A stretch of 64,000 nt of DNA, taken from assembly GCA_943846675.1 (NCBI GenBank), contig OX044357.1, positions 1,546,010 to 1,610,009 on the forward strand, read 5' to 3'. Shown here one piece after another: positions 1 to 64,000 of the stretch. The notes under the pieces were generated by a model. That model did not search any database. It saw nothing but the letters and a program-made list of their open reading frames with translations, and had not been told where the DNA came from. The position numbers and the translations under genes are program-made. This DNA comes from an uncultured Bacteroidia bacterium. GTDB lineage: Bacteria; Bacteroidota; Bacteroidia; NS11-12g; UBA9320. The number at the start of each line of letters is the position of its first letter. The first letter of the stretch is position 1.

Positions 1-274
1 GATTAAATGTCCTTTGGTAAAACCCATTCTCACCCCGTCATACATTCGTTTTTGACCCCAAATGACAGAACCTGGCCATAAAAAACAAATGGTTTTGTTT
101 ACGCTATAAAAAGGAACATTGTAAGAGAGTTTTTCTGTGCAATTTGGCACAAGGTCAACAATGAGCTGGCGTAAGTATTCAGTGACTACACGCTCATCAT
201 CAGGCAAGGAGTCAATGCAATGCGCAACATTTCGAAACTTAGGCTTGCTCATGTTTATGAATGACTGACTTTGG

Positions 275-1702
275 TTAGTAGGCGTAAAATGACAGATACT
301 GTTTGCCGCCTTGCGGTGAAATACCTTCAATACGCACTTGACCTTTCATGTTTTCTAGTTTACCGACAAACTCCTGAAGGTCATTTGCCGCAACATTGTT
401 GAATTTTGTAAAAACGAAACCTTCTGGAATGTTCATCTTGAGCAATCGCCCGTTACCAACGGTAGTTACACGAATGCCGGATTCAATGGCATAATGGTCT
501 AGCTCATATTTACTGACTAATTCGAATTCAGCTTTGAGGGTTTCAGAATACAAGGAAACACGTTTTTTAAGTTCGAAGGTGCCATCCATGTTTACCAGCG
601 ATACGTCTGCTTCACGTTCTTGACCTGATCTGATGTACGTATACTTTAGTTTATCTCCAGGCCTGTAATAGGATAAAACTTCGTTGTATGACGCTTTTTG
701 AGAAATCTCTTTCCCGTCTATTTTGGTAATGACATCACCTGGTTCAAAGATCTTACTGGTGTACTTATTTGTTTGGCTAACACGACCCACAAATACCCCA
801 TTTTGAATACCGTTTACCTGATCTAGTATTTCATCATTGATGTCAACAACTTCCAGTCCGTCTAATCCACGTTGGATTTGTCCGAACTCCTTTAAATCTG
901 AAATTATTTTAACAACGATGTTGCTTGGTATGGCAAAACCATACCCTACGTAAGAGCCTGTTTTACTGGCAATGGCCGTATTGATACCAACCAGCTTGCC
1001 AGACAAATTGACCAAGGCGCCTCCACTGTTTCCTGGATTAATGGCAGCATCTGTTTGAATGAAACTCTCTATCGGAAATTGGTTTTGAACGACATTAATA
1101 TTTCTGCCTTTGGCACTCACAATTCCTGCGGTAACGGTGCTGGTAAGATTAAACGGGTTGCCAACGGCCAATACCCATTCCCCAATGTCTAAGGCGTCAC
1201 TATTGGCAATTTCCACAGGATCCAAGTTTTCTGCATCAATTTTCAGCAGGGCCAAATCAGTTGATGGCGCTGTACCAACAACTTCAGCCTTGTAATTCTT
1301 TTTCCCATTGTTTAAAACCACTTCAATGGATTGAGCACCTTTAATAACGTGGTTATTCGTAACGATGTACCCATCTTTTGAAATTATAACGCCTGACCCC
1401 GTACTTGAGACTTTACCGATACTACCAAAAGGGTCGATGTCGAAAAACCAGAACGAATTCCTTCGCACGGCTTCAGCTTCCGTTTTGATAAACACAACAG
1501 AAGGGTTCGCAATTTTTGATGCTTCAACGAAGTTTACCGCTCCTGAAGACGACGCTTGATATTTAATGGGTTGTGCATCGTGGTTGCCAGTTTGCACTTC
1601 AATAATTTGCGTATGCTTAAACTGTTTTGAAAAGATATAGGCTCCAGTTAAGGATGTTAGGACACTAACCAGTATCGCTATTACGAGAATTCTTTTATTC
1701 AT
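275..1702 (-). CDS. htrA: HtrA/DegP/DegQ-family periplasmic serine endoprotease with PDZ domain(s)
   Basis: 475 aa with an N-terminal signal/TM segment and a trypsin-like core (GSGVIISKDGYIVTNNHVI, GNSGGALVN catalytic-Ser motif). C-terminal PDZ-like regions follow, the overall Do/HtrA architecture. Confidence 0.85.
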   Translation of the reverse strand: MNKRILVIAILVSVLTSLTGAYIFSKQFKHTQIIEVQTGNHDAQPIKYQASSSGAVNFVEASKIANPSVVFIKTEAEAVRRNSFWFFDIDPFGSIGKVSSTGSGVIISKDGYIVTNNHVIKGAQSIEVVLNNGKKNYKAEVVGTAPSTDLALLKIDAENLDPVEIANSDALDIGEWVLAVGNPFNLTSTVTAGIVSAKGRNINVVQNQFPIESFIQTDAAINPGNSGGALVNLSGKLVGINTAIASKTGSYVGYGFAIPSNIVVKIISDLKEFGQIQRGLDGLEVVDINDEILDQVNGIQNGVFVGRVSQTNKYTSKIFEPGDVITKIDGKEISQKASYNEVLSYYRPGDKLKYTYIRSGQEREADVSLVNMDGTFELKKRVSLYSETLKAEFELVSKYELDHYAIESGIRVTTVGNGRLLKMNIPEGFVFTKFNNVAANDLQEFVGKLENMKGQVRIEGISPQGGKQYLSFYAY

Positions 1703-1752
1703 AATGCTGAATTATAACGGTAACAATGAAAAACAAAAACAGTACCAATAAT

Positions 1753-2841
1753 CTAATTGGCTAACACTTTGGCACTGACATATAGTTTAACGATATGGTT
1801 GTCCGGATCGTTTGTATAGAGCGTAACTTCTTTTTGCGCTTGACCGGAAACAAACATAGAATCAAATTTAAGTAAGATGGTTTTAGACGCATTCGGTTGT
1901 AGCTCAGATTCAGTCAAATCAATTGTTGTACAACCACAGTGTGTTTCAACTTTTAGAATTTTAAGCACTGATTTTCCTGTATTGGATATGTTTACCTGAC
2001 GGGTAGCTGTGGCTCCTTCTTGCATGGTGCCAAAATCAAATTCCGTCGTAGATATTTTAAGCTTGGGTGCATTTTTTCTTTCCTTTTTGGACAGTTTTGA
2101 AAAGTCACTTTTGATGAAAAATGCCAGCTTTACAGCCTTAAGTGGAAATGACTTGTCATTCGTTTTAAACACAATTTCTGTGTTAACCAGTCCATAGTCT
2201 TTCACTTTTTCTGCGTCTATATGTATTACGACGGCCACGGACTCACCAGGATTAAGGGTTTGTTTGGGCATGTCATAGGTTACATATTCAGGTTTTCTTA
2301 AAACGCCGTTAAACTTTAATGGCAGATTGTACTCGTTTACAAAAAGGACCGTATCCGTGTAGGTGCCTGCGTTAATTATATCTCCTAAGGCAATGGTGTT
2401 TTTAGACTGTCTTATATACCCAAACTGACCTGGGTAAACTTTACTTAAGTCTTGTTCAACAGGTTCTTTAATGATGCCTTTAATGGTAAGTATTTTAGAC
2501 ATGATTACATTGTAATTCGCAAAAATTTCGATTGATTTATCTACTTCACCAGCCAAGTGGGTAGGGTCAAACGTTGCTGTTATGATGCCTTTTTGACCAG
2601 GTTTGATGGGGTGCTCTGGCCATGATGGTACCGTGCAGCCACAGCTTGCTTTGACATCTCGAATTTGAAAGTCGATTGGGCTGTTGTTGGTGAAAATATA
2701 CGTTGCGTTTATTTTTTGATCTCCAAACTTGACTGTTCCGAAGTTGTACTCTTCAGATTCAAATGGTATTTCACTGTCGTCAACTTGCGCAAAAGTGACT
2801 AAAGCAATGGTTGTAAACAAAAAGGTAAAAATGCTTTTCAT
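1753..2841 (-). CDS. secreted DUF1573-repeat protein (two SCGCT-motif Ig-like domains)
   Basis: 362 aa with a signal peptide and two copies of the DUF1573 signature (ASCGCTVPSWP...IKPGQKGIITATFD and ETHCGCTTIDL...NASKTILLKFD). These are typical of Bacteroidota DUF1573 proteins. Confidence 0.7.
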   Translation of the reverse strand: MKSIFTFLFTTIALVTFAQVDDSEIPFESEEYNFGTVKFGDQKINATYIFTNNSPIDFQIRDVKASCGCTVPSWPEHPIKPGQKGIITATFDPTHLAGEVDKSIEIFANYNVIMSKILTIKGIIKEPVEQDLSKVYPGQFGYIRQSKNTIALGDIINAGTYTDTVLFVNEYNLPLKFNGVLRKPEYVTYDMPKQTLNPGESVAVVIHIDAEKVKDYGLVNTEIVFKTNDKSFPLKAVKLAFFIKSDFSKLSKKERKNAPKLKISTTEFDFGTMQEGATATRQVNISNTGKSVLKILKVETHCGCTTIDLTESELQPNASKTILLKFDSMFVSGQAQKEVTLYTNDPDNHIVKLYVSAKVLAN

Positions 2842-2987
2842 ATGGAGAGGTAACGTGTATTAATGCGATTTGGTGTTATGTAATAGACAAATGTATTGTT
2901 AAAATGGTTGTACGAGGAGTATGAAGTATTAAGATGAAGATTTAACCTTGACAGAAATGCATTGCATTACTTACATTATGCGTCATT

Positions 2988-3075
2988 CAGGCAATAGGAA
3001 TTAGCGAATAGCCAATAGCGAATAGCGATTAGGAGTTAGCTGTTAGCTGTTAGCCAAAAAGAACAGAGAGTAAAG
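2988..3075. repeat. low-complexity intergenic repeat tract (AATAGCG / TTAGG / AGAGAATAGA units); related tract at 21090..21230
   Basis: aattagcgaatagccaatagcgaatagcgattaggagttagctgttagctgttagcc...agagaatagac shares 12- to 18-mers (attaggagttag, agccaatagcgattagg, aagagaatagaN) with 21090..21230. Confidence 0.6.
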
Positions 3076-3409
3076 AGAATAGACTTGATTATCCCTAGCA
3101 GGTAGGGGGAATCAGATTGTTATCGAACTTTTAAATCTGAGGTCTACAATCTATTTTGAGCGTTTTAAATAACACAGTAAAGAAATAATATTAAAAGATG
3201 GTAATAGTTATGAGAACATGATTAGTCTAACTACATTCTCACTATATCGGTGGCGCTTGAACATTGAAGTAGTTTCCAAAGACAAATGTAAAGATTTAGT
3301 AACTTGCCATAGTTAATGCAACAGAAGCTGCAACAGAACCAGAGCGGAATTTAGTGTTACTATATCTATTAAAATTTGTTAGTTTGCGTCAATATTAACG
3401 TAAAATCCA

Positions 3410-6394
3410 ATGCAAAAAACGTACTTATTTATTTTACTAGCATCTTTATGCTTTCTTTCCTTTGAAACACAAGCAACCGTAATATTTGTAGACTATAGTT
3501 CTTCGGGTACTAATACTGGTGCATCCTGGACCAATGCTTACACGAGTCTTCAGTCTGCTGTTACTAATGCGGTTAGCGGAGATGAAGTATGGGTAGCCGC
3601 AGGCACATACATTCCATCTGCATATCCAGTAGGGCGAACATCTACAGATATTCGAGAGTATTCTTTTTACCTTGAGTCTGGTGTGGAGTACTACGGAGGA
3701 TTTGCAGGTACAGAAACACTAAGATCTCAACGCGATTATGCGAATAATGCCACCGTTTTGAGTGGAAATATTACAGGTAACAACTGTTACCATGTTTTGG
3801 TATCGGCTAATGAAAGCTCTGTGGTTTTAGACGGTTTTACCGTTACCGCTGGATATGCCAACGGTGGTACAAACGCAACAATAAATGGTCAATCAGGTTT
3901 TTGGACTAATAATGGAGGTGGTGTTTTCACGATTAACACCACGATGACCGTAGAGAATTGTATCATATCCAATAACACAGCTGGTTATGGTGGTGCAATT
4001 CGAGGTGTAGGGGGTACCACAACACTTACAAATTGTACACTTACTGGTAATACTGGGACTGCTCATGCGGGTGCAATAGATATGGTTGGTACTCTAGTTG
4101 TAAGTGGCTGCACATTTACCAGTAACAAGACAGCTACTAGCAGCAACGGAAATGGGGGAGCAATAAAAATTTCTGGGGGTGTTGCTACAATTTCAAATAC
4201 ATCATTTATAAGTAATGTAGGAAGAATCGGTGGTGCCATACATCATTACAGTTCGCAACTAACCATATCAACGTCTACCTTTAGTAATAATTCCGCAACA
4301 AATCATGGTGGAGCTTTATATGCTAGTCATACAGCATTTACTGTAACGAAGTGTGTTTTTGATGGAAATACTGCTACAAACAATGGTGGGGGTATCTCCA
4401 CAGGTTGGGGAGCTACTATGACTCTCAATAACTCTGTATTTAGTGAAAACACCTCTGGGTCAAGTGGAGGAGCTATCTCCAATGATATGATTAATGGTTC
4501 AGCAATCAATTGTACGTTTTATGCGAATACTGCAGCTGTTAGGGGTGGTGCTTATTCTTCAGTTTCAAACAGTATCAATGGCAAGAACTGTGTGTTTTTT
4601 GGAAACAAAAAGGGTACAAGCACGAACGTATCAGGTGCAGATACGTATGGTGGATCATTCACCTATTCTTTAACGCAAAGCAATAGCAACTTCAGCAGTG
4701 GAACAGGTATTGTAAACAATCAAGACCCATTATTCATCAATGCAAGTGACCCAGATGGAGCAGATAATGTATGGATGACGGCAGATGATGGATTAAGTTT
4801 TTTTAGCAATTCTCCTGCTTACGGTGTAGGAACAAGCTCAGGCGCTCCTTCTACCGATATTACGGGTGCTTCACGAGCGTCATCTCCATCTATGGGAGCC
4901 TATGAAGGTTTTTCTTACACGCGGTATTTAGTAGATATTGACGCTACGGGCACCGGTGCAGGTACAAGTTGGACTAATGCCTATACAGGGCTTCAAGACG
5001 CTATAGATGCATCCTCAGTAGGGGATGAAATATGGGTCGCAGAAGGTACATATATACCCAATGTAATTCCTCAATTTCAGGTTACATCTACCGACAATAG
5101 ACATAAAACATTTGCCATAAACAAAAATATAGCAATTTATGGTGGATTTGATGGTACTGAATCCGTCCTATCGCAAAGGGACGCTAAATTAAACATTACT
5201 GTATTAAGCGGAGATCTTGGAACTATTGGTACAGTATCAGATAATTGCTTCCATGTTGTGATGACTGCTAATTTAAATTCAACTGCAATCATCGATGGAT
5301 TTACAATTCAAGATGGTAATGCAAACGGAGGTAACACAACAGATCAGTATGGTGGTAGAAACTTTGCAAGAGAACTAGGAGGGGGAATTGCTAGCAATTT
5401 TTCTTCACCTACTCTTTCCAATCTAATCATCAAAAACAATAGGGCAAAAATTGGAGCAGGTGTCAGTAACAGCGTTTCCAGTTCATATCTTATTAATTTA
5501 ACTTTCGTAGACAATATTGCTAATGAAAAAGGAGGGGGAGTAGCTAATATAACTACTGGATCTCCAAGTATTATTAATTGTGTTTTTAGTGGGAACCTAG
5601 CTGATGATTTTGGTGGTGGTATATACTCTGAAAACTCACCTACAATAACCAATTGCACCTTTTTCAATAACAAAGCAACTACCACTTCACAAGGCGGTGG
5701 TGGTGTATATGCAATAAATGCAGGAACTACTACGGTATCAAATTGTATATTTTTTGGAAATAAAATAGGCTCATCTACGACTAATGTTGGTTCAGATATT
5801 AAAAACGGTACTGGTCATACAACCACTGTAGACTACAGTATGGTACAACTTGCTAGCGGAAGTTATACCTCTGGAAACACCAATGCCCTCACATCTGCAA
5901 CCAGTATGGTCTATAACCAAGACCCATTATTCAGCGGTCATGGTGGTCCAGATGGAGTAGATAATGTATGGATGACTGAGGATGACGGACTCAGATTAAA
6001 TAGTAATAGCCCTGCAGTAGATGCGGGACTTAGTAGTGCCATAAGTGGGTATTCTACAGATATTGTAGGTACTGCTCGTGTGGTGAATACTAACGTAAAT
6101 ATGGGAGCTTATGAGGTTCTTTGTTCTGAAACGACTAAAACAATAACAGCAAATGTATGCGATAGCTACACCTCTCCAAGTGGAAAGACTTGGATAACAA
6201 GCAACACGTATTCAGATACGATAGCAAACACTGCGGGTTGTGATAGTGTTATCACGGTGAACCTTACGGTTCGCGATAAGACGACTGAAACGATAACAGC
6301 AAATGTATGCGATAGCTATACCTCTCCAAGTGGAAAAACTTGGACAACAAGCAACACGTATTCAGATACCATTCCAAACGACTGCGGGTTGTGA
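3410..6394 (+). CDS. N-terminal ORF piece of the frameshifted giant beta-helix protein (signal peptide, two Pmp-like beta-helix blocks, 2-Cys modules)
   Basis: 994-aa ORF. It carries repeated GGAI / CTFTSN / CVFDGN / SVFSEN motifs and two copies of the block-ending motif NQDPLF...DGxDNVWMTxDDGL...MGAYE. It terminates at CGL*, where the paralog reads on as NTAGCDS. Confidence 0.7.
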   Translation: MQKTYLFILLASLCFLSFETQATVIFVDYSSSGTNTGASWTNAYTSLQSAVTNAVSGDEVWVAAGTYIPSAYPVGRTSTDIREYSFYLESGVEYYGGFAGTETLRSQRDYANNATVLSGNITGNNCYHVLVSANESSVVLDGFTVTAGYANGGTNATINGQSGFWTNNGGGVFTINTTMTVENCIISNNTAGYGGAIRGVGGTTTLTNCTLTGNTGTAHAGAIDMVGTLVVSGCTFTSNKTATSSNGNGGAIKISGGVATISNTSFISNVGRIGGAIHHYSSQLTISTSTFSNNSATNHGGALYASHTAFTVTKCVFDGNTATNNGGGISTGWGATMTLNNSVFSENTSGSSGGAISNDMINGSAINCTFYANTAAVRGGAYSSVSNSINGKNCVFFGNKKGTSTNVSGADTYGGSFTYSLTQSNSNFSSGTGIVNNQDPLFINASDPDGADNVWMTADDGLSFFSNSPAYGVGTSSGAPSTDITGASRASSPSMGAYEGFSYTRYLVDIDATGTGAGTSWTNAYTGLQDAIDASSVGDEIWVAEGTYIPNVIPQFQVTSTDNRHKTFAINKNIAIYGGFDGTESVLSQRDAKLNITVLSGDLGTIGTVSDNCFHVVMTANLNSTAIIDGFTIQDGNANGGNTTDQYGGRNFARELGGGIASNFSSPTLSNLIIKNNRAKIGAGVSNSVSSSYLINLTFVDNIANEKGGGVANITTGSPSIINCVFSGNLADDFGGGIYSENSPTITNCTFFNNKATTTSQGGGGVYAINAGTTTVSNCIFFGNKIGSSTTNVGSDIKNGTGHTTTVDYSMVQLASGSYTSGNTNALTSATSMVYNQDPLFSGHGGPDGVDNVWMTEDDGLRLNSNSPAVDAGLSSAISGYSTDIVGTARVVNTNVNMGAYEVLCSETTKTITANVCDSYTSPSGKTWITSNTYSDTIANTAGCDSVITVNLTVRDKTTETITANVCDSYTSPSGKTWTTSNTYSDTIPNDCGL

Positions 6395-6699
6395 TAGTGT
6401 TATCACGGTGAACCTTACGGTGAGATATAAAAGTTCCTTCTCGTTCGCAGAAACGGTATATGAAACCTTTACATCGCCAAGCGGAAAAACATGGACAAAT
6501 TCAGGCACATATTTAGACACAATACCTAATGACGTTAATTGTGACAGCATCATAACGGTCGATTTGACTGTAATCAACAAGTTATTTGTCGATACAGATG
6601 GTTCATCAGGAACAGGAAAATCATGGGGGACTTCAATGAAAACACCTAGATGACGCCATCAAAGTAGCTAATGCAACGGGCAATCATGCTGAAATATGG

Positions 6700-9048
6700 G
6701 TGCGCAAGGGCATGTATTATCCTGGCGGACAATCGAGCAGCAATCGAGATTCAGCGTTCCTAATTACCAATCCAAATGTTGAATTATTAGGAGGTTTTTC
6801 TGGAACAGAAACAGAGCCTGGTCAACGTAATCAAACGGCTAACCCAACCATATTGTGTGGTGATATTGGCAAAGCAAACGATTCCTCGGATAATGCATAT
6901 CACGTATTGATTATTGCACCAAACGGATCAGACATCGGACCTAATTTTAAACTAGATGGGTTAACCTTTAAAAACGGTAACGCTGACGGGAACTCAAAAT
7001 ACACCTACGAAAATAGAGATGTATATCAATCAGAGGGTGGCTCAATAGTTATTCTGGGTAGTGGTAAGTCTGGCCAAGAGATTAGTCCAACGATTACCAA
7101 TTGTCATTTTGAAGGCAACTACGGCGATTATGGCTCGATTTACATACGCGTGCCTAATGGTAAGTCTTTTGCAACCATTAGCCATTGTACGTTTAAAAAC
7201 AACCATTCAATTTATGGCGCTATCTTTAACGATGGTCAAGCAGGTGAAGTATCTCCAAACATTGTAAACTGTGCCTTTGATGGCAACACAAGTGCCACTT
7301 CGGGTGCAGCGATATACAACTATGGTTATGGAGGCAAATGCTCTCCTACAATCACAAGTTGTGTGTTTAACAGCAACAGTGCTAGTTCAATGGGAGGAGC
7401 AATCTATAACACGGGTTATGGTGGAACATCCAATCCAGTGATCACAAACGCTACCTTCCATGCAAACGCAGCTGGTTCTCATGCAGGAGCGATGTATAGC
7501 TTTGGTAACAGCGGAACATGCCAACCTAAGGTGACCAACTCTATCTTTTACAAAAACACAAAAGGTGGAGATGTGGACCATAAGTTTAGTGAGTTCTATA
7601 ACTATGCAGCGTATCCATACATAAAAAATAGTTCGATGCAACGTGCAAGCTCAACATACACAGCAAGCACATTCAACAGCTTAAACAGCGGAACAAACAA
7701 CATCTTCCAGACCAATCCAAACTTTGAGGCGATTGCCGATGGCAATGGTGCGGATGATGTTTGGAGAACAGGAGATGATGGATTGAGATTATCTTCCTCA
7801 AGTACCAACTTGTTAAACGGTGGAACCAATACAGGTGCCCCAACTGCGGATATCTTAGGAAATCAGCGTATGGGAACAACCGACATGGGTGCTTACGAGT
7901 ATGTCAACTGTGGCTTAAATGTTAAACTAGCTACTTCGGTTACCACTCATACAGCAACGCAAAGTGTTGTGGATGGTAATTTTGTATGCTACTGTAACAG
8001 CGACAATGAATTACTCTTGGCTCTTGACACCAATGGAACTGGGGCGGTGATTACACCTAGTCAGGTAAAACTATACATTGGCAATCCATCAACCTTGAGT
8101 TACAACTCTGCTGGCGGTATGATAACCAACACGGCTGGTGGTGTGATACTAGAAAGACGTTGGGATGTGGAACCAACGACTCAACCAACTTCACCAGTAA
8201 CGGTTCGTTACTTCTACACCAACGACAACTACGACGACATTGTAACGGCTATGGCTGGATTAACATCGCCTACAACCATTACTTCGCCAAGTCAACTACA
8301 GTTTTACAAGGTAACAGGCGGCTCATCGGCAACCTTCCCGAACCCACATGATACGGGTGTAACGGGTATTGTACTGACCAACGGAACAACAGCCAGCACA
8401 ACAGTGTGGGTTAATGGAACACATGGTGTACAAGACCATACAGCAGAATACCTAGTAAGCACGTTCTCCGGTGGTGGAGGCGGAGGCGGGGGTGGATCTA
8501 GCCCACTACCAGTGGAACTGATCCAGTTCGAAGCAAGCCCAGCAGCTAGTCATACAGCAGACCTTACATGGAAGACCGCATCAGAGCTAAACAACTCACA
8601 TTTTGTAGTTGAACGTAGCTATGATGGTAGAGACTTCCAGGCAGCAGCAATTGTTCAAGGAAACGGTACCACACAAAACGTGATTACCTACAACCACAAC
8701 GACAATACGATTGATCTAGCACAAAACACTGTGTTCTATCGATTACGTCAGGTGGACTTTGATGGCACCACGGCTTACTCACCAGTAAGACGAGTAGACT
8801 TTGAAGGCAGCATCATACCAAACAGCGTAACGCTTTATCCAAACCCAACAAAAGGAACGGTTACGGTTAGCTTTACAGACGATGAGGCTGAAAGTCATGC
8901 GATTAAAGTAATTGACAACCTCGGAAGAGAGCTGTACAAGCAAACCTTCGACGGACAAGCCATAGAGCTTGATTTGTCGAGCCAAGCAACGGGCATCTAC
9001 TTTATCATTTTAGATTCTGGTGAATCCTTTAAAGTGATTAAACAGTAG
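6700..9048 (+). CDS. C-terminal ORF piece of the same frameshifted gene (beta-helix block, FN3/Ig-like domain, T9SS sorting domain); about 99% identical to 15486..17834
   Basis: 782-aa translation is nearly identical to the last 782 aa of the 2133-aa paralog. It ends in a G9 linker plus LYPNPTKGTVTVSF...IYFIILDSGESFKVIKQ, a T9SS type-A CTD. Confidence 0.7.
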   Translation: MRKGMYYPGGQSSSNRDSAFLITNPNVELLGGFSGTETEPGQRNQTANPTILCGDIGKANDSSDNAYHVLIIAPNGSDIGPNFKLDGLTFKNGNADGNSKYTYENRDVYQSEGGSIVILGSGKSGQEISPTITNCHFEGNYGDYGSIYIRVPNGKSFATISHCTFKNNHSIYGAIFNDGQAGEVSPNIVNCAFDGNTSATSGAAIYNYGYGGKCSPTITSCVFNSNSASSMGGAIYNTGYGGTSNPVITNATFHANAAGSHAGAMYSFGNSGTCQPKVTNSIFYKNTKGGDVDHKFSEFYNYAAYPYIKNSSMQRASSTYTASTFNSLNSGTNNIFQTNPNFEAIADGNGADDVWRTGDDGLRLSSSSTNLLNGGTNTGAPTADILGNQRMGTTDMGAYEYVNCGLNVKLATSVTTHTATQSVVDGNFVCYCNSDNELLLALDTNGTGAVITPSQVKLYIGNPSTLSYNSAGGMITNTAGGVILERRWDVEPTTQPTSPVTVRYFYTNDNYDDIVTAMAGLTSPTTITSPSQLQFYKVTGGSSATFPNPHDTGVTGIVLTNGTTASTTVWVNGTHGVQDHTAEYLVSTFSGGGGGGGGGSSPLPVELIQFEASPAASHTADLTWKTASELNNSHFVVERSYDGRDFQAAAIVQGNGTTQNVITYNHNDNTIDLAQNTVFYRLRQVDFDGTTAYSPVRRVDFEGSIIPNSVTLYPNPTKGTVTVSFTDDEAESHAIKVIDNLGRELYKQTFDGQAIELDLSSQATGIYFIILDSGESFKVIKQ

Positions 9049-9091
9049 TGAGAAAGTATCGTATTACTACACAAATACAATAAGAGAAGGC

Positions 9092-9122
9092 CATTCGTTT
9101 TACGGATGGCTTTTTTGTTGTT
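9092..9122 (+). terminator. rho-independent terminator downstream of giant gene 1 (identical copy at 17878..17908)
   Basis: ggccattcgttttacggatggcc is a stem-loop with one U-G wobble, followed by tttttt, about 45 nt after the stop codon. Confidence 0.6.
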
Positions 9123-9319
9123 CAATTGATTTGAAAATATAAAAAGTGAAGTAAACAAGATATCGGGTTCTGTTGCATTAACTTCCCCTGAATCCAGAAG
9201 TAACCAAATTCGATGTTTATTAAGCTGCTAAAGACTTAAATGTAGCAAACCAGTTTGACTTTGAATCTTTGATTTGGTCCTTTCTGTTGATGCAATCTAA
9301 AGGACAGAACCATAAATAA

Positions 9320-9469
9320 ACTTTTTCGCTTAATGACATAACAGTTGACCATGTGATACCATTGAGTGATATAAGCGACTATGATTTAAAGAAAGGGGCA
9401 CACACATGGGACAACGTTAAAACGTGTTGCATGGGTTGTAATACCCTTAAAGGGACTGACTTTGTATAA
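9320..9469 (+). pseudogene. remnant C-terminal fragment of an HNH endonuclease (no start codon)
   Basis: Translation is TFSLNDITVDHVIPLSDISDYDLKKGAHTWDNVKTCCMGCNTLKGTDFV*. It keeps the HNH signature (DH..P, N, CxxCN..KG) but is only about 49 codons long, with an upstream in-frame stop and no ATG. Confidence 0.5.
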
Positions 9470-9936
9470 ATATACACCCCAGCCCCCATTTCAAACATCC
9501 ATAGACAAGGCATGAGAAACGCAGCAATCTGTTATTTACACACGTGCAAGTTCAAAAAAAAGCCAAGTAGAGAAAGTCCAGTAAAGTAAAGGTCTAAAAG
9601 CGGTTATTGTCGACTATATGTAACCACATTAAAAAACAACTCCTAGATTATTGAAGAATTGCTTTGCAATTTGAGTGGTAACTAACAAAGATAAACTGCC
9701 GCAAATCCCTTGACAGGTAAGGGTTCGTTGAAATTTTAGACACAAAAAACCCCGACTTGGTACAGCCAGGGAATTTCGTTTAGCTCCGAAGAGCTAGTAG
9801 GGGGAATCAGAACGTTATCGAACTTTTTTGACGGTACAAAGGCCCGGCTATAAAATGTTGGGTAACGTTTAGGTTGGTTAGCCATGCATATTAGCCCTGT
9901 AAGGTGCTATGCACTAATTAAATTGTTATTTCAACT

Positions 9937-10272
9937 TTAGTACATTAAATGCTTTTTAGAACTTTCCTTCCACTGTGCTTTGTAGCTTGCATCTACGAAG
10001 AAGATTTTCAAATCTGCTTTATAAGCTGCATCCACGAAATATATTTTCTTTTTTGCCTTGTGAGCTGCATCTGTAAAAAACCATCTACCATTGTTATCTT
10101 CAGCCATATATGCTGCATCAACTTTGTAAACCAAAAGATCAGCTTTATATGCTGCGTCCACAACATAAACTTTAACATCCGCTTTGTAATCAGCATCTAC
10201 AGAATATATTAACTGGGCTTTAACGCTTGCACTAGCAATTAAAAGGGTTGTAATTAGGATTAATTTTTTCAT
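9937..10272 (-). CDS. small secreted protein made of tandem YKAD decapeptide repeats
   Basis: 111 aa. Signal peptide MKKLILITTLLIASASVKAQ, then about 7 repeats of x[VF]Y[VF]VDA[AS]YKAD[VL]K (VDADYKADVKVYVVDAAYKADLLVYKVDAAYMAED...IYFVDAAYKADLKIFFVDASYKAQWK). The conserved 19-bp motif sits 13-31 nt upstream. Confidence 0.55.
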   Translation of the reverse strand: MKKLILITTLLIASASVKAQLIYSVDADYKADVKVYVVDAAYKADLLVYKVDAAYMAEDNNGRWFFTDAAHKAKKKIYFVDAAYKADLKIFFVDASYKAQWKESSKKHLMY

Positions 10273-10805
10273 ATTGTTTCTTTTGGGTTCTGTTGCATTA
10301 ACTAGGGCAATTTACTATATCTTTAGATTTGAAATTAAAAACGACTTTAATGTTCAACCGTCACAGATATCCAAAATCAATAATTCTTCAAGCTGTTTAC
10401 TTTAAACTAAGATTTACAAAACAATATAGTTCAAAGACCGATTCTGTCGGATAATAACTCAAATAACCCACTGGGTTTTTCTACTATTCAAACTCCCATT
10501 GTAGCGGTTCATTAGTTGCATGTGAAATGGTTTCAAGTTTTGGGAAAACATAAGGCATCAGTTTAATCAAAAGCTCTATTCTTTGCTTTGGTTCCAACTC
10601 TTCGAGTCTTTCCTCAATATTCTCCAATTCCTACACATATCCCTCTATATACCAAGCTATCAATATCTTAAGTTGATAGCTGCTAATTTTTAAAACTAAT
10701 AGACTTAATGCCCTTAAGACACTGTCCAATGTTACTCTTTGTTTTTACAATAAATTTCTGCTTTGCAGAGTCCGAGTGAACATTTTATATGGCGTTTCTT
10801 ATACT

Positions 10806-11336
10806 TCAGAAATTTAACTGACTCTCCCAAGGAGGATTGAATTCTTTTACTCTTTTCATAGTACAATTTGGTCCAATCCAAATAACATAAGATAGCCCCG
10901 CTTGTAATTGGTTTCTGGTTCTATTCTGCAAGTAAGAGATATCAAAAATAAAGCGGTCATAACTACCTTTAATCCCAATTTTAGGAAGAATAGTGTAACT
11001 TTTTGTGTTTTCTCGGCTTGTTCGCTCCAATTGAGCTCCTAATACAGGAGTAAAACGATGTGCAACGTAGGCATGGTGCCAAGCTAATACGTTAAACTCT
11101 CCATTTATAAAAAAAGTAGAGAAGTCTTTATCATTCGAAAAAAGCACACCAGTATTTACAGCATACCTTAGATGCGAAAGACTCATTTTTGGGCCTGTTT
11201 GAGAAAAAGTGTTATTACTTAAACCTATTTGGTGTGAAATACCAGCAGATAGCATTTCGGATTTAAGTATCTGAGCTTTCAATTGATTAGCTGATAAAAT
11301 TAAGCACGTTATCAATATTATTTTTCTTGGATTCAT
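10806..11336 (-). CDS. small outer-membrane beta-barrel-like protein (hypothetical)
   Basis: The most probable start is MNPRKIILITCLILSANQLKAQ (signal peptide), 27 nt inside the tracked ORF. The protein has alternating amphipathic segments, aromatic residues, and a C-terminal ...SQLNF ending in Phe, as in OM beta-barrels. Confidence 0.45.
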   Translation of the reverse strand: MNPRKIILITCLILSANQLKAQILKSEMLSAGISHQIGLSNNTFSQTGPKMSLSHLRYAVNTGVLFSNDKDFSTFFINGEFNVLAWHHAYVAHRFTPVLGAQLERTSRENTKSYTILPKIGIKGSYDRFIFDISYLQNRTRNQLQAGLSYVIWIGPNCTMKRVKEFNPPWESQLNF

Positions 11337-11432
11337 CCCTTTGGTAACGTTTAGCAAATACAATTATTGTTTTTTGTAAATTGCTGGTATTAAAAGAATA
11401 GAGTTTTTAATAAACATCAATTTTTTTTACTT

Positions 11433-14400
11433 TTGGATTTGAGATTTCAAAAATTCAAGTCGCAAAATTTAAGTAGTATTATGAAATCATTTTACGTAGC
11501 TCGGCTAACAGCTGTACTTTTTTCCATTATTTGTTTTTCTTTTTCAAACACCGTAGCACAGTCATCAGGTGTGGTCAGCACGCTCGCTGGTAGTGGTGCA
11601 TCTGGCTATACAGATGGTACAGGGACATCGGCTCAGTTTTCCTATCCTATAGGAGTAGCGGTCGATGGCGCTGGAAATGTGTATGTAGCGGATCAGAATA
11701 ACCACCGCATTCGAAAAATAACTACATCAGGTGTGGTCAGCACGCTCGCTGGTAGTGGTACATCTGGCAATGCAGATGGTACAGGGACATCGGCTCAGTT
11801 TAACAATCCTTATGGAGTAGCGGTCGATGGCGCTGGAAATGTGTATGTAGCGGATTACAATAACCACCGCATTCGAAAAATAACTGCATCAGGTGTGGTC
11901 AGCACGCTCGCTGGTAGTACTCAGGGCAATACAGATGGTACAGGGACATCGGCTCAGTTTAACTCTCCTAGAGGAGTAGCGGTCGATGGCGCTGGAAATG
12001 TGTATGTAGCGGATGAGTATAACCACCGCATTCGAAAAATAACTGCATCAGGTGTGGTCGGCACCCTCGCTGGTAGTGCATCTGGCTATACAGATGGTAC
12101 AGGGACATCGGCTAAGTTTAAAAATCCTTATGGAGTAGCGGTCGATGGCGCTGGAAATGTGTATGTAGCGGATAGGTCAAACCACCGCATTCGAAAAATA
12201 ACTACATCAGGTGTGGTCAGCACGCTCGCTGGTAGTTCTCAGGGCTATACAGATGGTACAGGGACATCGGCTCAGTTTTACTATCCTAGCGGAGTAGCGG
12301 TCGATAGCGCTGGAAATGTGTATGTAGCGGATAAGGATAACCACCGCATTCGAAAAATAACTACATCAGGTGTGGTCAGCACGCTCGCTGGTAGTGGTAC
12401 ATCTGGCTATGCAGATGGTACAGGGACATCGGCTAAGTTTAACTATCCTTTCGGAGTAGCGGTCGATGGCGCTGGAAATGTGTATGTAGCGGATTACGTT
12501 AACCACCGCATTCGAAAAATAGGTCAGGCAACTTGCACAACACCCACAACACCATCACTAAGTGCATCACCTGATTCAATATGTAATGGGAATTCCAGTA
12601 CCTTGACCGTATCTGGATCAAAGAATGCTGCTTCAACTTGGAAGGTATATTCAGGTGGATGTGGAACTGGATTAGTTGATTCAATTACTGGAACTGGGAC
12701 TACATTATCCGTGTCACCAACCTCTACAACGAACTATTATGTCAGAGAAGAAGGTTGTGTAACAGCTGGAAGTTGCGGAACGACTGTTGTTACAGTGACA
12801 GCAGCTTCTTATAACACTATTACGGTAACGGTATGCGATACGTACACCTCTCCAAGTGGCAGGCATACCTGGTTTGTAACAGGAATATATAAAGACACGA
12901 TTCCAAACGCAGCAGGTTGCGATAGTATTCTAACAATAAACTTAACGGTAATTGCAACACCAATAGTTACTGTCAGCACGCTCGCTGGTAGTACATATGG
13001 CTATACAGATGGTACAGGGACATCGGCTAAGTTTTACAATCCTACTGGAGTAGCGGTCGATGGCGCTGGAAATGTGTATGTAGCGGATCGGTATAACCAC
13101 CGCATTCGAAAAATAACTACATCAGGTGTGGTCAGCACGCTCGCTGGTAGTGGTACATCTGGCAATGCAGATGGTACAGGGACATCGGCTCAGTTTTCCT
13201 ATCCTAGCGGAGTAGCGGTCGATAGCGCTGGAAATGTGTTTGTAGCGGATCGCAATAACCACCGCATTCGAAAAATAACTGCATCAGGTGTGGTCAGCAC
13301 GCTCGCTGGTAGTACTCAGGGCTATACAGATGGTACAGGGACATCGGCTAAGTTTGACTCACCTACAGGAGTAGCGGTCGATGGCGCTGGAAATGTGTAT
13401 GTAGCGGATCTGTATAACCACCGCATTCGAAAAATAACTGCATCAGGTGTGGTCAGCACCCTCGCTGGTAGTGCATCTGGCTATACAGATGGTACAGGGA
13501 CATCGGCTAAGTTTAAAAATCCTACAGGAGTAGCGGTCGATGGCGCTGGAAATGTGTATGTAGCGGATTACAATAACCACGGCATTCGAAAAATAACTAC
13601 ATCAGGTGTGGTCAGCACGCTCGCTGGTATTGCATATGGCTATACAGATGGTACAGGGACATCGGCTAAGTTTAAAAATCCTTATGGAGTAGCGGTCGAT
13701 GGCGCTGGAAATGTGTATGTAGCGGATCGGGATAACCACCGCATTCGAAAAATAACTACATCAGGTGTGGTCAGCACGCTCGCTGGTAGTTCTCAGGGCT
13801 ATACAGATGGTACAGGGACATCGGCTCAGTTTGCCTATCCTTTCGGAGTAGCGGTCGATGGTACTGGAAATGTGTATGTAGCGGATGAGTCAAACCACCG
13901 CATTCGAAAAATAACGTTAAGTGCTGGTAGTGCTGAAACGACTGAAACGATAACAGCAAATGTATGCGATACGTACACCTCTCCAAGTGGCAGGCATACC
14001 TGGTTTGTAACAGGAATATATAAAGACACGATTCCAAACGCAGCAGGTTGCGATAGTATTCTAACAATAAACTTAACGGTAATTGCAACACCAATAGTTA
14101 CTGTCAGCACGCTCGCTGGTAGTACTCAGGGCAATACAGATGGTACAGGGACATCGGCTCAGTTTTCCTATCCTACAGGAGTAGCGGTCGATGGCGCTGG
14201 AAATGTGTATGTAGCGGATCAGGATAACCACCGCATTCGAAAAATAACTACATCAGGTGTGGTCAGCACGCTCGCTGGTAGTGGTACACCTGGCTATACA
14301 GATGGTACAGGGACATCGGCTAAGTTTTACTTACCTATCGGAATAGCGGTCGATGGCGCTGGAAATGTGTATGTAGCGGATAGGTCAAACCACCGCATTC

Positions 14401-17400
14401 GAAAAATAACTGCATCAGGTGTGGTCAGCACCCTCGCTGGTAGTACTCAGGGCTATGCAGATGGTACAGGGACATCGGCTAAGTTTAACGTTCCTTTCGG
14501 AGTAGCGGTCGATGGCGCTGGAAATGTGTATGTAGCGGATTACAATAACCACCGCATTCGAAAAATAACTACATCAGGTGTGGTCAGCACGCTCGCTGGT
14601 AGTACATATGGCTATACAGATGGTACAGGGACATCGGCTCAGTTTGCCTATCCTTATGGAGTAGCGGTCGATGGCGCTGGAAATGTGTATGTAGCGGATA
14701 GGTCAAACCACCGCATTCGAAAAATAACTGCATCAGGTGTGGTCAGCACGCTCGCTGGTAGTTCTCAGGGCTATACAGATGGTACAGGGACATCGGCTAA
14801 GTTTTACTATCCTAGCGGAGTAGCGGTCGATGGCGCTGGAAATGTGTATGTAGCGGATCGGTCAAACCACCGCATTCGAAAAATAACTGCATCAGGTGTG
14901 GTCAGCACCCTCGCTGGTAGTACATATGGCTATACAGATGGTACAGGGACATCGGCTAAGTTTTACTTACCTACAGGAGTAGCGGTCGATGGCGCTGGAA
15001 ATGTGTATGTAGCGGATTACGTTAACCACCGCATTCGAAAAATAACGTTAAGTGCTGGTAGTGCTGAAACAACAGAAACGATAACAGCAAATGTATGCGA
15101 TAGCTATACCTCTCCAAGTGGAAAAACTTGGACAACAAGCAACACGTATTCAGATACGATTCCAAACACTGCGGGTTGTGATAGTGTTATCACGGTGAAC
15201 CTTACGGTGAGATATAAAAGTTCCTTCTCGTTCGCAGAAACGGTATATGAAACCTTTACATCGCCAAGCGGAAAAACATGGACAAATTCAGGCACATATT
15301 TAGACACAATACCTAATGACGTTAATTGTGACAGCATCATAACGGTCGATTTGACTGTAATCAACAAGTTATTTGTCGATACAGATGGTTCATCAGGAAC
15401 AGGAAAATCATGGGGGACTTCAATGAAAAACCTAGATGACGCCATCAAAGTAGCTAATGCAACGGGCAATCATGCTGAAATATGGGTGCGCAAGGGCATG
15501 TATTATCCTGGCGGACAATCGAGCAGCAATCGAGATTCAGCGTTCCTAATTACCAATCCAAATGTTGAATTATTAGGAGGTTTTTCTGGAACAGAGACAG
15601 AGCCTGGTCAACGAAATCAAACGGCCAATCCAACCATATTGTGTGGAGATATCGGTACAACAAACGATTCCTCTGACAATGTATACCACGTATTGATTAT
15701 TGCACCAAACGGATCAGACATCGGACCTAATTTTAAACTAGATGGGTTAACCTTTAAAAACGGTAACGCTGACGGGAACTCAAAATACACCTACGAAAAT
15801 AGAGATGTATATCAATCAGAGGGTGGCTCAATAGTTATTCTGGGTAGTGGTAAGTCTGGTCAAGAGATTAGTCCAACGATTACCAATTGTCATTTTGAAG
15901 GAAATTATGGCGATTATGGCTCGATTTACATACGCGTGCCTAATGGTAAGTCTTTTGCAACCATTAGCCATTGTACGTTTAAAAACAACCATTCAATTTA
16001 TGGCGCTATCTTTAACGATGGTCAAGCAGGTGAAGTATCTCCAAACATTGTAAACTGTGCCTTTGATGGCAACACAAGTGCCACTTCGGGTGCAGCGATA
16101 TACAACTATGGTTATGGAGGCAAATGCTCTCCTACAATCACAAGTTGTGTGTTTAACAGCAACAGTGCTAGTTCAATGGGAGGAGCAATCTATAACACGG
16201 GTTATGGTGGAACATCCAATCCAGTGATCACAAACGCTACCTTCCATGCAAACGCAGCTGGTTCTCATGCAGGAGCGATGTATAGCTTTGGTAACAGCGG
16301 AACATGCCAACCTAAGGTGACCAACTCTATCTTTTACAAAAACACAAAAGGTGGAGATGATGACCATAAGTTTAGTGAGTTCTATAACTATGCAGCGTAT
16401 CCATACATAAAAAATAGTTCGATGCAACGTGCAAGCTCAACATACACAGCAAGCACATTCAACAGCTTAAATAGTGGAACAAACAACATCTTCCAGACCA
16501 ATCCAAACTTTGAGGCGATTGCCGATGGCAATGGTGCGGATGATGTTTGGAGAACAGGAGATGATGGATTGAGATTATCTTCCTCAAGTACCAACTTGTT
16601 AAACGGTGGAACCAATACAGGTGCCCCAACTGCGGATATCTTAGGAAATCAGCGTATGGGAACAACCGACATGGGTGCTTACGAGTATGTCAACTGTGGC
16701 TTAAATGTTAAACTAGCTACTTCGGTTACCACTCATACAGCAACGCAAAGTGTTGTGGATGGTAATTTTGTATGCTACTGTAACAGCGACAATGAATTAC
16801 TCTTGGCTCTTGACACCAATGGAACTGGGGCGGTGATTACACCTAGTCAGGTAAAACTATACATTGGCAATCCATCAACCTTGAGTTACAACTCTGCTGG
16901 CGGTATGATAACCAACACGGCTGGTGGTGTGATACTAGAAAGACGTTGGGATGTGGAACCAACGACTCAACCAACTTCACCAGTAACGGTTCGTTACTTC
17001 TACACCAACGACAACTACGACGACATTGTAACGGCTATGGCTGGATTAACATCGCCTACAACCATTACTTCGCCAAGTCAACTACAGTTTTACAAGGTAA
17101 CAGGCGGCTCATCGGCAACCTTCCCGAACCCACATGATACGGGTGTAACGGGTATTGTACTGACCAACGGAACAACAGCCAGCACAACAGTGTGGGTTAA
17201 TGGAACACATGGTGTACAAGACCATACAGCAGAATACCTAGTAAGCACGTTCTCCGGTGGTGGAGGCGGAGGCGGGGGTGGATCTAGCCCACTACCAGTG
17301 GAACTGATCCAGTTCGAAGCAAGCCCAGCAGCTAGTCATACAGCAGACCTTACATGGAAGACCGCATCAGAGCTAAACAACTCACATTTTGTAGTTGAAC

Positions 17401-17834
17401 GTAGCTATGATGGTAGAGACTTCCAGGCAGCAGCAATTGTTCAAGGAAACGGTACCACACAAAACGTGATTACCTACAACCACAACGACAATACGATTGA
17501 TCTAGCACAAAACACTGTGTTCTATCGATTACGTCAGGTGGACTTTGATGGCACCACGGCTTACTCACCAGTAAGACGAGTAGACTTTGAAGGCAGCATC
17601 ATACCAAACAGCGTAACGCTTTATCCAAACCCAACAAAAGGAACGGTTACGGTTAGCTTTACAGACGATGAGGCTGAAAGTCATGCGATTAAAGTAATTG
17701 ACAACCTCGGAAGAGAGCTGTACAAGCAAACCTTCGACGGACAAGCCATAGAGCTTGATTTGTCGAGCCAAGCAACGGGTATCTACTTTATCATTTTAGA
17801 TTCTGGTGAATCCTTTAAAGTGATTAAACAGTAG
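11433..17834 (+). CDS. giant T9SS-secreted surface protein: NHL-repeat arrays + 2-Cys modules + Pmp-like beta-helix + FN3/Ig-like + T9SS type-A CTD
   Basis: 2133 aa with a signal peptide. It has about 19 copies of a 47-aa NHL repeat (SGVVSTLAGS..GYTDGTGTSA.F..P.GVAVDGAGNVYVAD..NHRIRKIT) in three blocks separated by a Cys-rich Ig-like segment and 2-Cys TITANVCD[ST]YTSPSG modules. The C-terminal 930 aa match 6125..9048 apart from the two single-base insertions in that copy, and end in LYPNP...IYFIILD...KVIKQ. Confidence 0.85.
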   Translation: MDLRFQKFKSQNLSSIMKSFYVARLTAVLFSIICFSFSNTVAQSSGVVSTLAGSGASGYTDGTGTSAQFSYPIGVAVDGAGNVYVADQNNHRIRKITTSGVVSTLAGSGTSGNADGTGTSAQFNNPYGVAVDGAGNVYVADYNNHRIRKITASGVVSTLAGSTQGNTDGTGTSAQFNSPRGVAVDGAGNVYVADEYNHRIRKITASGVVGTLAGSASGYTDGTGTSAKFKNPYGVAVDGAGNVYVADRSNHRIRKITTSGVVSTLAGSSQGYTDGTGTSAQFYYPSGVAVDSAGNVYVADKDNHRIRKITTSGVVSTLAGSGTSGYADGTGTSAKFNYPFGVAVDGAGNVYVADYVNHRIRKIGQATCTTPTTPSLSASPDSICNGNSSTLTVSGSKNAASTWKVYSGGCGTGLVDSITGTGTTLSVSPTSTTNYYVREEGCVTAGSCGTTVVTVTAASYNTITVTVCDTYTSPSGRHTWFVTGIYKDTIPNAAGCDSILTINLTVIATPIVTVSTLAGSTYGYTDGTGTSAKFYNPTGVAVDGAGNVYVADRYNHRIRKITTSGVVSTLAGSGTSGNADGTGTSAQFSYPSGVAVDSAGNVFVADRNNHRIRKITASGVVSTLAGSTQGYTDGTGTSAKFDSPTGVAVDGAGNVYVADLYNHRIRKITASGVVSTLAGSASGYTDGTGTSAKFKNPTGVAVDGAGNVYVADYNNHGIRKITTSGVVSTLAGIAYGYTDGTGTSAKFKNPYGVAVDGAGNVYVADRDNHRIRKITTSGVVSTLAGSSQGYTDGTGTSAQFAYPFGVAVDGTGNVYVADESNHRIRKITLSAGSAETTETITANVCDTYTSPSGRHTWFVTGIYKDTIPNAAGCDSILTINLTVIATPIVTVSTLAGSTQGNTDGTGTSAQFSYPTGVAVDGAGNVYVADQDNHRIRKITTSGVVSTLAGSGTPGYTDGTGTSAKFYLPIGIAVDGAGNVYVADRSNHRIRKITASGVVSTLAGSTQGYADGTGTSAKFNVPFGVAVDGAGNVYVADYNNHRIRKITTSGVVSTLAGSTYGYTDGTGTSAQFAYPYGVAVDGAGNVYVADRSNHRIRKITASGVVSTLAGSSQGYTDGTGTSAKFYYPSGVAVDGAGNVYVADRSNHRIRKITASGVVSTLAGSTYGYTDGTGTSAKFYLPTGVAVDGAGNVYVADYVNHRIRKITLSAGSAETTETITANVCDSYTSPSGKTWTTSNTYSDTIPNTAGCDSVITVNLTVRYKSSFSFAETVYETFTSPSGKTWTNSGTYLDTIPNDVNCDSIITVDLTVINKLFVDTDGSSGTGKSWGTSMKNLDDAIKVANATGNHAEIWVRKGMYYPGGQSSSNRDSAFLITNPNVELLGGFSGTETEPGQRNQTANPTILCGDIGTTNDSSDNVYHVLIIAPNGSDIGPNFKLDGLTFKNGNADGNSKYTYENRDVYQSEGGSIVILGSGKSGQEISPTITNCHFEGNYGDYGSIYIRVPNGKSFATISHCTFKNNHSIYGAIFNDGQAGEVSPNIVNCAFDGNTSATSGAAIYNYGYGGKCSPTITSCVFNSNSASSMGGAIYNTGYGGTSNPVITNATFHANAAGSHAGAMYSFGNSGTCQPKVTNSIFYKNTKGGDDDHKFSEFYNYAAYPYIKNSSMQRASSTYTASTFNSLNSGTNNIFQTNPNFEAIADGNGADDVWRTGDDGLRLSSSSTNLLNGGTNTGAPTADILGNQRMGTTDMGAYEYVNCGLNVKLATSVTTHTATQSVVDGNFVCYCNSDNELLLALDTNGTGAVITPSQVKLYIGNPSTLSYNSAGGMITNTAGGVILERRWDVEPTTQPTSPVTVRYFYTNDNYDDIVTAMAGLTSPTTITSPSQLQFYKVTGGSSATFPNPHDTGVTGIVLTNGTTASTTVWVNGTHGVQDHTAEYLVSTFSGGGGGGGGGSSPLPVELIQFEASPAASHTADLTWKTASELNNSHFVVERSYDGRDFQAAAIVQGNGTTQNVITYNHNDNTIDLAQNTVFYRLRQVDFDGTTAYSPVRRVDFEGSIIPNSVTLYPNPTKGTVTVSFTDDEAESHAIKVIDNLGRELYKQTFDGQAIELDLSSQATGIYFIILDSGESFKVIKQ

Positions 17835-17877
17835 TGAGAAAGTATCGTATTACTACACAAATACAATAAGAGAAGGC

Positions 17878-17908
17878 CATTCGTTTTACGGATGGCTTTT
17901 TTGTTGTT
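17878..17908 (+). terminator. rho-independent terminator (duplicate of 9092..9122)
   Basis: Identical hairpin plus T-run within the duplicated cassette. Confidence 0.6.
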
Positions 17909-18043
17909 CAATTGATTTGAAAATATAAAAAGTGAAGTAAACAAGATATCGGGTTGGTGAAAGTATTTACGGATATAAGTTGGTTTAAGACCAGTAGCTA
18001 GTTACGAATACTAGTTTTATATATTACTAACGCGTAATATTAT

Positions 18044-19015
18044 TTGTATATTCGCTTTATGGAGTTCAAACCCCTTGAATCATATCTATCTGATCCTAGT
18101 CCTTACACAAGCCGTAGACTCGTGGAACAGTTGGGTGAGGAAAAGTTTACCATTAATGACATAGGCGTTAGTTCACGGGTGTTTACCCATTGGCGATCAA
18201 ATGGGTTAATCCCTTATATGGAGGATGGTTCATGGGTAAAATTGAATGTGTTTCAATTTATCTGGGTACAGATAATTAAAGACTTGCGTGCGTTTAACTT
18301 TTCTTTAAAGCAGATTGTCAAAGTACGCGCTTCGCTATTTGAGTCCTTCGAAGGGTTTGCTACGGCGGATTTGTTTGATAAAAAAGGAAAGATAACCAAG
18401 GTATTGCGAGCACAGCTTAAAAAGATGTTCGACAATCACCAAGAGATAATTGAAGGCTTAGAAAGTAGTTTCGAGTCGGATTCAAATTCAATAAAAGATT
18501 TCCTTGAGGCTTTTCAAATCCCATTGCTCCTATCACTTAGCTTGAACGTATTGTTCCGTGCAATGGATCACACGCTACTGATTAGGCCAGATGGTCGAGT
18601 TGATTATACTTCAGAAACGCAAGACGAGACATTGGTCAATTACTTGTCCGAGCACGATGCGGAGTCCATCTTGGTGCTTCCACTCAAAAAGTACATTCTG
18701 GTGCTGGTATCGACAAAAAAACTAGAAGATAAAGTTGGTAATATGGCCCTGGTTACCCAAGTTGAAATGGAAGTTTTACAAGCCATGCGGCAGGGAACGC
18801 TATCCGAACTTAGAATAATTTTTGACCCCAAAGACCAACACGCAGATTTGGTGTATACCTATAAAGGGGTTGTACCCGAAAATGAAATGAGTAAAGTTTT
18901 AGATCGTTTTCGGCATAAAAAACACGTTCAATTGTCTATGAAAACCAATGACGGTAAAACGGTATCTTTCGAATACCAAGACCGAAAACGGGTCCATAAA
19001 TTAAATGGAAATTAA
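18044..19015 (+). CDS. MerR/excisionase-like winged-HTH protein with a C-terminal domain of unknown function
   Basis: 323 aa. The N-terminus (TINDIGVSSRVFTHWRSNGLIPY...VKLNVFQFIWVQIIKDLRAFNFSLKQI) matches the MerR/Xis HTH_17 pattern. The remaining roughly 230 aa have no recognisable motif. It sits immediately upstream of the iterons and the serine recombinase. Confidence 0.5.
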   Translation: MYIRFMEFKPLESYLSDPSPYTSRRLVEQLGEEKFTINDIGVSSRVFTHWRSNGLIPYMEDGSWVKLNVFQFIWVQIIKDLRAFNFSLKQIVKVRASLFESFEGFATADLFDKKGKITKVLRAQLKKMFDNHQEIIEGLESSFESDSNSIKDFLEAFQIPLLLSLSLNVLFRAMDHTLLIRPDGRVDYTSETQDETLVNYLSEHDAESILVLPLKKYILVLVSTKKLEDKVGNMALVTQVEMEVLQAMRQGTLSELRIIFDPKDQHADLVYTYKGVVPENEMSKVLDRFRHKKHVQLSMKTNDGKTVSFEYQDRKRVHKLNGN

Positions 19016-19100
19016 TTGATAATTAATTCAGATTAATTGATAATAAACTCGGATTAATTGATAATTAATTCAGATTAATTGATAATAAACTCGGATTAAT
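19016..19100. repeat. tandem 41-bp iterons rich in ATTAAT(N5)ATTAAT palindromes
   Basis: ggattaattgataattaattcagattaattgataataaactc is repeated about 2.3 times and contains at least 6 copies of TTAATTGAT. It lies between the MerR-like gene and the recombinase gene. Confidence 0.7.
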
Positions 19101-19235
19101 TGATTTTTAAATGGAAATTAATGGACAAAAAGAGGTGTAGATGCAGTAATGACAAGGCATTGAAGAACTCAAGCCAATTAAATACGGGTTCATTAGAAAC
19201 GGAAACACCGCTAATGGGCATACTCCAATTGAGTT

Positions 19236-19379
19236 ATGTCAGAAAAGTCAAAACAAGGACTTACAATACAAGAATTAAAAACCTATAGCGGATTTGAAAA
19301 ACTAAGTGAGAAGGAATTAGAACAAGCGCTTCGATTTATTGAGTTGATGAGTGAGGTGCTTATTGAAACATTGAAATAA
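19236..19379 (+). CDS. possible small ORF (47 aa, helical) upstream of the recombinase; a speculative RDF/Xis-like candidate
   Basis: MSEKSKQGLTIQELKTYSGFEKLSEKELEQALRFIELMSEVLIETLK* ends 8 nt before the recombinase start. There is no homology evidence, and it overlaps the tracked ORF 19100..19288 in another frame. Confidence 0.25.
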   Translation: MSEKSKQGLTIQELKTYSGFEKLSEKELEQALRFIELMSEVLIETLK

Positions 19380-19386
19380 AAGAATA

Positions 19387-21015
19387 ATGCAGCATGTAGA
19401 TCAACAATTGGCAGTCTTTGCCAAAGGGCAAAAGAACAACAAAGGGAAGGCCATTACAGCGGTCATGTATACCCGTGTATCGACCAAGGAACAGGCCGAT
19501 AACAATCAGAGTCTCTTTACGCAAGCAAAGCACATCAAGCAATTTGCAATGAACAATGATTTGCAGATAATAGGGGAATTTGGTGGGACTTATGAAAGCG
19601 CCAAGAGTGATGAACGGGTTCAGTTCAAACAAATGATTGCCTTTGTCAAAAGACATAAGGTAGATGCCATTGTGGTATACTCGATGGATCGCTTTTCAAG
19701 AAGTGGTCCCAATGCTATTTACATTTCAGAACAACTCAGAAAGATAGGTACTGAGATTATATCTGTAACCCAACCTGTAGACGCCTCTACAGCTGCTGGG
19801 GAATTGCAACAGGGAATTTACTTTATGTTCTCACAATATGAGAATCAGCAAAGGCGCTTAAAGTCCATGGCGGGCACCCGTGAAAAGCTATTACAAGGAC
19901 ATTGGGTTACCAAACCACCCTTAGGGTACAAGAAGATCACAGAAGGTGGACAAAAGAAAATAGTCATCACAAAAGAAGGTAGATTGCTGGCAGCAGCATT
20001 TAGAAGAAAGATTAAGTACAACTACGAATTTACTGAAATTAGTAAGTGGCTGTCAACAAGAGGTCTAAAGGTGAGTCATAAAAGATTATCTGAGTTATGT
20101 AGAAACGTATTTTATTGCGGTTTCATGGCCCATCAGGCATTAAATGGAGAGATTGTAAAGGGCAATCATGAAGGACTCATCACACGTAATGAGTTCTTGA
20201 AGCTGAATGGCATGCTTCAAATCAGACCTGCCAAAAAGCCAAAATCAAAAATGTTGGATCATCTACCCTTAAAGAGGCACATGCATTGCTCAAAGTGCAG
20301 CAAACCAATGACGGGTTACTTTGTGCGACCAAAGAAGTTATATTACTACAAGTGCAATACGAAAGGTTGTAAAGTCAATAGAAGTGCTAAGGTGTTAAAC
20401 CGAAACTGGGAACAGACGCTTTCCAATCTTCAGATAGATGCAAAATACGTTACACCCATCCAAGAACAGCTCAAACGAAAGCTCGAAAGCTTAAAAGAAG
20501 ACTCTGGTGATGGGCTAAAACAGTATCGCAGTAACAAAACAAAGGTTGAGAGGAAGATAGAGATGTTGGAAGAACGATTTGTAATAGGAGAAATTACCAA
20601 AGACTTATTTGATAAGTACGCTGCTAAATATAGAGAAGAATTGGTGGCAATATTAGAAGAAATCGACAAATGTGGAATTTCATTATCGAACCCTGATCAG
20701 GTAATCAAGCAGGCCACTGATTTGATGTCTAAACTTCAGAAAACCTGGCAGTTATCAAAATCAACAGAAAGATCAAAGTTGCTTAAAGCGGTCTACCCAA
20801 GCGGAATTTGGCTTGATCCTGAAAATAACAGTTATCGAACTTTTGGTTTGAACCCAGCGGTGCGCTGTATCCTAGATATAACGGGGAAATCCGTAGAAAA
20901 GGAAAAGCGGAATAGTGAAGATAAACTCACATATTCCGCTTTGGTAGCCCCTAGGGGAATCGAACATAGCTTCGTATCATTCGCTGGAGCTAATATACCT
21001 ATTTTAACATTTTAA
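19387..21015 (+). CDS. large serine recombinase (resolvase catalytic domain + recombinase domain + zinc-ribbon)
   Basis: 542 aa. It carries the catalytic motif VMYTRVSTKEQ...SMDRFSRSG (resolvase/invertase N-terminal domain), a long recombinase domain, a Cys-rich zinc ribbon (CSKCSKPMTGYF...YYYKCNTKGC) and a C-terminal coiled-coil. Confidence 0.85.
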   Translation: MQHVDQQLAVFAKGQKNNKGKAITAVMYTRVSTKEQADNNQSLFTQAKHIKQFAMNNDLQIIGEFGGTYESAKSDERVQFKQMIAFVKRHKVDAIVVYSMDRFSRSGPNAIYISEQLRKIGTEIISVTQPVDASTAAGELQQGIYFMFSQYENQQRRLKSMAGTREKLLQGHWVTKPPLGYKKITEGGQKKIVITKEGRLLAAAFRRKIKYNYEFTEISKWLSTRGLKVSHKRLSELCRNVFYCGFMAHQALNGEIVKGNHEGLITRNEFLKLNGMLQIRPAKKPKSKMLDHLPLKRHMHCSKCSKPMTGYFVRPKKLYYYKCNTKGCKVNRSAKVLNRNWEQTLSNLQIDAKYVTPIQEQLKRKLESLKEDSGDGLKQYRSNKTKVERKIEMLEERFVIGEITKDLFDKYAAKYREELVAILEEIDKCGISLSNPDQVIKQATDLMSKLQKTWQLSKSTERSKLLKAVYPSGIWLDPENNSYRTFGLNPAVRCILDITGKSVEKEKRNSEDKLTYSALVAPRGIEHSFVSFAGANIPILTF

Positions 21016-21089
21016 TTTCCAGCACCTTGGGTCTTACGGCTTTTCCGAGGTTACCCTTCGAAAATTACTGAAGGGTTAAAAAGGGGGAT

Positions 21090-21230
21090 TTAGGATTTAG
21101 GAATTAGGAGTTAGGGGAGGAGAGGAAAGAGAAAAGAGAATAGAGAAAAGACCTTACTAATCTGCCAATAGCTAATAGCCAAAAGCCAATAGCGATTAGG
21201 GATCGCCTAAATGAATAGAGAAAATAGATT
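21090..21230. repeat. low-complexity TTAGG / AGAGAAnAGAG / AATAGC repeat tract related to 2988..3075
   Basis: gggggatttaggatttaggaattaggagttaggggaggagaggaaagagaaaagagaatagagaaaag...gccaatagctaatagccaaaagccaatagcgattaggg. Confidence 0.6.
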
Positions 21231-21342
21231 TAAGAGATTAAGTCTAAAATTTCTCAATACTTTATACTTATATATCCCTTCTCCGTTAATAACTTTTACT
21301 CCAAACAAATTATTAGAACTTTGGGTTTGCTATTTTTGAATT

Positions 21343-22368
21343 GTGCAAAACGAAAATCTTGATCCGTCTTTAGATAACTTGTCAAATTCTGATAGAGACA
21401 TTGAGAAAGTACTCCGCCCTGCCAGTTTTAGTGACTTTAGTGGGCAAGACAAGATTCTGACAAATCTGAAGATTTTTGTTCAAGCCGCCGTTCAGCGGGG
21501 AGAAGCATTAGACCATGTATTGCTTCATGGGCCTCCAGGGTTGGGTAAAACGACTTTAAGTAACATTATCGCTAACGAGATGAATAGCGCGATAAAAGTG
21601 ACAAGTGGTCCTGTCTTAGAGAAACCCGGTGATTTAGCAGGTTTGTTGACGAACTTAGAAGAAGGCGATGTACTTTTTATTGACGAGATACATCGACTGA
21701 GCCCGGTAATAGAAGAGTATTTGTATTCGGCCATGGAGGATTATCGAATCGATATCATGCTCGATACCGGTCCGAACGCCAGAAGTGTGCAGATAACCAT
21801 TAACCCATTCACCCTTGTGGGCGCCACGACACGTTCAGGATTGCTTACGGCGCCTTTACGCGCACGATTTGGTATTACTTGTCGATTAGAATACTACGAT
21901 GCATCCTTGCTCGCTCAAATTCTGAAACGGTCGTCCGATATTTTACATACACAGATTGATGACCAAGCGGCGAATGAAATAGCGCGTAGAAGTAGAGGTA
22001 CACCACGTATAGCGAACGCACTTTTACGTCGGACAAGAGATTTTGCCCAGATTAAGGGTAACGGTCAAGTAGACCTTGAAATAGCTAAATATGCCTTAGA
22101 GGCTTTAAATGTAGATGCTACTGGTCTGGACGAAATGGACAACCGTATTTTGAGTACGATTATTGAAAAGTTTAAAGGAGGCCCAGTCGGTATTAATACC
22201 ATTGCTACAGCGGTCGGAGAGGAAGCCGGCACGATTGAAGAAGTGTACGAACCTTTTTTAATTAAGGAAGGCTATATCCAACGAACAGCCAGAGGTAGAG
22301 AAGCAACGCATTTGGCATACGAACATTTGGGTAAAATCCCTCCGCAAAAAATAAACAGTTTGTTTTGA
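21343..22368 (+). CDS. ruvB: Holliday junction branch-migration helicase RuvB
   Basis: 341 aa with the AAA+ Walker A motif [19 protein letters not shown] and the RuvB C-terminal winged helix. It reads colinearly into the next gene. Confidence 0.9.
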
Positions 22369-23294
22369 GTTCGCTCACGCTTAGACAACGAACGGAATTC
22401 GTAAAAAAAACAGTTAAAGAACACGGATTTCTCAATTGCGGAATCAGCCAAAGTGGATTCCTCGAAGAAGAAGCTCCTCATGTAGAATCATGGCTTTCCA
22501 ATGGCTATCATGGGTCTATGCAATGGATGGAGAATCACTTTGATAAGCGTCTTGATACCTCTAAACTAGTTGAAGGGTCCAAATCCGTCATCACCATGAC
22601 GTTCAATTATTTTCCAGAAGAGTTTCAAAAACCTGGAGCTCCGAAGGTGGCGAAATACGCTTATGGGGAAGATTATCACTTTGTACTCAAAGACAAAATG
22701 CGGTTGGTGCTAGAAAGCCTGCAGAGAGAAATTGGTGCATTCGAATCACGCATATTTGTCGATAGCGCCCCTGTACTTGAACGCGCATGGGCTGCTAAAT
22801 CTGGATTAGGTTGGATTGGCAAACACTCCTTATTGCTGAGTAAAAAACAAGGCTCATTTTTCTTTATTGCTCAAATCATCTGTGATTTAGAGCTTGACTA
22901 CGACGGGCCAACGACAGATCACTGTGGTAGTTGTACGGCCTGCATTGACGCTTGCCCCACAGATGCGATTGTGGCGGATCGGATTGTTGACTCGAACAAA
23001 TGTATTTCATACTTAACCATCGAGTTGAAAGATCAAATATCAAACGACTTTAAAGATCAGATGGAGGATTGGATCTTTGGTTGCGACATCTGCCAAGATG
23101 TGTGCCCTTGGAATAGATTTTCAACGCCAAACCAAGAAGCCAGGTTTAAGCCTCGCGATGCAATACTTCAAAATTCTTTGGAGGATTGGGAAGAAATAAC
23201 GGAAGATGTTTTTAAGGATATATTCAAAAAGTCGGCCGTCAAAAGAACGAAGTTTTCAGGTTTTTTACGGAATTTGCGGTTTGCAAACCAATAA
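22365..23294 (+). CDS. queG: epoxyqueuosine reductase QueG
   Basis: 309 aa with 4Fe-4S ferredoxin motifs ([16 protein letters not shown]; [12 protein letters not shown]), a pattern characteristic of QueG. It overlaps the ruvB stop by 4 nt. Confidence 0.75.
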
Positions 23295-23297
23295 TGA

Positions 23298-24713
23298 ATG
23301 GCAGATCAAGAGGAAGAACCTAAGGAAGAAATAAAATCCAATGCGTCCGGATTGTTTCGAGGTATTCGAAACTTAATTCGTGAGATTTTTAATATCCATG
23401 ACGAGGTTGATCGCGTAGGGACAGCCAAAACAATTCGAAAAGACGTCGTTTTTAAGGGGTTTAATATTTGGATCCTCATACTTTCCATTTTGATATGTAG
23501 CATCGGACTAAACCTAAACTCACCGGCTATAATCATCGGCGCCATGTTGATTAGTCCACTTATGGGGCCAATTACAGGAATTGGTTTTGCTGTTGGTACA
23601 TTCGATCGGGATCTATTGTTTTTGGCCCTGAAGAACTTCTTCATAGCCGTAATCATAAGTGTTTTAGCCTCATTCGTGTTTTTCTATTTTGCTCCGATTG
23701 GTTTTGATCGTTCGGAATTGGAAAGTAGGATTTCTCCAGGTGTCTTGGATCTATTTGTTGCTATTTTTGGCGGGTTTGCCGGGATACTGGCAGGTACGAG
23801 GGGCAGTAAAACGAATGTTATTCCTGGGGTGGCTATTGCCACAGCATTAATGCCGCCATTGTGCACTGCTGGCTATGGCTTGGCTAATGGCGACATGACC
23901 TATTTTTTGGGAGCGTCCTATTTGTTTTTCATTAATTCCGTATTCATAAGCTTGTCTGCGTTTTTAGTAGTGCGTTATTTACGTTTTCCTATTGCCAGCT
24001 ATGTGAATCCAAAAGTTAGGCGAAGAACCAAAACGTTAATTGTTCTTTTTGTGATCATCGTTGCCATACCGAGTGTTATCATTTATAGTAAGGCGTTACG
24101 AGAAACTATATTTAACACCGAAGCAAGAACCTTTATCAATACACATGTAAACGACAGCAAGCACAGCGCGATTAACCCACAGTTAAGTTTTTCAGACACG
24201 TTGAATACCATCAAACTTTTTGTTTATGGAGAAGCGTATTCAGAAGAAGAAAAAGACTCCATTGCCTTATTGATGCAAAACTACAGACTGCAGAATACGC
24301 GTTTGGAAATTCATAACATGGGCACCTTTGACACCTATAAGAGCTTAGCGCAACAAAAGGACGCCATCATTGGGGAAACTCAGCTGTTAAGTAATCAATT
24401 AAGTGTTGAGTTGGTGTCTAAAAATATTGAAAATCAATCGCTCAATACCCGGATAGAAAAAGTAAATCAGTCTTGTGCTGCCTTAAATCAGCTTACAAAA
24501 GAGGCCCAACTCATATTTGAAAGTATTGAGACGTTGGACTATGCAATAAAACCACTTGACGACAGTTTACATAATATGGCGTTGGTAATTTTGGTTGACT
24601 GGGATGTCAAACAGCGGGGTACAAATCATGAAAAGGACAAGCAACGATTGTCGGATTGGATTAACCTAAAGTTTGCCTCAACTGATTCTATTCGCCTTGT
24701 GGATGTGCATTAA
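23298..24713 (+). CDS. polytopic membrane protein (DUF389-like hydrophobic domain) with a C-terminal soluble coiled-coil region
   Basis: 471 aa with about 6 predicted TM helices (ILILSILICSIGLNL, IIIGAMLISPLMGPITGIGFAVG, ...) followed by a roughly 200-aa hydrophilic tail. The family assignment is tentative. Confidence 0.5.
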   Translation: MADQEEEPKEEIKSNASGLFRGIRNLIREIFNIHDEVDRVGTAKTIRKDVVFKGFNIWILILSILICSIGLNLNSPAIIIGAMLISPLMGPITGIGFAVGTFDRDLLFLALKNFFIAVIISVLASFVFFYFAPIGFDRSELESRISPGVLDLFVAIFGGFAGILAGTRGSKTNVIPGVAIATALMPPLCTAGYGLANGDMTYFLGASYLFFINSVFISLSAFLVVRYLRFPIASYVNPKVRRRTKTLIVLFVIIVAIPSVIIYSKALRETIFNTEARTFINTHVNDSKHSAINPQLSFSDTLNTIKLFVYGEAYSEEEKDSIALLMQNYRLQNTRLEIHNMGTFDTYKSLAQQKDAIIGETQLLSNQLSVELVSKNIENQSLNTRIEKVNQSCAALNQLTKEAQLIFESIETLDYAIKPLDDSLHNMALVILVDWDVKQRGTNHEKDKQRLSDWINLKFASTDSIRLVDVH

Positions 24714-24715
24714 CT

Positions 24716-25273
24716 ATGAAAAAACTGTTTGTCTTATGGGCCGTTTGTGTTTGTTTTAGTTTTAAAACAAGCAATGCTGACTTTGAGCAGGACTATGTGG
24801 ACACACAACAAATTGAATCTTTAATTGTCAAGAGGCTCAACGAAATCAGAGCCCAAAAAGAACTTTCTGTTTTAACTGAAAACACAATTCTAAAAAAGGC
24901 AGCTGATGATCAAGCCCGCTACATTTCCAACAAAGGTTCGTTATCACATAGTCAACCTTCTAAGGCTAAGGAAAAAACACGTAACAGGGTGGAGTATTAC
25001 GGAGGCAAAATGCAAGGTATAGGAGAGAATACAGCCTACTTAAAGGTGTTCGGGAGGGCCCTGTTTAAAGGAAAAGAGGGTCAAATAGATACCGTTAATA
25101 TTAACACTGTAGATAGAGCAGTGGATTACTTCGTTTATGCATGGATGAACTCTGTACCGCACAAAACCAACATTCTATACCCCGATTACAGTGAAACGGG
25201 CTTAAAGGTTATTTACAACAAGCAGCGCAAAGCCTTGTATGGTGTTCAAGTATTTGCCTACCCGTATAAATGA
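24716..25273 (+). CDS. secreted CAP/SCP/PR-1-like domain protein
   Basis: 185 aa with a signal peptide. The motifs HSQ...GENTAY...YFVYAWMNSVPHKTNIL are consistent with a CAP domain, but the call is tentative. Confidence 0.45.
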   Translation: MKKLFVLWAVCVCFSFKTSNADFEQDYVDTQQIESLIVKRLNEIRAQKELSVLTENTILKKAADDQARYISNKGSLSHSQPSKAKEKTRNRVEYYGGKMQGIGENTAYLKVFGRALFKGKEGQIDTVNINTVDRAVDYFVYAWMNSVPHKTNILYPDYSETGLKVIYNKQRKALYGVQVFAYPYK

Positions 25274-26085
25274 AAATCTTCGGTCGATGTATTTGGTTTT
25301 TGGTGTTAACCGTTGTAACCCAAGTCGGGGGAATTATCTATCTATTCAATATTGGCATACATAGATATGTTTGGAAACCCAAAAAAAGCAAATGGTTAAA
25401 GCGGCAGTTTAGCTTTATCGTTATGTATGTTTCGATTTGTTTGATGGTTGTACCGCCAGTAGCAAGGTTGAATGACAGACAGCCACTACCATGGTTTAAG
25501 GTAACGACCTTGCAGCCTCAAAACTGGTTTACCATTGTCTGTAATCGACATTATGTGCACACCGCGTTATACCCATTAATCACTCAAGTTGCCGACGATT
25601 TTAATGCGACTTCTGAATACAACGAAGCATCATTGACCATAAACTACCTTGATGCGAACTTTCCATTTATAGATGGATTTCCACTGATTCCACATTTGAG
25701 TCACAACGATGGGAAAAAACTCGATCTCGCTTTTCGATATCAGTCAATAAGTACGCCGTTAGCCGTAAATCAAACTAAGTCTTTGTTGGGTTATGGTGTA
25801 TACGTTGAACCTGCGTCAGGTGAGTTAAATCAAACAACGGCTTGCAAGAAAAACCGCTGGCAATACGATATTACCAAGTATATCGGGTTTCCAATTAACG
25901 ATGGTCTCATCTACGACGAAGACCAGACTAAACGCTTAATGACGCTTTTGGTTGCTGCGAATACGGAGAAAATATTCATCGAACCGCATTTAAAAACACG
26001 GATGGGAATTCAATCAGATAAGGTGAGATTCCATGGTTGCCACGCGGTCAGGCACGACGATCATATACATATTCAAGTACAGTAG
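25270..26085 (+). CDS. LAS-family zinc metallopeptidase-like membrane-anchored protein (MepA-like)
   Basis: 271 aa with N-terminal TM helices. HLSHNDGKKLDLAF (H-x-x-x-D) and a C-terminal HDDHIHIQV (HxH) match the LAS peptidase zinc-ligand pattern. Confidence 0.45.
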   Translation: MKIFGRCIWFLVLTVVTQVGGIIYLFNIGIHRYVWKPKKSKWLKRQFSFIVMYVSICLMVVPPVARLNDRQPLPWFKVTTLQPQNWFTIVCNRHYVHTALYPLITQVADDFNATSEYNEASLTINYLDANFPFIDGFPLIPHLSHNDGKKLDLAFRYQSISTPLAVNQTKSLLGYGVYVEPASGELNQTTACKKNRWQYDITKYIGFPINDGLIYDEDQTKRLMTLLVAANTEKIFIEPHLKTRMGIQSDKVRFHGCHAVRHDDHIHIQVQ

Positions 26086-26128
26086 GTGGGTGGAGGAATA
26101 AAGTAATATTCTTTAACTTCGTTACTCA

Positions 26129-26620
26129 ATGAAAACCTTAACCCTAGTAAGACATGCAAAATCGGACTGGACTTACGATTTACCAGACCATGATCGGCCA
26201 TTGAATAAAAGGGGTAAACACGATTTGCCCATAGTAGCAGACCGTTTAAGTCAATTTGATTGTTCACCAGATGTTTGCTATTTCAGTTCTGCTCGACGAG
26301 CAACTGATACCGCAAATGGCTTACTTGATTATATGAATGTACCGAGCAAACGTGTACAAACTAAGGAACTCTACACATTCGATTCCGGTGAGCTGTTGAA
26401 GTTTATAAAGGGAATTGACAATGACGTTAATCATGCGATGATTGTCTCGCATAATCCGGGATCCACCGATTTAATCAATCAAATAAGTCACATAAACTTG
26501 GATAACCTGCCTACCTGTGGTTACGCACAGTTTACATTTAAGATAACAGCTTGGGCCGAGATTGCAGATGTTAAAGGGGATTTAGACTTGCTGGAGTATC
26601 CTAAGATGATTGGGAGCTAA
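26129..26620 (+). CDS. sixA: SixA-type histidine phosphatase family protein
   Basis: 163 aa with the N-terminal LTLVRHAKSDW (RHG-type motif) and a phosphohistidine phosphatase fold. Confidence 0.7.
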   Translation: MKTLTLVRHAKSDWTYDLPDHDRPLNKRGKHDLPIVADRLSQFDCSPDVCYFSSARRATDTANGLLDYMNVPSKRVQTKELYTFDSGELLKFIKGIDNDVNHAMIVSHNPGSTDLINQISHINLDNLPTCGYAQFTFKITAWAEIADVKGDLDLLEYPKMIGS

Positions 26621-26694
26621 TAGAGAATTGAGAATTAAAAACTGTCCTGGGTCACCAGTCAAGCATCTAAACCAGTCTCACTACTTTATTCTTA

Positions 26695-27573
26695 CTACTT
26701 AACCTTAAAAATAGTTTTTCTGCCGTTTAGATTTGCCTCAGCGTAATGATCGCATGCCCCATTATCGAATGGGTCGTAATTGATAGACACGACTTGTGTC
26801 CCTTCTTTTGCTGCTACGGTGACTACTCCAGAAACAAAAGTTCCGGCGCAACCTTTTTCCATTTGCTTAACCAACGGCTGGTCTATAGAAACATGAAAAG
26901 GATCGCCATCTCTGTTAGTCCCAGAAGCCGAGCCAGTAACGGCGTATACGTCACCCCAAATACCATCTCCATTGTCCTTTGTTTGAACTATAACACGATC
27001 GCTTTGCCATGTAAATGAATTGTCGTCAGAAATAACTTGTGCATCAGTAACACGTACGCGAATTCCGGCCACCCCAGTAAGATTAATCGTTGTTTTACCG
27101 ACAAGTTGAACCATATCAATTCCATTTCCAGAGAAGAACGAATCTTCCTCGGACGTTGTGACAACGGCTCTAAATTCGGCTGATTGAATGGACTGACTTA
27201 CATAAATATGCATTTTACCTGCACGATAACGCCCGTCTTGGCACAGTGTTCCTTTTGGTTCGTCGTTGCCTAATCCGCCAAAGTCAACTAGTACGGAAAC
27301 ACCGTCTCCATCTAAATAAGACGTATCAATAAATTGAATATCCGTAGTACTTGGAATAATGGTGGTTTCAGACTTACGAAACTTTTTATCCGTGGCTATC
27401 ACATCGTATGCCGCATCAAAAATGGCGAAAAAATGGGTTTCCGCCTGACTGTTGTCTTGCGCTGAATTTATATTTTCTTTAACCTCAGGCAATTGTTCTG
27501 TACAATTACTAAGTGAGAGTAGTAGTCCGAGACTTAAAACTAAAAGAAGTTTTTTCATTATGTGCTTACGCAT
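26695..27573 (-). CDS. hypothetical lipoprotein
   Basis: 292 aa with a lipoprotein signal (LLLSLSNC). No recognisable catalytic motif. Confidence 0.55.
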   Translation of the reverse strand: MRKHIMKKLLLVLSLGLLLSLSNCTEQLPEVKENINSAQDNSQAETHFFAIFDAAYDVIATDKKFRKSETTIIPSTTDIQFIDTSYLDGDGVSVLVDFGGLGNDEPKGTLCQDGRYRAGKMHIYVSQSIQSAEFRAVVTTSEEDSFFSGNGIDMVQLVGKTTINLTGVAGIRVRVTDAQVISDDNSFTWQSDRVIVQTKDNGDGIWGDVYAVTGSASGTNRDGDPFHVSIDQPLVKQMEKGCAGTFVSGVVTVAAKEGTQVVSINYDPFDNGACDHYAEANLNGRKTIFKVK

Positions 27574-27652
27574 TCTTTTACGTGTGCAAATATAACGTGC
27601 GGTTTTGTTCTAAATTTTCACAGATTTGTAAATTGCTGATCACTAAATTGTA

Positions 27653-30115
27653 TTGAATCTATTTAACGACTATACCAGCCTGTATGTCAAGGTGTTATTA
27701 CCCTTGTCATTACCTCAAGAATACACGTATCGCATCCCTCAAGAGTTCAATGAGGAGGTTGCTTTGGGTAAACGGGTGATGGTGCAGTTCGGAAAAAAGC
27801 GAATTTATGCTGCCATTGTGGTCGAAATCGACAATAAACCCCCAGAAAAGTATCAAGCCAAATACATTTTAGCCGTATTGGATGACATGCCAATTGTAAC
27901 AGAACAACAGCTCGAATTCTGGGCCTGGATATCGCGTTACTATCTCTGCAATTGGGGCGAAGTGATGCAGGCGGCTTTACCTAATGCGTTAAAACTACAA
28001 AGTGAAACACTTGTTGAGCTCAATCTCGACACAGACTTGTCACATATAGAATTAGATTCTACGGAGTTGCCTATTGTAGAACAGCTTAAAGTTGCCGGTA
28101 GTTTAACACTCGACCAGGTTTCAAGCTTGTTGAAATCAAAATCTAGCTATAAGCAAATACACTCTTTATATGAAAAAGGTGTCATTCATATCAGGGAAGA
28201 TTTACATGAAAGGTACAAACCGAAACTTAAAAGGCACGTTAGGTTCGCTGAAGCGTTTCAGTCAAAATCTGCAATGGCTGAGTTGTTCGACAACCTTGCA
28301 AATAAAGTCCAACAGCTAAACGTCGTGATGCAATTGATGTCTGTTGACCCTTTGTTTGAAGGCGTTGATAAGCTCAATTTTATTTCCGAACACGGCCTCA
28401 GTCCGTCGTCTGTTCGAACATTAACAAAAAATGAAGTCCTTGAGGAATTTCAAGTTGTTGTCGATCGCATCGTGTATGAAGGTGAGGAGGTAACAAAAGA
28501 AAATCAGTTAACCGATGAACAGCTAGACGTCTATAACGCAATAACGACATGGTACAAAGAGAAGGAAGTTGTTTTGTTACACGGAGTAACTTCAAGTGGC
28601 AAAACGCATGTATATATCAAACTCATTGAAGATCACTTGGCCAAAGGCGAGCAGGTGTTGTACTTATTGCCAGAAATATCACTTACCACGCAGCTAATCA
28701 AGCGCATACAAACTTATTTTGGCGACAAGGTTCTTGTGAATCATTCGAAGTTTAACGACAACGAAAGGCTTGAAATCTGGCAAAAAATTAAAGACAATGA
28801 CGCGCAAGTGTTGTTGGCTCCGCGATCTGGCATTTTCATGCCATTCGATAACCTAGGCCTAATTATAGTTGATGAGGAGCACGAGAATACCTACAAACAG
28901 TCAGAACCTTCACCTAGATATCAAGCACGCGACTGTTCTATCGTATTGGGTCAGATTACTGGCGCAAAAGTATTACTAGGAAGTGCAACGCCTTCTGTCG
29001 AAAGCATGCAGAATGCAAAGTCAGGCAAATATGGTTTTGTAGGCTTATCCAACAGGTTCTCTAACGTTACGCCACCACAGTTCGAAGTTGTTGACATGCG
29101 CGACGAAAAGAAGAAAAAGAAAAACAAAGGCATTTTTAGCAGTGTTTTGCTGGATGCCGTGAAACATGCCATTGGTGCTGGTGAGCAAGTGATTTTATTT
29201 CTCAATAGAAAAGGCTACGTCCCAATTACCGAGTGTAACGAATGTTCTTGGTCTCCAAGATGCATTCAATGCGATATCACCTTAACCTATTACAGAAAAG
29301 AGAACCGATTAAGGTGTCATTTTTGTGGGTATAACATTGCACCGATTTCTCAATGTCCGGCGTGTGGAAACACCGCCATGAAGATGCTTGGATATGGGAC
29401 TGAGCGGATTGAATCAGAACTACAACAGTTTATTCCTGACGCCCGTATACAGCGACTAGACTATGAAACTACGCGCACAAAATCCGCATTTGAAAACATC
29501 ATAACTGGTTTCGAAAAGAAAGAAATTGACGTATTGGTAGGTACGCAAATGTTGACCAAAGGTCTGGATTTTGAAGCCCTTTCATTGGTCGGTATTTTGG
29601 ACGCAGATCACGCGTTAAACTTTCCTGACTATCGCGCTTTCGAACGCAGCTTTCAGTTGTTTACGCAAGTAGGAGGTAGGGCAGGTAGACGGAATAAACA
29701 AGGTAAGGTAATCATCCAGGCGAACCAACCAGATCACTTTGTGATTCAACAGGTTGTAGAAGGAAGCTATGACGCCTTCTTCGATAAAGAAGTGACCGAT
29801 AGAGAAAAGTTTAACTACCCGCCGTTTGGGAGGCTGATTAAGATAACGGTGAAACATAAAGACTATTTGGTAACAGAAAAAGCGGGAGATATGCTGGCCT
29901 ATTTATTAAGACCTCAGCTAGGTGCCATGATGCTCGGACCAGAAGAACCGTATGTCACTAAGATTCGGGGTTTGTTTATTCGACAACTCTTGATCAAGGT
30001 GGTGCCACCCATGCCATTGAAGGGCATAAAAAAACACATTCAAGAAAAGGTATTACAATTCAAACAGACCAAAGAGTATCGTCAGGTGCGGGTGATCGTG
30101 GATGTTGATCCGTGA
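27653..30115 (+). CDS. priA: primosomal protein N' (PriA helicase)
   Basis: 820 aa with helicase motifs (GVTSSGKT, DEEHE, GSATPS), a Cys-rich zinc-binding insertion (CNECSWSPRCIQCD...CHFCGY...CPACG) and helicase C-terminal motifs. Confidence 0.9.
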   Translation: MNLFNDYTSLYVKVLLPLSLPQEYTYRIPQEFNEEVALGKRVMVQFGKKRIYAAIVVEIDNKPPEKYQAKYILAVLDDMPIVTEQQLEFWAWISRYYLCNWGEVMQAALPNALKLQSETLVELNLDTDLSHIELDSTELPIVEQLKVAGSLTLDQVSSLLKSKSSYKQIHSLYEKGVIHIREDLHERYKPKLKRHVRFAEAFQSKSAMAELFDNLANKVQQLNVVMQLMSVDPLFEGVDKLNFISEHGLSPSSVRTLTKNEVLEEFQVVVDRIVYEGEEVTKENQLTDEQLDVYNAITTWYKEKEVVLLHGVTSSGKTHVYIKLIEDHLAKGEQVLYLLPEISLTTQLIKRIQTYFGDKVLVNHSKFNDNERLEIWQKIKDNDAQVLLAPRSGIFMPFDNLGLIIVDEEHENTYKQSEPSPRYQARDCSIVLGQITGAKVLLGSATPSVESMQNAKSGKYGFVGLSNRFSNVTPPQFEVVDMRDEKKKKKNKGIFSSVLLDAVKHAIGAGEQVILFLNRKGYVPITECNECSWSPRCIQCDITLTYYRKENRLRCHFCGYNIAPISQCPACGNTAMKMLGYGTERIESELQQFIPDARIQRLDYETTRTKSAFENIITGFEKKEIDVLVGTQMLTKGLDFEALSLVGILDADHALNFPDYRAFERSFQLFTQVGGRAGRRNKQGKVIIQANQPDHFVIQQVVEGSYDAFFDKEVTDREKFNYPPFGRLIKITVKHKDYLVTEKAGDMLAYLLRPQLGAMMLGPEEPYVTKIRGLFIRQLLIKVVPPMPLKGIKKHIQEKVLQFKQTKEYRQVRVIVDVDP

Positions 30116-30119
30116 TTGT

Positions 30120-30160
30120 TGGGCTGAAGGATTGAAGGATTGAAGGATTGAAGGATTGAA
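30120..30160. repeat. (GGATTGAA)n octanucleotide microsatellite, about 4.5 units
   Basis: ggattgaaggattgaaggattgaaggattgaaggatgg lies directly after the priA stop, between convergent genes. Confidence 0.8.
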
Positions 30161-30190
30161 GGATGGAATTGTTCATCCGTGTTCCTTTCT

Positions 30191-33100
30191 TTATTCAATC
30201 AACACAGGAACAGAATACACATCCCCGTCGTGTTTCATAAGCAACATATAGGCTCCAGCAGATGTAACCGAAGCGTTAATCTGTATGCGTCCGTCGCTTT
30301 GTGTTGCCTCTTTAAAAACAACCCGACCATAGATGTCAACTAACTGCATCTCAACACTACCAATTAAATCACTATCGATAACAAACGAACCTGAATTCGG
30401 ATTAGGGTACAGAGTTATGTTCTTTAAATTCAAGTTTGAAACAGAAACATTTGCTCCTTTAATCTTTTTGGTTTGACTGCAAGCGCATCCGGCAGCATTT
30501 GTAACAATAAGTTGCACCTCAAAACTATCTGCAGTGCTAAAATCGTGTGTAGGATTAACTTCAGTAGACGAATCGCCATCACCAAAATACCACTGGTAAC
30601 TTGTGTAGTTAACACTATCTGCATTAAATACGACGTCACGTTTAGGCCAGGTATAATCAACATCGAAACCACAATACGGAAGTTCGTGAATCGTGATGGT
30701 TTTATTCTTTCTATCAACACAACCTTCTGCGTTTTCTAAAATGAGAGAAGTAAAGTACGACGTTGTAACATCAATATCGTAACGGTGTTTAGGGTTTACA
30801 TCGCTCGACGTATCTCCATCGCCGAACAGCCATTTTTGACTAACTTGCTGGGTGCCAATAGTCGAATTATTTTCAAACAACGTTGTATCTCCGATACAAA
30901 CATTACCCACTTCAAAATTTGCTTCAGGTGCAGGTTTTATGGTAATTGATTTTGAAATATAGTTGGTGCATTGAGCACTACTTGCTGTTAATACCACGGT
31001 GTAATCTCCAGGATTTTCATAGGCGGCTAAACCGTTCGTGTCGTTACTGGTTGTGTTATTCCCAAAATCCCAGTGGTACGACACGTCAGCACCTTTAGAC
31101 GTGTTATTAAACGGACTTATGTCGTTTAAACAGAAAGTCGCTAAGTCAAAATCCGCAATGGTTTCTTCAATTTGAATGGTGTCGTGGACTATAACCTTAC
31201 ATCCGTTGTCGTCGCGTACTTCTAATCCGGCAAGCATCGGTTCTGCATTGGTTGCTATATTAAAAGTGGTGTCTTTGTTGTAAGGTCTAAAGAAGCCAAA
31301 ATCCCATTTAATCCAGGTAATTGACGTTGGATGTACAGTCGTATTAATAAACGTTACGGTGTCTTTATAACATGGGTTGGAGTACGTCCAAGTCGGTTTA
31401 GGGTTTTGGTAAATTTCTATCGTATCCATCATCTCAGACTGACATTTTGTGCCCAAATCGGTCGCTGTTAATGTGATGTGCACTTCTTGAACACTGTCTA
31501 AGGTAAAAGTAGGTTCATACCCCGTAAAGGTTAAGTCTTGACTCATTTTATCGCCTGAAATAGTCCAATCGAAGGTTACTGGCCGAGATGTATCAGAACT
31601 GTTTTCAACAATAACTTCTTTACCCTGACATACCGATTTTGCAGTAAACCTTGCTTTTGAAACTTCCACAGGTGATATGTATACTTTTTTCTTTGAAGAA
31701 CAGCCAGTTTTATAATAGGACGTTAATTCAATACTGAAGTAATATTCCAAATCTTTTAGAGGTAGCGCTAAATCGGTGGTGGACTCTTGTATATCATACG
31801 GCTGGATATCCCAGTCATGATAAAGTGTTTGGTTTTTATCGAAGTTTGTCGTCGTGTTTGTAGCGAACAATGTGTCATTAAAACCTTTACAAAACTCTAC
31901 TTGGCTAGGCGTAAAGTTAGCTTCTGGTTGGGCATTTAACCTAAATTCTAAGGTATCAAAAAACGCCTTGTTGCAAACCTCTGTTCTCAATAAGATGTTC
32001 ATGGTGCCATAACTTGAAAATGACTTTTCGAACGACAATTGGCTTGAGGTATCACCTGACGCGCCATACGTCCAAAGTACTTCTCTGCTTGGATCGCCTA
32101 TAGAACTAAACTTTTGTTTGGCTGGAAGAAAAGAGCAACGTAACGTAGGAGCGACAATACCATGGTCTAAATTAGTAAGCTTAACCGTTGTGTCGATTAT
32201 TCCTGCAGCTTCCCAAGCATCCCAAACCATTTGTAACTCTTTCCCGCAAGTCCCGTATAAGTCTTTAGTAGCTTTTAACGTAAAAGTTGCCATGTCTTGA
32301 AACTGCGTATTGGGTGTAACGTAATAAAACATCGCTCTAAAGATGATCTGCGTTGCAGAATCTCTTCCTAAACCAGCTATATCATATTTCACTCCATTAT
32401 CGTTTGTTCCAGTGTCACCCTCAACCATCATATAAAACCAATGGTTTTGAACCTCACCATTGTTATGGCAGCCACCTGCCCAATGTTGGCCTTTGTAGGT
32501 ATCTGGGTGACGTTTGGCTTTTGGGTTTTTCATATTTCTGATGCCACCTCTTGAAGCCCAAACTTCTTCGCCCAATAACCAGTTTGATTTACTCGAGTCT
32601 TCGTAATGTTCTAAAACACTGCCGCTAATGTCTGCAAACGATTCATGTAACATACAAGACTCGCCAGAGTATATCATACCTGCATTTTCGTCGGCTATAC
32701 CATGGCCAAATTCGTGTCCAATAACGTCTATTGAAGCACATGGGTTTACGCTAGTCGTTTTTGCCACAAGGAAGGTCGCAAAATTGCCTGATAAGTTCCA
32801 AAAAGCATTTCCGCTACCACTAAAGTTAAGCACGCTTGAGATGGAATCTCCATTGTTGGCATAACTGTTCCAACCAAAGGTGGTATCCATAAAAGTGTGT
32901 AAAAGATACAAGGCGTAGTGCACGTCGCCAGCTATTTCTTTGCCTGTTGTATTCCAGTTATTGTCGGCGTCTGTCATGTAATCACCCAGTCGAGAGTCGT
33001 ATGTGTTCAGTGGGATTCGGTTTTGTTTCATCCGGAAACTATTCGTCCCTAAGAAATCGGTCGTTACAGGTTTGGTACCCCGGTAATACGTTTTAGCCGT

Positions 33101-33748
33101 TCCAACAGAATCGCTGTGTATGAGCTGAGGTTCAATCCGTGTTAAGTTATTGGCGTTTGGATTAAAAAACACAAAATCATCGCTAGAGGCATCTGGGGCT
33201 TCTAATCTAAAGCGGTAACAAAACTCAAGGTTCTTGTTGTCTGTGGTGGGGCAATATATTCCTGTCGAGTTCTTTTGCTCGTCCAGAACGGTATGACTGG
33301 CATAGTCTGGGTATTGTGCAAAGAATAATTTCTTTACAGCGTTGTAGGTATGCGATGTGTTAACCTGTTGTAGTGGCTTATACACTTCACCATTAAATGA
33401 TTCGACAATATTGTTCTTGATATGTACGTTCAGTACGCCATGATTGACTAAAATCTGATTGATGTATTGCTGATAGCGCACATGTGTAAACCCGTAATCG
33501 TCTTCTGTTCGTTTAATTTCTTTAAACGTTACATCAAGGTCTGATAGATAGATGTCTGAATACACTTGAATAAAGTCAGATTCAGAAAAGGTAGATGTTT
33601 TTTGATCAAGCTCACCATACCACGGGATATCAAACGCGGTATTCATTCTTACTGATGATAAGACAATTTCTTGGTCAACCCCGTAAGAGGTTACAGTAGA
33701 TAGTAGAATAGTAAAAATTAAAGATGAGAAACGGGTAAAGTTCTTCAT
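30191..33748 (-). CDS. T9SS-secreted M4 (thermolysin-like) zinc metalloprotease with FTP/PepSY propeptide, PKD domains and type-A CTD
   Basis: 1185 aa with a signal peptide. The active site VIGHEFGHGIADENAGMIYSGESCMLHESFADISG aligns to thermolysin HELTH...NEAISD. There are several PKD-like repeats (WDFG.N..S...NP.H.Y / YQWYFGDGDSS) and a C-terminal ITLYPNPNSGSFVIDS...YMLLMKHDGDVYSVPVLIE sorting domain. Confidence 0.8.
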   Translation of the reverse strand: MKNFTRFSSLIFTILLSTVTSYGVDQEIVLSSVRMNTAFDIPWYGELDQKTSTFSESDFIQVYSDIYLSDLDVTFKEIKRTEDDYGFTHVRYQQYINQILVNHGVLNVHIKNNIVESFNGEVYKPLQQVNTSHTYNAVKKLFFAQYPDYASHTVLDEQKNSTGIYCPTTDNKNLEFCYRFRLEAPDASSDDFVFFNPNANNLTRIEPQLIHSDSVGTAKTYYRGTKPVTTDFLGTNSFRMKQNRIPLNTYDSRLGDYMTDADNNWNTTGKEIAGDVHYALYLLHTFMDTTFGWNSYANNGDSISSVLNFSGSGNAFWNLSGNFATFLVAKTTSVNPCASIDVIGHEFGHGIADENAGMIYSGESCMLHESFADISGSVLEHYEDSSKSNWLLGEEVWASRGGIRNMKNPKAKRHPDTYKGQHWAGGCHNNGEVQNHWFYMMVEGDTGTNDNGVKYDIAGLGRDSATQIIFRAMFYYVTPNTQFQDMATFTLKATKDLYGTCGKELQMVWDAWEAAGIIDTTVKLTNLDHGIVAPTLRCSFLPAKQKFSSIGDPSREVLWTYGASGDTSSQLSFEKSFSSYGTMNILLRTEVCNKAFFDTLEFRLNAQPEANFTPSQVEFCKGFNDTLFATNTTTNFDKNQTLYHDWDIQPYDIQESTTDLALPLKDLEYYFSIELTSYYKTGCSSKKKVYISPVEVSKARFTAKSVCQGKEVIVENSSDTSRPVTFDWTISGDKMSQDLTFTGYEPTFTLDSVQEVHITLTATDLGTKCQSEMMDTIEIYQNPKPTWTYSNPCYKDTVTFINTTVHPTSITWIKWDFGFFRPYNKDTTFNIATNAEPMLAGLEVRDDNGCKVIVHDTIQIEETIADFDLATFCLNDISPFNNTSKGADVSYHWDFGNNTTSNDTNGLAAYENPGDYTVVLTASSAQCTNYISKSITIKPAPEANFEVGNVCIGDTTLFENNSTIGTQQVSQKWLFGDGDTSSDVNPKHRYDIDVTTSYFTSLILENAEGCVDRKNKTITIHELPYCGFDVDYTWPKRDVVFNADSVNYTSYQWYFGDGDSSTEVNPTHDFSTADSFEVQLIVTNAAGCACSQTKKIKGANVSVSNLNLKNITLYPNPNSGSFVIDSDLIGSVEMQLVDIYGRVVFKEATQSDGRIQINASVTSAGAYMLLMKHDGDVYSVPVLIE

Positions 33749-33834
33749 GATTGAAATCTAACGATTTTGAGCCAGATTTTAGCTATTCTCGGTAGCTCAA
33801 GCCAAAATCATGACATTAAACAGAACCAGAATTT

Positions 33835-35349
33835 CTAACTTTCAATCTCATATGGCGCTACAAGTAGTACTTCTTCGCGGTCGACTCTGACTTGTCCTGG
33901 GAGTGCGCCTTTGAATTTCCGTACGTATTTCGGACTGGTGTAAATTACCGCTGCTAAAGACTCGTGTTGGTTTTTAGAAAAACGTGCAGCTAAACTGGCA
34001 GCATACTCCAAAACATCTGTGGTGACTGATTTCTGCTCAACATTTTTCAATAAAACGTGGGAACCTGCAACACCTCGGGCATGAAACCATAAATCGTTTT
34101 TATGCGCCAATTTTAGTAAGGCATCATTGTGTTTAGCACTTTTGCCGACCCAAATGTCAAATCCTCTATAGGCGTAGCTGCGATACGGAAGTTGATGATT
34201 TGATTTTTTGACCGCCTCTTTTTTTGTTTGATTTTTGTTAAACGATTGGAGCTTGCGAAAATCTTCGGTCAACTCAATGCGCTTCTTTTCAGCGGTTAAT
34301 TCTTCAATTTGATTGCTTACGCCTTCGAGTAATTTGTTATTGTGTTTAATCTCAACATGGACGTTTTTGGATTTTTGGTAATAACGCTCTGCATTTTTTT
34401 GAGCACTTAAATTCTCTTTGAGGACAATGACAACGGTTTTATTTTGATAGAAATCAAACAGTTCTGCCTTTTTGGCCTTTGCCGGAATGTTGTGCAAGTT
34501 GGCCATGATGACATCAGCTTGTTGCCTCAAGGTATCACCGTTTGCCAATTTGCCGACGTGTTTTTCAATCTTTGTTTTTCGCGCGTTTAGTTTCTTAAGT
34601 TCTTTGTTGATCTGGGATATCAGACTGGTTTTTAAAGACGACAGCCTATCTTGGCCCATATACAGTTTGCCAAAGTCATGCATCGCGTCGCCGATGTCGT
34701 CATATTGCACTATGGTGGTTTCAGTTGGATAAAGCGTTAACGTGTACGTATCGTTAATAGACTTAGAAATGATTACAGGTTTTGTGTTTAGATCGGCAAC
34801 GAATGCTTGCCACGCTTTGGGTTGATTGCTGCTTTCAAAAAAAGCAGATTGCTTTAAATCCCTGATCATTTCGGCTGTAACAAATGGGTGCGTTTTCTCA
34901 AATTCCTCTGCATTAGGTGAAAACGAAATGCTTTTATCCGGATTGTTAAAAGTCTCGGGTGGTTGTAATGCCTTAAAATGATCGATTACCGAATCGTTTT
35001 GTACCAAAAGTATTCCGCTTCGCCTTCCAAAACATTGAATATGAAGCGACTGATCTCCAAAACAAAGTTCTATTCCTCTGTCATATGTGTACTCATGGAT
35101 ACCATCAATTGTTTTTCCTACAATGGATTTGAATTGATGAAGCACATTCTTTTTAGGAAAATGAGTGACCTCCGGCAGAATGAAAAAAGTGTGTTGTTTG
35201 TAAAACCGAACTGACAAATAAAAGCCATTCTCAAACCGAAAGTGAACATCAGTAGGTAACGTACTTACACATTCGAGTAACGTATGATTTAAACAGTGCT
35301 TATTGAGGAACTCTGCATACCGCGATAAAACAAAAGCATTGTTGTGCAT
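33835..35349 (-). CDS. NFACT-family protein (FbpA/RqcH-like, DUF814)
   Basis: 504 aa with central coiled-coils and the DUF814/NFACT-R signature DLWFHARGVAGSHVLLK. Confidence 0.65.
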   Translation of the reverse strand: MHNNAFVLSRYAEFLNKHCLNHTLLECVSTLPTDVHFRFENGFYLSVRFYKQHTFFILPEVTHFPKKNVLHQFKSIVGKTIDGIHEYTYDRGIELCFGDQSLHIQCFGRRSGILLVQNDSVIDHFKALQPPETFNNPDKSISFSPNAEEFEKTHPFVTAEMIRDLKQSAFFESSNQPKAWQAFVADLNTKPVIISKSINDTYTLTLYPTETTIVQYDDIGDAMHDFGKLYMGQDRLSSLKTSLISQINKELKKLNARKTKIEKHVGKLANGDTLRQQADVIMANLHNIPAKAKKAELFDFYQNKTVVIVLKENLSAQKNAERYYQKSKNVHVEIKHNNKLLEGVSNQIEELTAEKKRIELTEDFRKLQSFNKNQTKKEAVKKSNHQLPYRSYAYRGFDIWVGKSAKHNDALLKLAHKNDLWFHARGVAGSHVLLKNVEQKSVTTDVLEYAASLAARFSKNQHESLAAVIYTSPKYVRKFKGALPGQVRVDREEVLLVAPYEIES

Positions 35350-35357
35350 GTCACTCC

Positions 35358-36149
35358 TTAATAGTCGCCGTAGACGTCTGTAAGTGCCTCACAGCCATCT
35401 TCCGTAATTAATATGGTATGCTCGTATTGTGCCGATAGTCCGCCGTCAATCGTTCTAGCCGTCCAACCGTCTGATCCGTCAACCTTGCTTCGCGCTTTGC
35501 CTGTATTAATCATCGGTTCAATGGTGAATATCATACCAGGTCGCATACGTTTACCTGTATTTTTATGTGCAATGTGGCTTACTTCCGGATCTTCATGGAA
35601 TTGCAAACCAACACCGTGTCCACAGAATTCATAGACAACGCTATACCCTTGTTTATGTGCAAATTCTGAAATTTCGTAGCCAATATTCCCAAACCTACTT
35701 CCAGGATAGCATTCTTTTAATCCAATTTTCAGACATTCTTTTGTTACATCCATTAGCGCTTGCGCTTCGTCGGTTACTTCACCAACAGCATACATCCTGC
35801 AGGTATCGCCAAAATAACCGTCTAAAATGGTTGTGACATCAATATTAAGGATGTCACCATCCTTTAATGTGTAATCATTTGGCACACCATGACATATAAC
35901 GTCATTAACCGAAGTGCAAATGTGCCCGCTGAAAGGCTGCACGCCATGCCCTTTATAACCAATGGTAGCAGAGGTGGCATTATTTGCTTTCATAAAGTCA
36001 GCAGCAATGGTATCCAACTCTTTGGTTGTAGTGCCAGACTTAACAAATTGCTCTAGGTGTTTAAGACATTGAGCAGCAAGTTGAGCGCTTTTACGTATCC
36101 CTTCAATTTGCTTAGGTGTTTTAATTTTTATTGCCATAATGGGCGGCAA
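35358..36149 (-). CDS. map: type I methionine aminopeptidase
   Basis: 263 aa with metal-ligand motifs (DGDILNIDVT, GHGVGLQFHEDP, FTIEPMI, EHTILIT). Confidence 0.9.
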   Translation of the reverse strand: MPPIMAIKIKTPKQIEGIRKSAQLAAQCLKHLEQFVKSGTTTKELDTIAADFMKANNATSATIGYKGHGVQPFSGHICTSVNDVICHGVPNDYTLKDGDILNIDVTTILDGYFGDTCRMYAVGEVTDEAQALMDVTKECLKIGLKECYPGSRFGNIGYEISEFAHKQGYSVVYEFCGHGVGLQFHEDPEVSHIAHKNTGKRMRPGMIFTIEPMINTGKARSKVDGSDGWTARTIDGGLSAQYEHTILITEDGCEALTDVYGDY

Positions 36150-36656
36150 AGGTATGTTTTATTGTGTTTTTTTATCTCAGTCAAAACTTTTGTCATATGG
36201 TCTACAAATGGGAATATTGTCCACAATTGGGTGGTTGTTGGTGACTTAATTAATCTCATTATTTTATTAATATGTTATTATTCAGTGTCTTATGAATTTT
36301 GGTATAATAATGACTATATAGAAAGTACTACACGCATGTTATGATGACCATTTACTCAAATTCACAAAAGACAGCTATTCAGCAATTTCCTGCTGGATTG
36401 TTTTTTCAGAATCAAGCACAGAATCTAAATACGTTGGTTAAAGTGATAATACCTTTAAGCATTCTCAAACGTATGCGTTCAATTGTAGTTTATAGAACGC
36501 TGCCTGTGCATGCCATCAGTATGCCAATAGTTATCAATGAAGTAATGAAACACCTAATTTAAGACAAAACATAAAAAATTATTTAAGACACTAATTCGCA
36601 TTAGTTATAGATCATGTTGCGTGTGGAGTCGTGAGACTTGCACAGAACAAAGTAGT

Positions 36657-36690
36657 TAGAGCACGACATTGTCGTGCTCTTTTTATATAG
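36657..36690 (+). terminator. rho-independent terminator on + strand inside a 1.1-kb non-coding gap
   Basis: agagcacgacattgtcgtgctct is a perfect 10-11-bp stem followed by ttttatat. No convincing + strand CDS lies upstream, so this may mark a small RNA. Confidence 0.5.
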
Positions 36691-37262
36691 TTTGACGTCA
36701 ATTAGGCTTATCAGCCTATAACCGATTTTCATTTTTTTGAAGCCAAAAAAACGAAACAAAAAAAGCTTTAAAAATAATACGCCCTACGTTTTGGTGCGCT
36801 CTTTCCCTCCTCCTCACCTAGGCCACCAAAACCCACCATCGGACACCGCCGATTATTTTTGGCCACGCTCACTTCGTATTCTCATTGTTTTACCTGACGT
36901 CAATGTGTGCGTGTTGGCCTGACAGGAATGCGAGCCGGCGAAGGGGTGAATGGATGAGGCATTACAAAATCAATAAAAGTGCTTGCATTTGTTCTCCGCA
37001 GGGGAACTTTCTTTTATTAGATTTTGTTTGCCTAACACAGAGTGCGGTGGAAGCATATTTCTGTTAAGCGTTTTTGCCTACTTTTTGAGCCAAAAAAGTT
37101 GGAGCGGGTTATAGGGTTGCTAAACCCTAAGCTTAGACCTTGGTAGGCCCTAAACAATGACTACTTATCACTAGGATTCACCAAAGTAAGAAGAAGCCTA
37201 GTTTGAATCATGTCCCATAACTCACTGAGATAAGACGGATTCACCAGAGAAGAATCTAAAGT

Positions 37263-38912
37263 TTATAACGTCAAACCATGTTCATCACGTGTTTTCAACG
37301 CAATGTCATATCCAGCATCTGCGTGCCGAATCACACCCATTGCCGGATCGTTGTGCAATACACGTCGTAATCGCTCGTGTGCATCGTCAGTACCATCAGC
37401 CACGATAACCATACCGGCATGTAGGCTATAGCCCATGCCAACACCTCCACCATGATGGAAGCTTACCCAGCTTGCACCACCAGCCGTATTAATCAACGCA
37501 TTAAGTATTGGCCAGTCTGCAACGGCATCACTACCATCCTTCATGGCTTCAGTTTCTCTGTTTGGTGAAGCTACTGAGCCTGTATCTAAGTGATCACGGC
37601 CAATGACGATAGGAGCAGAGACTTCGCCGTTTTTAACCATTTCGTTAAATGCCAAAGCAGCTTTTTCGCGCTCACCCATTTTTAACCAACAAATACGCGA
37701 TGGTAATCCTTGAAACGCGATGCGTTCTTTAGCCATGTCGAGCCACCTCAATAAACCAGCGTTTTCTGGAAATAATTCTTTGAGTTTTTCATCGAGCTTA
37801 AAAATGTCGTTTTCATCTCCGCTTAGTGCAACAAATCGGAATGGCCCTGACCCTTCACAAAATAAAGGACGAATATAGGCAGGCACAAAGCCTGGGAAAT
37901 CAAAGGCGTTTTCAACACCATTCGCTAGTGCTTGTCCTCGGATGTTATTTCCGTAATCAAATGTTATAGCGCCTCGTTTTTGCAATTCAATCATAAGCTC
38001 AAGGTGAGTACACATAGACTTTAACGACCTGCGGCAGTATTCGCCAGGGTCACTTTCACGTAGTGTGTTTGCTTCTTCAACGCTAAGTCCTTCGGGGAAA
38101 TAACCAACCAACTCATCGTGGGCAGACGTTTGGTCTGTTAATGTATCTGGCGTGATATTGCGTTCAACCATCCTTTTCAATAAGTCGATGGCATTACAAA
38201 CGACGCCAATAGAGATGGCCTCTCCATTTTTAGCTGCATCAACTGCCCAATCAATTCCTTGGTCAATATCAGACGTCATCTTGTCAAGATATCTAGTGTC
38301 AAGACGTTTCTTTACGCGCCATTCTTCCATTTCCGCGGCTAAAGCAACACCTTCATTCATTGTGATGGCGAGTGGCTGAGCACCACCCATTCCGCCTAAA
38401 CCAGCGGTAACATTCAGTTTGCCTTTAAGAGAACCGTTGTAATGTTTATTGGCAAGTGATAAATATGTTTCATAGGTTCCTTGAACGATGCCTTGAGAAC
38501 CAATGTATATCCAACTTCCAGCCGTCATTTGGCCGTACATCATTAATCCTTTTTTCTCCAACTCGTTGAAGTGGTCCCAATTGGCCCATTTTCCTACGAG
38601 GTTCGAATTTGCAATAATGACACGCGGTGCGTCCTTATGCGAACGCATGACACCCACGGGTTTACCAGATTGAACCAACAAGGTTTCGTTCTCTTCTAAT
38701 GTTTTTAAAGCACTCAAAATGCCCTCTAAACTGTCCCAATCACGTGCTGCCTTTCCTCGACCTCCATATACGATAAGGTCTTCAGGTCGTTCTGCCACTT
38801 CAGGATCTAAGTTGTTTTGCAACATTCTGAATGCTGCTTCTTGAACCCAGCCTTTGGTGTTTAATGTATTTCCTGTAGGTGATTTGATCACTCTGCTTTT
38901 AGATGATGTCAT
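37263..38912 (-). CDS. hutU: urocanate hydratase
   Basis: 549 aa with the HutU signature ([10 protein letters not shown], the NAD-binding region). Length is typical. Confidence 0.9.
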
Positions 38913-39314
38913 ATATACTAATGAACGCCAAAATTACATTGGCGATGAATAATTAACAATTAACAGTTGTCAACGGTTTCTGTTTGCCAAATATCGAAAT
39001 GTTCCAACGCTAATTGTCCATAAGGGCTTACCAGTCCTTTAACCTGGTTTTCTTTTTTTCCTTGATGAAAAAACGAAACAAAAAAATCAAGACTTCTGAA
39101 GTTTTCATCGATCTCTACAAAAGTCTTTTCTTCCCCGCAGCCAGAGCCGCTCCGCTTTCCTGCCTGCTTAGCTCTCGGCCGTCACTCAAAAACCTTTCTT
39201 GATTTCTACTGAACACTTCAAATGTCAATCTTAATCGAGCAATCATCAATTATCTAATCTCAATTCAATTAATCATTAGAAATTAAAAATTAACAATTCA
39301 CAATTCACTTATCT

Positions 39315-40289
39315 TTGTCTATGCCCGTGTCATACGAAACTCCATTAACCAAAATGTTAGGTATTAAATACCCAATCATTCAAGCACCTATGTTTTTGGT
39401 GAGTAATGTGGCGATGGTCAAAGCTGCAATTGATTCTGGCATTACGGGAGCCATTCCAGCATTAAATTACCGTACAATTGAAGAACTCGAGATGGCCATT
39501 CAAAGGCTAAAATCGGAGTGTAACGGGCCTTTTGGTATCAACCTCATTGTTAACAAATCCAACTTTAAATATCGTGAGCAGCTGGAAGTGTGCTGTCGTT
39601 TAAAGGTTGATTTTCTCATTACGAGTTTAGGTAGTCCGGAAGAAACTATACGCCAAGCACATAAGGCAGGCGTAAAAGTATTTTGTGATGTGACGACGGT
39701 AGAATATGCAAAAAAAGTGGAAGCCTTGGGCTGTGATGCCATTATTGCTGTAAACAAAGAAGCAGGTGGACATGCTGGTAATATTTCAAGTAAAGACTTT
39801 ATCCCACAATTAAAAGCCGCTTGTAACATTCCAATAATATCAGCTGGTGGAGTTGGTGATTACGACAGCCTGCAACAAGTTTTGGATACTGGCGCAGATG
39901 GTGTTTCGGTAGGTAGTATTTTTATCGCTACCGACGAAGCGCCTGTCAATATCGAATACAAACAAGCCATTGTTGATTATAAAGCAAGCGACATCGTAAT
40001 GACAACAAAGCTTTCTGGTAGCCCTTGTACAGTAATAAACACGCCATACGTTAAAGAAATAGGTACGCAGCAAAACAGTCTTGAGCGATTTCTAAATAAG
40101 AACAAACGTTTTAAGAAATGGATGAAGGCATTCACCTTTATTAAGGGCATGAAGAACTTGCAGAAAGCTGCTTTTAGCGCTACGTATAAGACGCTTTGGT
40201 GTGCCGGTCCAACTATAGAATATGTTGATAAAATTAAGCCTGTTAGAGAAGTCGTACAACAACTGATAACCCGCAATGGCAGCAAATAA
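39315..40289 (+). CDS. nitronate monooxygenase / FabK-like FMN-dependent oxidoreductase (NMO family)
   Basis: 324 aa with a TIM-barrel NMO pattern (IIQAPMFLVSN, GITGAIPA, SAGGVGDYDS...GADGVSVGSIF). Confidence 0.7.
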   Translation: MSMPVSYETPLTKMLGIKYPIIQAPMFLVSNVAMVKAAIDSGITGAIPALNYRTIEELEMAIQRLKSECNGPFGINLIVNKSNFKYREQLEVCCRLKVDFLITSLGSPEETIRQAHKAGVKVFCDVTTVEYAKKVEALGCDAIIAVNKEAGGHAGNISSKDFIPQLKAACNIPIISAGGVGDYDSLQQVLDTGADGVSVGSIFIATDEAPVNIEYKQAIVDYKASDIVMTTKLSGSPCTVINTPYVKEIGTQQNSLERFLNKNKRFKKWMKAFTFIKGMKNLQKAAFSATYKTLWCAGPTIEYVDKIKPVREVVQQLITRNGSK

Positions 40290-40746
40290 CGTTAGTAGTT
40301 TACAGTGGAAGTTGTTCTTGTTTGGCATTGTCAAAATTCCATTGATTGGGTTTTGCCGACCACGTGTACACGACGTTTCTGATACACATATATCGATCAA
40401 AATACCTTTAAAACGGCGCACGCGAAATCATGTTAAAAGCATGTATTTGGGCGTGATGAGTATCGGCGCAGATTTAGCCTCTGGTTTTCTTGCTTACCAT
40501 CTGCTACTAAATAGAAACTTGAATGCAGCACCTGTATTTAAAACCATGAAGGTTGAATACCTGAAAAGAGCCGAGTCTGATGTTTACTTCAATTGCAATG
40601 AAGGTGTAGCCATATCTGAAATGATAGACGAAATGGAACGTACTGGTGAACGTGTAAATAAGGTAGTTACCATCAACGCAATGTGTAACGACGAATGTGT
40701 GGCCATTTTTGAGATGGAACTCTCGATGAAGCTGAAACAGCCCTAG
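40276..40746 (+). CDS. hotdog-fold thioesterase-like protein (DUF4442-like)
   Basis: 156 aa. MYLGVMSIGADLASG resembles the PaaI/hotdog substrate-binding helix. It overlaps the previous gene by 14 nt. Confidence 0.4.
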   Translation: MAANNVSSLQWKLFLFGIVKIPLIGFCRPRVHDVSDTHISIKIPLKRRTRNHVKSMYLGVMSIGADLASGFLAYHLLLNRNLNAAPVFKTMKVEYLKRAESDVYFNCNEGVAISEMIDEMERTGERVNKVVTINAMCNDECVAIFEMELSMKLKQP

Positions 40747-41720
40747 TGGCTGCTATAGTCGATAATTACATTTCCAATTTTTTGACCTGATTCTACATAG
40801 GTATACGCGTCTTGAATGGACGTCATGGGATAAACGGTATCAATTAGTGGTTTAAATACACCTTTGCTCAGTAGGTCTATCATAATCTGAACGCTGCGTT
40901 TACAGTTGCTAGGAATTGGAAAAATAACGCGCTTTCCGCCCTTTAACTTAGTAATCACTGGCAAATAGAAGTTCTCTGCGCCTGGTCCTAATTCGCTTGA
41001 TATGTAGACACCAGTTGGTTTAAGCAATTTTTTGCATGGGTCAAATGAAGACTTTCCAACCGCATCAAAAACGAAATCATACTCAATCTCATCTACTGTA
41101 AAGTCTGTTTTTGTGTAGTCAATAGTTTTATCTGGGCCCAATGCCTCCAATGCAGTGACGTGGTTTGTGTCGGTTACAGCTGTTACTTGGGCACCCATGT
41201 TTTTTAGAAGTTGAATAGCGGCAGATCCTATTGCCCCAGTCCCTCCATTTACCAATACTTTCGACCCTTGATCAATCTTAACCTTGTTGATAAAGTTATA
41301 AGCATAATGAGCACCTTCTAAAGATGCTACGGCATCATTGAAACTTACATCTTCAGGAATTTGTTCAATAGCATCAGAGGCTTTAAACGTCATATATTCT
41401 CTTTGAGATGCGAGGCCAGCGTCTCGTAATCCAAAAACACGATCACCTACATTAAAACGGTCAACCATATTGCCAACTTGTTCGACAACGCCGGCAAAAT
41501 CAGTTCCCGGGGAGGAAGTAGAGGGTTTAAACAATCCTGAAAAAAAACGTATTAAAAAAGGTCGTCCTCGAAGGATGCCACAGTCTGTTCTGTTTACAGT
41601 TGTTCTTTGAACACGTATTAATACTTCATCTTTGTTTGGGAGTGGAGTGGTCTGTTCTTTTACAGATAAAACCTCCGGGCCACCATATTGGCTTCTAATT
41701 ACTGCGCGCATGTTGCGCAA
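40743..41720 (-). CDS. NADPH:quinone oxidoreductase / zinc-type alcohol dehydrogenase family (MDR superfamily)
   Basis: 325 aa with a Rossmann motif VLVNGGTGAIGSAAIQL and a GroES-like N-terminal domain. Confidence 0.75.
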   Translation of the reverse strand: MRNMRAVIRSQYGGPEVLSVKEQTTPLPNKDEVLIRVQRTTVNRTDCGILRGRPFLIRFFSGLFKPSTSSPGTDFAGVVEQVGNMVDRFNVGDRVFGLRDAGLASQREYMTFKASDAIEQIPEDVSFNDAVASLEGAHYAYNFINKVKIDQGSKVLVNGGTGAIGSAAIQLLKNMGAQVTAVTDTNHVTALEALGPDKTIDYTKTDFTVDEIEYDFVFDAVGKSSFDPCKKLLKPTGVYISSELGPGAENFYLPVITKLKGGKRVIFPIPSNCKRSVQIMIDLLSKGVFKPLIDTVYPMTSIQDAYTYVESGQKIGNVIIDYSSH

Positions 41721-41842
41721 TTTAACAAAGCAAAGGTTGTTAAGGCTCTAAATATCCTTAAATGACAAAATGTTTATACAAATGTTGGGTTTTAAAGTTA
41801 GCGCACGTGTACCGTAATGAAATTGAAGAGTAACTTTGACCA

Positions 41843-43726
41843 GTGAATTACGTTTCGGTAGAAAATCTAGAAAAAAACCTTGGTGAACGCATTCTCTTTT
41901 CTGACTTAAACTTTGGTTTGAGTAAAGGAGATAAGATGGCTTTAGTGGCCAATAATGGCACAGGTAAATCAAGTCTGTTGAAGATTATGACTGGGAAAGA
42001 TCAACCCAGCGCAGGCAAGGTGGTGTTCCGCAATGGTATTCGATTTGGTTTTCTAGAACAAGAGCCAGATTTTAATGAGTCAGTGACCATTTCTGAACTC
42101 ATACGCACGGCCAATTCTGAGATGTTGGAGATAATTTCCAGTTACCATAACGTGTTAGAGAACCAAGCGGAAAACTATTCTAGTCAAGACCAAAAAGCAT
42201 TAGACGATGCTATGGCAAAGATGGATGAATTTGGCGCTTGGGATTATGAAAGACGATTAAACGAAATACTCACCAAGTTTGAAATTGAAGACCAAACACA
42301 ACAGGTAGCTACACTTTCTGGCGGCCAAAAAAAGCGATTGGCGCTTGCACTTGCCTTACTAGACGAGCCAGACGTGCTCATTTTAGATGAGCCAACCAAC
42401 CATTTGGATGTGGCCATGATTGAATGGTTGGAGCAATACCTCAGTAGATCGGGGTTAACACTATTTATGGTTACGCACGATCGGTATTTCTTAGAAAATG
42501 TATGCAATGTTATTCTAGAGTTACATCACGGCAAGCTGTATACCCATCACGGCAATTATTCATTTTTCCTACAGAAAAGAGCAGAGCGAGAAGAGGTAAA
42601 CCGTATAGAAATTGAAAAAGCAGGTAAAAAGGTTAAGACCGAAATTGATTGGATAAGACGGATGCCGAAGGCACGTGGGACCAAATCAAAGGCAAGGATT
42701 CAGAAGTTTCACGAAACCGAGGCGATCTCGAGAAGTGGGCATAAAGACCAGGAGCTCAAACTCCAAGTGAAGATGAGTCGGGTTGGCGGCAAAATATTGG
42801 AATTGAAAAAAGTGTACAAGTCTTACGATGCTTTGAAAATTGTTCAAGGCTTTGATTATACCTTTAAAAATAGCGAACGCATCGGTATTGTTGGGCCAAA
42901 CGGAGTGGGGAAGTCCACATTCTTGAACATGCTATGTGGTATAGAAGAACCTGACTCCGGAAAAATAAACACAGGTGATACGGTTGTTTTTGGATACTAC
43001 AATCAGCAAGGACTGGCGTTTGAGCCAGAAATGAAAGTCATCGATGTACTGCGTGAATATGCTGAAGTGATTGAGTTGGGTGATGGTTCGAAACTAACGG
43101 CTTCACAGTTTCTAAATCACTTTATGTTTCCGCCCAAGATGCAACACAATCCGGTTAGCAAATTAAGTGGGGGAGAGAAGCGCCGGTTGCATTTGATGAC
43201 GGTGCTTATAAAGAATCCTAATTTTCTAATTTTAGATGAGCCTACCAACGATTTAGATTTGTTAACACTAAACAAACTAGAAGACTTCCTTTTGCAGTTT
43301 GGCGGGTGTTTGATTATTGTTTCTCATGATAGATACTTCATGGACACGCTGGTAGATCATTTATTCATTTTTAAGGGAAAGGGAGAGATTAAAGATTTTA
43401 ACGGTTCGTATCAAGACTATCAAGCATACATTCAGGCTGAGCAAGAAGAAGCAAAGGTCGACGTAGAAGAAAAAACGGATTGGAAGAAAGATCAAAAAAA
43501 GGAAGAGGTTAAGACCAAATTAACGTTTAAAGAGCGTTTCGAATTTGAAGCCTTAGGTAAGGAGGTTGAAAGTTTGGAAGTTGAGAAAAAAGAATTGGAG
43601 GCCTTTATGATCAGCGGAGAAACGGATTATAATCTCTTGCAGGACAAAGCGCAACGTTTGGAATCAGTCATTCAAGAATTGGATGAAAAAGGCATGCGGT
43701 GGTTGGAACTGTCTGAGTTTGATTGA
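41843..43726 (+). CDS. ABC-F family ATPase (tandem ABC domains, no TMD; EttA/Uup-like)
   Basis: 627 aa with two Walker A motifs (NNGTGKSS, GPNGVGKST), two signature motifs (LSGGQKKRLALA, LSGGEKRRLHLM) and a charged C-terminal coiled-coil. It probably starts at GTG. Confidence 0.9.
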   Translation: MNYVSVENLEKNLGERILFSDLNFGLSKGDKMALVANNGTGKSSLLKIMTGKDQPSAGKVVFRNGIRFGFLEQEPDFNESVTISELIRTANSEMLEIISSYHNVLENQAENYSSQDQKALDDAMAKMDEFGAWDYERRLNEILTKFEIEDQTQQVATLSGGQKKRLALALALLDEPDVLILDEPTNHLDVAMIEWLEQYLSRSGLTLFMVTHDRYFLENVCNVILELHHGKLYTHHGNYSFFLQKRAEREEVNRIEIEKAGKKVKTEIDWIRRMPKARGTKSKARIQKFHETEAISRSGHKDQELKLQVKMSRVGGKILELKKVYKSYDALKIVQGFDYTFKNSERIGIVGPNGVGKSTFLNMLCGIEEPDSGKINTGDTVVFGYYNQQGLAFEPEMKVIDVLREYAEVIELGDGSKLTASQFLNHFMFPPKMQHNPVSKLSGGEKRRLHLMTVLIKNPNFLILDEPTNDLDLLTLNKLEDFLLQFGGCLIIVSHDRYFMDTLVDHLFIFKGKGEIKDFNGSYQDYQAYIQAEQEEAKVDVEEKTDWKKDQKKEEVKTKLTFKERFEFEALGKEVESLEVEKKELEAFMISGETDYNLLQDKAQRLESVIQELDEKGMRWLELSEFD

Positions 43727-43815
43727 TTAGTCTATGGATTAAACTAGTCCGATTGTCTATAACAATCCGCTAATCTTTTATTAAATATTAGGTTTAAATC
43801 TTTAATGAACGCAAC

Positions 43816-44340
43816 ATGAAAAGATTTGCAAACACACTAGTTATTGTTCTTTTAGGACTTTCGTCAATGTCTCAAGGTGTTAATGTACACAATCAGGTTT
43901 AAAATTCATCTCCGATTGGCGACTTCCATTTTTGGATTGGTCAATGGAAAACAGAAGCAAGTGTTCCACCAACTTGGGATATTAAATTAGGCGTAGACAG
44001 CGTCAGGTACTTGCTTAACGGAACGTTAATTGAAGAAGTTTTTACAAAAGATTCTGGTGTAAATTTTCAACGGGGGTATTTGTTTTATTTAAAAAGAGAG
44101 GGGCGACGGAGACATACGGTTTACGATGTTAAATGGGGAGAATACTCTTTTTAACGTAACAAAGAAGGAGACGACTTGGTGCTCCATTCTGACCGGAAGA
44201 GTTCGCGGCTTGGTTAGCGTAAGGAAACATTCTACAATATCACGGACAAAACTTTTGATTATAAATGGGAAACTTCGAATGATGGTGGTGAATCTTGGAC
44301 AGCTATGTGGAAGGTTCACTATACAAGGAAGGTCGATTCT
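43816..44340 (+). pseudogene. decayed gene for a small secreted protein, with an in-frame stop plus two frame changes
   Basis: A signal peptide MKRFANTLVIVLLGLSSMSQG is followed by TAA at 43899. The frame then continues in-frame as FHFWIGQWKTEASVPPTWDIKLGVDSVRYLLNGTLIEEVFTKDSG... Another frame reads FYNITDKTFDYKWETSNDGGESWTAMWKVHYTRKVDS*. These are protein-like segments in three frames. Confidence 0.45.
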
Positions 44341-44456
44341 TAAAACAAAGGAGGTGAAGATGCCGAACACAAAAGAAATTGGCCTAAACTAAATCTGTCG
44401 GATAAAAAGTTATAATATGCGGCAATCTTAATTCAACAAAAAGTCAAAAATCTCAT

Positions 44457-46004
44457 ATGACAAAAAGCCCCAAAACATTTTTGAGTTATACTGCCGTACT
44501 TACTTTTTTTGTATTGGTTTGTGCCTCTTGCAACTCCAAAAAGCCTGAAACTGCTGCAACTGATTTCTGCGATAGTATTCATCGGAATGATTCAATAAGT
44601 TTAACCAGTGAACTTGAAGGCATTTCTAACAAAATGGACTCATTAACAGGTGTTTATGTGCTTGAAGATGGCAGTGGTTCCATGGTAGCACGCGCATGGC
44701 TAAGTGAATATGCTGAAAAGACTATCGACATTCAATACTTTATTTTTTCAATGGACAATGTTGGACTCATTGCTTGTGATTACTTAATTCGGGCCGCTGA
44801 TCGCGGAGTGAAAGTAAGAATTATTGTAGATGACATAATGGTTGGTGCCGACATACAAGATATACTTTCTTTTAATTCTCATGAAAACATATCGGTAAAG
44901 ATTTACAACCCTGGTGTTAATCTTGGTAAGAACTTGTTTCAGAAGATTAAAACGTTCACAACAGATTTTAAATCTGCCAATCAAAGAATGCACAATAAAG
45001 CGTTTGTAGTGGATGGTAAACTTGTGATAACAGGTGGCCGAAATATTGCTGATGAATATTTTGATTATGACCATGAATATAATTTTAGAGATAGAGACAT
45101 TCTTTTAATGGGGGAAGCTTCAAACCAAGTGAATCTTTCCTTTGAGGAATTCTGGGACAGTGATTTGAGTCAAAACGTAACGGATGTTATCGAAGAAGAT
45201 AAAGAAACTACCTACCCTGAAAATAGATTTGATGCACTCCACGAATATGCCTGCAATCCAGATAATTTTTGGCCACAAGTGAGAGAAAGAATTGCAAAAT
45301 TACCAACGACATTTAAGTCAATCTTAAACTCTGGAGATCTTGTTTGGTTAGACAGTATTGAATATATATCAGACGTTCCTGGTAAGAATGATAGTACCGG
45401 TTTAAACGGGGGAGGTGTGACAACTTCGGCCCTCATTGAGCTGGTTAAAAAGGCCAAATACTCCATTGAGATTCAAACACCATACTTGATTACTTCCGAA
45501 CTCAGTCGAAATCTATTCAAAGAAGCAGTTGAACGTGGTGTTAAAATCAGGATACTCACCAACAGCCTTGCATCAACGGACAATGTCGAAGCATTTAGCA
45601 GCTATCAATCTAGTCGAGAAGAATTACTAGAAACAGGTGTGCGCATATTTGAGTTTCGTCCTGATGCGGCAGAGCGAACTAAAATAATGACTGGCGAGCT
45701 GCAGGAATCATTGGAACATAAACCCGTTTTTGGGCTTCATGCAAAATCGATGGTTATTGACAATGAGATTACCGTAATTGGGACATTCAACCTTGATCCA
45801 AGAAGTGCAAACCTGAATACAGAATGTATAGTGGTTGTTCGATCTGACAAGGTTTCTGAGGGTGTCTTGGCAGGGATGGAAACGGAGTTTAGCGAAGGAA
45901 ATTCTTGGGAAACCACCATGGAGTACAATCCAGATTCGGAAGTTAGTAGAGGCAAGCGTGTAAAAACATGGACACGAAAAATTATTCCACAAGAGATTTT
46001 GTAA
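44457..46004 (+). CDS. phospholipase D / cardiolipin-synthase-like protein with two HKD motifs (lipoprotein)
   Basis: 515 aa with a lipobox (VCASC) and two HKD motifs (HNKAFVVDGKLVITGGRNIADEY and HAKSMVIDNEITVIGTFNLDPRS). Confidence 0.8.
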   Translation: MTKSPKTFLSYTAVLTFFVLVCASCNSKKPETAATDFCDSIHRNDSISLTSELEGISNKMDSLTGVYVLEDGSGSMVARAWLSEYAEKTIDIQYFIFSMDNVGLIACDYLIRAADRGVKVRIIVDDIMVGADIQDILSFNSHENISVKIYNPGVNLGKNLFQKIKTFTTDFKSANQRMHNKAFVVDGKLVITGGRNIADEYFDYDHEYNFRDRDILLMGEASNQVNLSFEEFWDSDLSQNVTDVIEEDKETTYPENRFDALHEYACNPDNFWPQVRERIAKLPTTFKSILNSGDLVWLDSIEYISDVPGKNDSTGLNGGGVTTSALIELVKKAKYSIEIQTPYLITSELSRNLFKEAVERGVKIRILTNSLASTDNVEAFSSYQSSREELLETGVRIFEFRPDAAERTKIMTGELQESLEHKPVFGLHAKSMVIDNEITVIGTFNLDPRSANLNTECIVVVRSDKVSEGVLAGMETEFSEGNSWETTMEYNPDSEVSRGKRVKTWTRKIIPQEIL

Positions 46005-46047
46005 CTTAGCTTCCGAGCACAATTCAACGGATTAATCTGAACTTAAA

Positions 46048-46728
46048 ATGAAAGAACCTCTTGTCCTTTTACATGGCGCATTAGGATGTAAAGACCAACT
46101 GGTCGACTTGGAATCTCGTCTCGAGTCTGTGTTTGAAGTCCATGCAATCAACTTTGAAGGCCATGGAGGAGTAGTGTCAAACAAAACATTGTCTATTGAC
46201 TTATTTACGGGCAATGTCTTAGACTATTGTGCTGCGAAAGGGCTTGAATCCATTGCCATATTTGGCTACAGTATGGGTGGATACGTAGCACTAAATCTAG
46301 CAGTAAGAAGACCAAACCTTGTAAACAAGATTTACACGTTGGGAACAAAATTTGATTGGAGCATGGAGTCCGCTCAAAAGGAAGTGAAGATGCTTAACCC
46401 AGAAAAAATTGAAGAAAAGGTGTCGCACTTTGCTAATCATTTAAAGCAACTTCACCATCCTCAAGATTGGCGGGCGATAATGACTAAAACCGCGGAAATG
46501 ATGCTCAGTATGGCCAAAGGAGCGAAGTTGTTTGAACGTGATTTTAAACGAATAGAACAGCAAGTAGTAATAGGGATTGGTAGTCAAGATTATATGGTTA
46601 CGTATGAGGAATCAGAACAGGTCGCAGCGATGCTGGTAAATGCCAAACTTGTGAGATTAGACGGTGTTCCACATCCGATTGAAAAAGTTGATGTAAGTGT
46701 TTTGGTGGATTATGTTTTACAGAACTAG
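46048..46728 (+). CDS. alpha/beta-hydrolase fold protein
   Basis: 226 aa with a nucleophile elbow GYSMGG and an HGALG N-terminus. Confidence 0.7.
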   Translation: MKEPLVLLHGALGCKDQLVDLESRLESVFEVHAINFEGHGGVVSNKTLSIDLFTGNVLDYCAAKGLESIAIFGYSMGGYVALNLAVRRPNLVNKIYTLGTKFDWSMESAQKEVKMLNPEKIEEKVSHFANHLKQLHHPQDWRAIMTKTAEMMLSMAKGAKLFERDFKRIEQQVVIGIGSQDYMVTYEESEQVAAMLVNAKLVRLDGVPHPIEKVDVSVLVDYVLQN

Positions 46729-46736
46729 CCAGAACA

Positions 46737-47246
46737 GTGTGTGATATGCAAATACGATTCAAACAAATAGTTGTTGACGATAAAGCAGCCGTTCTTGCAT
46801 TATTCAAAAGATCTGCTGAGAAAATTAAGCGAATGCAGGTTAATCACTGGCAATATTGGAATAATCCACCTGCAGATAAGATCAAATGGGTCGAAGAAGG
46901 CATCCATAACAGCGAGTTCTTCTATATATTCGTTGAAGGTGTCAATGTCGGTATGGTTCGAATTCTTGACGAGGATTTACCCTATTGGGGCAGGCAAGAT
47001 GAGAAAGCAAAGTATATTCACTCGTTAGTCGTTAGAGAACAATTTAACGGCAAAGGCATTGGTAACGCAGCGATAAAGGCTGTTGGGGCTATGGCACAAG
47101 AGAATAACTGCAAGTATATTCGGTTAGATGCCGATTCCGAAAATCCAAAACTCTGTGAATACTATGAAAATCAAGGATTCAAGAAGGTTGGGACAAAAAC
47201 ATTGACATTGTCTACCTATATTCTGTATCAGAAGGAACTGACCTGA
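46737..47246 (+). CDS. GNAT family N-acetyltransferase
   Basis: 169 aa with the acetyl-CoA binding motif VREQFNGKGIGNAAIKAV. Confidence 0.7.
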   Translation: MCDMQIRFKQIVVDDKAAVLALFKRSAEKIKRMQVNHWQYWNNPPADKIKWVEEGIHNSEFFYIFVEGVNVGMVRILDEDLPYWGRQDEKAKYIHSLVVREQFNGKGIGNAAIKAVGAMAQENNCKYIRLDADSENPKLCEYYENQGFKKVGTKTLTLSTYILYQKELT

Positions 47247-47373
47247 AATGAGTGAGGTGTTTAGGCGTTCAATTGAGCCTTGCCGTACAAATCACTTTAT
47301 TGTATTTTACCGTCGAACATAAACGCTCATTCTATATACACGAAACGAGGAGGGCCAGTGTAGTTTATCAAAA

Positions 47374-47593
47374 ATGACAGATGCAAGGAAAATTCACAGG
47401 TCTCTGGCTATTAAACCGTTAGTCGACTACTTCAATGGTATTATGCCGTTACAAGCTCCAAAGGAACGGTTAAAATTCTTGCCAATGGAATGGAAGCACC
47501 CGAAGCAAATAGAGAGTTATTTGTATTAGAAAAAATAAAGGGTAGCTGGAAAATTGCACGATACATGTTTAATAAGACAGAACCCAAAGGATA
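47374..47593 (+). pseudogene. frameshifted remnant of an NTF2-like (SnoaL/DUF4440-like) protein
   Basis: Frame A reads MTDARKIHRSLAIKPLVDYFNGIMPLQAPKERLKF... Frame B reads ...VKILANGMEAPEANRELFVLEKIKGSWKIARYMFNKTEPKG*. The tail is typical of NTF2-like proteins, and the frames switch near 47470. Confidence 0.35.
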
Positions 47594-47751
47594 GTGCTAT
47601 CACCCTTACAAGTGATATGTATGATTGTTTGTTGACCTCGTATGGCTATGTTGTAAACGACTGGAGAGCCAAATAAGTAGGATAGAGAGTATTGGTAAAA
47701 TTGGTAACAACGAATTATAGCTTGCACGTATTACTTATTTGATTTGTTCGA

Positions 47752-47833
47752 AGGCATGCACCATGGCAAAAGAACCAAACGACCATTGCCTAAACTAAAA
47801 TTGATACTACTTCATACGTGCATGCCTTTTTTA
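47752..47833 (+). promoter_or_regulatory. long-range hairpin + T6 (terminator or attenuator-like element) 37 nt upstream of the class D beta-lactamase gene
   Basis: aggcatgcac (47752..47761) pairs perfectly with gtgcatgcct (47818..47827) across a 56-nt loop and is followed by tttttt. Confidence 0.45.
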
Positions 47834-47869
47834 GGAAACTTGGTTAAATTGTAGCCACATACAGCACAT

Positions 47870-48781
47870 ATGAATCCAACTTCTTTTTTGACTTTCGCTA
47901 TTGTCTTATTTACAACAGTTACGGCTTGCAATTTTAAAAGCAGAGAAGAACGCAAGAGTGCCCAAATGGAAGAACTGTCCGTCCTTGAGAATAAAATAGA
48001 AGAACTGGAGGATAGAATAGGGAATAAGACAACAAAACGAATCGATGTCAAAGGGTTTGGCGATATTATCGACAGCAACGACCTGAGCGGGTCAATCGTT
48101 TTTTTTGAAGAAAGTACGAATACCTGGTTTAGTAACGATTTTGATTGGGCAGACAAGAGGAGACTACCTGCTTCCACGTTTAAAATTGTTAATTCTATTA
48201 TTGGACTGGAAACCAACGTAGTCTCCGACACCGGCATACAGTTTAAATGGGATAGCAGTCAAGATCGACGAAAAATGTGGCGTAAAGACTTTGACTTACA
48301 TGGGGCCTTTCATGCGTCTTGTTTACCTTGTTATCAAGAGCTGGCAACAAACGTTGGTTTGGAAACTATGCAGCAATATGTGGATCGACTATCCTATGGC
48401 GATATGATTGTGGATTCCAGTTCATTGGATAATTTCTGGATAAAGGGTGAATCAGGTGTTAGTCAGGTCGAACAAATCGACTTCTTGCAGCGGTTATATA
48501 ATCACCAACTACCGGTCAGTGTTTCTACAATAGATAAAATGAAAAAGCTAATGGTTATTGATTCCAATGCCAACTACAAATTAAGTGGCAAAACGGGTTG
48601 GGGTTTTCACAATGACCAAGATAATGGCTGGTTTGTGGGGTACATAGAAAAGGACGACAATACGTATTTCTTTGCCACAAATGTGACGCCAAAAGAAACG
48701 TTTAATATGTCTCTGTTTGCCAAGATGCGCAGCCTTGTGACCATGCAGGCATTTGAACTTTTAGGCACATTGCCTGACTAA
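47870..48781 (+). CDS. class D (OXA-type) beta-lactamase, lipoprotein-like N-terminus
   Basis: 303 aa with the class D motifs PASTFKI (S-x-x-K), YGD (YGN equivalent), SGKTGWG (KTG) and FWIKG (W-x-x-G). It aligns in order to OXA-10-like enzymes (WD..KR...W..D.......A..YQ.LA...GLE.M...V.R..YG...). Confidence 0.8.
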   Translation: MNPTSFLTFAIVLFTTVTACNFKSREERKSAQMEELSVLENKIEELEDRIGNKTTKRIDVKGFGDIIDSNDLSGSIVFFEESTNTWFSNDFDWADKRRLPASTFKIVNSIIGLETNVVSDTGIQFKWDSSQDRRKMWRKDFDLHGAFHASCLPCYQELATNVGLETMQQYVDRLSYGDMIVDSSSLDNFWIKGESGVSQVEQIDFLQRLYNHQLPVSVSTIDKMKKLMVIDSNANYKLSGKTGWGFHNDQDNGWFVGYIEKDDNTYFFATNVTPKETFNMSLFAKMRSLVTMQAFELLGTLPD

Positions 48782-48958
48782 TTTCAGGATCTTATGGTTA
48801 TTCTGGCTAGGTCCAACTTTATTCAAGTAATAGAATGCTCGGATGATGCTCACTTTAGCTCTATCCAGTCTATTTTCTATACTCTATGTTCTTTTTTCTG
48901 TTGTACGGAGCAGAATAGCTGCCTACAATTTCCATTGGCTAGTAGCAAATTCTTATAT

Positions 48959-49888
48959 CTACCTTGCCGCCCGTGTCATTCGGTCATTTATAGCCTTCCC
49001 AATACCGACATCTGGTGCTTTACAAATGGCAATTTCATTGCGTTCCGAATCATCTGCTTGACGTAATGCCGTAAATAATTGTTGAGCCATTTCGTCCAAG
49101 ATGCTGGTGGGTGAGAGATTGAAGTCAAACAGGCCTTCACCATAACCTATCGTAAAAACGTTGTCTTGATTGAACTGCAATAATTCATAGGGTTGACCTA
49201 CTAAATGAGTGGGTTTGCCTGTTGCATAATGCTTGTCGAGCTGACCGGGTGCAGAAGGGTTTGAGTTGTTTGAAATACTCACTTCTACAGATCCTACAAC
49301 TTTTTCTATGGCTTCTTGATCAATTCCGCCAAATCGTAAAATTTTAGGTACGTCCGTCTCAAACGAAACGATGGTTGATTCCAATCCTACGATGCATGGG
49401 CCACCATCAAGAATGTATTCAATCTTGTTACCTAGTTGATCTTCTACATGCTGAGCCGTAGTTGGACTTACATAACTAAACGGGTTCGCACTTGGAGCAG
49501 CAAGAGGGAAGTCCAATGTGCTTAATAGGGCTTTGGTCATTTGGTGGCGTGGCATTCGCACACCAACGTACCGCAAACCGGAGGTAACAATATCGGGAAC
49601 CAATCCTGACTTTGGGAGTATTAAAGTGAGAGGTCCTGGCCAGAAGGCGTCCATCAGTTCCAGTGCTTTTTTAGGAACATCAACGGTTAACTTATTAACC
49701 CAATCAACAGAGCTCACATGAACTATTAACGGGTCGAAACTCGGACGATTCTTTGCCTTGTAAATAGTCAATACCGCATTTGTATGCAGCGCATTCGCTG
49801 CCAATCCATAAACCGTTTCTGTTGGTATAGCAACCAACTTGTCGGCCTCAAGCAGCTGTTTGGCAACCGATAGGTCGGTACCAATCAT
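48959..49888 (-). CDS. tsaC: L-threonylcarbamoyladenylate synthase (Sua5/YrdC type)
   Basis: 309 aa with the YrdC signature (VAIPTETVYGLAANAL) plus a Sua5 C-terminal domain. Confidence 0.85.
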   Translation of the reverse strand: MIGTDLSVAKQLLEADKLVAIPTETVYGLAANALHTNAVLTIYKAKNRPSFDPLIVHVSSVDWVNKLTVDVPKKALELMDAFWPGPLTLILPKSGLVPDIVTSGLRYVGVRMPRHQMTKALLSTLDFPLAAPSANPFSYVSPTTAQHVEDQLGNKIEYILDGGPCIVGLESTIVSFETDVPKILRFGGIDQEAIEKVVGSVEVSISNNSNPSAPGQLDKHYATGKPTHLVGQPYELLQFNQDNVFTIGYGEGLFDFNLSPTSILDEMAQQLFTALRQADDSERNEIAICKAPDVGIGKAINDRMTRAAR

Positions 49889-49891
49889 AGG

Positions 49892-51253
49892 TTACTTTTT
49901 AGTACGTTTGAGTCCGTATTTGTCAATCTTGTTGTACAAGTGACTTCGTTGAATGTCAATCTCTGCAGCTGTTTTGGCCACATTCCATTTGTTCTTCTTC
50001 AACTTGGCATCAATAAACACTTTCTCTGCGTAGTCTTTGAAATCTTGGAATTTGTCAAACTGCTCAACGACATCTAAACTACTTGTTCGTCGACTTGCCG
50101 CGTTAGAGAAGTTCAAGACGTCTTCGCCTGTGATTTTATCGTCGCACAAAATGGTTAAACGCTCAATAACGTTACGCAGTTCACGAATGTTACCAGACCA
50201 ACTGATCTTTTTTAGTTCTTGCATAGCACTGGCGGCTAAAACCTTACGTGGCATGCCATTGTCTTCGCAAGTTTCATTGATAAACTTCTCAGCCAACAAT
50301 GGGATATCGTCTGTACGCTCGTTTAAAGACGGTACATGGATAAGAATAACGCTGATTCGGTGGTATAAATCTTCTCGGAAGTTTCCTTCATCTATCTCTT
50401 TTCGCAGGTCTTTGTTTGTTGCGGCCACAATCCGAACGTCAACGTCCAAGTCTTTGTCGCCACCCACACGAGTAATTTTGTTTTCTTGTAAAGCACGTAA
50501 TACTTTGGCTTGAGCCGATAAGCTCATGTCGCCAATTTCATCTAAGAATAAAGTGCCCTTATGTGCTTTTTCAAACTTACCACTACGCTGTTTGTGGGCA
50601 GAAGTAAACGATCCTTTCTCGTGACCAAATAACTCACTTTCAATTAGTTCCGACGGTATTGCGGCACAGTTTACTTCAACAAAGGCCTCTGAATGACGGT
50701 TTCCTTTTTCGTGAATCCATCTGGCAACCAGTTCCTTTCCTGTACCATTCTGACCCGTGATTAAAACCCTTGCATCTGTTGGAGCAACCTTTTCAATGGT
50801 ATCCTTAATTTTTTTGATGGATGGGCTTTCGCCAACCATTTCACGCGTTTTGGTGATTTTACGCTTGAGTACTTTAGTCTCAATGACCAAACTATTCTTC
50901 TCTGTTGCGTTACGAACAGTGATCAGTAGCTTGTTTAAATCTGGTGGTTTAGAAATGAAATCGAAGGCACCTTTTTTGGTTGCTTCGAGCGCTGTTTCTA
51001 TAGTGCCATGACCGGAAATCATGATGAAGGGAAGTTCTGGAACCAATTCAGAAACCTTATCTAGTAGTTCGATGCCATCCATTCCTGGCATCTTGATATC
51101 ACATAAGACAGCGTCGTAGTTAAACTTCTTGATTAAGTCAAACGCTTTTTTACCGTCTTCGGCTTCTTCTACTTCGTAGCTTTCGTATAAAAGAATCTCC
51201 TTAAGGGTTTCCCTGATACTCTTCTCATCGTCTACAATTAATACTCGTGGCAT
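49892..51253 (-). CDS. sigma-54-dependent response regulator (NtrC family)
   Basis: 453 aa with a REC domain (VLIVDDE...D), an AAA+ sigma-54 interaction domain (ITGQNGTGKE, GAFDFISKP-type ESELFGHEKGSFT) and a C-terminal Fis-type HTH. Confidence 0.9.
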   Translation of the reverse strand: MPRVLIVDDEKSIRETLKEILLYESYEVEEAEDGKKAFDLIKKFNYDAVLCDIKMPGMDGIELLDKVSELVPELPFIMISGHGTIETALEATKKGAFDFISKPPDLNKLLITVRNATEKNSLVIETKVLKRKITKTREMVGESPSIKKIKDTIEKVAPTDARVLITGQNGTGKELVARWIHEKGNRHSEAFVEVNCAAIPSELIESELFGHEKGSFTSAHKQRSGKFEKAHKGTLFLDEIGDMSLSAQAKVLRALQENKITRVGGDKDLDVDVRIVAATNKDLRKEIDEGNFREDLYHRISVILIHVPSLNERTDDIPLLAEKFINETCEDNGMPRKVLAASAMQELKKISWSGNIRELRNVIERLTILCDDKITGEDVLNFSNAASRRTSSLDVVEQFDKFQDFKDYAEKVFIDAKLKKNKWNVAKTAAEIDIQRSHLYNKIDKYGLKRTKK

Positions 51254-51271
51254 ATTTTCTATTTTAAAAAA

Positions 51272-51655
51272 AGGACAAACTTGTAAGCCGGGTTCTGTAC
51301 CATGACCAAGGTCACGATGCCTATCATTTATCTAGTCCTAATGTTGCCATCAGGATCAATCAACCTACCCTCCTTAGTTGCCGAAGCATTGAGCGGGCAG
51401 CTCTTATAACTAAGGTTTACTTGGTTTTTCAACATGCAAGGTTTGTACCGTTTCGATGTTGCCACCGAAAAGCGTGGTCTCTTACACCACGTTTTCACCA
51501 TTCCCTGTCCTAAAACAGGATGTTATTTTCTGCTACACTCGCTGTCTTGCAGCCTTTCAACTGCAATCCCCCGAAGTTATCGGGGTGCATTGCCCTGCGT
51601 TGCCCGGACTTTCCTCGTAATCACAAAAGTGAGCACGCGATAGACCCGTTTGTCC
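51272..51655 (-). ncRNA. rnpB: RNase P RNA (bacterial type A)
   Basis: The minus strand reads ...GAGGAAAGTCCGGGCAACGCAGGGCAATGCACCCCGATAAC... (P4 5' strand) and ...ACAGAACCCGGCTTACAAG (P4 3' strand). A P1 helix pairs GGACAAAC at 51655 with GTTTGTCC at 51272, and a T-run follows the 3' end. The tracked ORF 51434..51643 lies inside it. Confidence 0.8.
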
Positions 51656-51695
51656 AAGACAAAAGTAAATAAAATATGTACAAAATAATTGACGG

Positions 51696-52739
51696 TTAGT
51701 CGCCGCTATGCTTCAGTATGGCGTAAACCGGAAGGTGGTCACTATATCCGGCTAGATAGTTTTTGCCACCAAATGTTCGTAAAGGGAAGTTTTTATATTT
51801 TCCAGATGCTTGCTTTAGCCACTTTTCGTCACGAATTTTAGCTGACTTTCCTACGTACTCCCATGATTTGCCGTCTAACAGGTTATCGTTCACCATTATT
51901 TGATCTAACATGTTCCAAGTACCTCTAAAGCAATAACTACCTTTTTTCTTGTCATTAAGTCGACTCATAACGTTGAAAAGTTGTTCATTACTAATTGTTT
52001 TGTAATCGCCAGAAGTATTCAATTCGGTCAAAACACTCTTGTTATCTGGTTCATCATTAAAATCCCCAACCACAACTACGTTGGCATTCGGTGTAAGTTT
52101 AACCAAACTATCTTTCAGGCGTTTTAGCGTTTTTGCCGCTTGTATACGCTTTGGTTCACTCTCTGCAAGACCTCCGCGTCGACTTGGCCAGTGATTCACA
52201 AAAAATAGAAAATCTTCGTCTCCCACAACACTTTTCATTTTGACCCACAAAATGTCTCTCGTTATTTGCTCAAATTCAGAAAGGTCTACCCATTGAACTC
52301 CGCTCTCTACAAGGGTCAATTTTTTAGGGTTATACATGGCCGCAACGTCAATACCTCTTGCGTCGCTACTTTCATAGTGGACGAGCTCGAATTTTAGTTT
52401 ATTTAGTGGGTTTGTCGCTAATAGATCTTCTACCACTGTTTTGTTTTCGACTTCACATAAGCCTAGAAAATCTGGAGCGTACTGACCATCAAAAGTGGTA
52501 ATTACTTTGGCCAAGTTGTGTAATTTAGTTTTATACTTTTCTGTATTCCATTGTCGGAATGAATCCGGTAAATATTCTCCATCATAGGTTTCAGGATCGT
52601 CTATCGTGTCGAATAGGTTTTCGACATTGTAGAATGCGACTCCCATATAATGTGGCTCTTTGCAAGACGAGTAAATCATTGCAACAACGAAACAAATGCC
52701 AAGTAAAAGTACTGTTTTGCGCATTGTCCAAAAGTACAA
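51696..52739 (-). CDS. secreted endonuclease/exonuclease/phosphatase (EEP) family protein
   Basis: 347 aa with a signal peptide. EEP motifs include LGLCEVEN and SDHLPVYAIL at the C-terminus. Confidence 0.75.
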   Translation of the reverse strand: MYFWTMRKTVLLLGICFVVAMIYSSCKEPHYMGVAFYNVENLFDTIDDPETYDGEYLPDSFRQWNTEKYKTKLHNLAKVITTFDGQYAPDFLGLCEVENKTVVEDLLATNPLNKLKFELVHYESSDARGIDVAAMYNPKKLTLVESGVQWVDLSEFEQITRDILWVKMKSVVGDEDFLFFVNHWPSRRGGLAESEPKRIQAAKTLKRLKDSLVKLTPNANVVVVGDFNDEPDNKSVLTELNTSGDYKTISNEQLFNVMSRLNDKKKGSYCFRGTWNMLDQIMVNDNLLDGKSWEYVGKSAKIRDEKWLKQASGKYKNFPLRTFGGKNYLAGYSDHLPVYAILKHSGD

Positions 52740-52831
52740 TTGTCAATCAAAATAGGCGATAAATGTTTCGTGTTTATGAATTAATAAATAACACATGGTA
52801 TCGACTCACATTCAACCTGTAGTTTTGCGTT

Positions 52832-54208
52832 ATGACGTTGATAAAATCGATATCCGGATTTAGAGGAACTATAGGGGGAAAAGTAGGAGAAAACCTGACA
52901 CCTATTGATACCGTAAAGTTTGCTGCAGCTTTTGCGACTTGGTTAAAAGACCAAGACAAAGGCAACACTATTGTTATTGGTAGGGATGCCAGAATTAGTG
53001 GTTCTATGATTTCGAGTTTGGTAACCAACACCTTAATTGGTATGGGGATGAATGTGATTGACTTAGGGTTAAGCACAACACCTACGGTGGAAATGGCAGT
53101 GCCTAGTTTAAAGGCAGCCGCAGGCATAATACTTACAGCAAGTCATAATCCGGCACAATGGAACGCCTTAAAATTGCTGAATAGTAAAGGGGAATTTATT
53201 AGCGCGGAAGATGGAAAAGAGTTGCTTCAAATTGCTGAAGGGGATGACATGACTTTTGCTGGTGTCAATGAGCTAGGCACTGTCATAGAAGACACTACAT
53301 GGATTGAAAAACATATTGACGCTATTCTTGAATGCAGCGAGGTGGATCAGGATGCGATTGCAGCAGCAAATTTCAGCGTGGTTGTAGACGGTGTAAACAG
53401 TACCGGTGGCATCGCGATTCCAGCGGTTCTTAAACGTTTAGGCGTAACCGAAATTACAGAACTGTATTGTGATCCAACGGGCGATTTCCCGCACAACCCT
53501 GAACCACTAGCCGAAAATTTAACGAAAATATCGGAAGTGGTAAAGTCGAAGAAGGCTGACCTAGGCATCGTTGTAGATCCAGATGTAGATAGGTTGTGTT
53601 TTGTTATGGAAAATGGAGACTTGTTTGGAGAGGAGTATACCTTGGTTGCAGTCTCTGATTATTTGTTGGGTATTCAACCAGGCAACACGGTTTCCAATTT
53701 GTCGAGTACCAGAGCACTGCGAGATGTCACTGAAAAACATGGAGGCAAATACACAGCCAGTGCTGTGGGCGAGGTGAATGTGGTTGATAAAATGAAAGAA
53801 ACACAAGCTGTGATTGGTGGAGAAGGAAACGGCGGCGTGATTTGGCCAAAGCTTCATTACGGTAGAGATGCCCTTGCTGGTGTCGCTTTGTTTTTAAGTC
53901 ACCTTGCTCAGAAAAAGTGTTCCATGACCGAATTGAAAGCTTCCTATCCTTTATATGAAATGTCAAAGAACAAAATAGAACTTACTCCTGACATGAATAT
54001 TCCTGATATATTGAAACAAATGGGGGAGAAGTATGCCCACGAAGACACCAACACCGTAGACGGATTGAAGATAGAGTTTGCTGAAGAGTGGGTGCATCTT
54101 AGGGGCTCAAACACAGAGCCAATTATTCGTATTTATGCAGAAAGCAAATCTGCTCAGAAAGCCCACGAATTGACCGAAAGGATAAAAGCGGAAGTATTAG
54201 CACCGTAG
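52832..54208 (+). CDS. glmM: phosphoglucosamine mutase (alpha-D-phosphohexomutase family)
   Basis: 458 aa with the active-site loop TASHNP, metal-binding DPDVDR and the Bacteroidota GlmM-like N-terminus MTLIKSISGFRGTIGG. Confidence 0.8.
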   Translation: MTLIKSISGFRGTIGGKVGENLTPIDTVKFAAAFATWLKDQDKGNTIVIGRDARISGSMISSLVTNTLIGMGMNVIDLGLSTTPTVEMAVPSLKAAAGIILTASHNPAQWNALKLLNSKGEFISAEDGKELLQIAEGDDMTFAGVNELGTVIEDTTWIEKHIDAILECSEVDQDAIAAANFSVVVDGVNSTGGIAIPAVLKRLGVTEITELYCDPTGDFPHNPEPLAENLTKISEVVKSKKADLGIVVDPDVDRLCFVMENGDLFGEEYTLVAVSDYLLGIQPGNTVSNLSSTRALRDVTEKHGGKYTASAVGEVNVVDKMKETQAVIGGEGNGGVIWPKLHYGRDALAGVALFLSHLAQKKCSMTELKASYPLYEMSKNKIELTPDMNIPDILKQMGEKYAHEDTNTVDGLKIEFAEEWVHLRGSNTEPIIRIYAESKSAQKAHELTERIKAEVLAP

Positions 54209-54209
54209 G

Positions 54210-55649
54210 CTAGTCTTTGTCTTTCTTTTTCTTGTCTTTCTTTTTTAGTTTCTTCTCGCCGCGACCGATGGTCACATTGATGCCAGTCCTCATGTTGATG
54301 GTATTCGCTTGTTTATGCGCAAATAGGCCAATCAGGTTGTCGCTAACAAAATAGGTTTGAATTGGTCCAGCATTGAGGCTAAACCCTAATCCTGCGTTAA
54401 CGATTGAATTGTTTGCCACTGAATACGACAGCGATACACCCAACACCCTGGTTAATTTAGAGTTCCAACTTAACGTAATAGCTGGATCAAGGGTTTTCTT
54501 ATAGACACTGCCATGCAAAAGAACGCCAGCATTGTGATTCTTTGTGAAATTTAGATTTCCACCTACGTAAAACTGTGCAAATAAACCAGTTGTAAAAGAC
54601 TCTGTGTTGTTGTTTAGTCTAAAGGTTGATTGTAATGTGTCACTCAATTTATTAAATGCGGTCTCTACGTCATCGCCGTCAAAATCAAGCGCGTTTTCAA
54701 TGTTAAGACCCGTAAATTGATACGTAGCACTAGGGTTTTCCGATTTCCAATTGTACGTGTTGGTATTCCATGTAATGCGGCCAAGGTTGGTAATACTTGC
54801 GCTCAATGTAAGGTTATTGTTGAGTTTGTATGTAGCTCCTAGATCTAACGCAACACCGTGATTACCACCTTTTAAAATAGAATTAACGGCATCTTGAAAG
54901 GTTAATGAATCAGAAAACTCAAAAGTCGAATCAAAAGGTGATATAGAAGGAATACCGCTAAAAGAGTTTGCTGTATTAATTTGAATATCTGATTGCAAGT
55001 AGTAATCAAAGGTATTTGGGTCAGTCGTAAAGTTAAACGAACTCTCTTCAGTAGATACCGTAGCAATCCCTTTTATGAAATGGACCCGTCCACCTACGGT
55101 TAACTTGTCATTCATTAGCTTGCGGCTATATCCAATGCCTACTTCTGCGTAAGACATCATATCTAAACCGAAACCAAAGTCGAACTCTCGATTAAGGTTT
55201 GCACCACCGTTTCCTTGGGCAACAAATTGGAAGAAATCGCCAGGAGCTGTAAATCTTACGTTATTAACCAGTGATGTGTTGAAGAAGAAATAGTTCTTTT
55301 TTACCTTAAAGCCGAATGAAAACAGATCAACGGAATTCGAAATAGATATGAAATTCTTTTTCTTAAATCCGTCTGTAAACTCTCCTAACATAAACGTCGT
55401 GTCTCCATTTTCATCTGGTCGGATAGCGTCAACCACGTCTCCAAGTTTGAAAGCTGAGAGCCCAAAATCAAAGTAGTTCGAAGAGATGCCTGGTAATCCT
55501 ATAAAGACCTTTGCGTCGGATTGATTTGCAGGATTGACATAAAACTTTTGTGGAATTGGCTTCATGTTGTACAAGGTTAAATTGTTTTGTCCTTGCACTT
55601 GTATTAAACCTATCAGAGCGACAACCGAAGTAATAATTAATCTTTTCAT
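54210..55649 (-). CDS. outer-membrane beta-barrel protein with PorP/SprF-like N-terminal motif and a Lys/Asp-rich C-terminal tail
   Basis: 479 aa with a signal peptide. The N-terminal LYNMKPIPQKFYVNPANQS resembles the PorP/SprF Y-M-x..NPA motif. The body has many alternating beta-strand-like segments. The tail is GEKKLKKKDKKKKDKD. Confidence 0.45.
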   Translation of the reverse strand: MKRLIITSVVALIGLIQVQGQNNLTLYNMKPIPQKFYVNPANQSDAKVFIGLPGISSNYFDFGLSAFKLGDVVDAIRPDENGDTTFMLGEFTDGFKKKNFISISNSVDLFSFGFKVKKNYFFFNTSLVNNVRFTAPGDFFQFVAQGNGGANLNREFDFGFGLDMMSYAEVGIGYSRKLMNDKLTVGGRVHFIKGIATVSTEESSFNFTTDPNTFDYYLQSDIQINTANSFSGIPSISPFDSTFEFSDSLTFQDAVNSILKGGNHGVALDLGATYKLNNNLTLSASITNLGRITWNTNTYNWKSENPSATYQFTGLNIENALDFDGDDVETAFNKLSDTLQSTFRLNNNTESFTTGLFAQFYVGGNLNFTKNHNAGVLLHGSVYKKTLDPAITLSWNSKLTRVLGVSLSYSVANNSIVNAGLGFSLNAGPIQTYFVSDNLIGLFAHKQANTINMRTGINVTIGRGEKKLKKKDKKKKDKD

Positions 55650-55652
55650 GGC

Positions 55653-57305
55653 TTACTTCGTTTCAAGATTAAATACCCCTTTGGCTTGTATACCTAATTT
55701 TACACTGATTCCATAGTCATTGAAAAACTTGACTTCAGGTTGCGGTGTGACACCCTTATAGGTGTTCAGGTTGGCTTTAATTAAGCCGAGTTTTGATTCC
55801 CTTATTTTGTCAAACCTTTCTTTGTTTAATGTGATGTCTAACGTGTAGATGGTTGGACCAGTAATTTTACCAGTACCATCAACTGCAGCGCTCCTTAATA
55901 AGAATGTATCATCTTTAAAAAGAGAATCAATCGTTACATTATTTTCGTCTTGGAAATACAATTGAATGTCTACATCAAGTGGGAAGTCGTTTTCTAAAAA
56001 GAGTCGCAGCGTGACCTCATCCAGCTCTTCGACGTCGTCCAAATCAGTATAGGTGCTGTCTAATGATACTTCTCGACTTAAGGTAATGCCATCTGCGGAT
56101 CCATGCAGCGGAATATCAATATCTACGCCAACTACAAGCTCGCTGTTATAGGTGATAAAATTACGATCAGTGGTTCCTGGTGGGTTTATCTGAGCACCGT
56201 ATCCGTATAGCAAATACTCTGGCACATTACTTACGACATCGGCGATGTTACTGTTGTCTTTATTGAGTTCAAACGAATCCACCAAGGTTTCCCCTATTTG
56301 TTGTTTGTTTGGCGTTGGTATAACCAATGGGTCAGGGTAACCAGTAAGCGTAATCTTTCCTTTGGACTTAGAGAAACTAGAGAATTCACTAATTGTTGAA
56401 TGTATTGGAAGTCCGTAAGAGTTTGATAATATTATCTTGATTCTCGGGTCGCCAATTCTGAACTCAATGTCTTGTAGTGAGGAATCTACACCTTTAAAAA
56501 GGTCCAGACGTAACGTGTCGGCTGCTTCAGGTGCGATGTCAGAAGGTTTCACCAAACCATATAAGACGTCATATTCGTTGTAAATGAAATCTGTTACAAA
56601 GCTTAGCTTGTCATCTGTGCTTATAGGGTTGTTGCCCACTTTAGTTACAGAGATTTTAAACTGTGCTAAAACTTGGTCAAAATCTTTGTCGCCACTTTTA
56701 GTCAGATCGAAAAACGAATTATTAAGATCCTTGTTTTGCTTGGAAACCACCGTCCCAGTTCCATCATAAGCCAAATCAAATGCATACTTCAACGGTAGGC
56801 CATTTTTTACAATCTCAGGGATTGTGATGTCTACTTGAACATCATGTTGGATGTCTGACGTTAATTGCGTCATAACACCACAGGCACCCATGACAATACT
56901 GTCTATTTCGGCATTGTCAACACCAAAATTAAAGAGCGTAGTGAAGCTAACTTCCGTACTACTTGTGTTGTTTAGTTCGTTGATATGGAATTGTAATAAT
57001 CCAAAAGAACCGTCAAAGTGCTGCAACGGTATGCGCACAATTTCGTTGGCTTTTAAACTGGCTAATTCGTCGCGATAAACAACATGAAACAGGTTGTCAT
57101 GATCTACCTCTACAAAAGCGGTTGAGCTTTCGTTAAAGAAATCACTTATGGTAACACGCGTATTAACCAGAGGCACTGCAATCGTAGGGTCCCACTGAAC
57201 TTGCTCTACACTGTCAATGGTTTTAAACGTTTCCTTAATGTCTTTAATGCAACCGGAAAAAACACCAGTAAATACAATTAAAATAAGTATTCTTGAAAGC
57301 CTCAT
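55653..57305 (-). CDS. hypothetical lipoprotein, co-transcribed with the downstream OM protein
   Basis: 550 aa with a lipobox (VFSGC). It lies 3 nt upstream of 54210..55649 on the same strand. Confidence 0.5.
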   Translation of the reverse strand: MRLSRILILIVFTGVFSGCIKDIKETFKTIDSVEQVQWDPTIAVPLVNTRVTISDFFNESSTAFVEVDHDNLFHVVYRDELASLKANEIVRIPLQHFDGSFGLLQFHINELNNTSSTEVSFTTLFNFGVDNAEIDSIVMGACGVMTQLTSDIQHDVQVDITIPEIVKNGLPLKYAFDLAYDGTGTVVSKQNKDLNNSFFDLTKSGDKDFDQVLAQFKISVTKVGNNPISTDDKLSFVTDFIYNEYDVLYGLVKPSDIAPEAADTLRLDLFKGVDSSLQDIEFRIGDPRIKIILSNSYGLPIHSTISEFSSFSKSKGKITLTGYPDPLVIPTPNKQQIGETLVDSFELNKDNSNIADVVSNVPEYLLYGYGAQINPPGTTDRNFITYNSELVVGVDIDIPLHGSADGITLSREVSLDSTYTDLDDVEELDEVTLRLFLENDFPLDVDIQLYFQDENNVTIDSLFKDDTFLLRSAAVDGTGKITGPTIYTLDITLNKERFDKIRESKLGLIKANLNTYKGVTPQPEVKFFNDYGISVKLGIQAKGVFNLETK

Positions 57306-57426
57306 GTCAACTAGATTTGAAGACGCAAGTTACAGAATAGTCACTTTGTCCAAAAGGGTTGTTTACTATTTGTGGCAATCAAAAGACAAATAAATTTGAC
57401 TGCCGGATATTCAACATTACTAAGGT

Positions 57427-58395
57427 TTACATCACATGACCTTTCGCGCTTAAGTAGCGCTCAGCGTCCAAAGCTGCCATACAACCTGTACCTGCCGCTG
57501 TTACGGCTTGTCTGTAAATCTTGTCTTGCGCATCACCACAAGCAAAAACACCCTCTACATTTGTTTTGGCAGTACCTGGTTTGGCAATGATGTATCCTTG
57601 ATCATCCATGTCTACAAAGTCTTTAAAAATCGCGGTGTTTGGTGTATGTCCAATCGCGACAAAGAAACCTTTCACTGGAATTTCTTTCTTTTCGTTGGTG
57701 ATGTTATTGTGCACACGAACACCTTCTACCTCCATATCGCCCAAAATCTCGTCTGTTTCCGTGTTGAATAATACTTCAATATTCTCTGTGTTTTCAACCC
57801 GATGCTGCATCGCTTTTGAGGCACGCATTTCATCACGACGAACCAACATGTATACTTTGTTGCAAATTTTTGATAGGTATGTAGCTTCTTCTGCTGCAGT
57901 ATCTCCTGCGCCTACTATGGCTACATCCAAACCTCGGTAAAAGAAACCGTCACATACAGCACAAGCAGAAACTCCACTACCGTTTAAGCGTGTTTCACTT
58001 TCTATACCCAACCACTTAGCTGAAGCACCTGTTGAAATAATAACAGATTCAGCTTCTATTTCGTGTTTGTCGTCGACCCACACTTTATGTGGTGCACCGT
58101 TTGAAAAATCTACCTTGGTAATCATTCCAAAACGGACATCGGTACCCAGTCGCACTGCTTGCTTTTTGAAATTGTCCATCATTTCAGGACCCATTATCCC
58201 ATCTGGATATCCAGGATAGTTTTCTACGTCTGTCGTTATGGTTAATTGTCCACCTGGCTGCATACCTTCATACAAAACAGGCTTCATATCTGCACGTGCT
58301 GCATATATGGCTGCCGTATATCCTGCAGGGCCACTTCCAATGATTAAACATTCTACTTTTTCGACGTTTTCTGACATTTCTAAAATTTTATGCAA
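57427..58395 (-). CDS. trxB: thioredoxin-disulfide reductase
   Basis: 322 aa with an FAD motif (IIGSGPAGYTAAIYAAR), the redox-active CAVCDG and an NADPH motif (VAIVGAGDTAAEEA). Confidence 0.9.
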   Translation of the reverse strand: MHKILEMSENVEKVECLIIGSGPAGYTAAIYAARADMKPVLYEGMQPGGQLTITTDVENYPGYPDGIMGPEMMDNFKKQAVRLGTDVRFGMITKVDFSNGAPHKVWVDDKHEIEAESVIISTGASAKWLGIESETRLNGSGVSACAVCDGFFYRGLDVAIVGAGDTAAEEATYLSKICNKVYMLVRRDEMRASKAMQHRVENTENIEVLFNTETDEILGDMEVEGVRVHNNITNEKKEIPVKGFFVAIGHTPNTAIFKDFVDMDDQGYIIAKPGTAKTNVEGVFACGDAQDKIYRQAVTAAGTGCMAALDAERYLSAKGHVM

Positions 58396-58523
58396 TTATA
58401 CAATCAGGAGTCGCAAAAGTTGAAAGAAGTGGACAAACTGTCGATGATAAAAATCAATACATAAATAATTATTTTCGATAGTGACTTCAAACAACAATTC
58501 TTTTAATTTGGCACAACCATTAA

Positions 58524-58970
58524 TTGTTTATGACTAACACTAACCTTAATCACTTCGTTGTCATCCTGTTAACAGGATCATTTCTATTATTTGGTTGTAG
58601 CCAAGAGTACACTTCCGCTAGCCTTAATGGCAAGTGGCAGGTGACCAAAATGGTAGCAGATATGCCTGAATTAAAAGATTTGTCTCCTGCCATTATAAAA
58701 GCAGGAGAGGAGCTTGCACTATCGACGACGTATGAATTTAACGCAGATGGTTCAAGCATCGAGACATCAAATTATTATCCGGAAGGTATTCCTGGCAAAT
58801 GGACATACAACTCCGATAGCATGACGCTTAACCTTATCAGCACGGATGAAGCCATACCAAGTGAATCGTATTATACGGTGGCGTTTCACAGTAAACGCAA
58901 AATGACGTTACTCCAGAATTATCAGGAAATGGGTAGTTTGAAAATGGAATTGGTAAGATTGAAGAAGTAA
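58524..58970 (+). CDS. small lipoprotein (lipocalin-like?), hypothetical
   Basis: 148 aa with a lipobox (LLFGCS). Confidence 0.45.
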   Translation: MFMTNTNLNHFVVILLTGSFLLFGCSQEYTSASLNGKWQVTKMVADMPELKDLSPAIIKAGEELALSTTYEFNADGSSIETSNYYPEGIPGKWTYNSDSMTLNLISTDEAIPSESYYTVAFHSKRKMTLLQNYQEMGSLKMELVRLKK

Positions 58971-58972
58971 CA

Positions 58973-59650
58973 ATGAGTAATGTTGCCTATTTTATTGAGA
59001 AGTTCAAGACTAAAAGTAAAGAAGAATTACAACAAATTGTCGAGCAACCTGCGCATTATCAAAATGATGCATTAATAGCTGCCAAACAGCTACTTGCAGA
59101 TCTTGGTGCCTACGTAAACATGGAGCCTGAGACAATTATTGAAGAGGAAACTCCAAAACATGCCGCATCAGTAGACAATTTAATTGTATCGCGCCAAATG
59201 AGATTAATTCATTACGTGATAGATTATGTAGTGTTGCAGGTGCTAACCGTAGCTTCAATGGCATTGATCAATCTGTCTTACGAGCTCACTGGAATTTATT
59301 ATCAAACGACGCTTTTTGCCCCACTAGACATTGCCAACTATTTTGTACTATTCTTCTTGTATTACCTGTTGTTAGAGCATTACGGTCAGATTACCATTGG
59401 GAAACTGATTACGAAAACCATGGTGGTAGACGAGATGGGCTATGAACCTAGTTTTTCAGAATCATTGTACCGTACCTTATCTCGTTTTATACCATTTGAA
59501 GCTTTTAGTTGTCTAAGAAAACCAAGTAGAGGGTGGCACGATACGTTGTCAGGCACGTACGTAATTGAAAGGAGAAATCTTGATCGGTTTAGAAAAAGAT
59601 TGGGAGGCGTGAGCGCAGAAGACCACTTGGTCGATAGTGGATCTGAATAA
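58973..59650 (+). CDS. RDD-family membrane protein with N-terminal DUF2007-like domain
   Basis: 225 aa. The RDD landmarks are R..IDYVV, conserved D residues and a terminal GWHDTLSGTYVIER. There are two or three TM helices. Confidence 0.55.
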   Translation: MSNVAYFIEKFKTKSKEELQQIVEQPAHYQNDALIAAKQLLADLGAYVNMEPETIIEEETPKHAASVDNLIVSRQMRLIHYVIDYVVLQVLTVASMALINLSYELTGIYYQTTLFAPLDIANYFVLFFLYYLLLEHYGQITIGKLITKTMVVDEMGYEPSFSESLYRTLSRFIPFEAFSCLRKPSRGWHDTLSGTYVIERRNLDRFRKRLGGVSAEDHLVDSGSE

Positions 59651-59748
59651 GGTGAAAAATTGCGCAAATGGCGTTCAGAAGTTCTCATGACATTTCATTC
59701 AATCTTAAAGACGATATTTGCTCGATTTTGTAGTATAATAAGTCACGT

Positions 59749-62700
59749 ATGTATAAAAAGATTTACCTATTAGCAGTCATCACTCTGCTTGCCAACACAG
59801 TATTTGCTCAGTTCATCGATAGTAAAACAGAGGTTGTGAAGCAAGCATTCATCACCACATACAACTTTGAGTCATCAGACTTAGTCAATGTCGAAACGAC
59901 GGATGATTACATAGATAAAAAAACAGGATTCAACCACATTTACTTACGTCAGCAGTTTGATAAAAAGCCAATTTTTAACGCTGTTGCTAATGCCGTTATA
60001 CATAAAGGTGTTGTAAGTCATGTATCTAAAGGATTTCAGACAGACTTAAACAGTATGCCAGTTGACCGGGATTTTACTGTTAATGCAAATCAGGCATTTA
60101 CGTCATTTTTGAAGTCAGAAAACTTGCTAGATAATGAGGCATATGCATTTGATTTAAACCAAGTAGGTTCATCGTTGGTTTGGATTGATTCTACTGCCGA
60201 TGAGGTGCCAACTAAAGTTGAGCAAGGATTCTATTTAGATAACAATGTAATAAAATCATGTTATTTCATTCAATACTACAGTCCAGAACCCGAACACATG
60301 TGGAATGCTTTTGTTAGCGCTTCTTCTGGACAAGTAATCATGAAGTCCGATTTAATTGTAAGGTGCAGCTTTGATTCTCATCAAAATTGTACACATGGCG
60401 TTACGCTTGGCGGACCACTTCCAAACATATCTCAAGTAAATAAAGTAGAACGTATACAAGCCGATGCCAGTTATCAAGTGTTTGACTTTCCTCTTGAAAG
60501 TCCTAATCACGGGAATAGAACGGTAGTTGAAGATCCTGCTGATTCGGAGTCTTCACCTTTTGGGTGGCACGACGATAACGGAGTTGCAGGAGCTGAATAT
60601 ACCATTACTAGAGGAAACAATGTTTGGGCACAAGATGATTTAAATGGTAACAACGGTACGGGTTATAGCCCAGAGGGTGGATCGGGCCTAACCTTTGCTG
60701 CAGACTTTGATGTCAACCAATCAGCGACAAAATATATCGATGCGTCTATTATAAACCTGTTCTACTGGAATAATTTAATGCATGATGTTTTTTACATGTA
60801 TGGATTTGACGAGGAATCTGGAAACTTTCAAGAGAACAACTACGGAAACGGTGGTCAAGGAAGTGATTACGTATTTGCCGATGCACAAGATGGTACAGGA
60901 ACTAACAACGCCAACTTTAATGCCATGGTTGATGGTCAAAACCCAAGAATGCAAATGTATTTGTGGGGAAATGGAAGTACCATAGAAGATTACTTTCAAA
61001 TAGACGAACCGGCTTCTATCGCTCGAAAATATGGATCTGCACCAGCGTCAATTGGAGGTAACTTAACCAAAACTCCAGTTAAAGGTGAGTTGGTACTTGT
61101 CGATGATGGTACCGCCAATGGTTCAGAAGGGTGTAACGCACTGACCAATAATACTTCTTTGAATGGTAATATTGCCGTGTTTGATCGTGGTAATTGCTCA
61201 TTTGTGTCTAAGATTACAAAAGCACAGAATGCCGGTGCTATAGGTGTTATTGTGATTAACAACGTAGGTACTGCACCAATTGCGATGAGAGGCAACGGTG
61301 CTGGCGCTCTCACCATTCCTGCGATTATGATATCACAAGCCAATGGCAACACGATTAAAGCAAGAATGGCTCTAGAATCGGTAGAAGGATCGATGTATGA
61401 TTCGTCTCGCATTGAAGGTAATTTTAGAGATAGTGATTTTGATAACGGTGTAATTGTTCACGAATACACACACGGAATTAGCGTCCGGTTGACAGGTGGG
61501 CCTAGTAATAGTGCTTGTCTTCAGTCAAATAGATACCAAGAGCAAATGGGCGAAGGGTGGAGTGACTTTTTGGGACTGATTATGACCCAACAAAAAGATG
61601 ATTTACCAGAAAAGCGAAGAGGCATTGGAACGTATTCTAGTGGTCAACCAACAAATGGAAGAGGAATTCGTGTTTATCCATATTCAACAAGCTTTGCTGT
61701 TAATCCTGTTACTTACGACGATATTAAAAGTGCTCAATTCACTGTACCACACGGTGTTGGAAGTGTTTGGTGTTCTATGTTATGGGACCTACACTGGGCA
61801 CTTATTCTTGAATATGGATACGATGAAGATATTTATCGTGGAACTGGTGGAAACAACCTCTCCATGCGCTTGGTTTTGGAAGCAATGAAACTTCAACCTT
61901 GTGGGCCAGGTTTTGTCGATGGACGGGATGCCATTCTAAAAGCGGATGAATTGCTGAATGGCGGCAAAAACAAGAAACTCATATGGACCACTTTTGCAAA
62001 GCGCGGATTAGGCTATAGTGCAGATCAAGGTGCATCTAGCAGTCGAGCTGATGGATCAGAAGCATTTGATCTTCCTCCATTTCTTGATAATTATAGTATT
62101 CACAAAACGGCAGTAAAGAGCGCTCTTTCTAACGAAACCATTGACTATACCATAAAAGTTGTTAATCGTGGTGGAGAGAATCTTCCAGAAATTGAAGTAT
62201 TTGATAGCCTAGGACAAGAAGCTGAGTTTGTTACTTCTGATGGTAGATGTGATATCAATTTCAATGAAGCCAATAACACGTTTACCTTAACAATAAATGA
62301 CCTAAACGCTGGTGACAGCGTAGAATGTGGCTATTCGGTTAAGGTGAACAAAGATGCTGGAGGGAAGTTGGTGTGGCTTGATAATGTAGAGCAAGACACG
62401 GCAAATTGGACACCAACAGTAGATGAAGGTTCTATTCGTTGGTTAAGAACCCAGTCCGAGTCAAACAGTGGCTTTTTTAGTTGGTTCATCCAAAACATTG
62501 GAATTAGTTCAGATGGTTGGTTGGAAAACACGTTTGACCTGACAGAAATGGCAAATCCTAACCTAATCTTTTCGCATTATTACAATACAGAAGGCGCTAA
62601 TGATGGTGCTGTTGTTGAGATATTGGTCAATGGTGACTGGGTTGATTTAGGGGATAAAATGATTTTAAATGGTTACAACTCAACGATAGACCCAAATAAT

Positions 62701-63243
62701 ACGAGTCGTATCGCTGGAAGACAAGCTTTCTCTGGTAACTCTAATGGGTTTATCCAAACCAATATTGATTTGAGTTTTTATCAAGGAAATGTTGTCAATA
62801 TCCGTTTCCGAATGGTGTCTGATCCTGCTGTAGGTGCGAGGGGATGGTACATCGATGATGTGGCCTTGTGGAATAGGTTTACATTATTGTCAAACGTTGC
62901 TTCGGCCAGCGTTGATGGTGATGCGGTGTTCGATTTAACGCAAACCGAAATTATCAAGTCAGATCTGCTAGACACGATTGTTGTTCCGATCATTGATGTA
63001 AATGAATTGATTCAAGTATTCCCGAACCCTATTGTTACCGACTTCACTCTAAAATTTGAGTCTAAAATTGATCGATCAATAGACCTTAATATTTTTAACG
63101 CAACAGGTCAAGATATTTGGTCTGGTACCATTAAGTCCAATAATGACTTGATAATACCTGCCAATCATTTAGCCGCTGGAGCTTATTATTTAGAGGTGTC
63201 TGATGCAGATAAAGTCCGCATTTTCAAGTTGTTAAAGCAATAA
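59749..63243 (+). CDS. T9SS-secreted M36 (fungalysin-like) metalloprotease with PA domain and type-A CTD
   Basis: 1164 aa with a signal peptide. The active site is VIVHEYTHGISVRLTGG ... GEGWSDF (M36). The PA domain reads GNIAVFDRGNCSFVSKITKAQNAGAIGVIVINN. The C-terminus is VFPNPIVTDFTLKF...YYLEVSDADKVRIFKLLKQ. Confidence 0.8.
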   Translation: MYKKIYLLAVITLLANTVFAQFIDSKTEVVKQAFITTYNFESSDLVNVETTDDYIDKKTGFNHIYLRQQFDKKPIFNAVANAVIHKGVVSHVSKGFQTDLNSMPVDRDFTVNANQAFTSFLKSENLLDNEAYAFDLNQVGSSLVWIDSTADEVPTKVEQGFYLDNNVIKSCYFIQYYSPEPEHMWNAFVSASSGQVIMKSDLIVRCSFDSHQNCTHGVTLGGPLPNISQVNKVERIQADASYQVFDFPLESPNHGNRTVVEDPADSESSPFGWHDDNGVAGAEYTITRGNNVWAQDDLNGNNGTGYSPEGGSGLTFAADFDVNQSATKYIDASIINLFYWNNLMHDVFYMYGFDEESGNFQENNYGNGGQGSDYVFADAQDGTGTNNANFNAMVDGQNPRMQMYLWGNGSTIEDYFQIDEPASIARKYGSAPASIGGNLTKTPVKGELVLVDDGTANGSEGCNALTNNTSLNGNIAVFDRGNCSFVSKITKAQNAGAIGVIVINNVGTAPIAMRGNGAGALTIPAIMISQANGNTIKARMALESVEGSMYDSSRIEGNFRDSDFDNGVIVHEYTHGISVRLTGGPSNSACLQSNRYQEQMGEGWSDFLGLIMTQQKDDLPEKRRGIGTYSSGQPTNGRGIRVYPYSTSFAVNPVTYDDIKSAQFTVPHGVGSVWCSMLWDLHWALILEYGYDEDIYRGTGGNNLSMRLVLEAMKLQPCGPGFVDGRDAILKADELLNGGKNKKLIWTTFAKRGLGYSADQGASSSRADGSEAFDLPPFLDNYSIHKTAVKSALSNETIDYTIKVVNRGGENLPEIEVFDSLGQEAEFVTSDGRCDINFNEANNTFTLTINDLNAGDSVECGYSVKVNKDAGGKLVWLDNVEQDTANWTPTVDEGSIRWLRTQSESNSGFFSWFIQNIGISSDGWLENTFDLTEMANPNLIFSHYYNTEGANDGAVVEILVNGDWVDLGDKMILNGYNSTIDPNNTSRIAGRQAFSGNSNGFIQTNIDLSFYQGNVVNIRFRMVSDPAVGARGWYIDDVALWNRFTLLSNVASASVDGDAVFDLTQTEIIKSDLLDTIVVPIIDVNELIQVFPNPIVTDFTLKFESKIDRSIDLNIFNATGQDIWSGTIKSNNDLIIPANHLAAGAYYLEVSDADKVRIFKLLKQ

Positions 63244-63423
63244 GAAAGCGCTACTGAAGTTAATTACTACCTGCATACATTGATACAGTCGGGTAGCACA
63301 TGCTATAGATTGCGAGATCTTGCATCGGAGTTATTGGCTTACGTTCTGCAAAAATGCTCTCCCCTGAAGTTCGTAGGACTGTTTGATGTAACCTATTTAT
63401 TATCACATTTTTAGTAAATTCGT

Positions 63424-64000
63424 ATGTTGATCAAAAGTATGTCGAGTAAATCCATCAAATACATGTTGATGAAATTAATAGTTGTATTAATTTCTGTACT
63501 GTGTTCTACAGTATCGGGTTTCGGGCAATCAAAAGTTAATATAACCTCCAAAATTCCCAGCGCTATTGGGATTTGTGGTGCTTCACAGAAGGTCGAGATT
63601 GATGTAAGAAACATTACAACAGGCAGTGTTTCAGCCATATCTGTTACGCTCACATTACCCACAGGTATGCATTACGAAAAAGGTTCTGTTTCCGGAACTG
63701 GTGTATCGGAAAAGTCGACTACAAATCTTCAAAAACCAGAATTCAATTTACCGAACCTAGCCATAACTGGCAATTCTACGTTTGCCGTAGAAATTATCGC
63801 AGATTGTGACCTTACCGGTTTTTTAACCAGCGGTGGGATTCCGACGATAACCGCAGTTTGTTACTATTCTGGTGGTTCAGTAACACACAAATCACTTCCG
63901 TTGTCGGTCAATCAACCTTCAATCAACGTGAGTAGTATTTCTAATCAATATATATCTGCTTCGCTTGGAGAATTGTTTATACGCAAATTGACAATCACCA
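63424..64000 (+). CDS. 5' part of a secreted repeat-domain protein (continues beyond the window end)
   Basis: An open frame of at least 192 codons with no stop. The signal-like N-terminus is MLMKLIVVLISVLCSTVSGFGQ, followed by Ig-like and conserved-repeat-like segments (NITTGSVSAISVTLTLPTGMHYEKGSVSG). It is absent from the ORF track because it is unterminated. Confidence 0.5.
   Translation, partial: MLIKSMSSKSIKYMLMKLIVVLISVLCSTVSGFGQSKVNITSKIPSAIGICGASQKVEIDVRNITTGSVSAISVTLTLPTGMHYEKGSVSGTGVSEKSTTNLQKPEFNLPNLAITGNSTFAVEIIADCDLTGFLTSGGIPTITAVCYYSGGSVTHKSLPLSVNQPSINVSSISNQYISASLGELFIRKLTIT

Follow-up and report, generated by a model that had tools for sequence, protein, structure and literature searches.

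The interval between the DUF1573 gene and ruvB in the window (the whole 64,000-nucleotide stretch of DNA analysed here) is a mobile island, composed of two tandem units of one family moved by a large serine recombinase (LSR), whose gene lies at the right end of each complete unit. Accessory DNA spans 17.8 kb and is delimited by TAG cores at 3103-3105 and 20945-20947, and a second copy of the left-end sequence lies inside the island at 9798-9823. Unit A (3103-9797) shares its left-end sequence with unit B, carries giant gene 1 and has no recombinase. Unit B (9798-20947; 11.15 kb) is a complete island with genes for a DUF6150 protein, a small outer-membrane-like protein, a giant NHL-repeat T9SS protein, a MerR-like 318-aa protein, a 47-aa protein and the 542-aa LSR. 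As a whole, the explanation of a composite island that is moved by the LSR and targets tRNA 3′ ends is given a probability of about 0.8. The first-pass annotation had proposed a single ~18-kb island with the LSR simply next to a core gene; instead, a complete unit stands behind a recombinase-less one, and the insertion site is the 3′ end of a tRNA, here a tRNA-Glu fragment. Its view that the LSR at the right edge mobilises the island is borne out by the same TAG break at six different right junctions.

The chromosomal flanks, both outside the island, are the DUF1573 gene on the minus strand (1753-2841; Pfam DUF1573, 9.6e-54) and ruvB on the plus strand (21343-22368; Pfam RuvB_N, AAA_lid_4 and RuvB_C). 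A sister species (RuvB 96% identical) keeps the HtrA-DUF1573 and ruvB-queG...PriA blocks in synteny, and the distance between DUF1573 and ruvB is 2.1-4.0 kb there, without island genes; its spacer of 2.1 or 3.96 kb has other content. The synteny shows the two flanks to be ancestral neighbours. The interval had been rightly described as accessory DNA, and the gene order with giants between DUF1573 and ruvB, which would have refuted the island if conserved across the whole genus, is not shared by the sister species. A comparison with relatives for an empty site had also been suggested. The sister spacer lacks the island; an exact empty attB with DUF1573 beside ruvB was searched for at the island locus and not found, which counts against the island explanation. 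Every contig read for the window's own species holds either the island or a replacement termed type B. Type B strains share unit A up to 18080; beyond it, as far as the same TAG, they hold an IS6 element and another giant gene. Integration or excision alone does not account for this layout, which also counts against the explanation. A compositional discontinuity, suggested earlier as a check, gave no useful signal: GC3 of the recombinase and 318-aa genes is 0.41 against 0.384 +/- 0.031 for core genes, and it deviates only in the N-terminal part of giant 1 (0.27) and in the 185-aa gene (0.28). Composition is therefore no useful discriminator of the island.

The ends of the island are defined by three junctions, all read on the plus strand. 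At attL of the composite island (3090-3128), a B arm ending in CCCTAGCAGG is followed by TAG (3103-3105) and a P′ arm, GGGGAATCAGATTGTTATCGAAC, from 3106. The same P′ sequence occurs after six different left flanks, always behind TAG, and the identity of the L105 copy to the window begins at 3101. The internal attL of unit B (9732-9823) consists of a B arm at 9732-9797, TAG at 9798-9800 and a P′ arm from 9801. Its B arm bears a terminator, resembles DNA downstream of a tRNA and is 82% like the left flank of an island at the tRNA-Glu locus in L121; four other copies (L122-L124 and L119) turn collinear with the window exactly from 9796/9797. At attR (20925-20965), a P arm ending in CACATATTCCGCTTTGG is followed by TAG (20945-20947) and a B′ arm, CCCCTAGGGGAATCGAAC, at 20948-20965.

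The P arm CACATATTCCGCTTTGG with its TAG precedes six different right-flank sequences, most of them in several independent samples. They include the window/ruvB site (10 loci), tRNA-Glu (6 loci), tRNA-Met (4 loci), a tRNA-Met fragment followed by a tyrosine-integrase element (3 loci, one from JGI) and yitT (8 loci from ENA, JGI and Logan). On the other side, TAG with GGGGAATCAGA..GTTATCGAAC stands behind six different left flanks, most of which have a terminator on the minus strand, in keeping with a position downstream of a tRNA. The final 41-44 nt of the LSR reading frame are overlapped by an opposite-strand tRNA gene, tRNA-Glu(UUC) or tRNA-Met(CAU) according to ARAGORN. In the window, where no intact tRNA is found, the junction alignment identifies the B′ arm CCCCTAGGGGAATCGAAC as the reverse complement of the tRNA-Glu(UUC) 3′ end, an 18-nt fragment (21 nt with the core) whose position is occupied by an intact tRNA-Glu in L116-L121. 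Off target, the empty yitT site is seen in L107, where an HD gene is directly followed by intact yitT; the insertion in L105 breaks yitT at ...CCTTGTAG|GGCAAAAATGG.

In the proposed mechanism, the LSR would recombine attP, reconstructed as ...ATTCCGCTTTGG-TAG-GGGGAATCAGA(A/T)(C/T)GTTATCGAAC..., with an attB located at the very 3′ end of a tRNA gene in antisense orientation to the LSR gene. Crossover would take place within the common TAG, the counterpart of the tRNA's discriminator and final acceptor-stem bases, and the tRNA would stay whole because the element's P arm provides CCA. The target in the window would have been a relic of a tRNA-Glu 3′ end in the heptamer-rich DUF1573-ruvB spacer. 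Relative to both tRNA B′ arms, the motif ATCGAAC is displaced outward from the core by 5 bp in P′ (positions 18-24 versus 13-19 with AG as centre, the presumed crossover dinucleotide). The Listeria integrase has its zinc-ribbon-domain motif at 16-24 versus 11-19 (PMC3783163), and by analogy the att geometry fits the LSR model. Unit A has lost its own 318-aa/47-aa/recombinase module. Unit B is probably still excisable, by recombination of its attL′ at 9798 with attR, and unit A could leave solely together with unit B, through attL at 3103 and attR. Two observations lie outside this scheme. Tandem units are no direct product of attP x attB recombination by the LSR, which counts against the explanation, and it does not account for the origins of the junction between the units (9170-9797) or of the tRNA-Glu fragment.

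The LSR (19387-21015, plus strand, 542 aa) matches Pfam Resolvase (8.7e-26) and Recombinase (27.3 bits) and, among PHROG families, PHROG 95 integrase (5.4e-70). Residues R30 and S32 and four zinc-ribbon cysteines are invariant, and most copies of the protein are full-length and keep the catalytic residues; it is an intact, integrase-type enzyme. Codons 1-520 derive from the island. The final 22 codons are read from host DNA, antisense to the tRNA-Glu fragment, host sequence making up the last 68 nt of the reading frame, and near-identical LSR copies have eight different C-terminal tails after ...YSALV. Because the reading frame crosses attR, the last 3-22 residues would be rewritten at each site. 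The conserved partner of the LSR family is a 318-aa protein with a MerR-type HTH (18059-19015, plus strand), a candidate directionality or regulatory factor. Its family comprises 822 clusters; 24 of 40 relatives match MerR_1, and the family profile matches MerR structures (3.8e-6). LSR relatives 52-54% identical are also paired with a homolog of this protein, at the same site type but with other cargo, copper/metal-resistance genes in one and S8 peptidase/T9SS genes in the other. TRF detects 4.5 copies of 21-bp iterons (19011-19104), compared with 2.5 in other copies of the unit, and conservation of the array does not extend to distant family members. A 47-aa reading frame directly upstream of the LSR (19236-19379, plus strand) is called in all close copies and has no match in family-library searches.

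The cargo is dominated by two giant genes. Giant gene 1 (3410-9048, plus strand), the cargo of unit A, encodes beta-helix/PMP-type repeats and a T9SS C-terminal sorting domain (Pfam Chlam_PMP and Por_Secre_tail). In the window it is frameshifted by 1-nt insertions at 6380 and 6644 relative to an intact allele of 1878 aa found in L015, L017, L019, L020 and L024. Giant gene 2 (11433-17834, plus strand, 2133 aa), the main cargo of unit B, has a 159-nt repeat unit and encodes 18 NHL repeats forming beta-propellers (Pfam NHL, 1.4e-156) and a T9SS C-terminal domain (Por_Secre_tail, 9.8e-12). The 3′ ~2.9 kb of the two genes are 98-100% identical, and a C-terminal region of ~900 aa that includes the sorting domain is common to both. 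Unit B also carries, on the minus strand, a lipoprotein-like DUF6150 (YKAD-repeat) gene (9937-10272; Pfam DUF6150, 6e-30), present in the copies L119 and L122-L124 as well, and, divergent from giant 2, a reading frame for a 185-aa outer-membrane-like protein with a signal peptide (10806-11363). The latter has no match in Pfam, NCBIfam or PHROG, and all copies of unit B have a 183-aa homolog beside the giant NHL gene.

The inventory of the first-pass annotation (two giants, YKAD gene, small protein, HTH protein, iterons and LSR) stands, and the HNH-nuclease fragment, placed here at 9353-9469 as part of the debris between the units, has weak matches (Pfam HNH at 21.0 bits, below the 21.4-bit threshold; PHROG endonuclease VII, 1.5e-5). 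What it took for a coding remnant on the minus strand at about 10497-10640 is instead a small reading frame (10484-10627, minus strand) that is kept in every copy of the unit and has no family match. Remnants of IS6-family element ends are scattered through both units. One at 10285-10417 is 84% identical to IS6 ends in L002, L006, L018 and L001; its part 10288-10370, which matches the element end in L002, L018 and L001 at 84%, recurs as an inverted copy at 3244-3326, within a segment (3160-3371) missing from the L105 copy. Another (9219-9292; 87.8% in blastn against IS6 copies) belongs to the debris between the units.

Copies elsewhere reveal the movement of the unit. L122-L124 (~400-11562) are collinear with window positions 9796-20948 at 97.2-98.3% identity, flanked by unrelated DNA and tRNA-Met, and L119 is a unit B copy that starts at 9797 and ends at tRNA-Glu. 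In the sister species, one and the same 1.0-Mb contig (L124, L134) holds an end-to-end unit B at tRNA-Met; this copy is 98.3% identical to the window, compared with 71-75% for core DNA. In another host, a 99.5%-identical module occurs; the HD protein of this host and the copy on a 3.07-Mb contig are 80% identical, and the 3.07-Mb contig also carries the window's exact recombinase. The near-identity indicates that the unit moved recently by horizontal transfer between species. A cell-to-cell route is presumed; no genes for transfer are present in the island, which counts against the explanation. Among related marine Bacteroidota, the island disseminates genes for giant surface proteins, and since its cargo consists of giant T9SS-secreted adhesin-like proteins, the family reshuffles surface-protein repertoires both inside a species and across species boundaries. 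The loci are rearranged secondarily by IS6 elements and by homologous recombination, for which near-identical modules of ~5.9 kb in different copies provide the substrate. The rearranged variants L019, L116 and L118 call for caution as possible assembly chimeras, because linkage across 6-11-kb repeats of >99% identity in metagenome assemblies may be chimeric.

The first-pass annotation had bounded its single ~18-kb island by low-complexity AATAGC/TTAGG/AGAGAATAGA tracts, taken as termini or att sites of the recombinase. The tracts are real, related and non-random. TRF resolves the left one (2988-3090) into AATAGCG x5.7, GTTAGCT x2.9 and AGAGAATAGA, and the right one (21086-21230) into GGATTTA, AGAGAAA and GCCAATA arrays, the heptamer arrays spanning 2993-3054 and 21086-21193. 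AATAGCNAATAGC occurs 6 times, only in the two tracts (0.3 expected), such tracts are rare elsewhere, and both lie close to true junctions: the left TAG core is 13 bp to the right of the left tract's last stretch in common with the right tract, which ends at 3083 (3075 in the first-pass annotation), and the right core is about 140 bp to the left of the right tract. As bounds of the island, however, they fail. All comparisons break at the TAG cores (3103-3105, 9798-9800 and 20945-20947) and none in the tracts, no other island copy has tract-type sequence at its ends, and the stretches in common (43-55 nt, 73-79% identity) are in permuted order. Moreover, the left tract is kept in all 10 DUF1573 contexts, the right tract is unchanged in strains without the recombinase (L002, L004, L006 and L007), and a AGAGAAAATAGA-type tract is present in the sister species' spacer. 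A single island ending in these tracts is thus close to untenable. Because they are retained without the recombinase, the tracts, which lie in host spacer outside the island, are best read as two halves of one heptamer-rich intergenic spacer split by the insertion.

There are two further rival explanations. The region could be a plasticity zone with a fossil recombinase, its variation (flanks, type B, L019, L001) produced by homologous recombination and IS6-mediated deletion or replacement. IS6 copies do lie at breakpoints (18080 in type B, 20488-21246 in L001), with remnants at 3244, 9219 and 10285, near-identical repeats of ~2.9-5.9 kb between copies would serve homologous recombination, and L018 and L019 join giant 1 directly to the region downstream of giant 2. 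Nor was the excised circular form, which the first-pass annotation had proposed to seek, found: the predicted attP-form protein is absent from a 15-billion-protein collection, and attP DNA was not found in JGI metagenomes, a result that weighs against the LSR-moved island. These processes leave unexplained, however, the six unrelated right and six left flanks joined at the same trinucleotide, the yitT insertion with its matching empty site, and 98% identity across species 25-29% apart in core DNA; the intact recombinase in most copies also speaks against a fossil, making this account improbable. Even less credible is a degraded prophage or integrative conjugative element reduced to its integrase end, with the giant genes as resident neighbours. 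It would suit the best library match of the recombinase, the phage integrase family PHROG 95, and the HNH-nuclease fragment, but more than 10 copies hold no phage structural, replication or conjugation genes, and no relative was found in a viral contig collection. At unrelated loci and in other species, the same pair of ends encloses the giant gene together with the recombinase, and the gene is therefore cargo rather than resident.

The composite LSR-moved island is reminiscent of several known systems. With phage-type large serine integrases (Listeria A118/LI, Bxb1, phiC31), its LSR shares the resolvase catalytic and recombinase domains, the four-Cys zinc ribbon, simple short sites with a small common core and its best family match; the 5-bp shift of ATCGAAC between attP-type and attB-type half-sites parallels the LI integrase model (PMC3783163). 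It differs from them in targeting tRNA 3′ ends (at least two tRNAs, fragments and an off-target gene); in a survey of 297 serine-integrase elements, only 14 used tRNAs, a use called previously unreported (PMC7192596). In addition, the island contains no phage, and the attP core sits within the 3′-terminal part of the integrase reading frame, so that the C-terminal tail of the protein changes with the site.

SCC elements are non-conjugative cargo islands moved by Ccr LSRs; their insertion site is a conserved gene's 3′ end, and they occur in composite or tandem arrays with internal att sites. Like SCCmec, the present island is non-conjugative cargo moved by an LSR, inserts at a conserved gene's 3′ end without destroying the gene, and forms composite arrays whose internal att copies would let units leave singly or together. 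NCBIfam CcrB, CcrA and CcrC match its LSR partially and far below their cut-offs (71 versus 900 bits). Unlike SCC, it has one recombinase rather than a ccrAB pair, a tRNA rather than rlmH as target, a Bacteroidota host and adhesin-like T9SS cargo. The best NCBIfam model for the LSR is XisF, the LSR that excises the chromosomal fdxN element of Anabaena, although the score (98 bits) is below the cut-off of 375 and the island interrupts no developmental gene. Finally, the tycheposons of Prochlorococcus resemble the island in several ways: they too are marine integrative elements with cargo, insert at tRNA genes, of which partial copies remain, and accumulate side by side in islands, where they decay. 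A minority of them (27 of 937) rely on a large serine recombinase (bioRxiv 10.1101/2020.12.28.424599). They belong to a different phylum, and their hallmark deep-branching tyrosine recombinase and primase/helicase replication genes are missing from the island, where the conserved partner is the MerR-like 318-aa protein.

The variable DNA is flanked by a DUF1573 gene on the left (1753-2841, minus strand) and by ruvB on the right (21343-22368). Giant gene 1 (3410-9048) encodes beta-helix/PMP-type repeats and a T9SS C-terminal sorting domain. Giant gene 2 (11433-17834) joins 18 NHL repeats to a T9SS tail as in giant gene 1, and a 2.9-kb 3′ part is common to both at 98-100% identity. Around them lie a DUF6150 "YKAD" gene (9937-10272, minus strand), a gene for a 185-aa signal-peptide protein (10806-11363, minus strand), a gene for a 318-aa protein (18059-19015), an array of 4.5 copies of a 21-bp iteron (19011-19104), a 47-aa ORF (19236-19379) and a large serine recombinase (LSR) of 542 aa (19387-21015). 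In the window, giant gene 1 is interrupted by 1-nt insertions at 6380 and 6644; sister strains hold an intact 1878-aa gene. The 262-nt patch between both insertions (6381-6642) is 100% identical to giant gene 2 (15168-15429), owing perhaps to gene conversion or to an error in sequencing. On other contigs the breaks in this gene fall at differing places, a pattern suggestive of long-read indel errors in part of the assemblies. An Rfam scan (E <= 0.1) found no family in positions 1-24000, and a tRNA search found no intact tRNA anywhere in the window; the link to tRNA becomes visible only when the C-terminal tails of the LSR are compared. Further short tandem arrays occur away from the island, at 30125-30168 and 39267-39308 (TGAAGGAT x5.5 and AATTAAA/AATTCAC heptamers), and the TGAAGGAT x5.5 array is kept in L004, a contig from a strain lacking the LSR.

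Members of the LSR 90% cluster are near-identical proteins that end in eight different tails after ...YSALV, several of which correspond to a tRNA 3′ end translated in antisense. According to ARAGORN, the final 41-44 nt of the LSR ORF overlap a tRNA-Glu(UUC) or tRNA-Met(CAU) gene encoded on the other strand (comparison contigs L116-L121, L122-L125 and L132). Many of the comparison contigs were retrieved by exact-protein look-ups and are >99% identical to the window. In the set as a whole, window included, a right junction consists of the P arm CACATATTCCGCTTTGG and TAG, and six sequences occur beyond it: tRNA-Glu, tRNA-Met, a second tRNA-Met variant (L125), an 18-nt tRNA-Met fragment and then a tyrosine-integrase element, the coding sequence of yitT and, in the window, CCCCTAGGGGAATCGAAC (20948-20965), which matches the tRNA-Glu 3′ end exactly and is divergent beyond. 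On the left, TAG and GGGGAATCAGA(A/T)(C/T)GTTATCGAAC follow six different flanks, most of which contain a minus-strand terminator, the layout expected downstream of a tRNA. Across six right and six left flanks, the join falls at the TAG, a fixed position as in a site-specific island. The left-end sequence is found twice in the window, at 3103-3128 and 9798-9823.

Individual strains place the right end at the same nucleotide. Four contigs with an identical RuvB and no LSR (L002, L004, L006, L007) become identical to the window at 20944, a point 72 nt before the LSR ORF ends. Their junction resembles an unoccupied B-TAG-B′ site, yet it adjoins other accessory DNA. P0001, an LSR that is 99% identical with another C-terminal tail, lies on contig L105, where the module ends at the same nucleotide beside an HD-domain gene. 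The corresponding empty site is seen on L107, in which the HD gene is followed by intact yitT; on L105, the gene is broken between CCTTGTAG and GGCAAAAATGG. The left junction of L105 (1480-1540) joins GAAGTGCTTTGGTAG to GGGGAATC, and its flank is not the remainder of yitT. This flank has 10 nt (GCTTTGGTAG) in common with the element's own right end, and suggests another element or an array further left.

Heptamer tandem arrays lie just outside these junctions, at 2993-3054 and 21086-21193. The sequence AATAGCNAATAGC occurs six times in the window versus 0.3 expected and is confined to both tract regions, and the left and right sides have 43-55-nt stretches in common at 73-79% identity in permuted order. 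The first-pass annotation had described related low-complexity tracts on both sides, and to that extent it is borne out. Its proposal that they bound the island fails, as the right tract is intact in the four strains without the LSR. The tracts are missing at the ends of every other copy, which rules them out as an island-linked feature, and heptamer arrays are scarce elsewhere in ~280 kb of related sequence. The DUF1573-ruvB spacer of a sister species holds a TCAGGAC / AGAGAAAATAGA low-complexity tract. Both tracts thus appear to be the halves of one heptamer-rich host spacer split by insertion, a reading that accounts for odd tracts easily mistaken for island termini.

The island is a composite of two units, with exact ends at 3103-3105 and 20945-20947. 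Contigs L122-L124 are collinear with window positions 9796-20948 over 11.15 kb at 97.2-98.3% identity, bordered by tRNA-Met on the right side and by unrelated DNA on the other. The stretch on L119 starts at the counterpart of 9797 and runs as far as tRNA-Glu. These contigs show unit B (9798-20947) to be a discrete element. Unit A (3103-9797) has a left end like that of unit B and carries giant gene 1 as cargo, without the 318-aa/47-aa/recombinase module; its complete relatives are found on L118 and L105. Tandem units of this kind are not made by attP x attB recombination of the LSR alone. Debris between the units comprises IS6-family end remnants (9219-9292 and 10285-10417) and an HNH fragment, and a further IS6 remnant lies at 3244-3326. 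A common "leader" upstream of giant gene 1 and the DUF6150 gene (3244-3326 versus 10288-10370) was considered and rejected, since both stretches are IS6 element-end remnants.

The IS6-family element, which encodes a 222-aa transposase (NCBIfam, 6.5e-73) and has copies at L002 170-904 and L001 9112-9905, is active in this population. On L001 it stands in place of 20488-21246, and attR is lost. In the recombinase-less strains, unit A is kept up to 18080 and is followed by the IS6 element, a PorG-like gene and a 2213-aa FG-GAP/HYR giant gene, and on the right a terminator-bearing flank is joined to the same TAG and tRNA-Glu fragment. On L004 (948-1598 and 1606-8247), the giant protein has a T9SS tail and the accompanying 216-aa protein a weak PorG-like match (NCBIfam, 9.7e-07). 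These strains hold another pair of giant surface protein and small outer-membrane protein at the same locus; the 185-aa protein of the window shows no kinship with the 216-aa protein. In other variants, an LSR copy breaks off after codon 53, where it is fused to the end of a DsbD_2 gene (L019 2046-2243, L116 15448-15645, L118 15450-15647), and an inverted island copy lies next to the tRNA-Glu/GAPDH/Nramp locus. Such an arrangement suggests that large segments were inverted or deleted between copies of the island, or that the assemblies are chimeric. Chimeric assembly across near-identical repeats may also explain some of the rearranged variants as a whole, namely the recombinase-less strains, L001, L019, L116 and L118.

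L126-L128 offer a parallel to the tRNA-Glu fragment of the window: insertion of a tyrosine-integrase element divided tRNA-Met there, and an 18-nt 3′ piece remains beside the LSR. The element itself (L126 2970-4292, also on L127 and L128) lies within the tRNA-Met next to the serine-recombinase island. A second serine recombinase, P0006, is 54% identical, has copper/metal-resistance cargo and lies directly upstream of a similar tyrosine-integrase element (L129-L131). Its contigs are without an intact tRNA, and records place P0006 and the exact LSR of the window together on one 3.07-Mb contig.

A RuvB search of a species-representative genome collection returned no close relative: the best matches are 72-80% identical and have lost synteny left of ruvB. 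A RuvB protein search did reach a sister species (RuvB 96% identical, core DNA 71-75% identical to the window), in which the syntenic blocks GCS2...HtrA-DUF1573 and ruvB-queG-DUF389...PriA lie only 3.96 kb apart (tyrosine integrase and two small T9SS-tail proteins) or 2.1 kb apart (DUF6770 gene). These alternatives are represented by L133/L134 (6305-9841) and by the L139/L140 spacer, and none of the island genes of the window is present in the sister-species spacer. Because this spacer is short and island-free, the DUF1573 and ruvB flanks are ancestral neighbours, and the space between them is a hot spot for differing kinds of accessory DNA. The first-pass annotation had looked to relatives for an empty site with DUF1573 directly beside ruvB: the sister locus lacks the island genes as anticipated, though its spacer holds other DNA, and the exact empty attB of the window's own locus was absent from JGI metagenomes.

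The sister species has a unit B-type island of its own at tRNA-Met, and a single 1.0-Mb contig carries both this island and the ruvB locus (L124, L134). This copy (L124) is 98.3% identical to the window, and core DNA differs by 25-29%. Likewise, the L105 island module is 99.5% identical to that of the window, in a host whose HD protein is 80% identical to the copy on the 3.07-Mb contig carrying the window's exact LSR. Near-identity across divergent hosts points to recent movement. The earlier proposal of an LSR-mobilised island stands, revised in that the island is a two-unit composite whose ends are TAG cores and whose repeat tracts are flanking host DNA. Discontinuity in composition or GC3 proved uninformative for the mobility genes.

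The LSR has a resolvase domain (PF00239, 8.7e-26), in which R30 and S32 of YTRVSTKEQ are invariant in 10 homologs, and a "Recombinase" domain (PF07508, 27.3 bits versus a cut-off of 21.1). Its zinc ribbon contains the invariant residues C301, C304, C323 and C328, and PF13408 is precomputed on many homologs; residues ~350-440 are, by eye, charged and rich in heptad-like sequence, a candidate region for the coiled-coil insertion. The best match is a phage integrase family. The protein falls short of the equivalog cut-offs of XisF (98.2 bits versus 375) and of CcrA, CcrB and CcrC (71, 61 and 44 bits versus 900, 700 and 900).

The att arms differ in a manner known from this type of enzyme. Relative to the core, the motif ATCGAAC is placed 5 bp further out in the P′ arm of the element than in both tRNA B′ arms, so that with AG as central dinucleotide it occupies half-site positions 18-24 (P′) versus 13-19 (B′). 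In the Listeria integrase, the motif of the zinc-ribbon domain occupies 16-24 in attP and 11-19 in attB (PMC3783163). The likeness favours a reaction of the canonical attP x attB type, in which crossover presumably falls within the TAG. The attP site would then read ATTCCGCTTTGGTAGGGGGAATCAGA(A/T)(C/T)GTTATCG; excision of the whole island would leave the empty site CCCTAGCAGGTAGCCCCTAGGGGAATCGAAC, and that of unit B alone GAAGAGCTAGTAGCCCCTAGGGGAATCGAAC. The tRNA would remain intact after insertion because the P arm supplies CCA, and the LSR tail would depend on the site because the ORF reads through attR. An exact look-up of six constructed sequences in the protein collection found no attP-form LSR, and attP DNA was absent from JGI metagenomes, a weak negative as circles rarely assemble.

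A homolog of the 318-aa protein accompanies the LSR in relatives 52-54% identical, one with copper/metal-resistance genes as cargo and the other with S8-peptidase/T9SS genes. This unannotated family comprises 822 clusters at 50% identity, mostly of 300-320 aa; a MerR-type HTH lies at the N-terminus and a conserved motif (...KKHV.L..K..DGKT..EYQ.R.R) in the C-terminal part. The window protein itself matches no Pfam, NCBIfam or PHROG family, and is a candidate directionality or regulatory factor. Between its gene and the 47-aa ORF, the iteron has 4.5 copies in the window versus 2.5 in L118 (9667-9718), and gene coordinates on L119 and L120 give a spacing likewise 42 bp shorter. The iterons are not kept in the 52-54% identical members, which rules them out as a conserved feature of the family.

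Taken together, the data may describe a previously undescribed family of LSR islands in marine Bacteroidota that target tRNA 3′ ends, a joint reading to which we assign a probability of about 0.35. It holds that one enzyme takes several tRNAs (Glu, Met) via a common T-arm motif, GAATCGAAC, that the LSR restores the CCA end of the tRNA, and that each target rewrites the C-terminus of the LSR. It further holds that the 318-aa MerR-like protein (822 clusters) represents directionality factors of a new class, and that the island is a vehicle swapping giant T9SS adhesins between species, with metal-resistance or protease genes in relatives. Giant repeat-rich surface proteins are a frequent hallmark of strain-level "flexible" islands in marine Bacteroidota; they can also move between species as cassettes, whose multiple near-identical copies then drive chromosome rearrangement. 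The island as described accounts for an orphan tRNA fragment and a variable-tail recombinase in annotation.

Serine integrases, valued tools of genome engineering, have been regarded as enzymes that avoid tRNA genes. A large survey predicted their use of tRNAs for only 14/297 elements, and termed it previously unreported and needing proof (PMC7192596). By its sequence data, the present case adds many independent junctions of one near-identical enzyme, covering two tRNAs, two tRNA fragments and one off-target gene, from which attP and attB sequences can be taken directly. Transfer functions are missing from the island: a Pfam scan of its ORFs found no relaxase, coupling-protein or type IV secretion family, and subsets gave the same result with NCBIfam and PHROGs. 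No copy contains phage structural or replication genes, and viral contigs (IMG/VR) hold no relatives of the LSR. The island has its nearest functional analogues in three known groups, phage serine-integrase elements, SCC elements and tycheposons, and belongs to none of them. With phage serine integrases it has the enzyme type and att logic in common. SCC elements are cargo islands that an LSR moves, inserted at the 3′ end of a conserved gene and assembled into composite arrays. Tycheposons are marine cargo carriers that target tRNA genes, collect in islands and degrade there, and a few of them use an LSR (bioRxiv 10.1101/2020.12.28.424599); their hallmarks, a tyrosine recombinase clade and a replication module, are missing here, where a serine recombinase is combined with tRNA-adjacent cargo.

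What the first reader, a model, noticed from the sequence alone, without database searches (positions are those of the whole stretch)
6125..9172. A ~3.05-kb cassette is shared at ~99% identity by two giant T9SS surface-protein genes (second copy 15065..17958)
The last ~2.9 kb of coding sequence plus ~120 bp of 3' UTR, including the terminator, is duplicated between the two genes. The N-terminal two-thirds of the proteins are unrelated (Pmp-like beta-helix versus NHL propeller arrays). Differences between the copies are not spread evenly. They cluster in a ~90-bp patch (6790..6880 versus 15575..15665, about 10 substitutions), plus one codon change near 7570 and two single-base indels. That mosaic is what gene conversion between paralogs would leave. 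The two copies are direct repeats 8.9 kb apart. Homologous recombination between them would delete gene 2's N-terminal region and fuse gene 1's N-terminus to an intact C-terminus. So the locus could act as a cassette-switching or antigenic-variation system for a surface adhesin, with a variable N-terminus on a constant C-terminus. As far as I know this has not been described for T9SS cargo.
Basis: seen in the sequence. Interest (0 to 1): 0.85.

Follow-up and report, generated by a model that had tools for sequence, protein, structure and literature searches.

The report
Tandem mobile elements carrying surface-protein genes
The repeated 2.9-kb block is the shared tail of two giant secreted-protein genes that ride on two neighbouring copies of a many-copy, tRNA-targeting mobile element, and recombination among the copies keeps the tails alike; it is not a dedicated two-copy switching device.

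Summary
The repeat is real: 6283..9169 versus 15071..17955, 2.89 kb, 99.1% identical. The differences are strongly clustered and mostly synonymous.

The context changes the interpretation. Each gene lies inside a copy of an integrative element.
- The left end of the element is the motif GTAGGGGGAATCAGA..GTTATCGAAC, at 3102 and at 9797.
- The right end is ..ATTCCGCTTTGGTAG at 20947, inside the 3' end of a large serine recombinase gene (19387-21015).
- In related genomes the same right end abuts tRNA-Glu, tRNA-Met or tRNA-Leu genes.
- A sister genome holds at least 7 copies, with different N-terminal modules on the same C-terminal cassette.

Element 1 in the window is truncated exactly where the repeat ends, at an IS6-type inverted repeat.

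Of the 23 A/B substitutions, 20 are alleles also found in other paralogous copies. Four-gamete and PHI-like tests show pervasive recombination among the copies. So gene conversion is supported, but among many copies rather than two.

The two single-base "indels" look like consensus errors, because gene 1 is an intact 1878-aa ORF in 5 of 10 other assemblies.

The arrangement is assembled independently in at least 8 samples, so it is not an artefact.

There is no evidence for a programmed switch. Recombination between T9SS cargo genes that share modules is already known in Porphyromonas gingivalis.

The parts
3102..3132 (+). Left-end motif of element 1 (GTAGGGGGAATCAGATTGTTATCGAACTTTT).
   Evidence: It is 93.5% identical to 9797-9827. 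The same motif lies upstream of the cargo genes in L001, L002, L010 and L014.
3410..9048 (+). Gene 1, a giant T9SS cargo gene. Its module order is two Pmp-like beta-helix modules, 2 linker units, then the cassette. In the window it is split into 3 ORFs by single-base insertions at 6380 and 6643.
   Evidence: It is an intact 1878-aa ORF in L030, L032, L034, L035 and L039.
6283..9169 (+). Cassette copy A: linker, linker-2, third beta-helix module, middle domain, T9SS sorting domain, then 121 nt of 3' sequence with a terminator hairpin at 9087-9117.
6810..6900 (+). Divergent patch of copy A, with 13 substitutions relative to 15596-15686. Ten are synonymous.
   Evidence: Most of the alleles are shared with other paralogous copies.
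9166..9796 (.). Spacer that begins with an IS6-type terminal inverted repeat (GGTTCTGTTGCATTAAC, 9166-9182). It marks where element 1 lost its ORF323 and recombinase genes.
   Evidence: The identical inverted repeats bound a complete 788-bp IS carrying a DDE_Tnp_IS240 transposase in L033 and L021. The spacer contains no remnant of the recombinase.
9797..9827 (+). Left-end motif of element 2.
   Evidence: Homology to L013, L010 and L004 starts at 9796/9797, each with a different left flank.
9937..10272 (-). DUF6150 gene, an accessory gene of the long form of the element.
   Evidence: It is present in L005, L010 and L013.
10806..11363 (-). 184-aa ORF of unknown function, an accessory gene of the long form of the element.
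11481..17834 (+). Gene 2, a giant T9SS cargo gene with three six-blade NHL arrays separated by linker units, followed by the cassette. The ATG at 11481 starts a signal-peptide-like sequence; the ORF opens at a TTG at 11433.
15071..17955 (+). Cassette copy B.
18044..19015 (+). ORF323, the conserved partner gene of the recombinase. Its N-terminus may be a MerR-like helix-turn-helix, but the evidence is weak.
   Evidence: Homologues at 40%, 33% and 24% identity lie directly upstream of distant recombinase homologues. It has no Pfam match. The predicted structure has pLDDT 57, and the MerR-type fold matches have E>0.1.
19011..19115 (.). Array of 21-nt tandem repeats (ATTAATTGATAATTAATTCAG, 5 units) between ORF323 and the recombinase operon.
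   Evidence: Its length varies between element copies. It holds overlapping sigma-70-like matches.
19236..19379 (+). 47-aa ORF immediately upstream of the recombinase gene.
   Evidence: It is called as a gene in all population contigs. Sequence.
19387..21015 (+). Large serine recombinase, 542 aa, with the catalytic motif YTRVSTKEQ. Its last 22 codons lie outside the element.
20905..20947 (+). Right end of element 2: a hairpin (20905-20941) followed by TGGTAG. An inverted copy of the end motif lies at 20793-20807, and a subterminal GTTATCGAACTTTT at 20831-20844.
   Evidence: Homology between element copies stops here, next to different flanks.
20944..20965 (-). GTAG plus an 18-nt fragment of the 3' part of tRNA-Glu. 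This is the integration site. It is also present in strains that lack element 2.
   Evidence: It is identical to the 3' part of the intact tRNA-Glu in L002, L045, L047 and L051. L021 and L023 rejoin the window at 20944. The window contains no complete tRNA gene.

Best explanation
The two giant genes are the cargo of two neighbouring copies of one family of integrative mobile elements.

A complete element runs in this order:
- a left-end motif;
- optionally two small genes on the opposite strand;
- one giant modular T9SS cargo gene;
- ORF323 and a 47-aa ORF;
- a large serine recombinase, whose reading frame runs across the right end of the element.

The recombinase inserts the element at the 3' end of tRNA genes, or at leftover tRNA 3' fragments. 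The element's last six bases (CTACCA on the tRNA strand) replace the end of the tRNA. New copies can land next to resident ones.

In the window, element 2 (9797-20947) is complete and lies next to a tRNA-Glu 3' fragment. Element 1 (from 3102) is older. It lost its ORF323 and recombinase genes at an IS6-type insertion-sequence end at 9166.

The 2.9-kb repeat is therefore the conserved 3' module of the element's cargo gene. A genome holds many nearly identical copies, so ordinary homologous recombination and gene conversion among them does two things. It keeps the cassette almost uniform, with patches of imported alleles. It also reshuffles the N-terminal modules at the repeated 150-nt linker units and the NHL units.

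Shown directly:
- the repeat;
- the element ends;
- the tRNA junctions in related loci;
- the copy number;
- presence or absence between strains;
- the recombination signal.

Inferred, not shown:
- that the recombinase is the enzyme that moves the element;
- that ORF323 assists it;
- that both genes are expressed.
For: The repeat and its clustering.

The recombinase:
- A large serine recombinase is encoded downstream of gene 2.

The right end of the element:
- The cassette, ORF323 and recombinase region is 99.4-99.7% identical in four complete copies in MAG CALSTB01 and 97.6% in L003, from a second species-level MAG. In every case the homology stops at ..CTTTGGTAG.
- That end overlaps tRNA-Glu, tRNA-Met (twice) and tRNA-Leu.
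- It overlaps tRNA-Glu three more times in other metagenomes, and in further cases 18-nt tRNA fragments.
- Members of the recombinase's 90%-identity cluster carry at least 7 different C-terminal tails encoded by the flanking DNA.

The left end of the element:
- The left-end motif occurs at 3102 and 9797, and upstream of every related cargo gene, next to different flanks.
- In L010 the right end is joined directly to a left-end motif, as in a tandem junction.

Mobility between genomes and strains:
- L003 and L013 carry the element at tRNA-Met at 97.5% identity, while the adjacent chromosomal DNA is only about 66% identical.
- Strains L021 and L023 lack element 2 and rejoin the window exactly at 20944.
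- Distant recombinase homologues (40-54% identity) keep the ORF323-like gene upstream. Two of the three examined (L042, L043) overlap tRNA-Met or tRNA-Glu at their 3' end. The third (L040) abuts only an 18-nt tRNA-Met 3' fragment. All carry other cargo.

Truncation of element 1:
- The A/B identity ends at an IS6-type inverted repeat. Variants L034 and L033 keep more of the B-type downstream sequence after gene 1.

Recombination among copies:
- 20 of the 23 A/B substitutions are alleles shared with other copies.
- The diagnostic alleles are distributed differently between positions A and B in different samples.
- 1438 of 2701 site pairs fail the four-gamete test, Rm is at least 14, and the PHI-like test gives P<0.0005.
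- N-terminal architectures differ between copies, and between strains at the same locus.
Against: - No excised circle or attP-type junction was found (0 matches), so current mobility is not demonstrated.
- In the window itself the element abuts only an 18-nt tRNA fragment. There is no intact tRNA, and it is unclear how that site arose.
- The strains without element 2 do not show a clean empty site. They carry a different IS-flanked segment with another giant T9SS gene.
- All comparison sequences are metagenome assemblies, many of them error-prone. Some apparent allele shuffling between copies could be chimeric consensus in repeats.
- The left junctions do not show an obvious displaced tRNA end, so the exact crossover point is not fixed.
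Confidence: 0.75

Rival explanations
1. This is the first reader's reading: a dedicated cassette-switching or antigenic-variation locus. Recombination between the two direct repeats deletes the N-terminus of gene 2 and places the N-terminus of gene 1 on an intact C-terminus, or conversion between the two copies varies the antigen.
For: - The direct repeats are long and similar enough for RecA-type recombination.
- Different N-terminal architectures occur on the same cassette, and at the same locus in different strains.
- L034 has the gene 1 cassette followed by ORF323.
- Conversion tracts appear to differ between samples.
Against: - The copies number at least 7 per genome and are dispersed at tRNA sites, so they are not a paired expression/donor locus.
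- Every copy is a full gene with its own 5' region.
- A deletion is irreversible, so it cannot act as a switch.
- The recombinase's end motifs occur only at the element ends and not at the cassette boundaries.
- The right boundary of copy A is an IS end.
- L034 is not the simple deletion product, because its recombinase is cut after 158 nt and is followed by unrelated genes.
Confidence: 0.1
2. A plain local segmental duplication followed by ordinary divergence, with no mobile element and no continuing exchange.
For: There are two copies only 8.8 kb apart in direct orientation, at 99.1% identity.
Against: - The same cassette occurs at many unlinked sites and in other species-level genomes.
- The differences are clustered and are alleles shared with other copies.
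- Four-gamete incompatibility is pervasive.
- Both genes are preceded by the same element-end motif.
Confidence: 0.05
3. An assembly artefact: the second copy, or the join between copy A and what follows it, was produced by a mis-resolved repeat.
For: - Several assemblies break exactly at the cassette edges: the start of AE_MB266 contig 2 corresponds to window 9173, the end of the ERZ10646527 contig to about 9170, and the start of L027 to 15121.
- Many contigs carry frameshifts.
- The two insertions in copy A look like merged alleles.
Against: - Eight independent assemblies join window 1..~12840 in the same order at 99-99.8% identity.
- Others join 9387..31015.
- The two copies have different, reproducible flanks.
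Confidence: 0.03

Closest known systems
Porphyromonas gingivalis kgp / rgpA / hagA modular adhesin genes
   Same: These are T9SS cargo genes that share near-identical C-terminal adhesin modules. Their domains combine modularly, and gene conversion has been proposed as a source of antigenic or functional variation. Homologous-recombination deletions occur at the 20-kb hagA-kgp locus (PMC5266723, PMC9328147).
   Different: The domains are unrelated: cleaved adhesin and DUF2436 domains there, against NHL, Pmp-like beta-helix and linker modules here. The gingipain genes are not reported to sit on recombinase-bearing integrative elements, and their copy number is 3 rather than 7 or more.
tRNA-targeting, cargo-carrying integrative elements that accumulate in tandem, such as the tycheposons of Prochlorococcus
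   Same: A site-specific recombinase gene sits at the end of the element. Insertion is next to tRNA genes. Partial tRNA copies lie at the junctions. New arrivals push older, decaying copies away from the tRNA, and the cargo varies (bioRxiv 10.1101/2020.12.28.424599).
   Different: Most tycheposons use tyrosine recombinases: 910 of 937, with the rest using large serine recombinases. They average 1-2 elements per genome and often carry replication genes. Here the enzyme is a large serine recombinase with a conserved ORF323 partner, and no replication genes were seen. At least three different tRNAs are used, there are at least 7 copies per genome, and the cargo is one giant surface-protein gene.
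Large serine recombinase elements: phage integrases such as TP901-1, SCCmec CcrA/B, and XisF of the fdxN element
   Same: The N-terminal resolvase catalytic domain carries the serine motif, followed by a recombinase domain and a Cys-rich zinc ribbon. The best profile matches are phrog_95 integrase, XisF and CcrB/A.
   Different: Scores fall far below the equivalog cut-offs of every named family, so this enzyme is a member of none of them. Those enzymes mostly use one specific non-tRNA site. Here several tRNA 3' ends are used, and the recombinase's own C-terminus is encoded across the junction.
Gene-conversion antigenic variation, as in Neisseria pilE/pilS and Borrelia vlsE (from general knowledge)
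   Same: Patchy import of diverged, mostly synonymous or tolerated sequence from paralogous copies into a surface-protein gene.
   Different: Those systems have one expression site plus promoterless partial cassettes, and it is the variable segment that is exchanged. Here all copies are complete genes, and the exchanged block is the constant part.

Membership tests
T9SS type A cargo protein | A C-terminal sorting domain (Pfam PF18962 / TIGR04183) at the extreme C-terminus. | tested here: met
   Both genes score above the cut-offs: PF18962 gives 45.4 and 46.9 bits against a cut-off of 27, and TIGR04183 gives 37.6 and 44.2 bits against 23.
T9SS type A cargo protein | An N-terminal Sec signal peptide. 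| tested here: inconclusive
   The sequences begin MQKTYLFILLASLCFLSFETQA and MKSFYVARLTAVLFSIICFSFSNTVAQ. They look like signal peptides, but no predictor was run.
Large serine recombinase | A resolvase-type catalytic domain with the nucleophilic serine in a YxRVSTxxQ motif. | tested here: met
   PF00239 matches with E=8.7e-26. The sequence reads AVMYTRVSTKEQ. Residues 23-173 match the catalytic domains of 3guv and TP901-1 integrase (3bvp).
Large serine recombinase | A C-terminal extension with a recombinase domain and a zinc ribbon, giving a total length of about 450-700 aa. | tested here: met
   PF07508 matches with E=4.5e-6. The protein is 542 aa, with CSKCSKP...YYKCNTKGC. The phrog_95 integrase profile is matched over residues 12-468.
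Site-specific integrative element (genomic island) at a tRNA gene | A recombinase gene at one end, and defined ends shared by copies that have different flanks. | tested here: met
Site-specific integrative element (genomic island) at a tRNA gene | Insertion at the 3' end of a tRNA gene, with the tRNA end restored by element sequence. | tested here: met
   Met in related loci, at tRNA-Glu, tRNA-Met and tRNA-Leu. In the window itself only a 22-nt 3' fragment of tRNA-Glu is present.
Site-specific integrative element (genomic island) at a tRNA gene | Presence/absence polymorphism or an empty site. | tested here: inconclusive
   L021 and L023 lack element 2 and rejoin the window exactly at 20944. 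However, they carry another IS-flanked segment in its place rather than a clean empty site.
Site-specific integrative element (genomic island) at a tRNA gene | An excised circular form or attP junction. | tested here: not met
   The joined-end pattern was not found in the JGI metagenome contigs. Only a tandem-type junction was seen, in L010. Raw reads could not be searched.
Gene-conversion antigenic variation system (pilE/pilS or vlsE type) | One expressed locus plus promoterless, partial silent cassettes. | tested here: not met
   All copies are full-length genes with a start codon, a signal-peptide-like N-terminus and an upstream region.
Gene-conversion antigenic variation system (pilE/pilS or vlsE type) | Segmental, non-reciprocal sequence import from paralogues. 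| tested here: met
   The differences are clustered and mostly synonymous, and they are alleles shared with other copies. Rm is at least 14. A caveat is possible chimeric consensus in the assemblies.
Recombinase-driven shufflon or invertible coding-segment switch (Rci/R64, Gin/Hin type) | Recombinase target sites inside the gene, at the borders of the exchanged coding segments. | tested here: not met
   The element-end motifs occur only at 3102, 9797 and 20793/20933, and not at 6283, 15071, 9169 or 17955. No inverted repeats of 100 nt or longer exist in the window.
P. gingivalis cleaved-adhesin-domain family (Kgp/RgpA/HagA) | Cleaved adhesin domains or DUF2436 domains. | tested here: not met
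   The Pfam scans list NHL, Chlam_PMP and Por_Secre_tail only. The resemblance is in mechanism and not in family membership.

The most novel reading that the evidence does not exclude
This family of serine-recombinase elements acts as a mobile platform for diversifying surface proteins. It spreads a giant T9SS adhesin-like gene to many tRNA sites in one genome and between species. Recombination among the dispersed copies then swaps N-terminal binding modules (NHL propellers, beta-helices, linker arrays) onto a constant secretion and anchoring tail. Co-occurring strains would in this way acquire different surface repertoires. A promiscuous large serine recombinase that targets tRNA 3' ends and has a conserved ORF323 partner would itself be an undescribed integration system in Bacteroidota.
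Probability: 0.35. Interest if true: 0.7.

Novelty: new variant of a known kind. Interest (0 to 1): 0.45.

Why it matters
The cassette on its own is ordinary. It reflects concerted evolution among paralogous, modular surface-protein genes, which is already known for T9SS cargo in P. gingivalis.

The carrier is what is worth recording. It is a compact integrative element (10-11 kb) whose mobility module is a large serine recombinase plus a conserved unknown partner gene.
- It uses the 3' ends of several tRNAs.
- It reaches at least 7 copies in one genome.
- It moves between species-level lineages.
- Its main cargo is a single giant secreted protein.

This explains how a large, fast-shuffling family of surface proteins can arise in an uncultured Bacteroidia lineage. 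It gives a concrete recombinase and att-site pair to test. It is also a warning for annotation: in long-read metagenome assemblies, such repeats cause contig breaks, false frameshifts and possibly chimeric consensus.

Tried and rejected
- An exact-sequence look-up of the gene 2 product found nothing on record. The window is therefore not one of the indexed assemblies.
- I searched the window for the rest of tRNA-Glu and for any tRNA, and found none.
- I looked for remnants of ORF323 or the recombinase in the 627-nt spacer 9170-9796 by blastn and tblastx, and found none.
- I searched the JGI metagenome contigs for the joined-end (circle or attP) sequence and got 0 matches.
- I tried to assign a function to ORF323. 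It has no Pfam, NCBIfam or PHROG match. The word-based homologue search returned only 5 proteins. The AlphaFold model has pLDDT 57.5. The top Foldseek matches are MerR-type regulators, but with E>0.1, and MerR_1 matches only 2 of 6 members at E=0.047. The MerR-like HTH is therefore a lead and not a result.
- The consensus terminator scan did not flag the hairpin downstream of the genes, although the sequence shows an 8-bp stem followed by TTTTTT.
- I considered that the mobile unit might be only the cassette plus ORF323 plus the recombinase, inserting into linker-coding DNA. I rejected this because the left edges of cassette homology differ between copies (15071, 15091, 15951, 13930), and a conserved end motif lies upstream of the whole genes.
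- I considered that the two frameshifts make gene 1 a pseudogene or silent donor. I rejected this as unlikely. They are private to this assembly and sit at sites polymorphic among paralogues: GAC against AC or GA, and CA against A or C. Other assemblies have an intact ORF, or frameshifts elsewhere.

Full report
**1. The observation**

A local alignment gives one collinear block, 6287..9169 against 15075..17955. A MAFFT alignment of the left edge moves the start to about 6283 / 15071. The block has 23 substitutions and two one-base insertions in copy A (G at 6380, C at 6643), which is 99.1% identity, and the start-to-start spacing is 8786-8788 nt.

Thirteen substitutions fall in 6810..6900. Smaller groups lie at 7074-7122, 7574/5 and 7686/9, and only one lies in the last 1.48 kb. 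No random placement out of 20,000 puts 13 substitutions into 100 nt, and 18 of the 23 are synonymous.

The block ends 121 nt after the stop codon, past a hairpin followed by a T-run. No other copy and no long inverted repeat exist in the window.

**2. The genes**

Gene 2 (11433/11481..17834, 2133/2117 aa) has 18 NHL repeats in three six-blade arrays. Gene 1 has two Pmp-like beta-helix modules with choice-of-anchor-Q domains. Both end in a T9SS type A sorting domain.

The shared part consists of two linker units of about 50 aa, a third beta-helix module, a 198-aa middle domain and a 183-aa tail with the sorting domain.

The same linker unit (..ETITANVCD[ST]YTSPSG..CDS[VI][IL]T[VI]NLTV) also occurs inside the unshared parts of both genes. 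The left edge of the repeat therefore lies in sequence that both genes already had in common.

**3. The two indels are probably not real**

In the window they split gene 1 into three ORFs. In ten other assemblies of the same locus, gene 1 is an intact 1878-aa ORF in five. In the other five it is broken at other, mutually different positions. None of these assemblies, and none of the paralogous copies, has either insertion.

Both insertions sit at sites that are polymorphic among copies, and both read like a merge of the two alleles:
- GAC, where other copies have AC or GA;
- CA, where other copies have A or C.

**4. What lies around the repeat**

Downstream of gene 2 lie:
- a 323-aa ORF with no family match;
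- an array of 21-nt repeats;
- a 47-aa ORF;
- a 542-aa large serine recombinase (Resolvase and Recombinase domains, YTRVSTKEQ motif, Cys-rich ribbon), whose best profile matches are phrog_95 integrase, XisF and CcrB/A, all far below the equivalog cut-offs.

A scan of species-representative genomes with the cassette protein found seven loci in one MAG (CALSTB01, 'uncultured Bacteroidia AE_MB266') and one in another MAG (JBLHHI01). All are at 96-100% protein identity.

In most of these loci the similarity to the window continues through ORF323 and the recombinase at 99.4-99.7% and stops at the same base..ATTCCGCTTTGGTAG (window 20947). That is 68 nt before the recombinase stop codon.

Beyond that base the sequences are unrelated to each other, but they are tRNA genes on the opposite strand:
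- tRNA-Glu in L002;
- tRNA-Met in L013 and L003;
- tRNA-Leu in L005.

In each case the last six bases of the tRNA are supplied by the element.

Nine contigs from other metagenomes contain the 19-nt end sequence, and eight of them carry the identical 39-nt right end. It lies next to intact tRNA-Glu in three, next to 18-nt tRNA fragments all ending at ..GAATCGAAC in three, and next to other DNA in two.

Members of the recombinase's 90%-identity cluster carry at least seven different C-terminal tails after ..TYSALV. This is expected if the end of the ORF is supplied by the flank.

In the window the flank is GTAG plus 18 nt identical to the 3' part of that tRNA-Glu. Unrelated DNA and ruvB follow, and the window holds no complete tRNA.

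**5. The other end of the element**

Similarity between copies starts at window 9796/9797 against three different left flanks. The sequence there is GTAGGGGGAATCAGAACGTTATCGAAC. It recurs at window 3102, 308 nt upstream of gene 1, and upstream of the cargo genes of L001, L002, L010 and L014.

The joined ends would read ATTCC-GCTTTGGTAGGG-GGAAT, which resembles the 3' end of a tRNA. In L010 a right end is in fact followed directly by a left-end motif.

The window therefore holds two elements:
- Element 2, 9797-20947, is complete. It contains DUF6150 and a 184-aa ORF on the minus strand, then gene 2, ORF323, the 47-aa ORF and the recombinase.
- Element 1, from 3102, carries gene 1 and has lost everything after 9165-9169.

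At that point the sequence becomes GGTTCTGTTGCATTAAC. This is identical to the inverted repeats of a complete 788-bp IS with an IS6/IS240-type transposase seen in other strains. Two strain variants keep more of element 1. L033 has 117 nt more of the B-type downstream sequence before the IS. L034 has ORF323 and the first 158 nt of the recombinase gene.

**6. Evidence of mobility**

- L003 and L013 both have the element at tRNA-Met at 97.5% identity, while the syntenic DNA beyond the tRNA is only about 66% identical.
- Copies at 91-95% identity sit at tRNA-Glu in other metagenomes.
- Within the species of the window (RuvB and the DUF1573 protein are 100% identical), strains L021 and L023 lack element 2 and rejoin the window exactly at 20944. 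They carry a different IS-flanked segment with a 2213-aa FG-GAP/HYR T9SS gene in its place.
- Recombinase homologues at 40-54% identity all keep an ORF323 homologue (24-40% identity) directly upstream and carry other cargo. L040 carries copper-resistance genes and abuts an 18-nt tRNA-Met fragment. L042 carries an S8 peptidase and a PKD protein, both with T9SS sorting domains, and its recombinase gene overlaps tRNA-Met. L043 carries a multicopper oxidase and its recombinase gene overlaps tRNA-Glu.
- I did not find a circular junction, so current activity is inferred and not shown.

**7. Recombination among copies**

At 20 of the 23 sites that differ between A and B, both alleles occur in other copies, in different combinations along the cassette. 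Among nine copies, 74 informative sites give 1438 incompatible pairs out of 2701 by the four-gamete test, at least 14 recombination events, and a PHI-like statistic below all 2000 permutations.

In other samples the diagnostic alleles are distributed differently between positions A and B. L033 and L039 carry mostly B-type alleles in the patch of copy A. L026 and L027 carry A-type alleles in the 3' half of the patch of copy B.

N-terminal architectures differ between copies: one to three NHL arrays, zero to two beta-helix modules, and 1 to 11 linker units. They also differ between strains at the ruvB-adjacent locus itself.

One caveat applies. These are metagenome consensus sequences with visible indel errors, and chimeric consensus inside repeats could mimic some of the shuffling between samples. 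The within-genome mosaic across seven loci of one MAG is less exposed to this problem, but it is not immune.

**8. Not an assembly artefact**

Eight assemblies join window 1..~12840 in the same order, and others join 9387..31015. Several assemblies break exactly at cassette edges. That is what a multi-copy 2.9-kb repeat does to assemblers.

**9. Mechanism, and comparison with known systems**

The most likely history has four steps:
- An element integrated at a tRNA-Glu 3' sequence upstream of ruvB.
- A second element arrived at the same site and pushed the first away from it.
- An IS6-type element removed the mobility genes of the older copy.
- Homologous recombination with the many other copies has kept the cassettes nearly identical, while importing patches and exchanging N-terminal modules.

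The resemblances to known systems are as follows:
- It works like tRNA-targeting cargo elements that pile up in tandem, such as tycheposons (bioRxiv 10.1101/2020.12.28.424599). It differs in its recombinase type, its partner gene, its cargo and its copy number.
- For the genes themselves it works like the kgp/rgpA/hagA modular adhesin genes of P. gingivalis (PMC5266723, PMC9328147), but without homology to them.
- It fails the defining tests of a silent-cassette antigenic-variation system and of a recombinase-driven shufflon.

Two searches of the held paper library for serine-recombinase, tRNA-targeting elements in Bacteroidota returned no description of this family. This is a limited search and does not prove novelty.

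**10. Verdict**

The gene-conversion reading is right in kind but too narrow. The cassette-switch idea and the claim of novelty for T9SS cargo are not supported. The more interesting object is the carrier element.

Noticed in passing
window 19011-19115: Five tandem 21-nt units (ATTAATTGATAATTAATTCAG / ..AATAAACTCGG) lie between ORF323 and the 47-aa ORF and recombinase operon. The array length differs between element copies: the alignments to L003, L014 and L020 break and overlap at 19053-19062. The array holds three overlapping sigma-70-like matches, so it may be an operator or promoter region of the recombinase operon.
   Followed up: partly
L021 1-9601, L023 1-9601, L033 1-3673: Some strains of the same species carry a different segment of about 9.5 kb in place of element 2. 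It holds a 788-bp IS6/IS240-type IS, a 216-aa ORF, a 2213-aa FG-GAP/HYR T9SS cargo gene on the opposite strand, and an rve_3 transposase fragment. The ruvB-proximal site is therefore a hot spot where alternative giant surface-protein genes are exchanged.
   Followed up: partly
window 9166-9182, 10286-10302, 3312-3328 (minus strand): Solo copies of the IS6-type inverted repeat GGTTCTGTTGCATTAAC occur in the window. Two of them lie just upstream of DUF6150 (14 nt) and of gene 1 (82 nt), within a shared segment of about 98 nt (3244-3341 against 10370-10275, 81% identical). This may be an old IS end now serving as an upstream region.
   Followed up: partly
window 20948-21015: The last 22 codons of the recombinase are encoded by the flanking tRNA fragment and host DNA. 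Each insertion site therefore gives the enzyme a different C-terminal tail, and at least 7 variants occur in public data.
   Followed up: yes
window 20793-20807, 20831-20844, 3119-3132 and 9814-9827: Two kinds of subterminal repeat are present. An inverted copy of the right-end motif (CTACCCAAGCGGAAT) lies 126 nt inside the right end. The 14-mer GTTATCGAACTTTT is present once near the right end and in both left ends. These are candidate recombinase or accessory-protein binding sites.
   Followed up: no
window 2990-3055 and 21085-21215: Similar low-complexity AT-rich repeats (AATAGC / TTAGG units, and a shared 12-mer ATTAGGAGTTAG at 3028 and 21103) flank the whole two-element island on both sides. 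They may be the two halves of one original intergenic region.
   Followed up: no
L040 11559-12861, L041, L052: Downstream of a related serine-recombinase element, an 18-nt tRNA-Met fragment is followed by a tyrosine-integrase gene. A second, unrelated integrative element appears to have used the same tRNA and displaced its 3' fragment. This may explain why several right ends abut only 18-nt tRNA fragments ending at GAATCGAAC.
   Followed up: partly
window 11553-15057: The NHL region of gene 2 is a nested DNA repeat. Units of 159/162 nt are 85-94% identical within arrays, and whole six-blade arrays repeat at about 1.13 kb. This is a further substrate for copy-number change by unequal recombination.
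   Followed up: partly
L013 2184-5867 and L014 97-3974: A 3.7-kb sequence is repeated at 99.6-99.9% identity next to two element copies in MAG CALSTB01. Its ends are weakly similar (76-78%) to parts of the window spacer 9170-9667. It is probably another mobile element, and it was not characterised.
   Followed up: no
window 30191-33748 (minus strand): Another T9SS cargo gene lies in the window: a 1185-aa M4 peptidase with PKD domains and a Por_Secre_tail. It is split by frameshifts in some population assemblies (L022, L028), which again illustrates the indel errors of these assemblies.
   Followed up: no

What the first reader, a model, noticed from the sequence alone, without database searches (positions are those of the whole stretch)
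3410..6120. Chlamydia Pmp-like GGA[ILV]/FxxN parallel beta-helix repeats in a Bacteroidota T9SS cargo protein
The N-terminal ~900 aa of gene 1 and the shared C-terminal block (15430..16400 and 6700..7600) contain regularly spaced GGAI, GGAL, GGGI and AGAI motifs. They alternate with CTFTSN, CVFDGN, SVFSEN, CTFYAN, CVFFGN and similar motifs. This matches the polymorphic-membrane-protein (Pmp) repeat signature (GGA[ILV] and FxxN) of chlamydial autotransporter adhesins. Each beta-helix block ends with a conserved cap motif, NQDPLF...DGxDNVWMTxDDGL...SxSP...DIxGxxR...MGAYE, which occurs three times. A Pmp-like passenger fused to a T9SS sorting domain instead of an autotransporter barrel would be an interesting case of convergent deployment.
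Basis: partly seen in the sequence, partly recalled or inferred. Interest (0 to 1): 0.6.

Follow-up and report, generated by a model that had tools for sequence, protein, structure and literature searches.

The report
Common beta-helix T9SS surface protein
The flagged stretch encodes the first two of three beta-helix modules of an 1878-residue secreted surface protein of a Bacteroidia bacterium. The Pmp-like motifs are real, but this module joined to a T9SS tail is a large, already catalogued family, so the finding is ordinary.

Summary
Residues 160-425 and 650-810 of the 3410.. product, and the shared block, carry 25-30-residue coils of FxxN followed by GG[AG][ILV].

- **Motif enrichment:** far above shuffles (GGA[ILV] 5 observed vs 0.2 expected).
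- **HMM hits:** PF02415 scores 43 bits (cut-off 20.6) and TIGR01376 scores 39 bits (cut-off 15).
- **The "cap":** it is the NCBIfam choice-of-anchor Q domain, NF041518, at 47-63 bits (cut-off 25).

One correction is needed. ORF 3410..6394 is cut short by two single extra bases, at 6380 and 6643. Five of ten other assemblies of the same locus carry one uninterrupted 1878-aa gene (3410..9048). Its order is signal peptide, three beta-helix modules, three Cys modules, an unknown domain, an FN3-like domain and a T9SS type A tail.

The protein is not a chlamydial Pmp, because it lacks the PMP_M domain and the autotransporter barrel. The module-plus-T9SS-tail design is not unusual: more than 2000 homologues were found, many already named.

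In passing: the genes form a modular paralogue family. They sit in roughly 7-11 kb cassettes bounded by tRNA-Glu-like sites, next to a large serine recombinase.

The parts
3410..9048 (+). Gene 1, true extent. It encodes an 1878-aa T9SS cargo protein. In the window it reads as ORFs 3410..6394, 6303..6653 and 6700..9048, because of two spurious extra bases.
   Evidence: An uninterrupted 1878-aa ORF is present in 5 of 10 other assemblies of the same locus. The restored product differs from that of L038 by 1 residue.
3410..3475 (+). Sec-type signal peptide, MQKTYLFILLASLCFLSFETQA.
   Evidence: Read from the translation. It is identical in all four paralogues of the related MAG. No predictor was run.
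3476..4912 (+). Beta-helix module H1: an N-cap, 10 Pmp-like coils and a choice-of-anchor Q cap (4718-4906).
4916..6124 (+). Beta-helix module H2: an N-cap, about 5 coils using GGG[IV], and a choice-of-anchor Q cap (5915-6115).
   Evidence: hhalign against the H1 family profile: probability 100%, E = 2e-75. NF041518 best stretch at residues 862-903. PF02415 alone is sub-threshold at 17.3 bits.
6143..6572 (+). Three 43-residue two-cysteine modules (6143-6271, 6293-6422, 6444-6572). They belong to no Pfam or NCBIfam family.
   Evidence: Their number varies from 2 to 8 among paralogues.
6380..6380 (+). Spurious extra base (first frameshift).
   Evidence: The local sequence is the union of two paralogue variants. 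It is absent from the intact assemblies.
6643..6643 (+). Spurious extra base (second frameshift).
6582..7899 (+). Beta-helix module H3: an N-cap, 6 degenerate coils and a cap (7708-7899). It is part of the 99%-identical block shared with gene 3.
   Evidence: hhalign of the gene 3 copy against the H1 family profile: probability 100%, E = 1.2e-57. PF02415 at 19.1 bits and NF041518 at 23.6 bits, both just under their cut-offs.
7903..8469 (+). Domain X, of unknown fold, followed by a Gly9 linker at 8470-8496.
   Evidence: Only 14 homologues were found, nearly all directly before a PF18962 tail. The AlphaFold2 model is unreliable, with pLDDT 55.8.
8506..8826 (+). Pre-tail beta-rich domain, FN3-like by eye. 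No family hit.
   Evidence: This is an inference only.
8827..9048 (+). T9SS type A C-terminal sorting domain and stop codon.
   Evidence: PF18962 at 46.9 bits (cut-off 27). TIGR04183 at 44.2 bits (cut-off 23).
11481..17834 (+). Gene 3, a paralogous cargo. Order: signal peptide, three six-repeat NHL propellers separated by Cys modules, H3, X, then the T9SS tail. Positions 15069-17955 are 99% identical to 6281-9169.
   Evidence: An intact 2117-aa gene is present in L029.
3105..3128 (+). Left cassette boundary site, GGGGGAATCAGATTGTTATCGAAC, 282 nt (site end to ATG) upstream of the gene 1 ATG.
9800..9823 (+). Junction site between the gene 1 cassette and the gene 3 cassette, GGGGGAATCAGAACGTTATCGAAC.
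18059..19015 (+). 318-aa ORF conserved downstream of the cargo genes. There is only a weak MerR-like hint (E = 0.052).
19387..21015 (+). Large serine recombinase (Resolvase plus Recombinase domains).
   Evidence: PF00239 at 91.2 bits and PF07508 at 27.3 bits. NCBIfam XisF/Ccr-like hits.
20942..20965 (+). Right cassette boundary, TGGTAGCCCCTAGGGGAATCGAAC. This is the reverse complement of the 3' end of tRNA-Glu, present here as a remnant.
   Evidence: The same 24 nt form the 3' end of an intact tRNA-Glu(ttc) in L003 and L025.

Best explanation
Gene 1 (3410..9048 once two spurious bases are removed) encodes an 1878-residue protein that the type IX secretion system exports to the cell surface of a Bacteroidia bacterium.

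A Sec signal peptide takes the protein into the periplasm. The C-terminal type A sorting domain then hands it to the T9SS. There the tail is normally cleaved, and the protein is either attached to the surface or released. These steps follow from established knowledge of T9SS type A cargo and were not tested here.

The body of the protein holds three complete right-handed parallel beta-helix modules. Each module has an N-terminal cap (GxSW...GDEIWVxxGTYxP), then 5-10 coils of 25-30 residues, then a C-terminal choice-of-anchor Q cap (NQDPLF...DIxGxxR...MGAYE). In each coil, the Asn of FxxN is predicted to form a ladder and GG[AG][ILV] a tight turn.

The helices most likely act as rigid, non-catalytic rods that display binding surfaces. 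That makes the protein an adhesin or ligand-binding scaffold, and this is an inference. It uses the same repeat class as chlamydial Pmps, with a different anchor. It is a new sequence in a large family that is already annotated.
For: Shown:
- Motif enrichment over shuffles.
- PF02415, TIGR01376, NF041518, PF18962 and TIGR04183 all score above their curated cut-offs. All three NCBIfam models hit the single intact 1878-aa polypeptide from L038.
- The H1 model has pLDDT 95.5 and pTM 0.94, with regular strand triplets.
- H2 and H3 are full-length homologues of H1: E = 2e-75 and 1.2e-57.
- The gene is intact in 5 of 10 other assemblies.
- The family is large and already named.
- A separate study found that independent prediction methods agree on the beta-solenoid fold for PF02415.

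Supporting the non-catalytic reading:
- In the 49-sequence family alignment, the invariant and near-invariant columns lie in the two caps. The exceptions are the Gly and Asn positions of the coils.
- No glycoside hydrolase or polysaccharide lyase family is hit.

Other T9SS cargo lies in the window. This includes a T9SS-dependent M36 peptidase scoring 916 bits against a cut-off of 885.
Against: - There is no experimental evidence for secretion, surface attachment or any ligand.
- Most structural neighbours in the PDB are carbohydrate-active enzymes or phage depolymerases, so a catalytic role is not excluded.
- H2 and H3 taken alone are below the Pfam and NCBIfam cut-offs.
- No T9SS machinery gene lies in the window.
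- The signal peptide was judged by eye.
- Domain X and the Cys modules remain uncharacterised.
Confidence: 0.8

Rival explanations
1. The beta-helix modules are enzymes acting on polysaccharides (a lyase, hydrolase or epimerase) secreted by T9SS, not adhesins.
Against: - Sequence identity to these enzymes is only 6-19%.
- No CAZy-type Pfam family is hit at E <= 0.1.
- Conserved columns of the family lie in the caps and in the structural Gly/Asn positions. They do not form a groove cluster.
- Three tandem helices joined to NHL propellers in the paralogues look like a display architecture.
Confidence: 0.15
2. Gene 1 is a decaying pseudogene. The Pmp-like part (3410..6394) is no longer joined to any secretion tail.
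For: In the window, two frameshifts separate the N-terminal ORF from the tail-bearing ORF.
Against: - The same locus carries one uninterrupted 1878-aa ORF in L034, L036, L038, L039 and L043. Where the gene is broken in other assemblies, the breaks lie at different positions.
- The restored product differs from that of L038 by 1 residue.
- Each extra base sits where paralogues differ, and the local sequence reads as the union of both variants. This pattern is expected from consensus errors in a repeat.
Confidence: 0.04
3. The protein is a true member of the chlamydial Pmp family, acquired by horizontal transfer, whose autotransporter barrel was replaced by a T9SS tail.
For: PF02415 and TIGR01376 score above their cut-offs.
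Against: - There is no PMP_M (PF07548) hit and no autotransporter (PF03797) hit at E <= 0.1.
- The nearest homologues are from Bacteroidia, Saprospiraceae, Planctomycetota, Verrucomicrobiota, Lentisphaerota and others. None of the listed homologues is labelled as chlamydial where a source name is given.
- The N-cap and the choice-of-anchor Q cap are hallmarks of that broad family.
- PF02415 is known to be mostly non-chlamydial.
Confidence: 0.01

Closest known systems
NCBIfam NF041518 choice-of-anchor Q domain-containing, right-handed parallel beta-helix proteins with a T9SS type A tail (for example P0093 and P0095)
   Same: - The same N-cap, Pmp-like coils, C-terminal cap and PF18962 tail.
- 30-58% identity over H1.
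- The same HMMs score above their cut-offs.
   Different: - This protein strings three such modules together with Cys modules and a rare domain X.
- No sequence in the 5.8-billion-protein set is closer than 58% to H1 outside its own species.
Chlamydial polymorphic membrane proteins (PmpA-I, PmpD; PF02415 plus PF07548 plus PF03797)
   Same: - Alternating FxxN and GGA[ILV] motifs in beta-helix coils of about 25 residues.
- Surface display.
- Expansion into a paralogous, variable family (PMC11166332; PMC10715098).
   Different: - No PMP_M middle domain and no type V autotransporter barrel.
- Export by a T9SS tail.
- Discrete capped modules instead of one long passenger.
- A Bacteroidia host.
Rhombotarget A of Acinetobacter (PDB 9cdu/9cdv)
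   Same: - A sequence-level relative of the H1 family profile, E = 1.5e-8.
- The same kind of beta-helix placed in front of a C-terminal sorting signal.
   Different: It is sorted by a different C-terminal signal, GlyGly-CTERM/rhombosortase (from my own knowledge), and has a single helix module.
Beta-helical surface adhesins and autotransporter passengers (Bordetella Vag8, PDB 7akv; S. pneumoniae PfbA, PDB 3zpp/4mr0)
   Different: Different anchors (a type V barrel; an LPXTG-type cell wall anchor). There is no detectable sequence relationship.
Small cargo-carrying integrative elements at tRNA genes, such as tycheposons (bioRxiv 10.1101/2020.12.28.424599)
   Same: This comparison concerns the side observation only.
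- Site-specific recombinase, including large serine recombinases in a minority of elements.
- Partial tRNA at the boundary.
- Successive integrations side by side.
- Cargo of adaptive genes (compared).
   Different: - Here the cargo is one giant T9SS surface-protein gene.
- No replication genes were seen.
- The host is a Bacteroidia bacterium.
- Mobility was not demonstrated.

Membership tests
Chlamydial Pmp family | Repeated GGA[ILV] and FxxN tetrapeptides (PF02415 / TIGR01376) | tested here: met
   PF02415 scores 43.3 bits against 20.6. TIGR01376 scores 39.4 bits against 15. Motif counts exceed shuffles.
Chlamydial Pmp family | PMP_M middle domain (PF07548) | tested here: not met
   No hit at E <= 0.1 in any of the three ORF products.
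Chlamydial Pmp family | C-terminal type V autotransporter beta-barrel (PF03797) | tested here: not met
   No hit at E <= 0.1. The C-terminus is instead a T9SS sorting domain.
Chlamydial Pmp family | Beta-helical passenger | tested here: met
Choice-of-anchor Q domain-containing proteins (NF041518) | HMM match above the curated cut-off | tested here: met
   46.7 bits in the window ORF and 63.2 bits in the intact 1878-aa protein, against a cut-off of 25. The third copy scores 23.6 bits, just below the cut-off.
Choice-of-anchor Q domain-containing proteins (NF041518) | Homologues occur with different C-terminal anchors | tested here: met
   About 36 of the 120 listed hits carry PF18962; the rest do not. 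They come from Planctomycetota, Verrucomicrobiota, Lentisphaerota, Desulfobacterota and other phyla. Rhombotarget A is a sequence relative.
T9SS type A cargo | Type A C-terminal sorting domain at the extreme C-terminus | tested here: met
   TIGR04183 scores 44.2 bits against 23. PF18962 scores 46.9 bits against 27. The match covers residues 712-782 of 782, or 1808-1878 of 1878 in the intact protein.
T9SS type A cargo | N-terminal Sec signal peptide in the same polypeptide | tested here: inconclusive
   A signal-like N-terminus was read by eye. The same polypeptide is confirmed only through the intact copies in other assemblies. No signal-peptide predictor was available.
T9SS type A cargo | T9SS machinery in the genome, and secretion that depends on it | not testable with these tools
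   No machinery gene lies in the window. There is indirect support from three other proteins in the window that bear the tail, including an equivalog-level T9SS-dependent M36 peptidase.
Right-handed parallel beta-helix (pectate-lyase-like) fold | Three-stranded coils stacked into a right-handed helix | tested here: met
Polysaccharide lyase / glycoside hydrolase beta-helix enzymes | Match to a catalytic family model | tested here: not met
   No such Pfam family was hit at E <= 0.1 to 1. A catalytic-residue analysis was not done.
Site-specific integrative element (side observation) | Recombinase gene at one end, and conserved end sequences in different chromosomal contexts | tested here: met
   A large serine recombinase is present. 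The right end ...CCGCTTTGGTAG and the left end GGGGAATCAGA..GTTATCGAAC are identical in at least three contexts. One of these is an intact tRNA-Glu.
Site-specific integrative element (side observation) | Empty target site, or an excised circular junction | not tested

The most novel reading that the evidence does not exclude
The Pmp-like T9SS cargo genes of this species may be the payload of small (about 7-11 kb) integrative cassettes driven by a large serine recombinase.

On this reading the cassettes insert at sites resembling the 3' end of tRNA-Glu and pile up in tandem. The gene 1 cassette has no recombinase and lies next to the gene 3 cassette, which has one.

The cassettes would also exchange modules (beta-helices, Cys modules, NHL propellers) through their near-identical 5' and 3' ends. 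The result would be a mobile, recombining repertoire of giant surface proteins, a functional analogue of the polymorphism of chlamydial Pmps.
Probability: 0.3. Interest if true: 0.45.

Novelty: new member of a known kind. Interest (0 to 1): 0.2.

Why it matters
For the finding as posed, it matters little. It documents one more member of a very large, already annotated family of capped beta-helix surface proteins that bacteria place in front of whichever sorting signal they use. No member of the T9SS branch has a known ligand.

The practical lessons are two:
- The window's ORF calls here are wrong, because two consensus errors split one 1878-aa gene.
- A hit to the "Chlamydia" Pmp repeat model says nothing about chlamydial ancestry.

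The side observation could be of modest interest to people studying strain-level surface variation in uncultured Bacteroidia. It concerns a modular paralogue family in recombinase-associated cassettes with tRNA-Glu-like ends, arranged differently between closely related strains. It needs read-level confirmation.

Tried and rejected
- **Exact look-up of the 994-aa ORF product:** not on record. This is explained later by the frameshift artefact.
- **Sequence search of the PDB with the single protein:** only one weak hit. The family profile added Rhombotarget A.
- **Domain X (7903-8619):** only 14 homologues. The AlphaFold2 model on the shallow alignment had pLDDT 55.8, which is too poor for a fold search.
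- **The afdb50 fold library:** not available.
- **Pfam at relaxed thresholds:** nothing found for the 43-residue Cys module. Only a sub-threshold MerR_1 hint (E = 0.052) for the 318-aa ORF. Sub-threshold matches for the Cys region (Phage_TTP_11), domain X (CBM_3) and the pre-tail domain (CttA_N) were disregarded.
- **Literature search for characterised T9SS beta-helix adhesins:** nothing directly relevant.
- **Pseudogene hypothesis:** rejected.
- **Chance or low-complexity origin of the motifs:** rejected.
- **tRNA scan of the window:** found none. The tRNA-Glu-like 24-mer at 20942-20965 is only a remnant.
Full report
**1. What is at the coordinates**

The region 3410-6120 lies inside ORF 3410..6394 (994 aa). 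Its translation starts with a signal-peptide-like MQKTYLFILLASLCFLSFETQA. It then contains two similar blocks, each ending in ...MGAYE.

Two further ORFs matter. They are 6700..9048 (782 aa) and 11433..17834 (2133 aa from the upstream TTG; the called gene starts at the ATG at 11481 and encodes 2117 aa). These two share a nearly identical C-terminal part.

**2. The motif observation is real**

In residues 1-910, motif counts far exceed composition-preserving shuffles:
- GGA[ILV]: 5 observed, shuffle mean 0.21.
- The relaxed [GA]G[AG][ILVM]: 12 observed, mean 1.0.
- FxxN: 15 observed, mean 4.0.

Anchored on FxxN, the sequence falls into coils of 25-30 residues. Each reads FxxN, then 4-9 residues, then GG[AG][ILV], then 8-12 residues, then a hydrophobic-x-N-C-[TV] strand. 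There are ten coils in module H1, about five in H2 and six in H3.

Pfam PF02415 scores 43.3 bits (cut-off 20.6, four stretches). NCBIfam TIGR01376 scores 39.4 bits (cut-off 15).

Scanned one module at a time, only H1 passes: 46.2 bits, against 17.3 for H2 and 19.1 for H3. This reflects the motifs. Canonical GGA[ILV] is concentrated in H1, H2 uses GGG[IV], and H3 is degenerate.

It lies at 4718-4906, 5915-6115 and 7708-7899, with a fourth copy in gene 3.

**3. The fold**

I aligned 48 homologues to residues 23-501. AlphaFold2 gave pLDDT 95.5 and pTM 0.94, with regular triplets of short strands.

- Foldseek against the PDB returned only right-handed parallel beta-helix proteins. Examples are lacto-N-biosidase, Pel9A, PL6 lyases and Rhombotarget A.

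AlphaFold2 can over-predict beta-solenoids for repeats. For PF02415, however, a dedicated study reported that four independent methods agree.

H2 and H3 are full-length homologues of the H1 family profile: hhalign probability 100%, E = 2e-75 and 1.2e-57. The protein therefore holds three complete, separately capped beta-helix modules.

**4. The gene is longer than the window's ORF suggests**

Positions 6281-9169 are a 99%-identical copy of 15069-17955. The only length differences are two extra single bases, at 6380 and 6643. Removing them yields one open frame, 3410..9048, of 1878 aa.

Both extra bases sit where paralogues differ by a substitution, and the window reads as the union of the two variants:
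- AAC-GAC-TGC, against AAC-ACT-GCG or AAC-GAT-GCG.
- AAAACACC, against AAAAACC or AAAACCC.

This is the pattern of a consensus error in a repeat.

The decisive test came from looking up the neighbouring gene 1753..2841 in public assemblies, which returned ten copies of the same locus. Five (L034, L036, L038, L039, L043) carry one uninterrupted 1878-aa gene. The other five are broken at other positions.

The L038 product differs from my restored product by one residue. In that intact polypeptide, NF041518 (63.2 bits), TIGR04183 (42.3 bits) and TIGR01376 (41.4 bits) all score above their cut-offs. The Pmp-like helices and the T9SS tail are therefore truly one protein.

**5. Architecture**

The order is:
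1. Signal peptide.
2. H1.
3. H2.
4. Three 43-residue two-cysteine modules.
5. H3.
6. Domain X.
7. A Gly9 linker.
8. A small beta-rich domain.
9. The T9SS type A sorting domain (PF18962 46.9 bits; TIGR04183 44.2 bits).

Domain X has only 14 detectable homologues, nearly all directly before a T9SS tail, and it did not model well.

**6. How it most likely works**

*Shown:*
- A capped beta-helix architecture.
- A T9SS type A tail at the extreme C-terminus.
- A signal-like N-terminus.
- Other tail-bearing proteins nearby. These include an equivalog-level T9SS-dependent M36 peptidase (916 bits against 885) and an M4 peptidase.

*Inferred from established knowledge of T9SS type A cargo:* Sec export, recognition of the tail by the T9SS, tail cleavage, and surface attachment or release.

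*Inferred for function:* the helices are rigid, non-catalytic display rods, acting as an adhesin or binding scaffold. Two results support this.
- The near-invariant columns of the family alignment lie in the two caps. The exceptions are the Gly and Asn positions of the coils.
- No glycoside hydrolase or lyase family is hit.

An enzymatic role remains possible, since most solved neighbours are enzymes. I give it about 15%.

**7. Comparison with what is known**

The family is very large. More than 2000 proteins reached E <= 0.001 among only 8000 scored candidates.
- About 36 of the 120 listed carry PF18962.
- At least four carry both PF02415 and PF18962.
- Source names include "choice-of-anchor Q domain-containing protein", "right-handed parallel beta-helix repeat-containing protein", "T9SS type A sorting domain-containing protein" and "predicted outer membrane repeat protein".

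Relatives occur in many phyla and in a methanogen. The family profile also detects Rhombotarget A at the sequence level, E = 1.5e-8.

The literature already notes that under a third of PF02415 proteins are chlamydial (PMC11166332). It also notes that FxxN/GGA[ILV] beta-helices occur in other bacteria, archaea and eukaryotes (PMC10715098).

Against the chlamydial Pmp family, two defining features were tested and not met: PMP_M and the autotransporter barrel. The protein works like a Pmp passenger but is not a Pmp. It is a member of the choice-of-anchor Q beta-helix class with a T9SS tail. "Convergent deployment" is not needed to explain it. One repeat class is simply combined with many anchors.

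**8. Things found on the way**

The closest genome is a MAG, "uncultured Bacteroidia bacterium AE_MB266". It is about 98% identical at the nucleotide level but not colinear with the window.

The MAG has four paralogues with the same signal peptide and the same C-terminus, and variable middles of 2-8 Cys modules and 0-1 NHL propellers. Gene 3 of the window has three propellers and no H1 or H2. In L001, the gene 1 N-terminus is joined to a gene 3-like C-terminal half.

A 318-aa ORF and a large serine recombinase (PF00239 plus PF07508) follow the cargo gene in several copies.

The cassette boundaries are conserved.
- The left end is always (G/A)TAG|GGGGAATCAGA(AC/TT)GTTATCGAAC.
- The right end is always ...CCGCTTTGGTAG|.
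- In L003 and L025, the sequence after the right end is the rest of an intact tRNA-Glu(ttc).
- In the window, that sequence is an 18-nt tRNA-Glu remnant followed by ruvB.
- In a third context it is an unrelated sequence that resembles the left end.

In the window, one cassette (3105-9800, gene 1, no recombinase) abuts a second (9800-20965; DUF6150 gene, a 185-aa ORF, gene 3, the 318-aa ORF, recombinase). This resembles tandem accretion of small integrative elements at tRNA genes, as described for tycheposons. Mobility was not shown, and some differences between assemblies could be chimeric joins across the 3-6 kb repeats.

**9. Verdict**

- The gene is a new member of a known and abundant kind.
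- Interest is low (0.2).
- The cassette organisation is the only part that might repay further work.

Noticed in passing
window 6380 and 6643: Two single extra bases split one 1878-aa gene into three ORFs. Each sits where paralogues differ, and the sequence reads as the union of both variants. Other assemblies of the locus are intact, or are broken at other positions, so these look like consensus errors of a long-read-style assembly.
   Followed up: yes
window 6281-9169 vs 15069-17955: A 2.9 kb direct repeat, 99% identical (25 mismatches, 13 of them clustered in 6810-6900). It covers the C-terminal halves of genes 1 and 3 plus 121 nt beyond the stop codon. The mismatch clustering suggests patchy gene conversion.
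   Followed up: partly
window 3105-3128, 9800-9823, 20942-20965; L001-L004, L020-L043: The cargo genes lie in cassettes of about 7-11 kb with conserved ends. The right end is a remnant of the 3' end of tRNA-Glu, and it forms part of an intact tRNA-Glu in L003 and L025. A large serine recombinase lies at the right end. Cassettes occur in at least three chromosomal contexts, and two lie in tandem in the window.
   Followed up: partly
window 18059-19015 and 19387-21015: A conserved gene pair lies downstream of the cargo genes. The first is a 318-aa ORF of unknown family with only a sub-threshold MerR_1 hint. After a 47-aa ORF called in other assemblies comes a 542-aa large serine recombinase. The recombinase is truncated or absent in some copies (L002, L004, L024, L027).
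   Followed up: partly
L001 9693-19736; L037 and L038 (locus coordinates 1-3800): Closely related strains or assemblies differ in arrangement. L001 fuses the gene 1 N-terminal half to a gene 3-like C-terminal half. In L038, gene 1 is followed by the 318-aa ORF and the flank of another site. In L037 it is followed by an IS and an FG-GAP/HYR T9SS protein. These could be real recombination or chimeric assembly.
   Followed up: partly
window 6143-6572, 12834-, 13965-, 15096-15420: A 43-residue module with two cysteines (ITANVCDSYTSPSGKTW...GCDSVITVNLTV) matches no Pfam or NCBIfam family. It varies from 2 to 8 copies among paralogues and acts as the joint between the larger domains.
   Followed up: partly
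window 7903-8469: Domain X lies between the third helix and the Gly9 linker. Only 14 homologues were found in 5.8 billion proteins, nearly all directly before a T9SS tail. The AlphaFold2 model is unreliable (pLDDT 55.8).
   Followed up: partly
window 11593-15057: Gene 3 has 18 NHL repeats, arranged as three six-repeat propellers. They are encoded by 159/162-nt units, many 85-94% identical at the DNA level. This points to recent internal duplication, and it makes the region an assembly hazard.
   Followed up: partly
window 9937-10272 (-): A small secreted-looking DUF6150 protein (103.6 bits) made of VDAAYKAD-type repeats. It lies just inside the second cassette, next to an uncharacterised 185-aa ORF (10806-11363, minus strand).
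   Followed up: no
window 1753-2841 (-), 30191-33748 (-), 59749-63243 (+): Other surface or secreted proteins lie nearby. One is a DUF1573/HYDIN-like Ig protein that also matches choice-of-anchor D and OS_HP2. Another is an M4 peptidase with PKD domains and a T9SS tail. The third is an equivalog-level T9SS-dependent M36 peptidase.
   Followed up: partly
PDB 7w5z chain U2: The H1 family profile matches a 3634-aa eukaryotic "transmembrane protein, putative" in a solved complex at E = 5.6e-19. This is another example of this repeat class far from Chlamydia.
   Followed up: no
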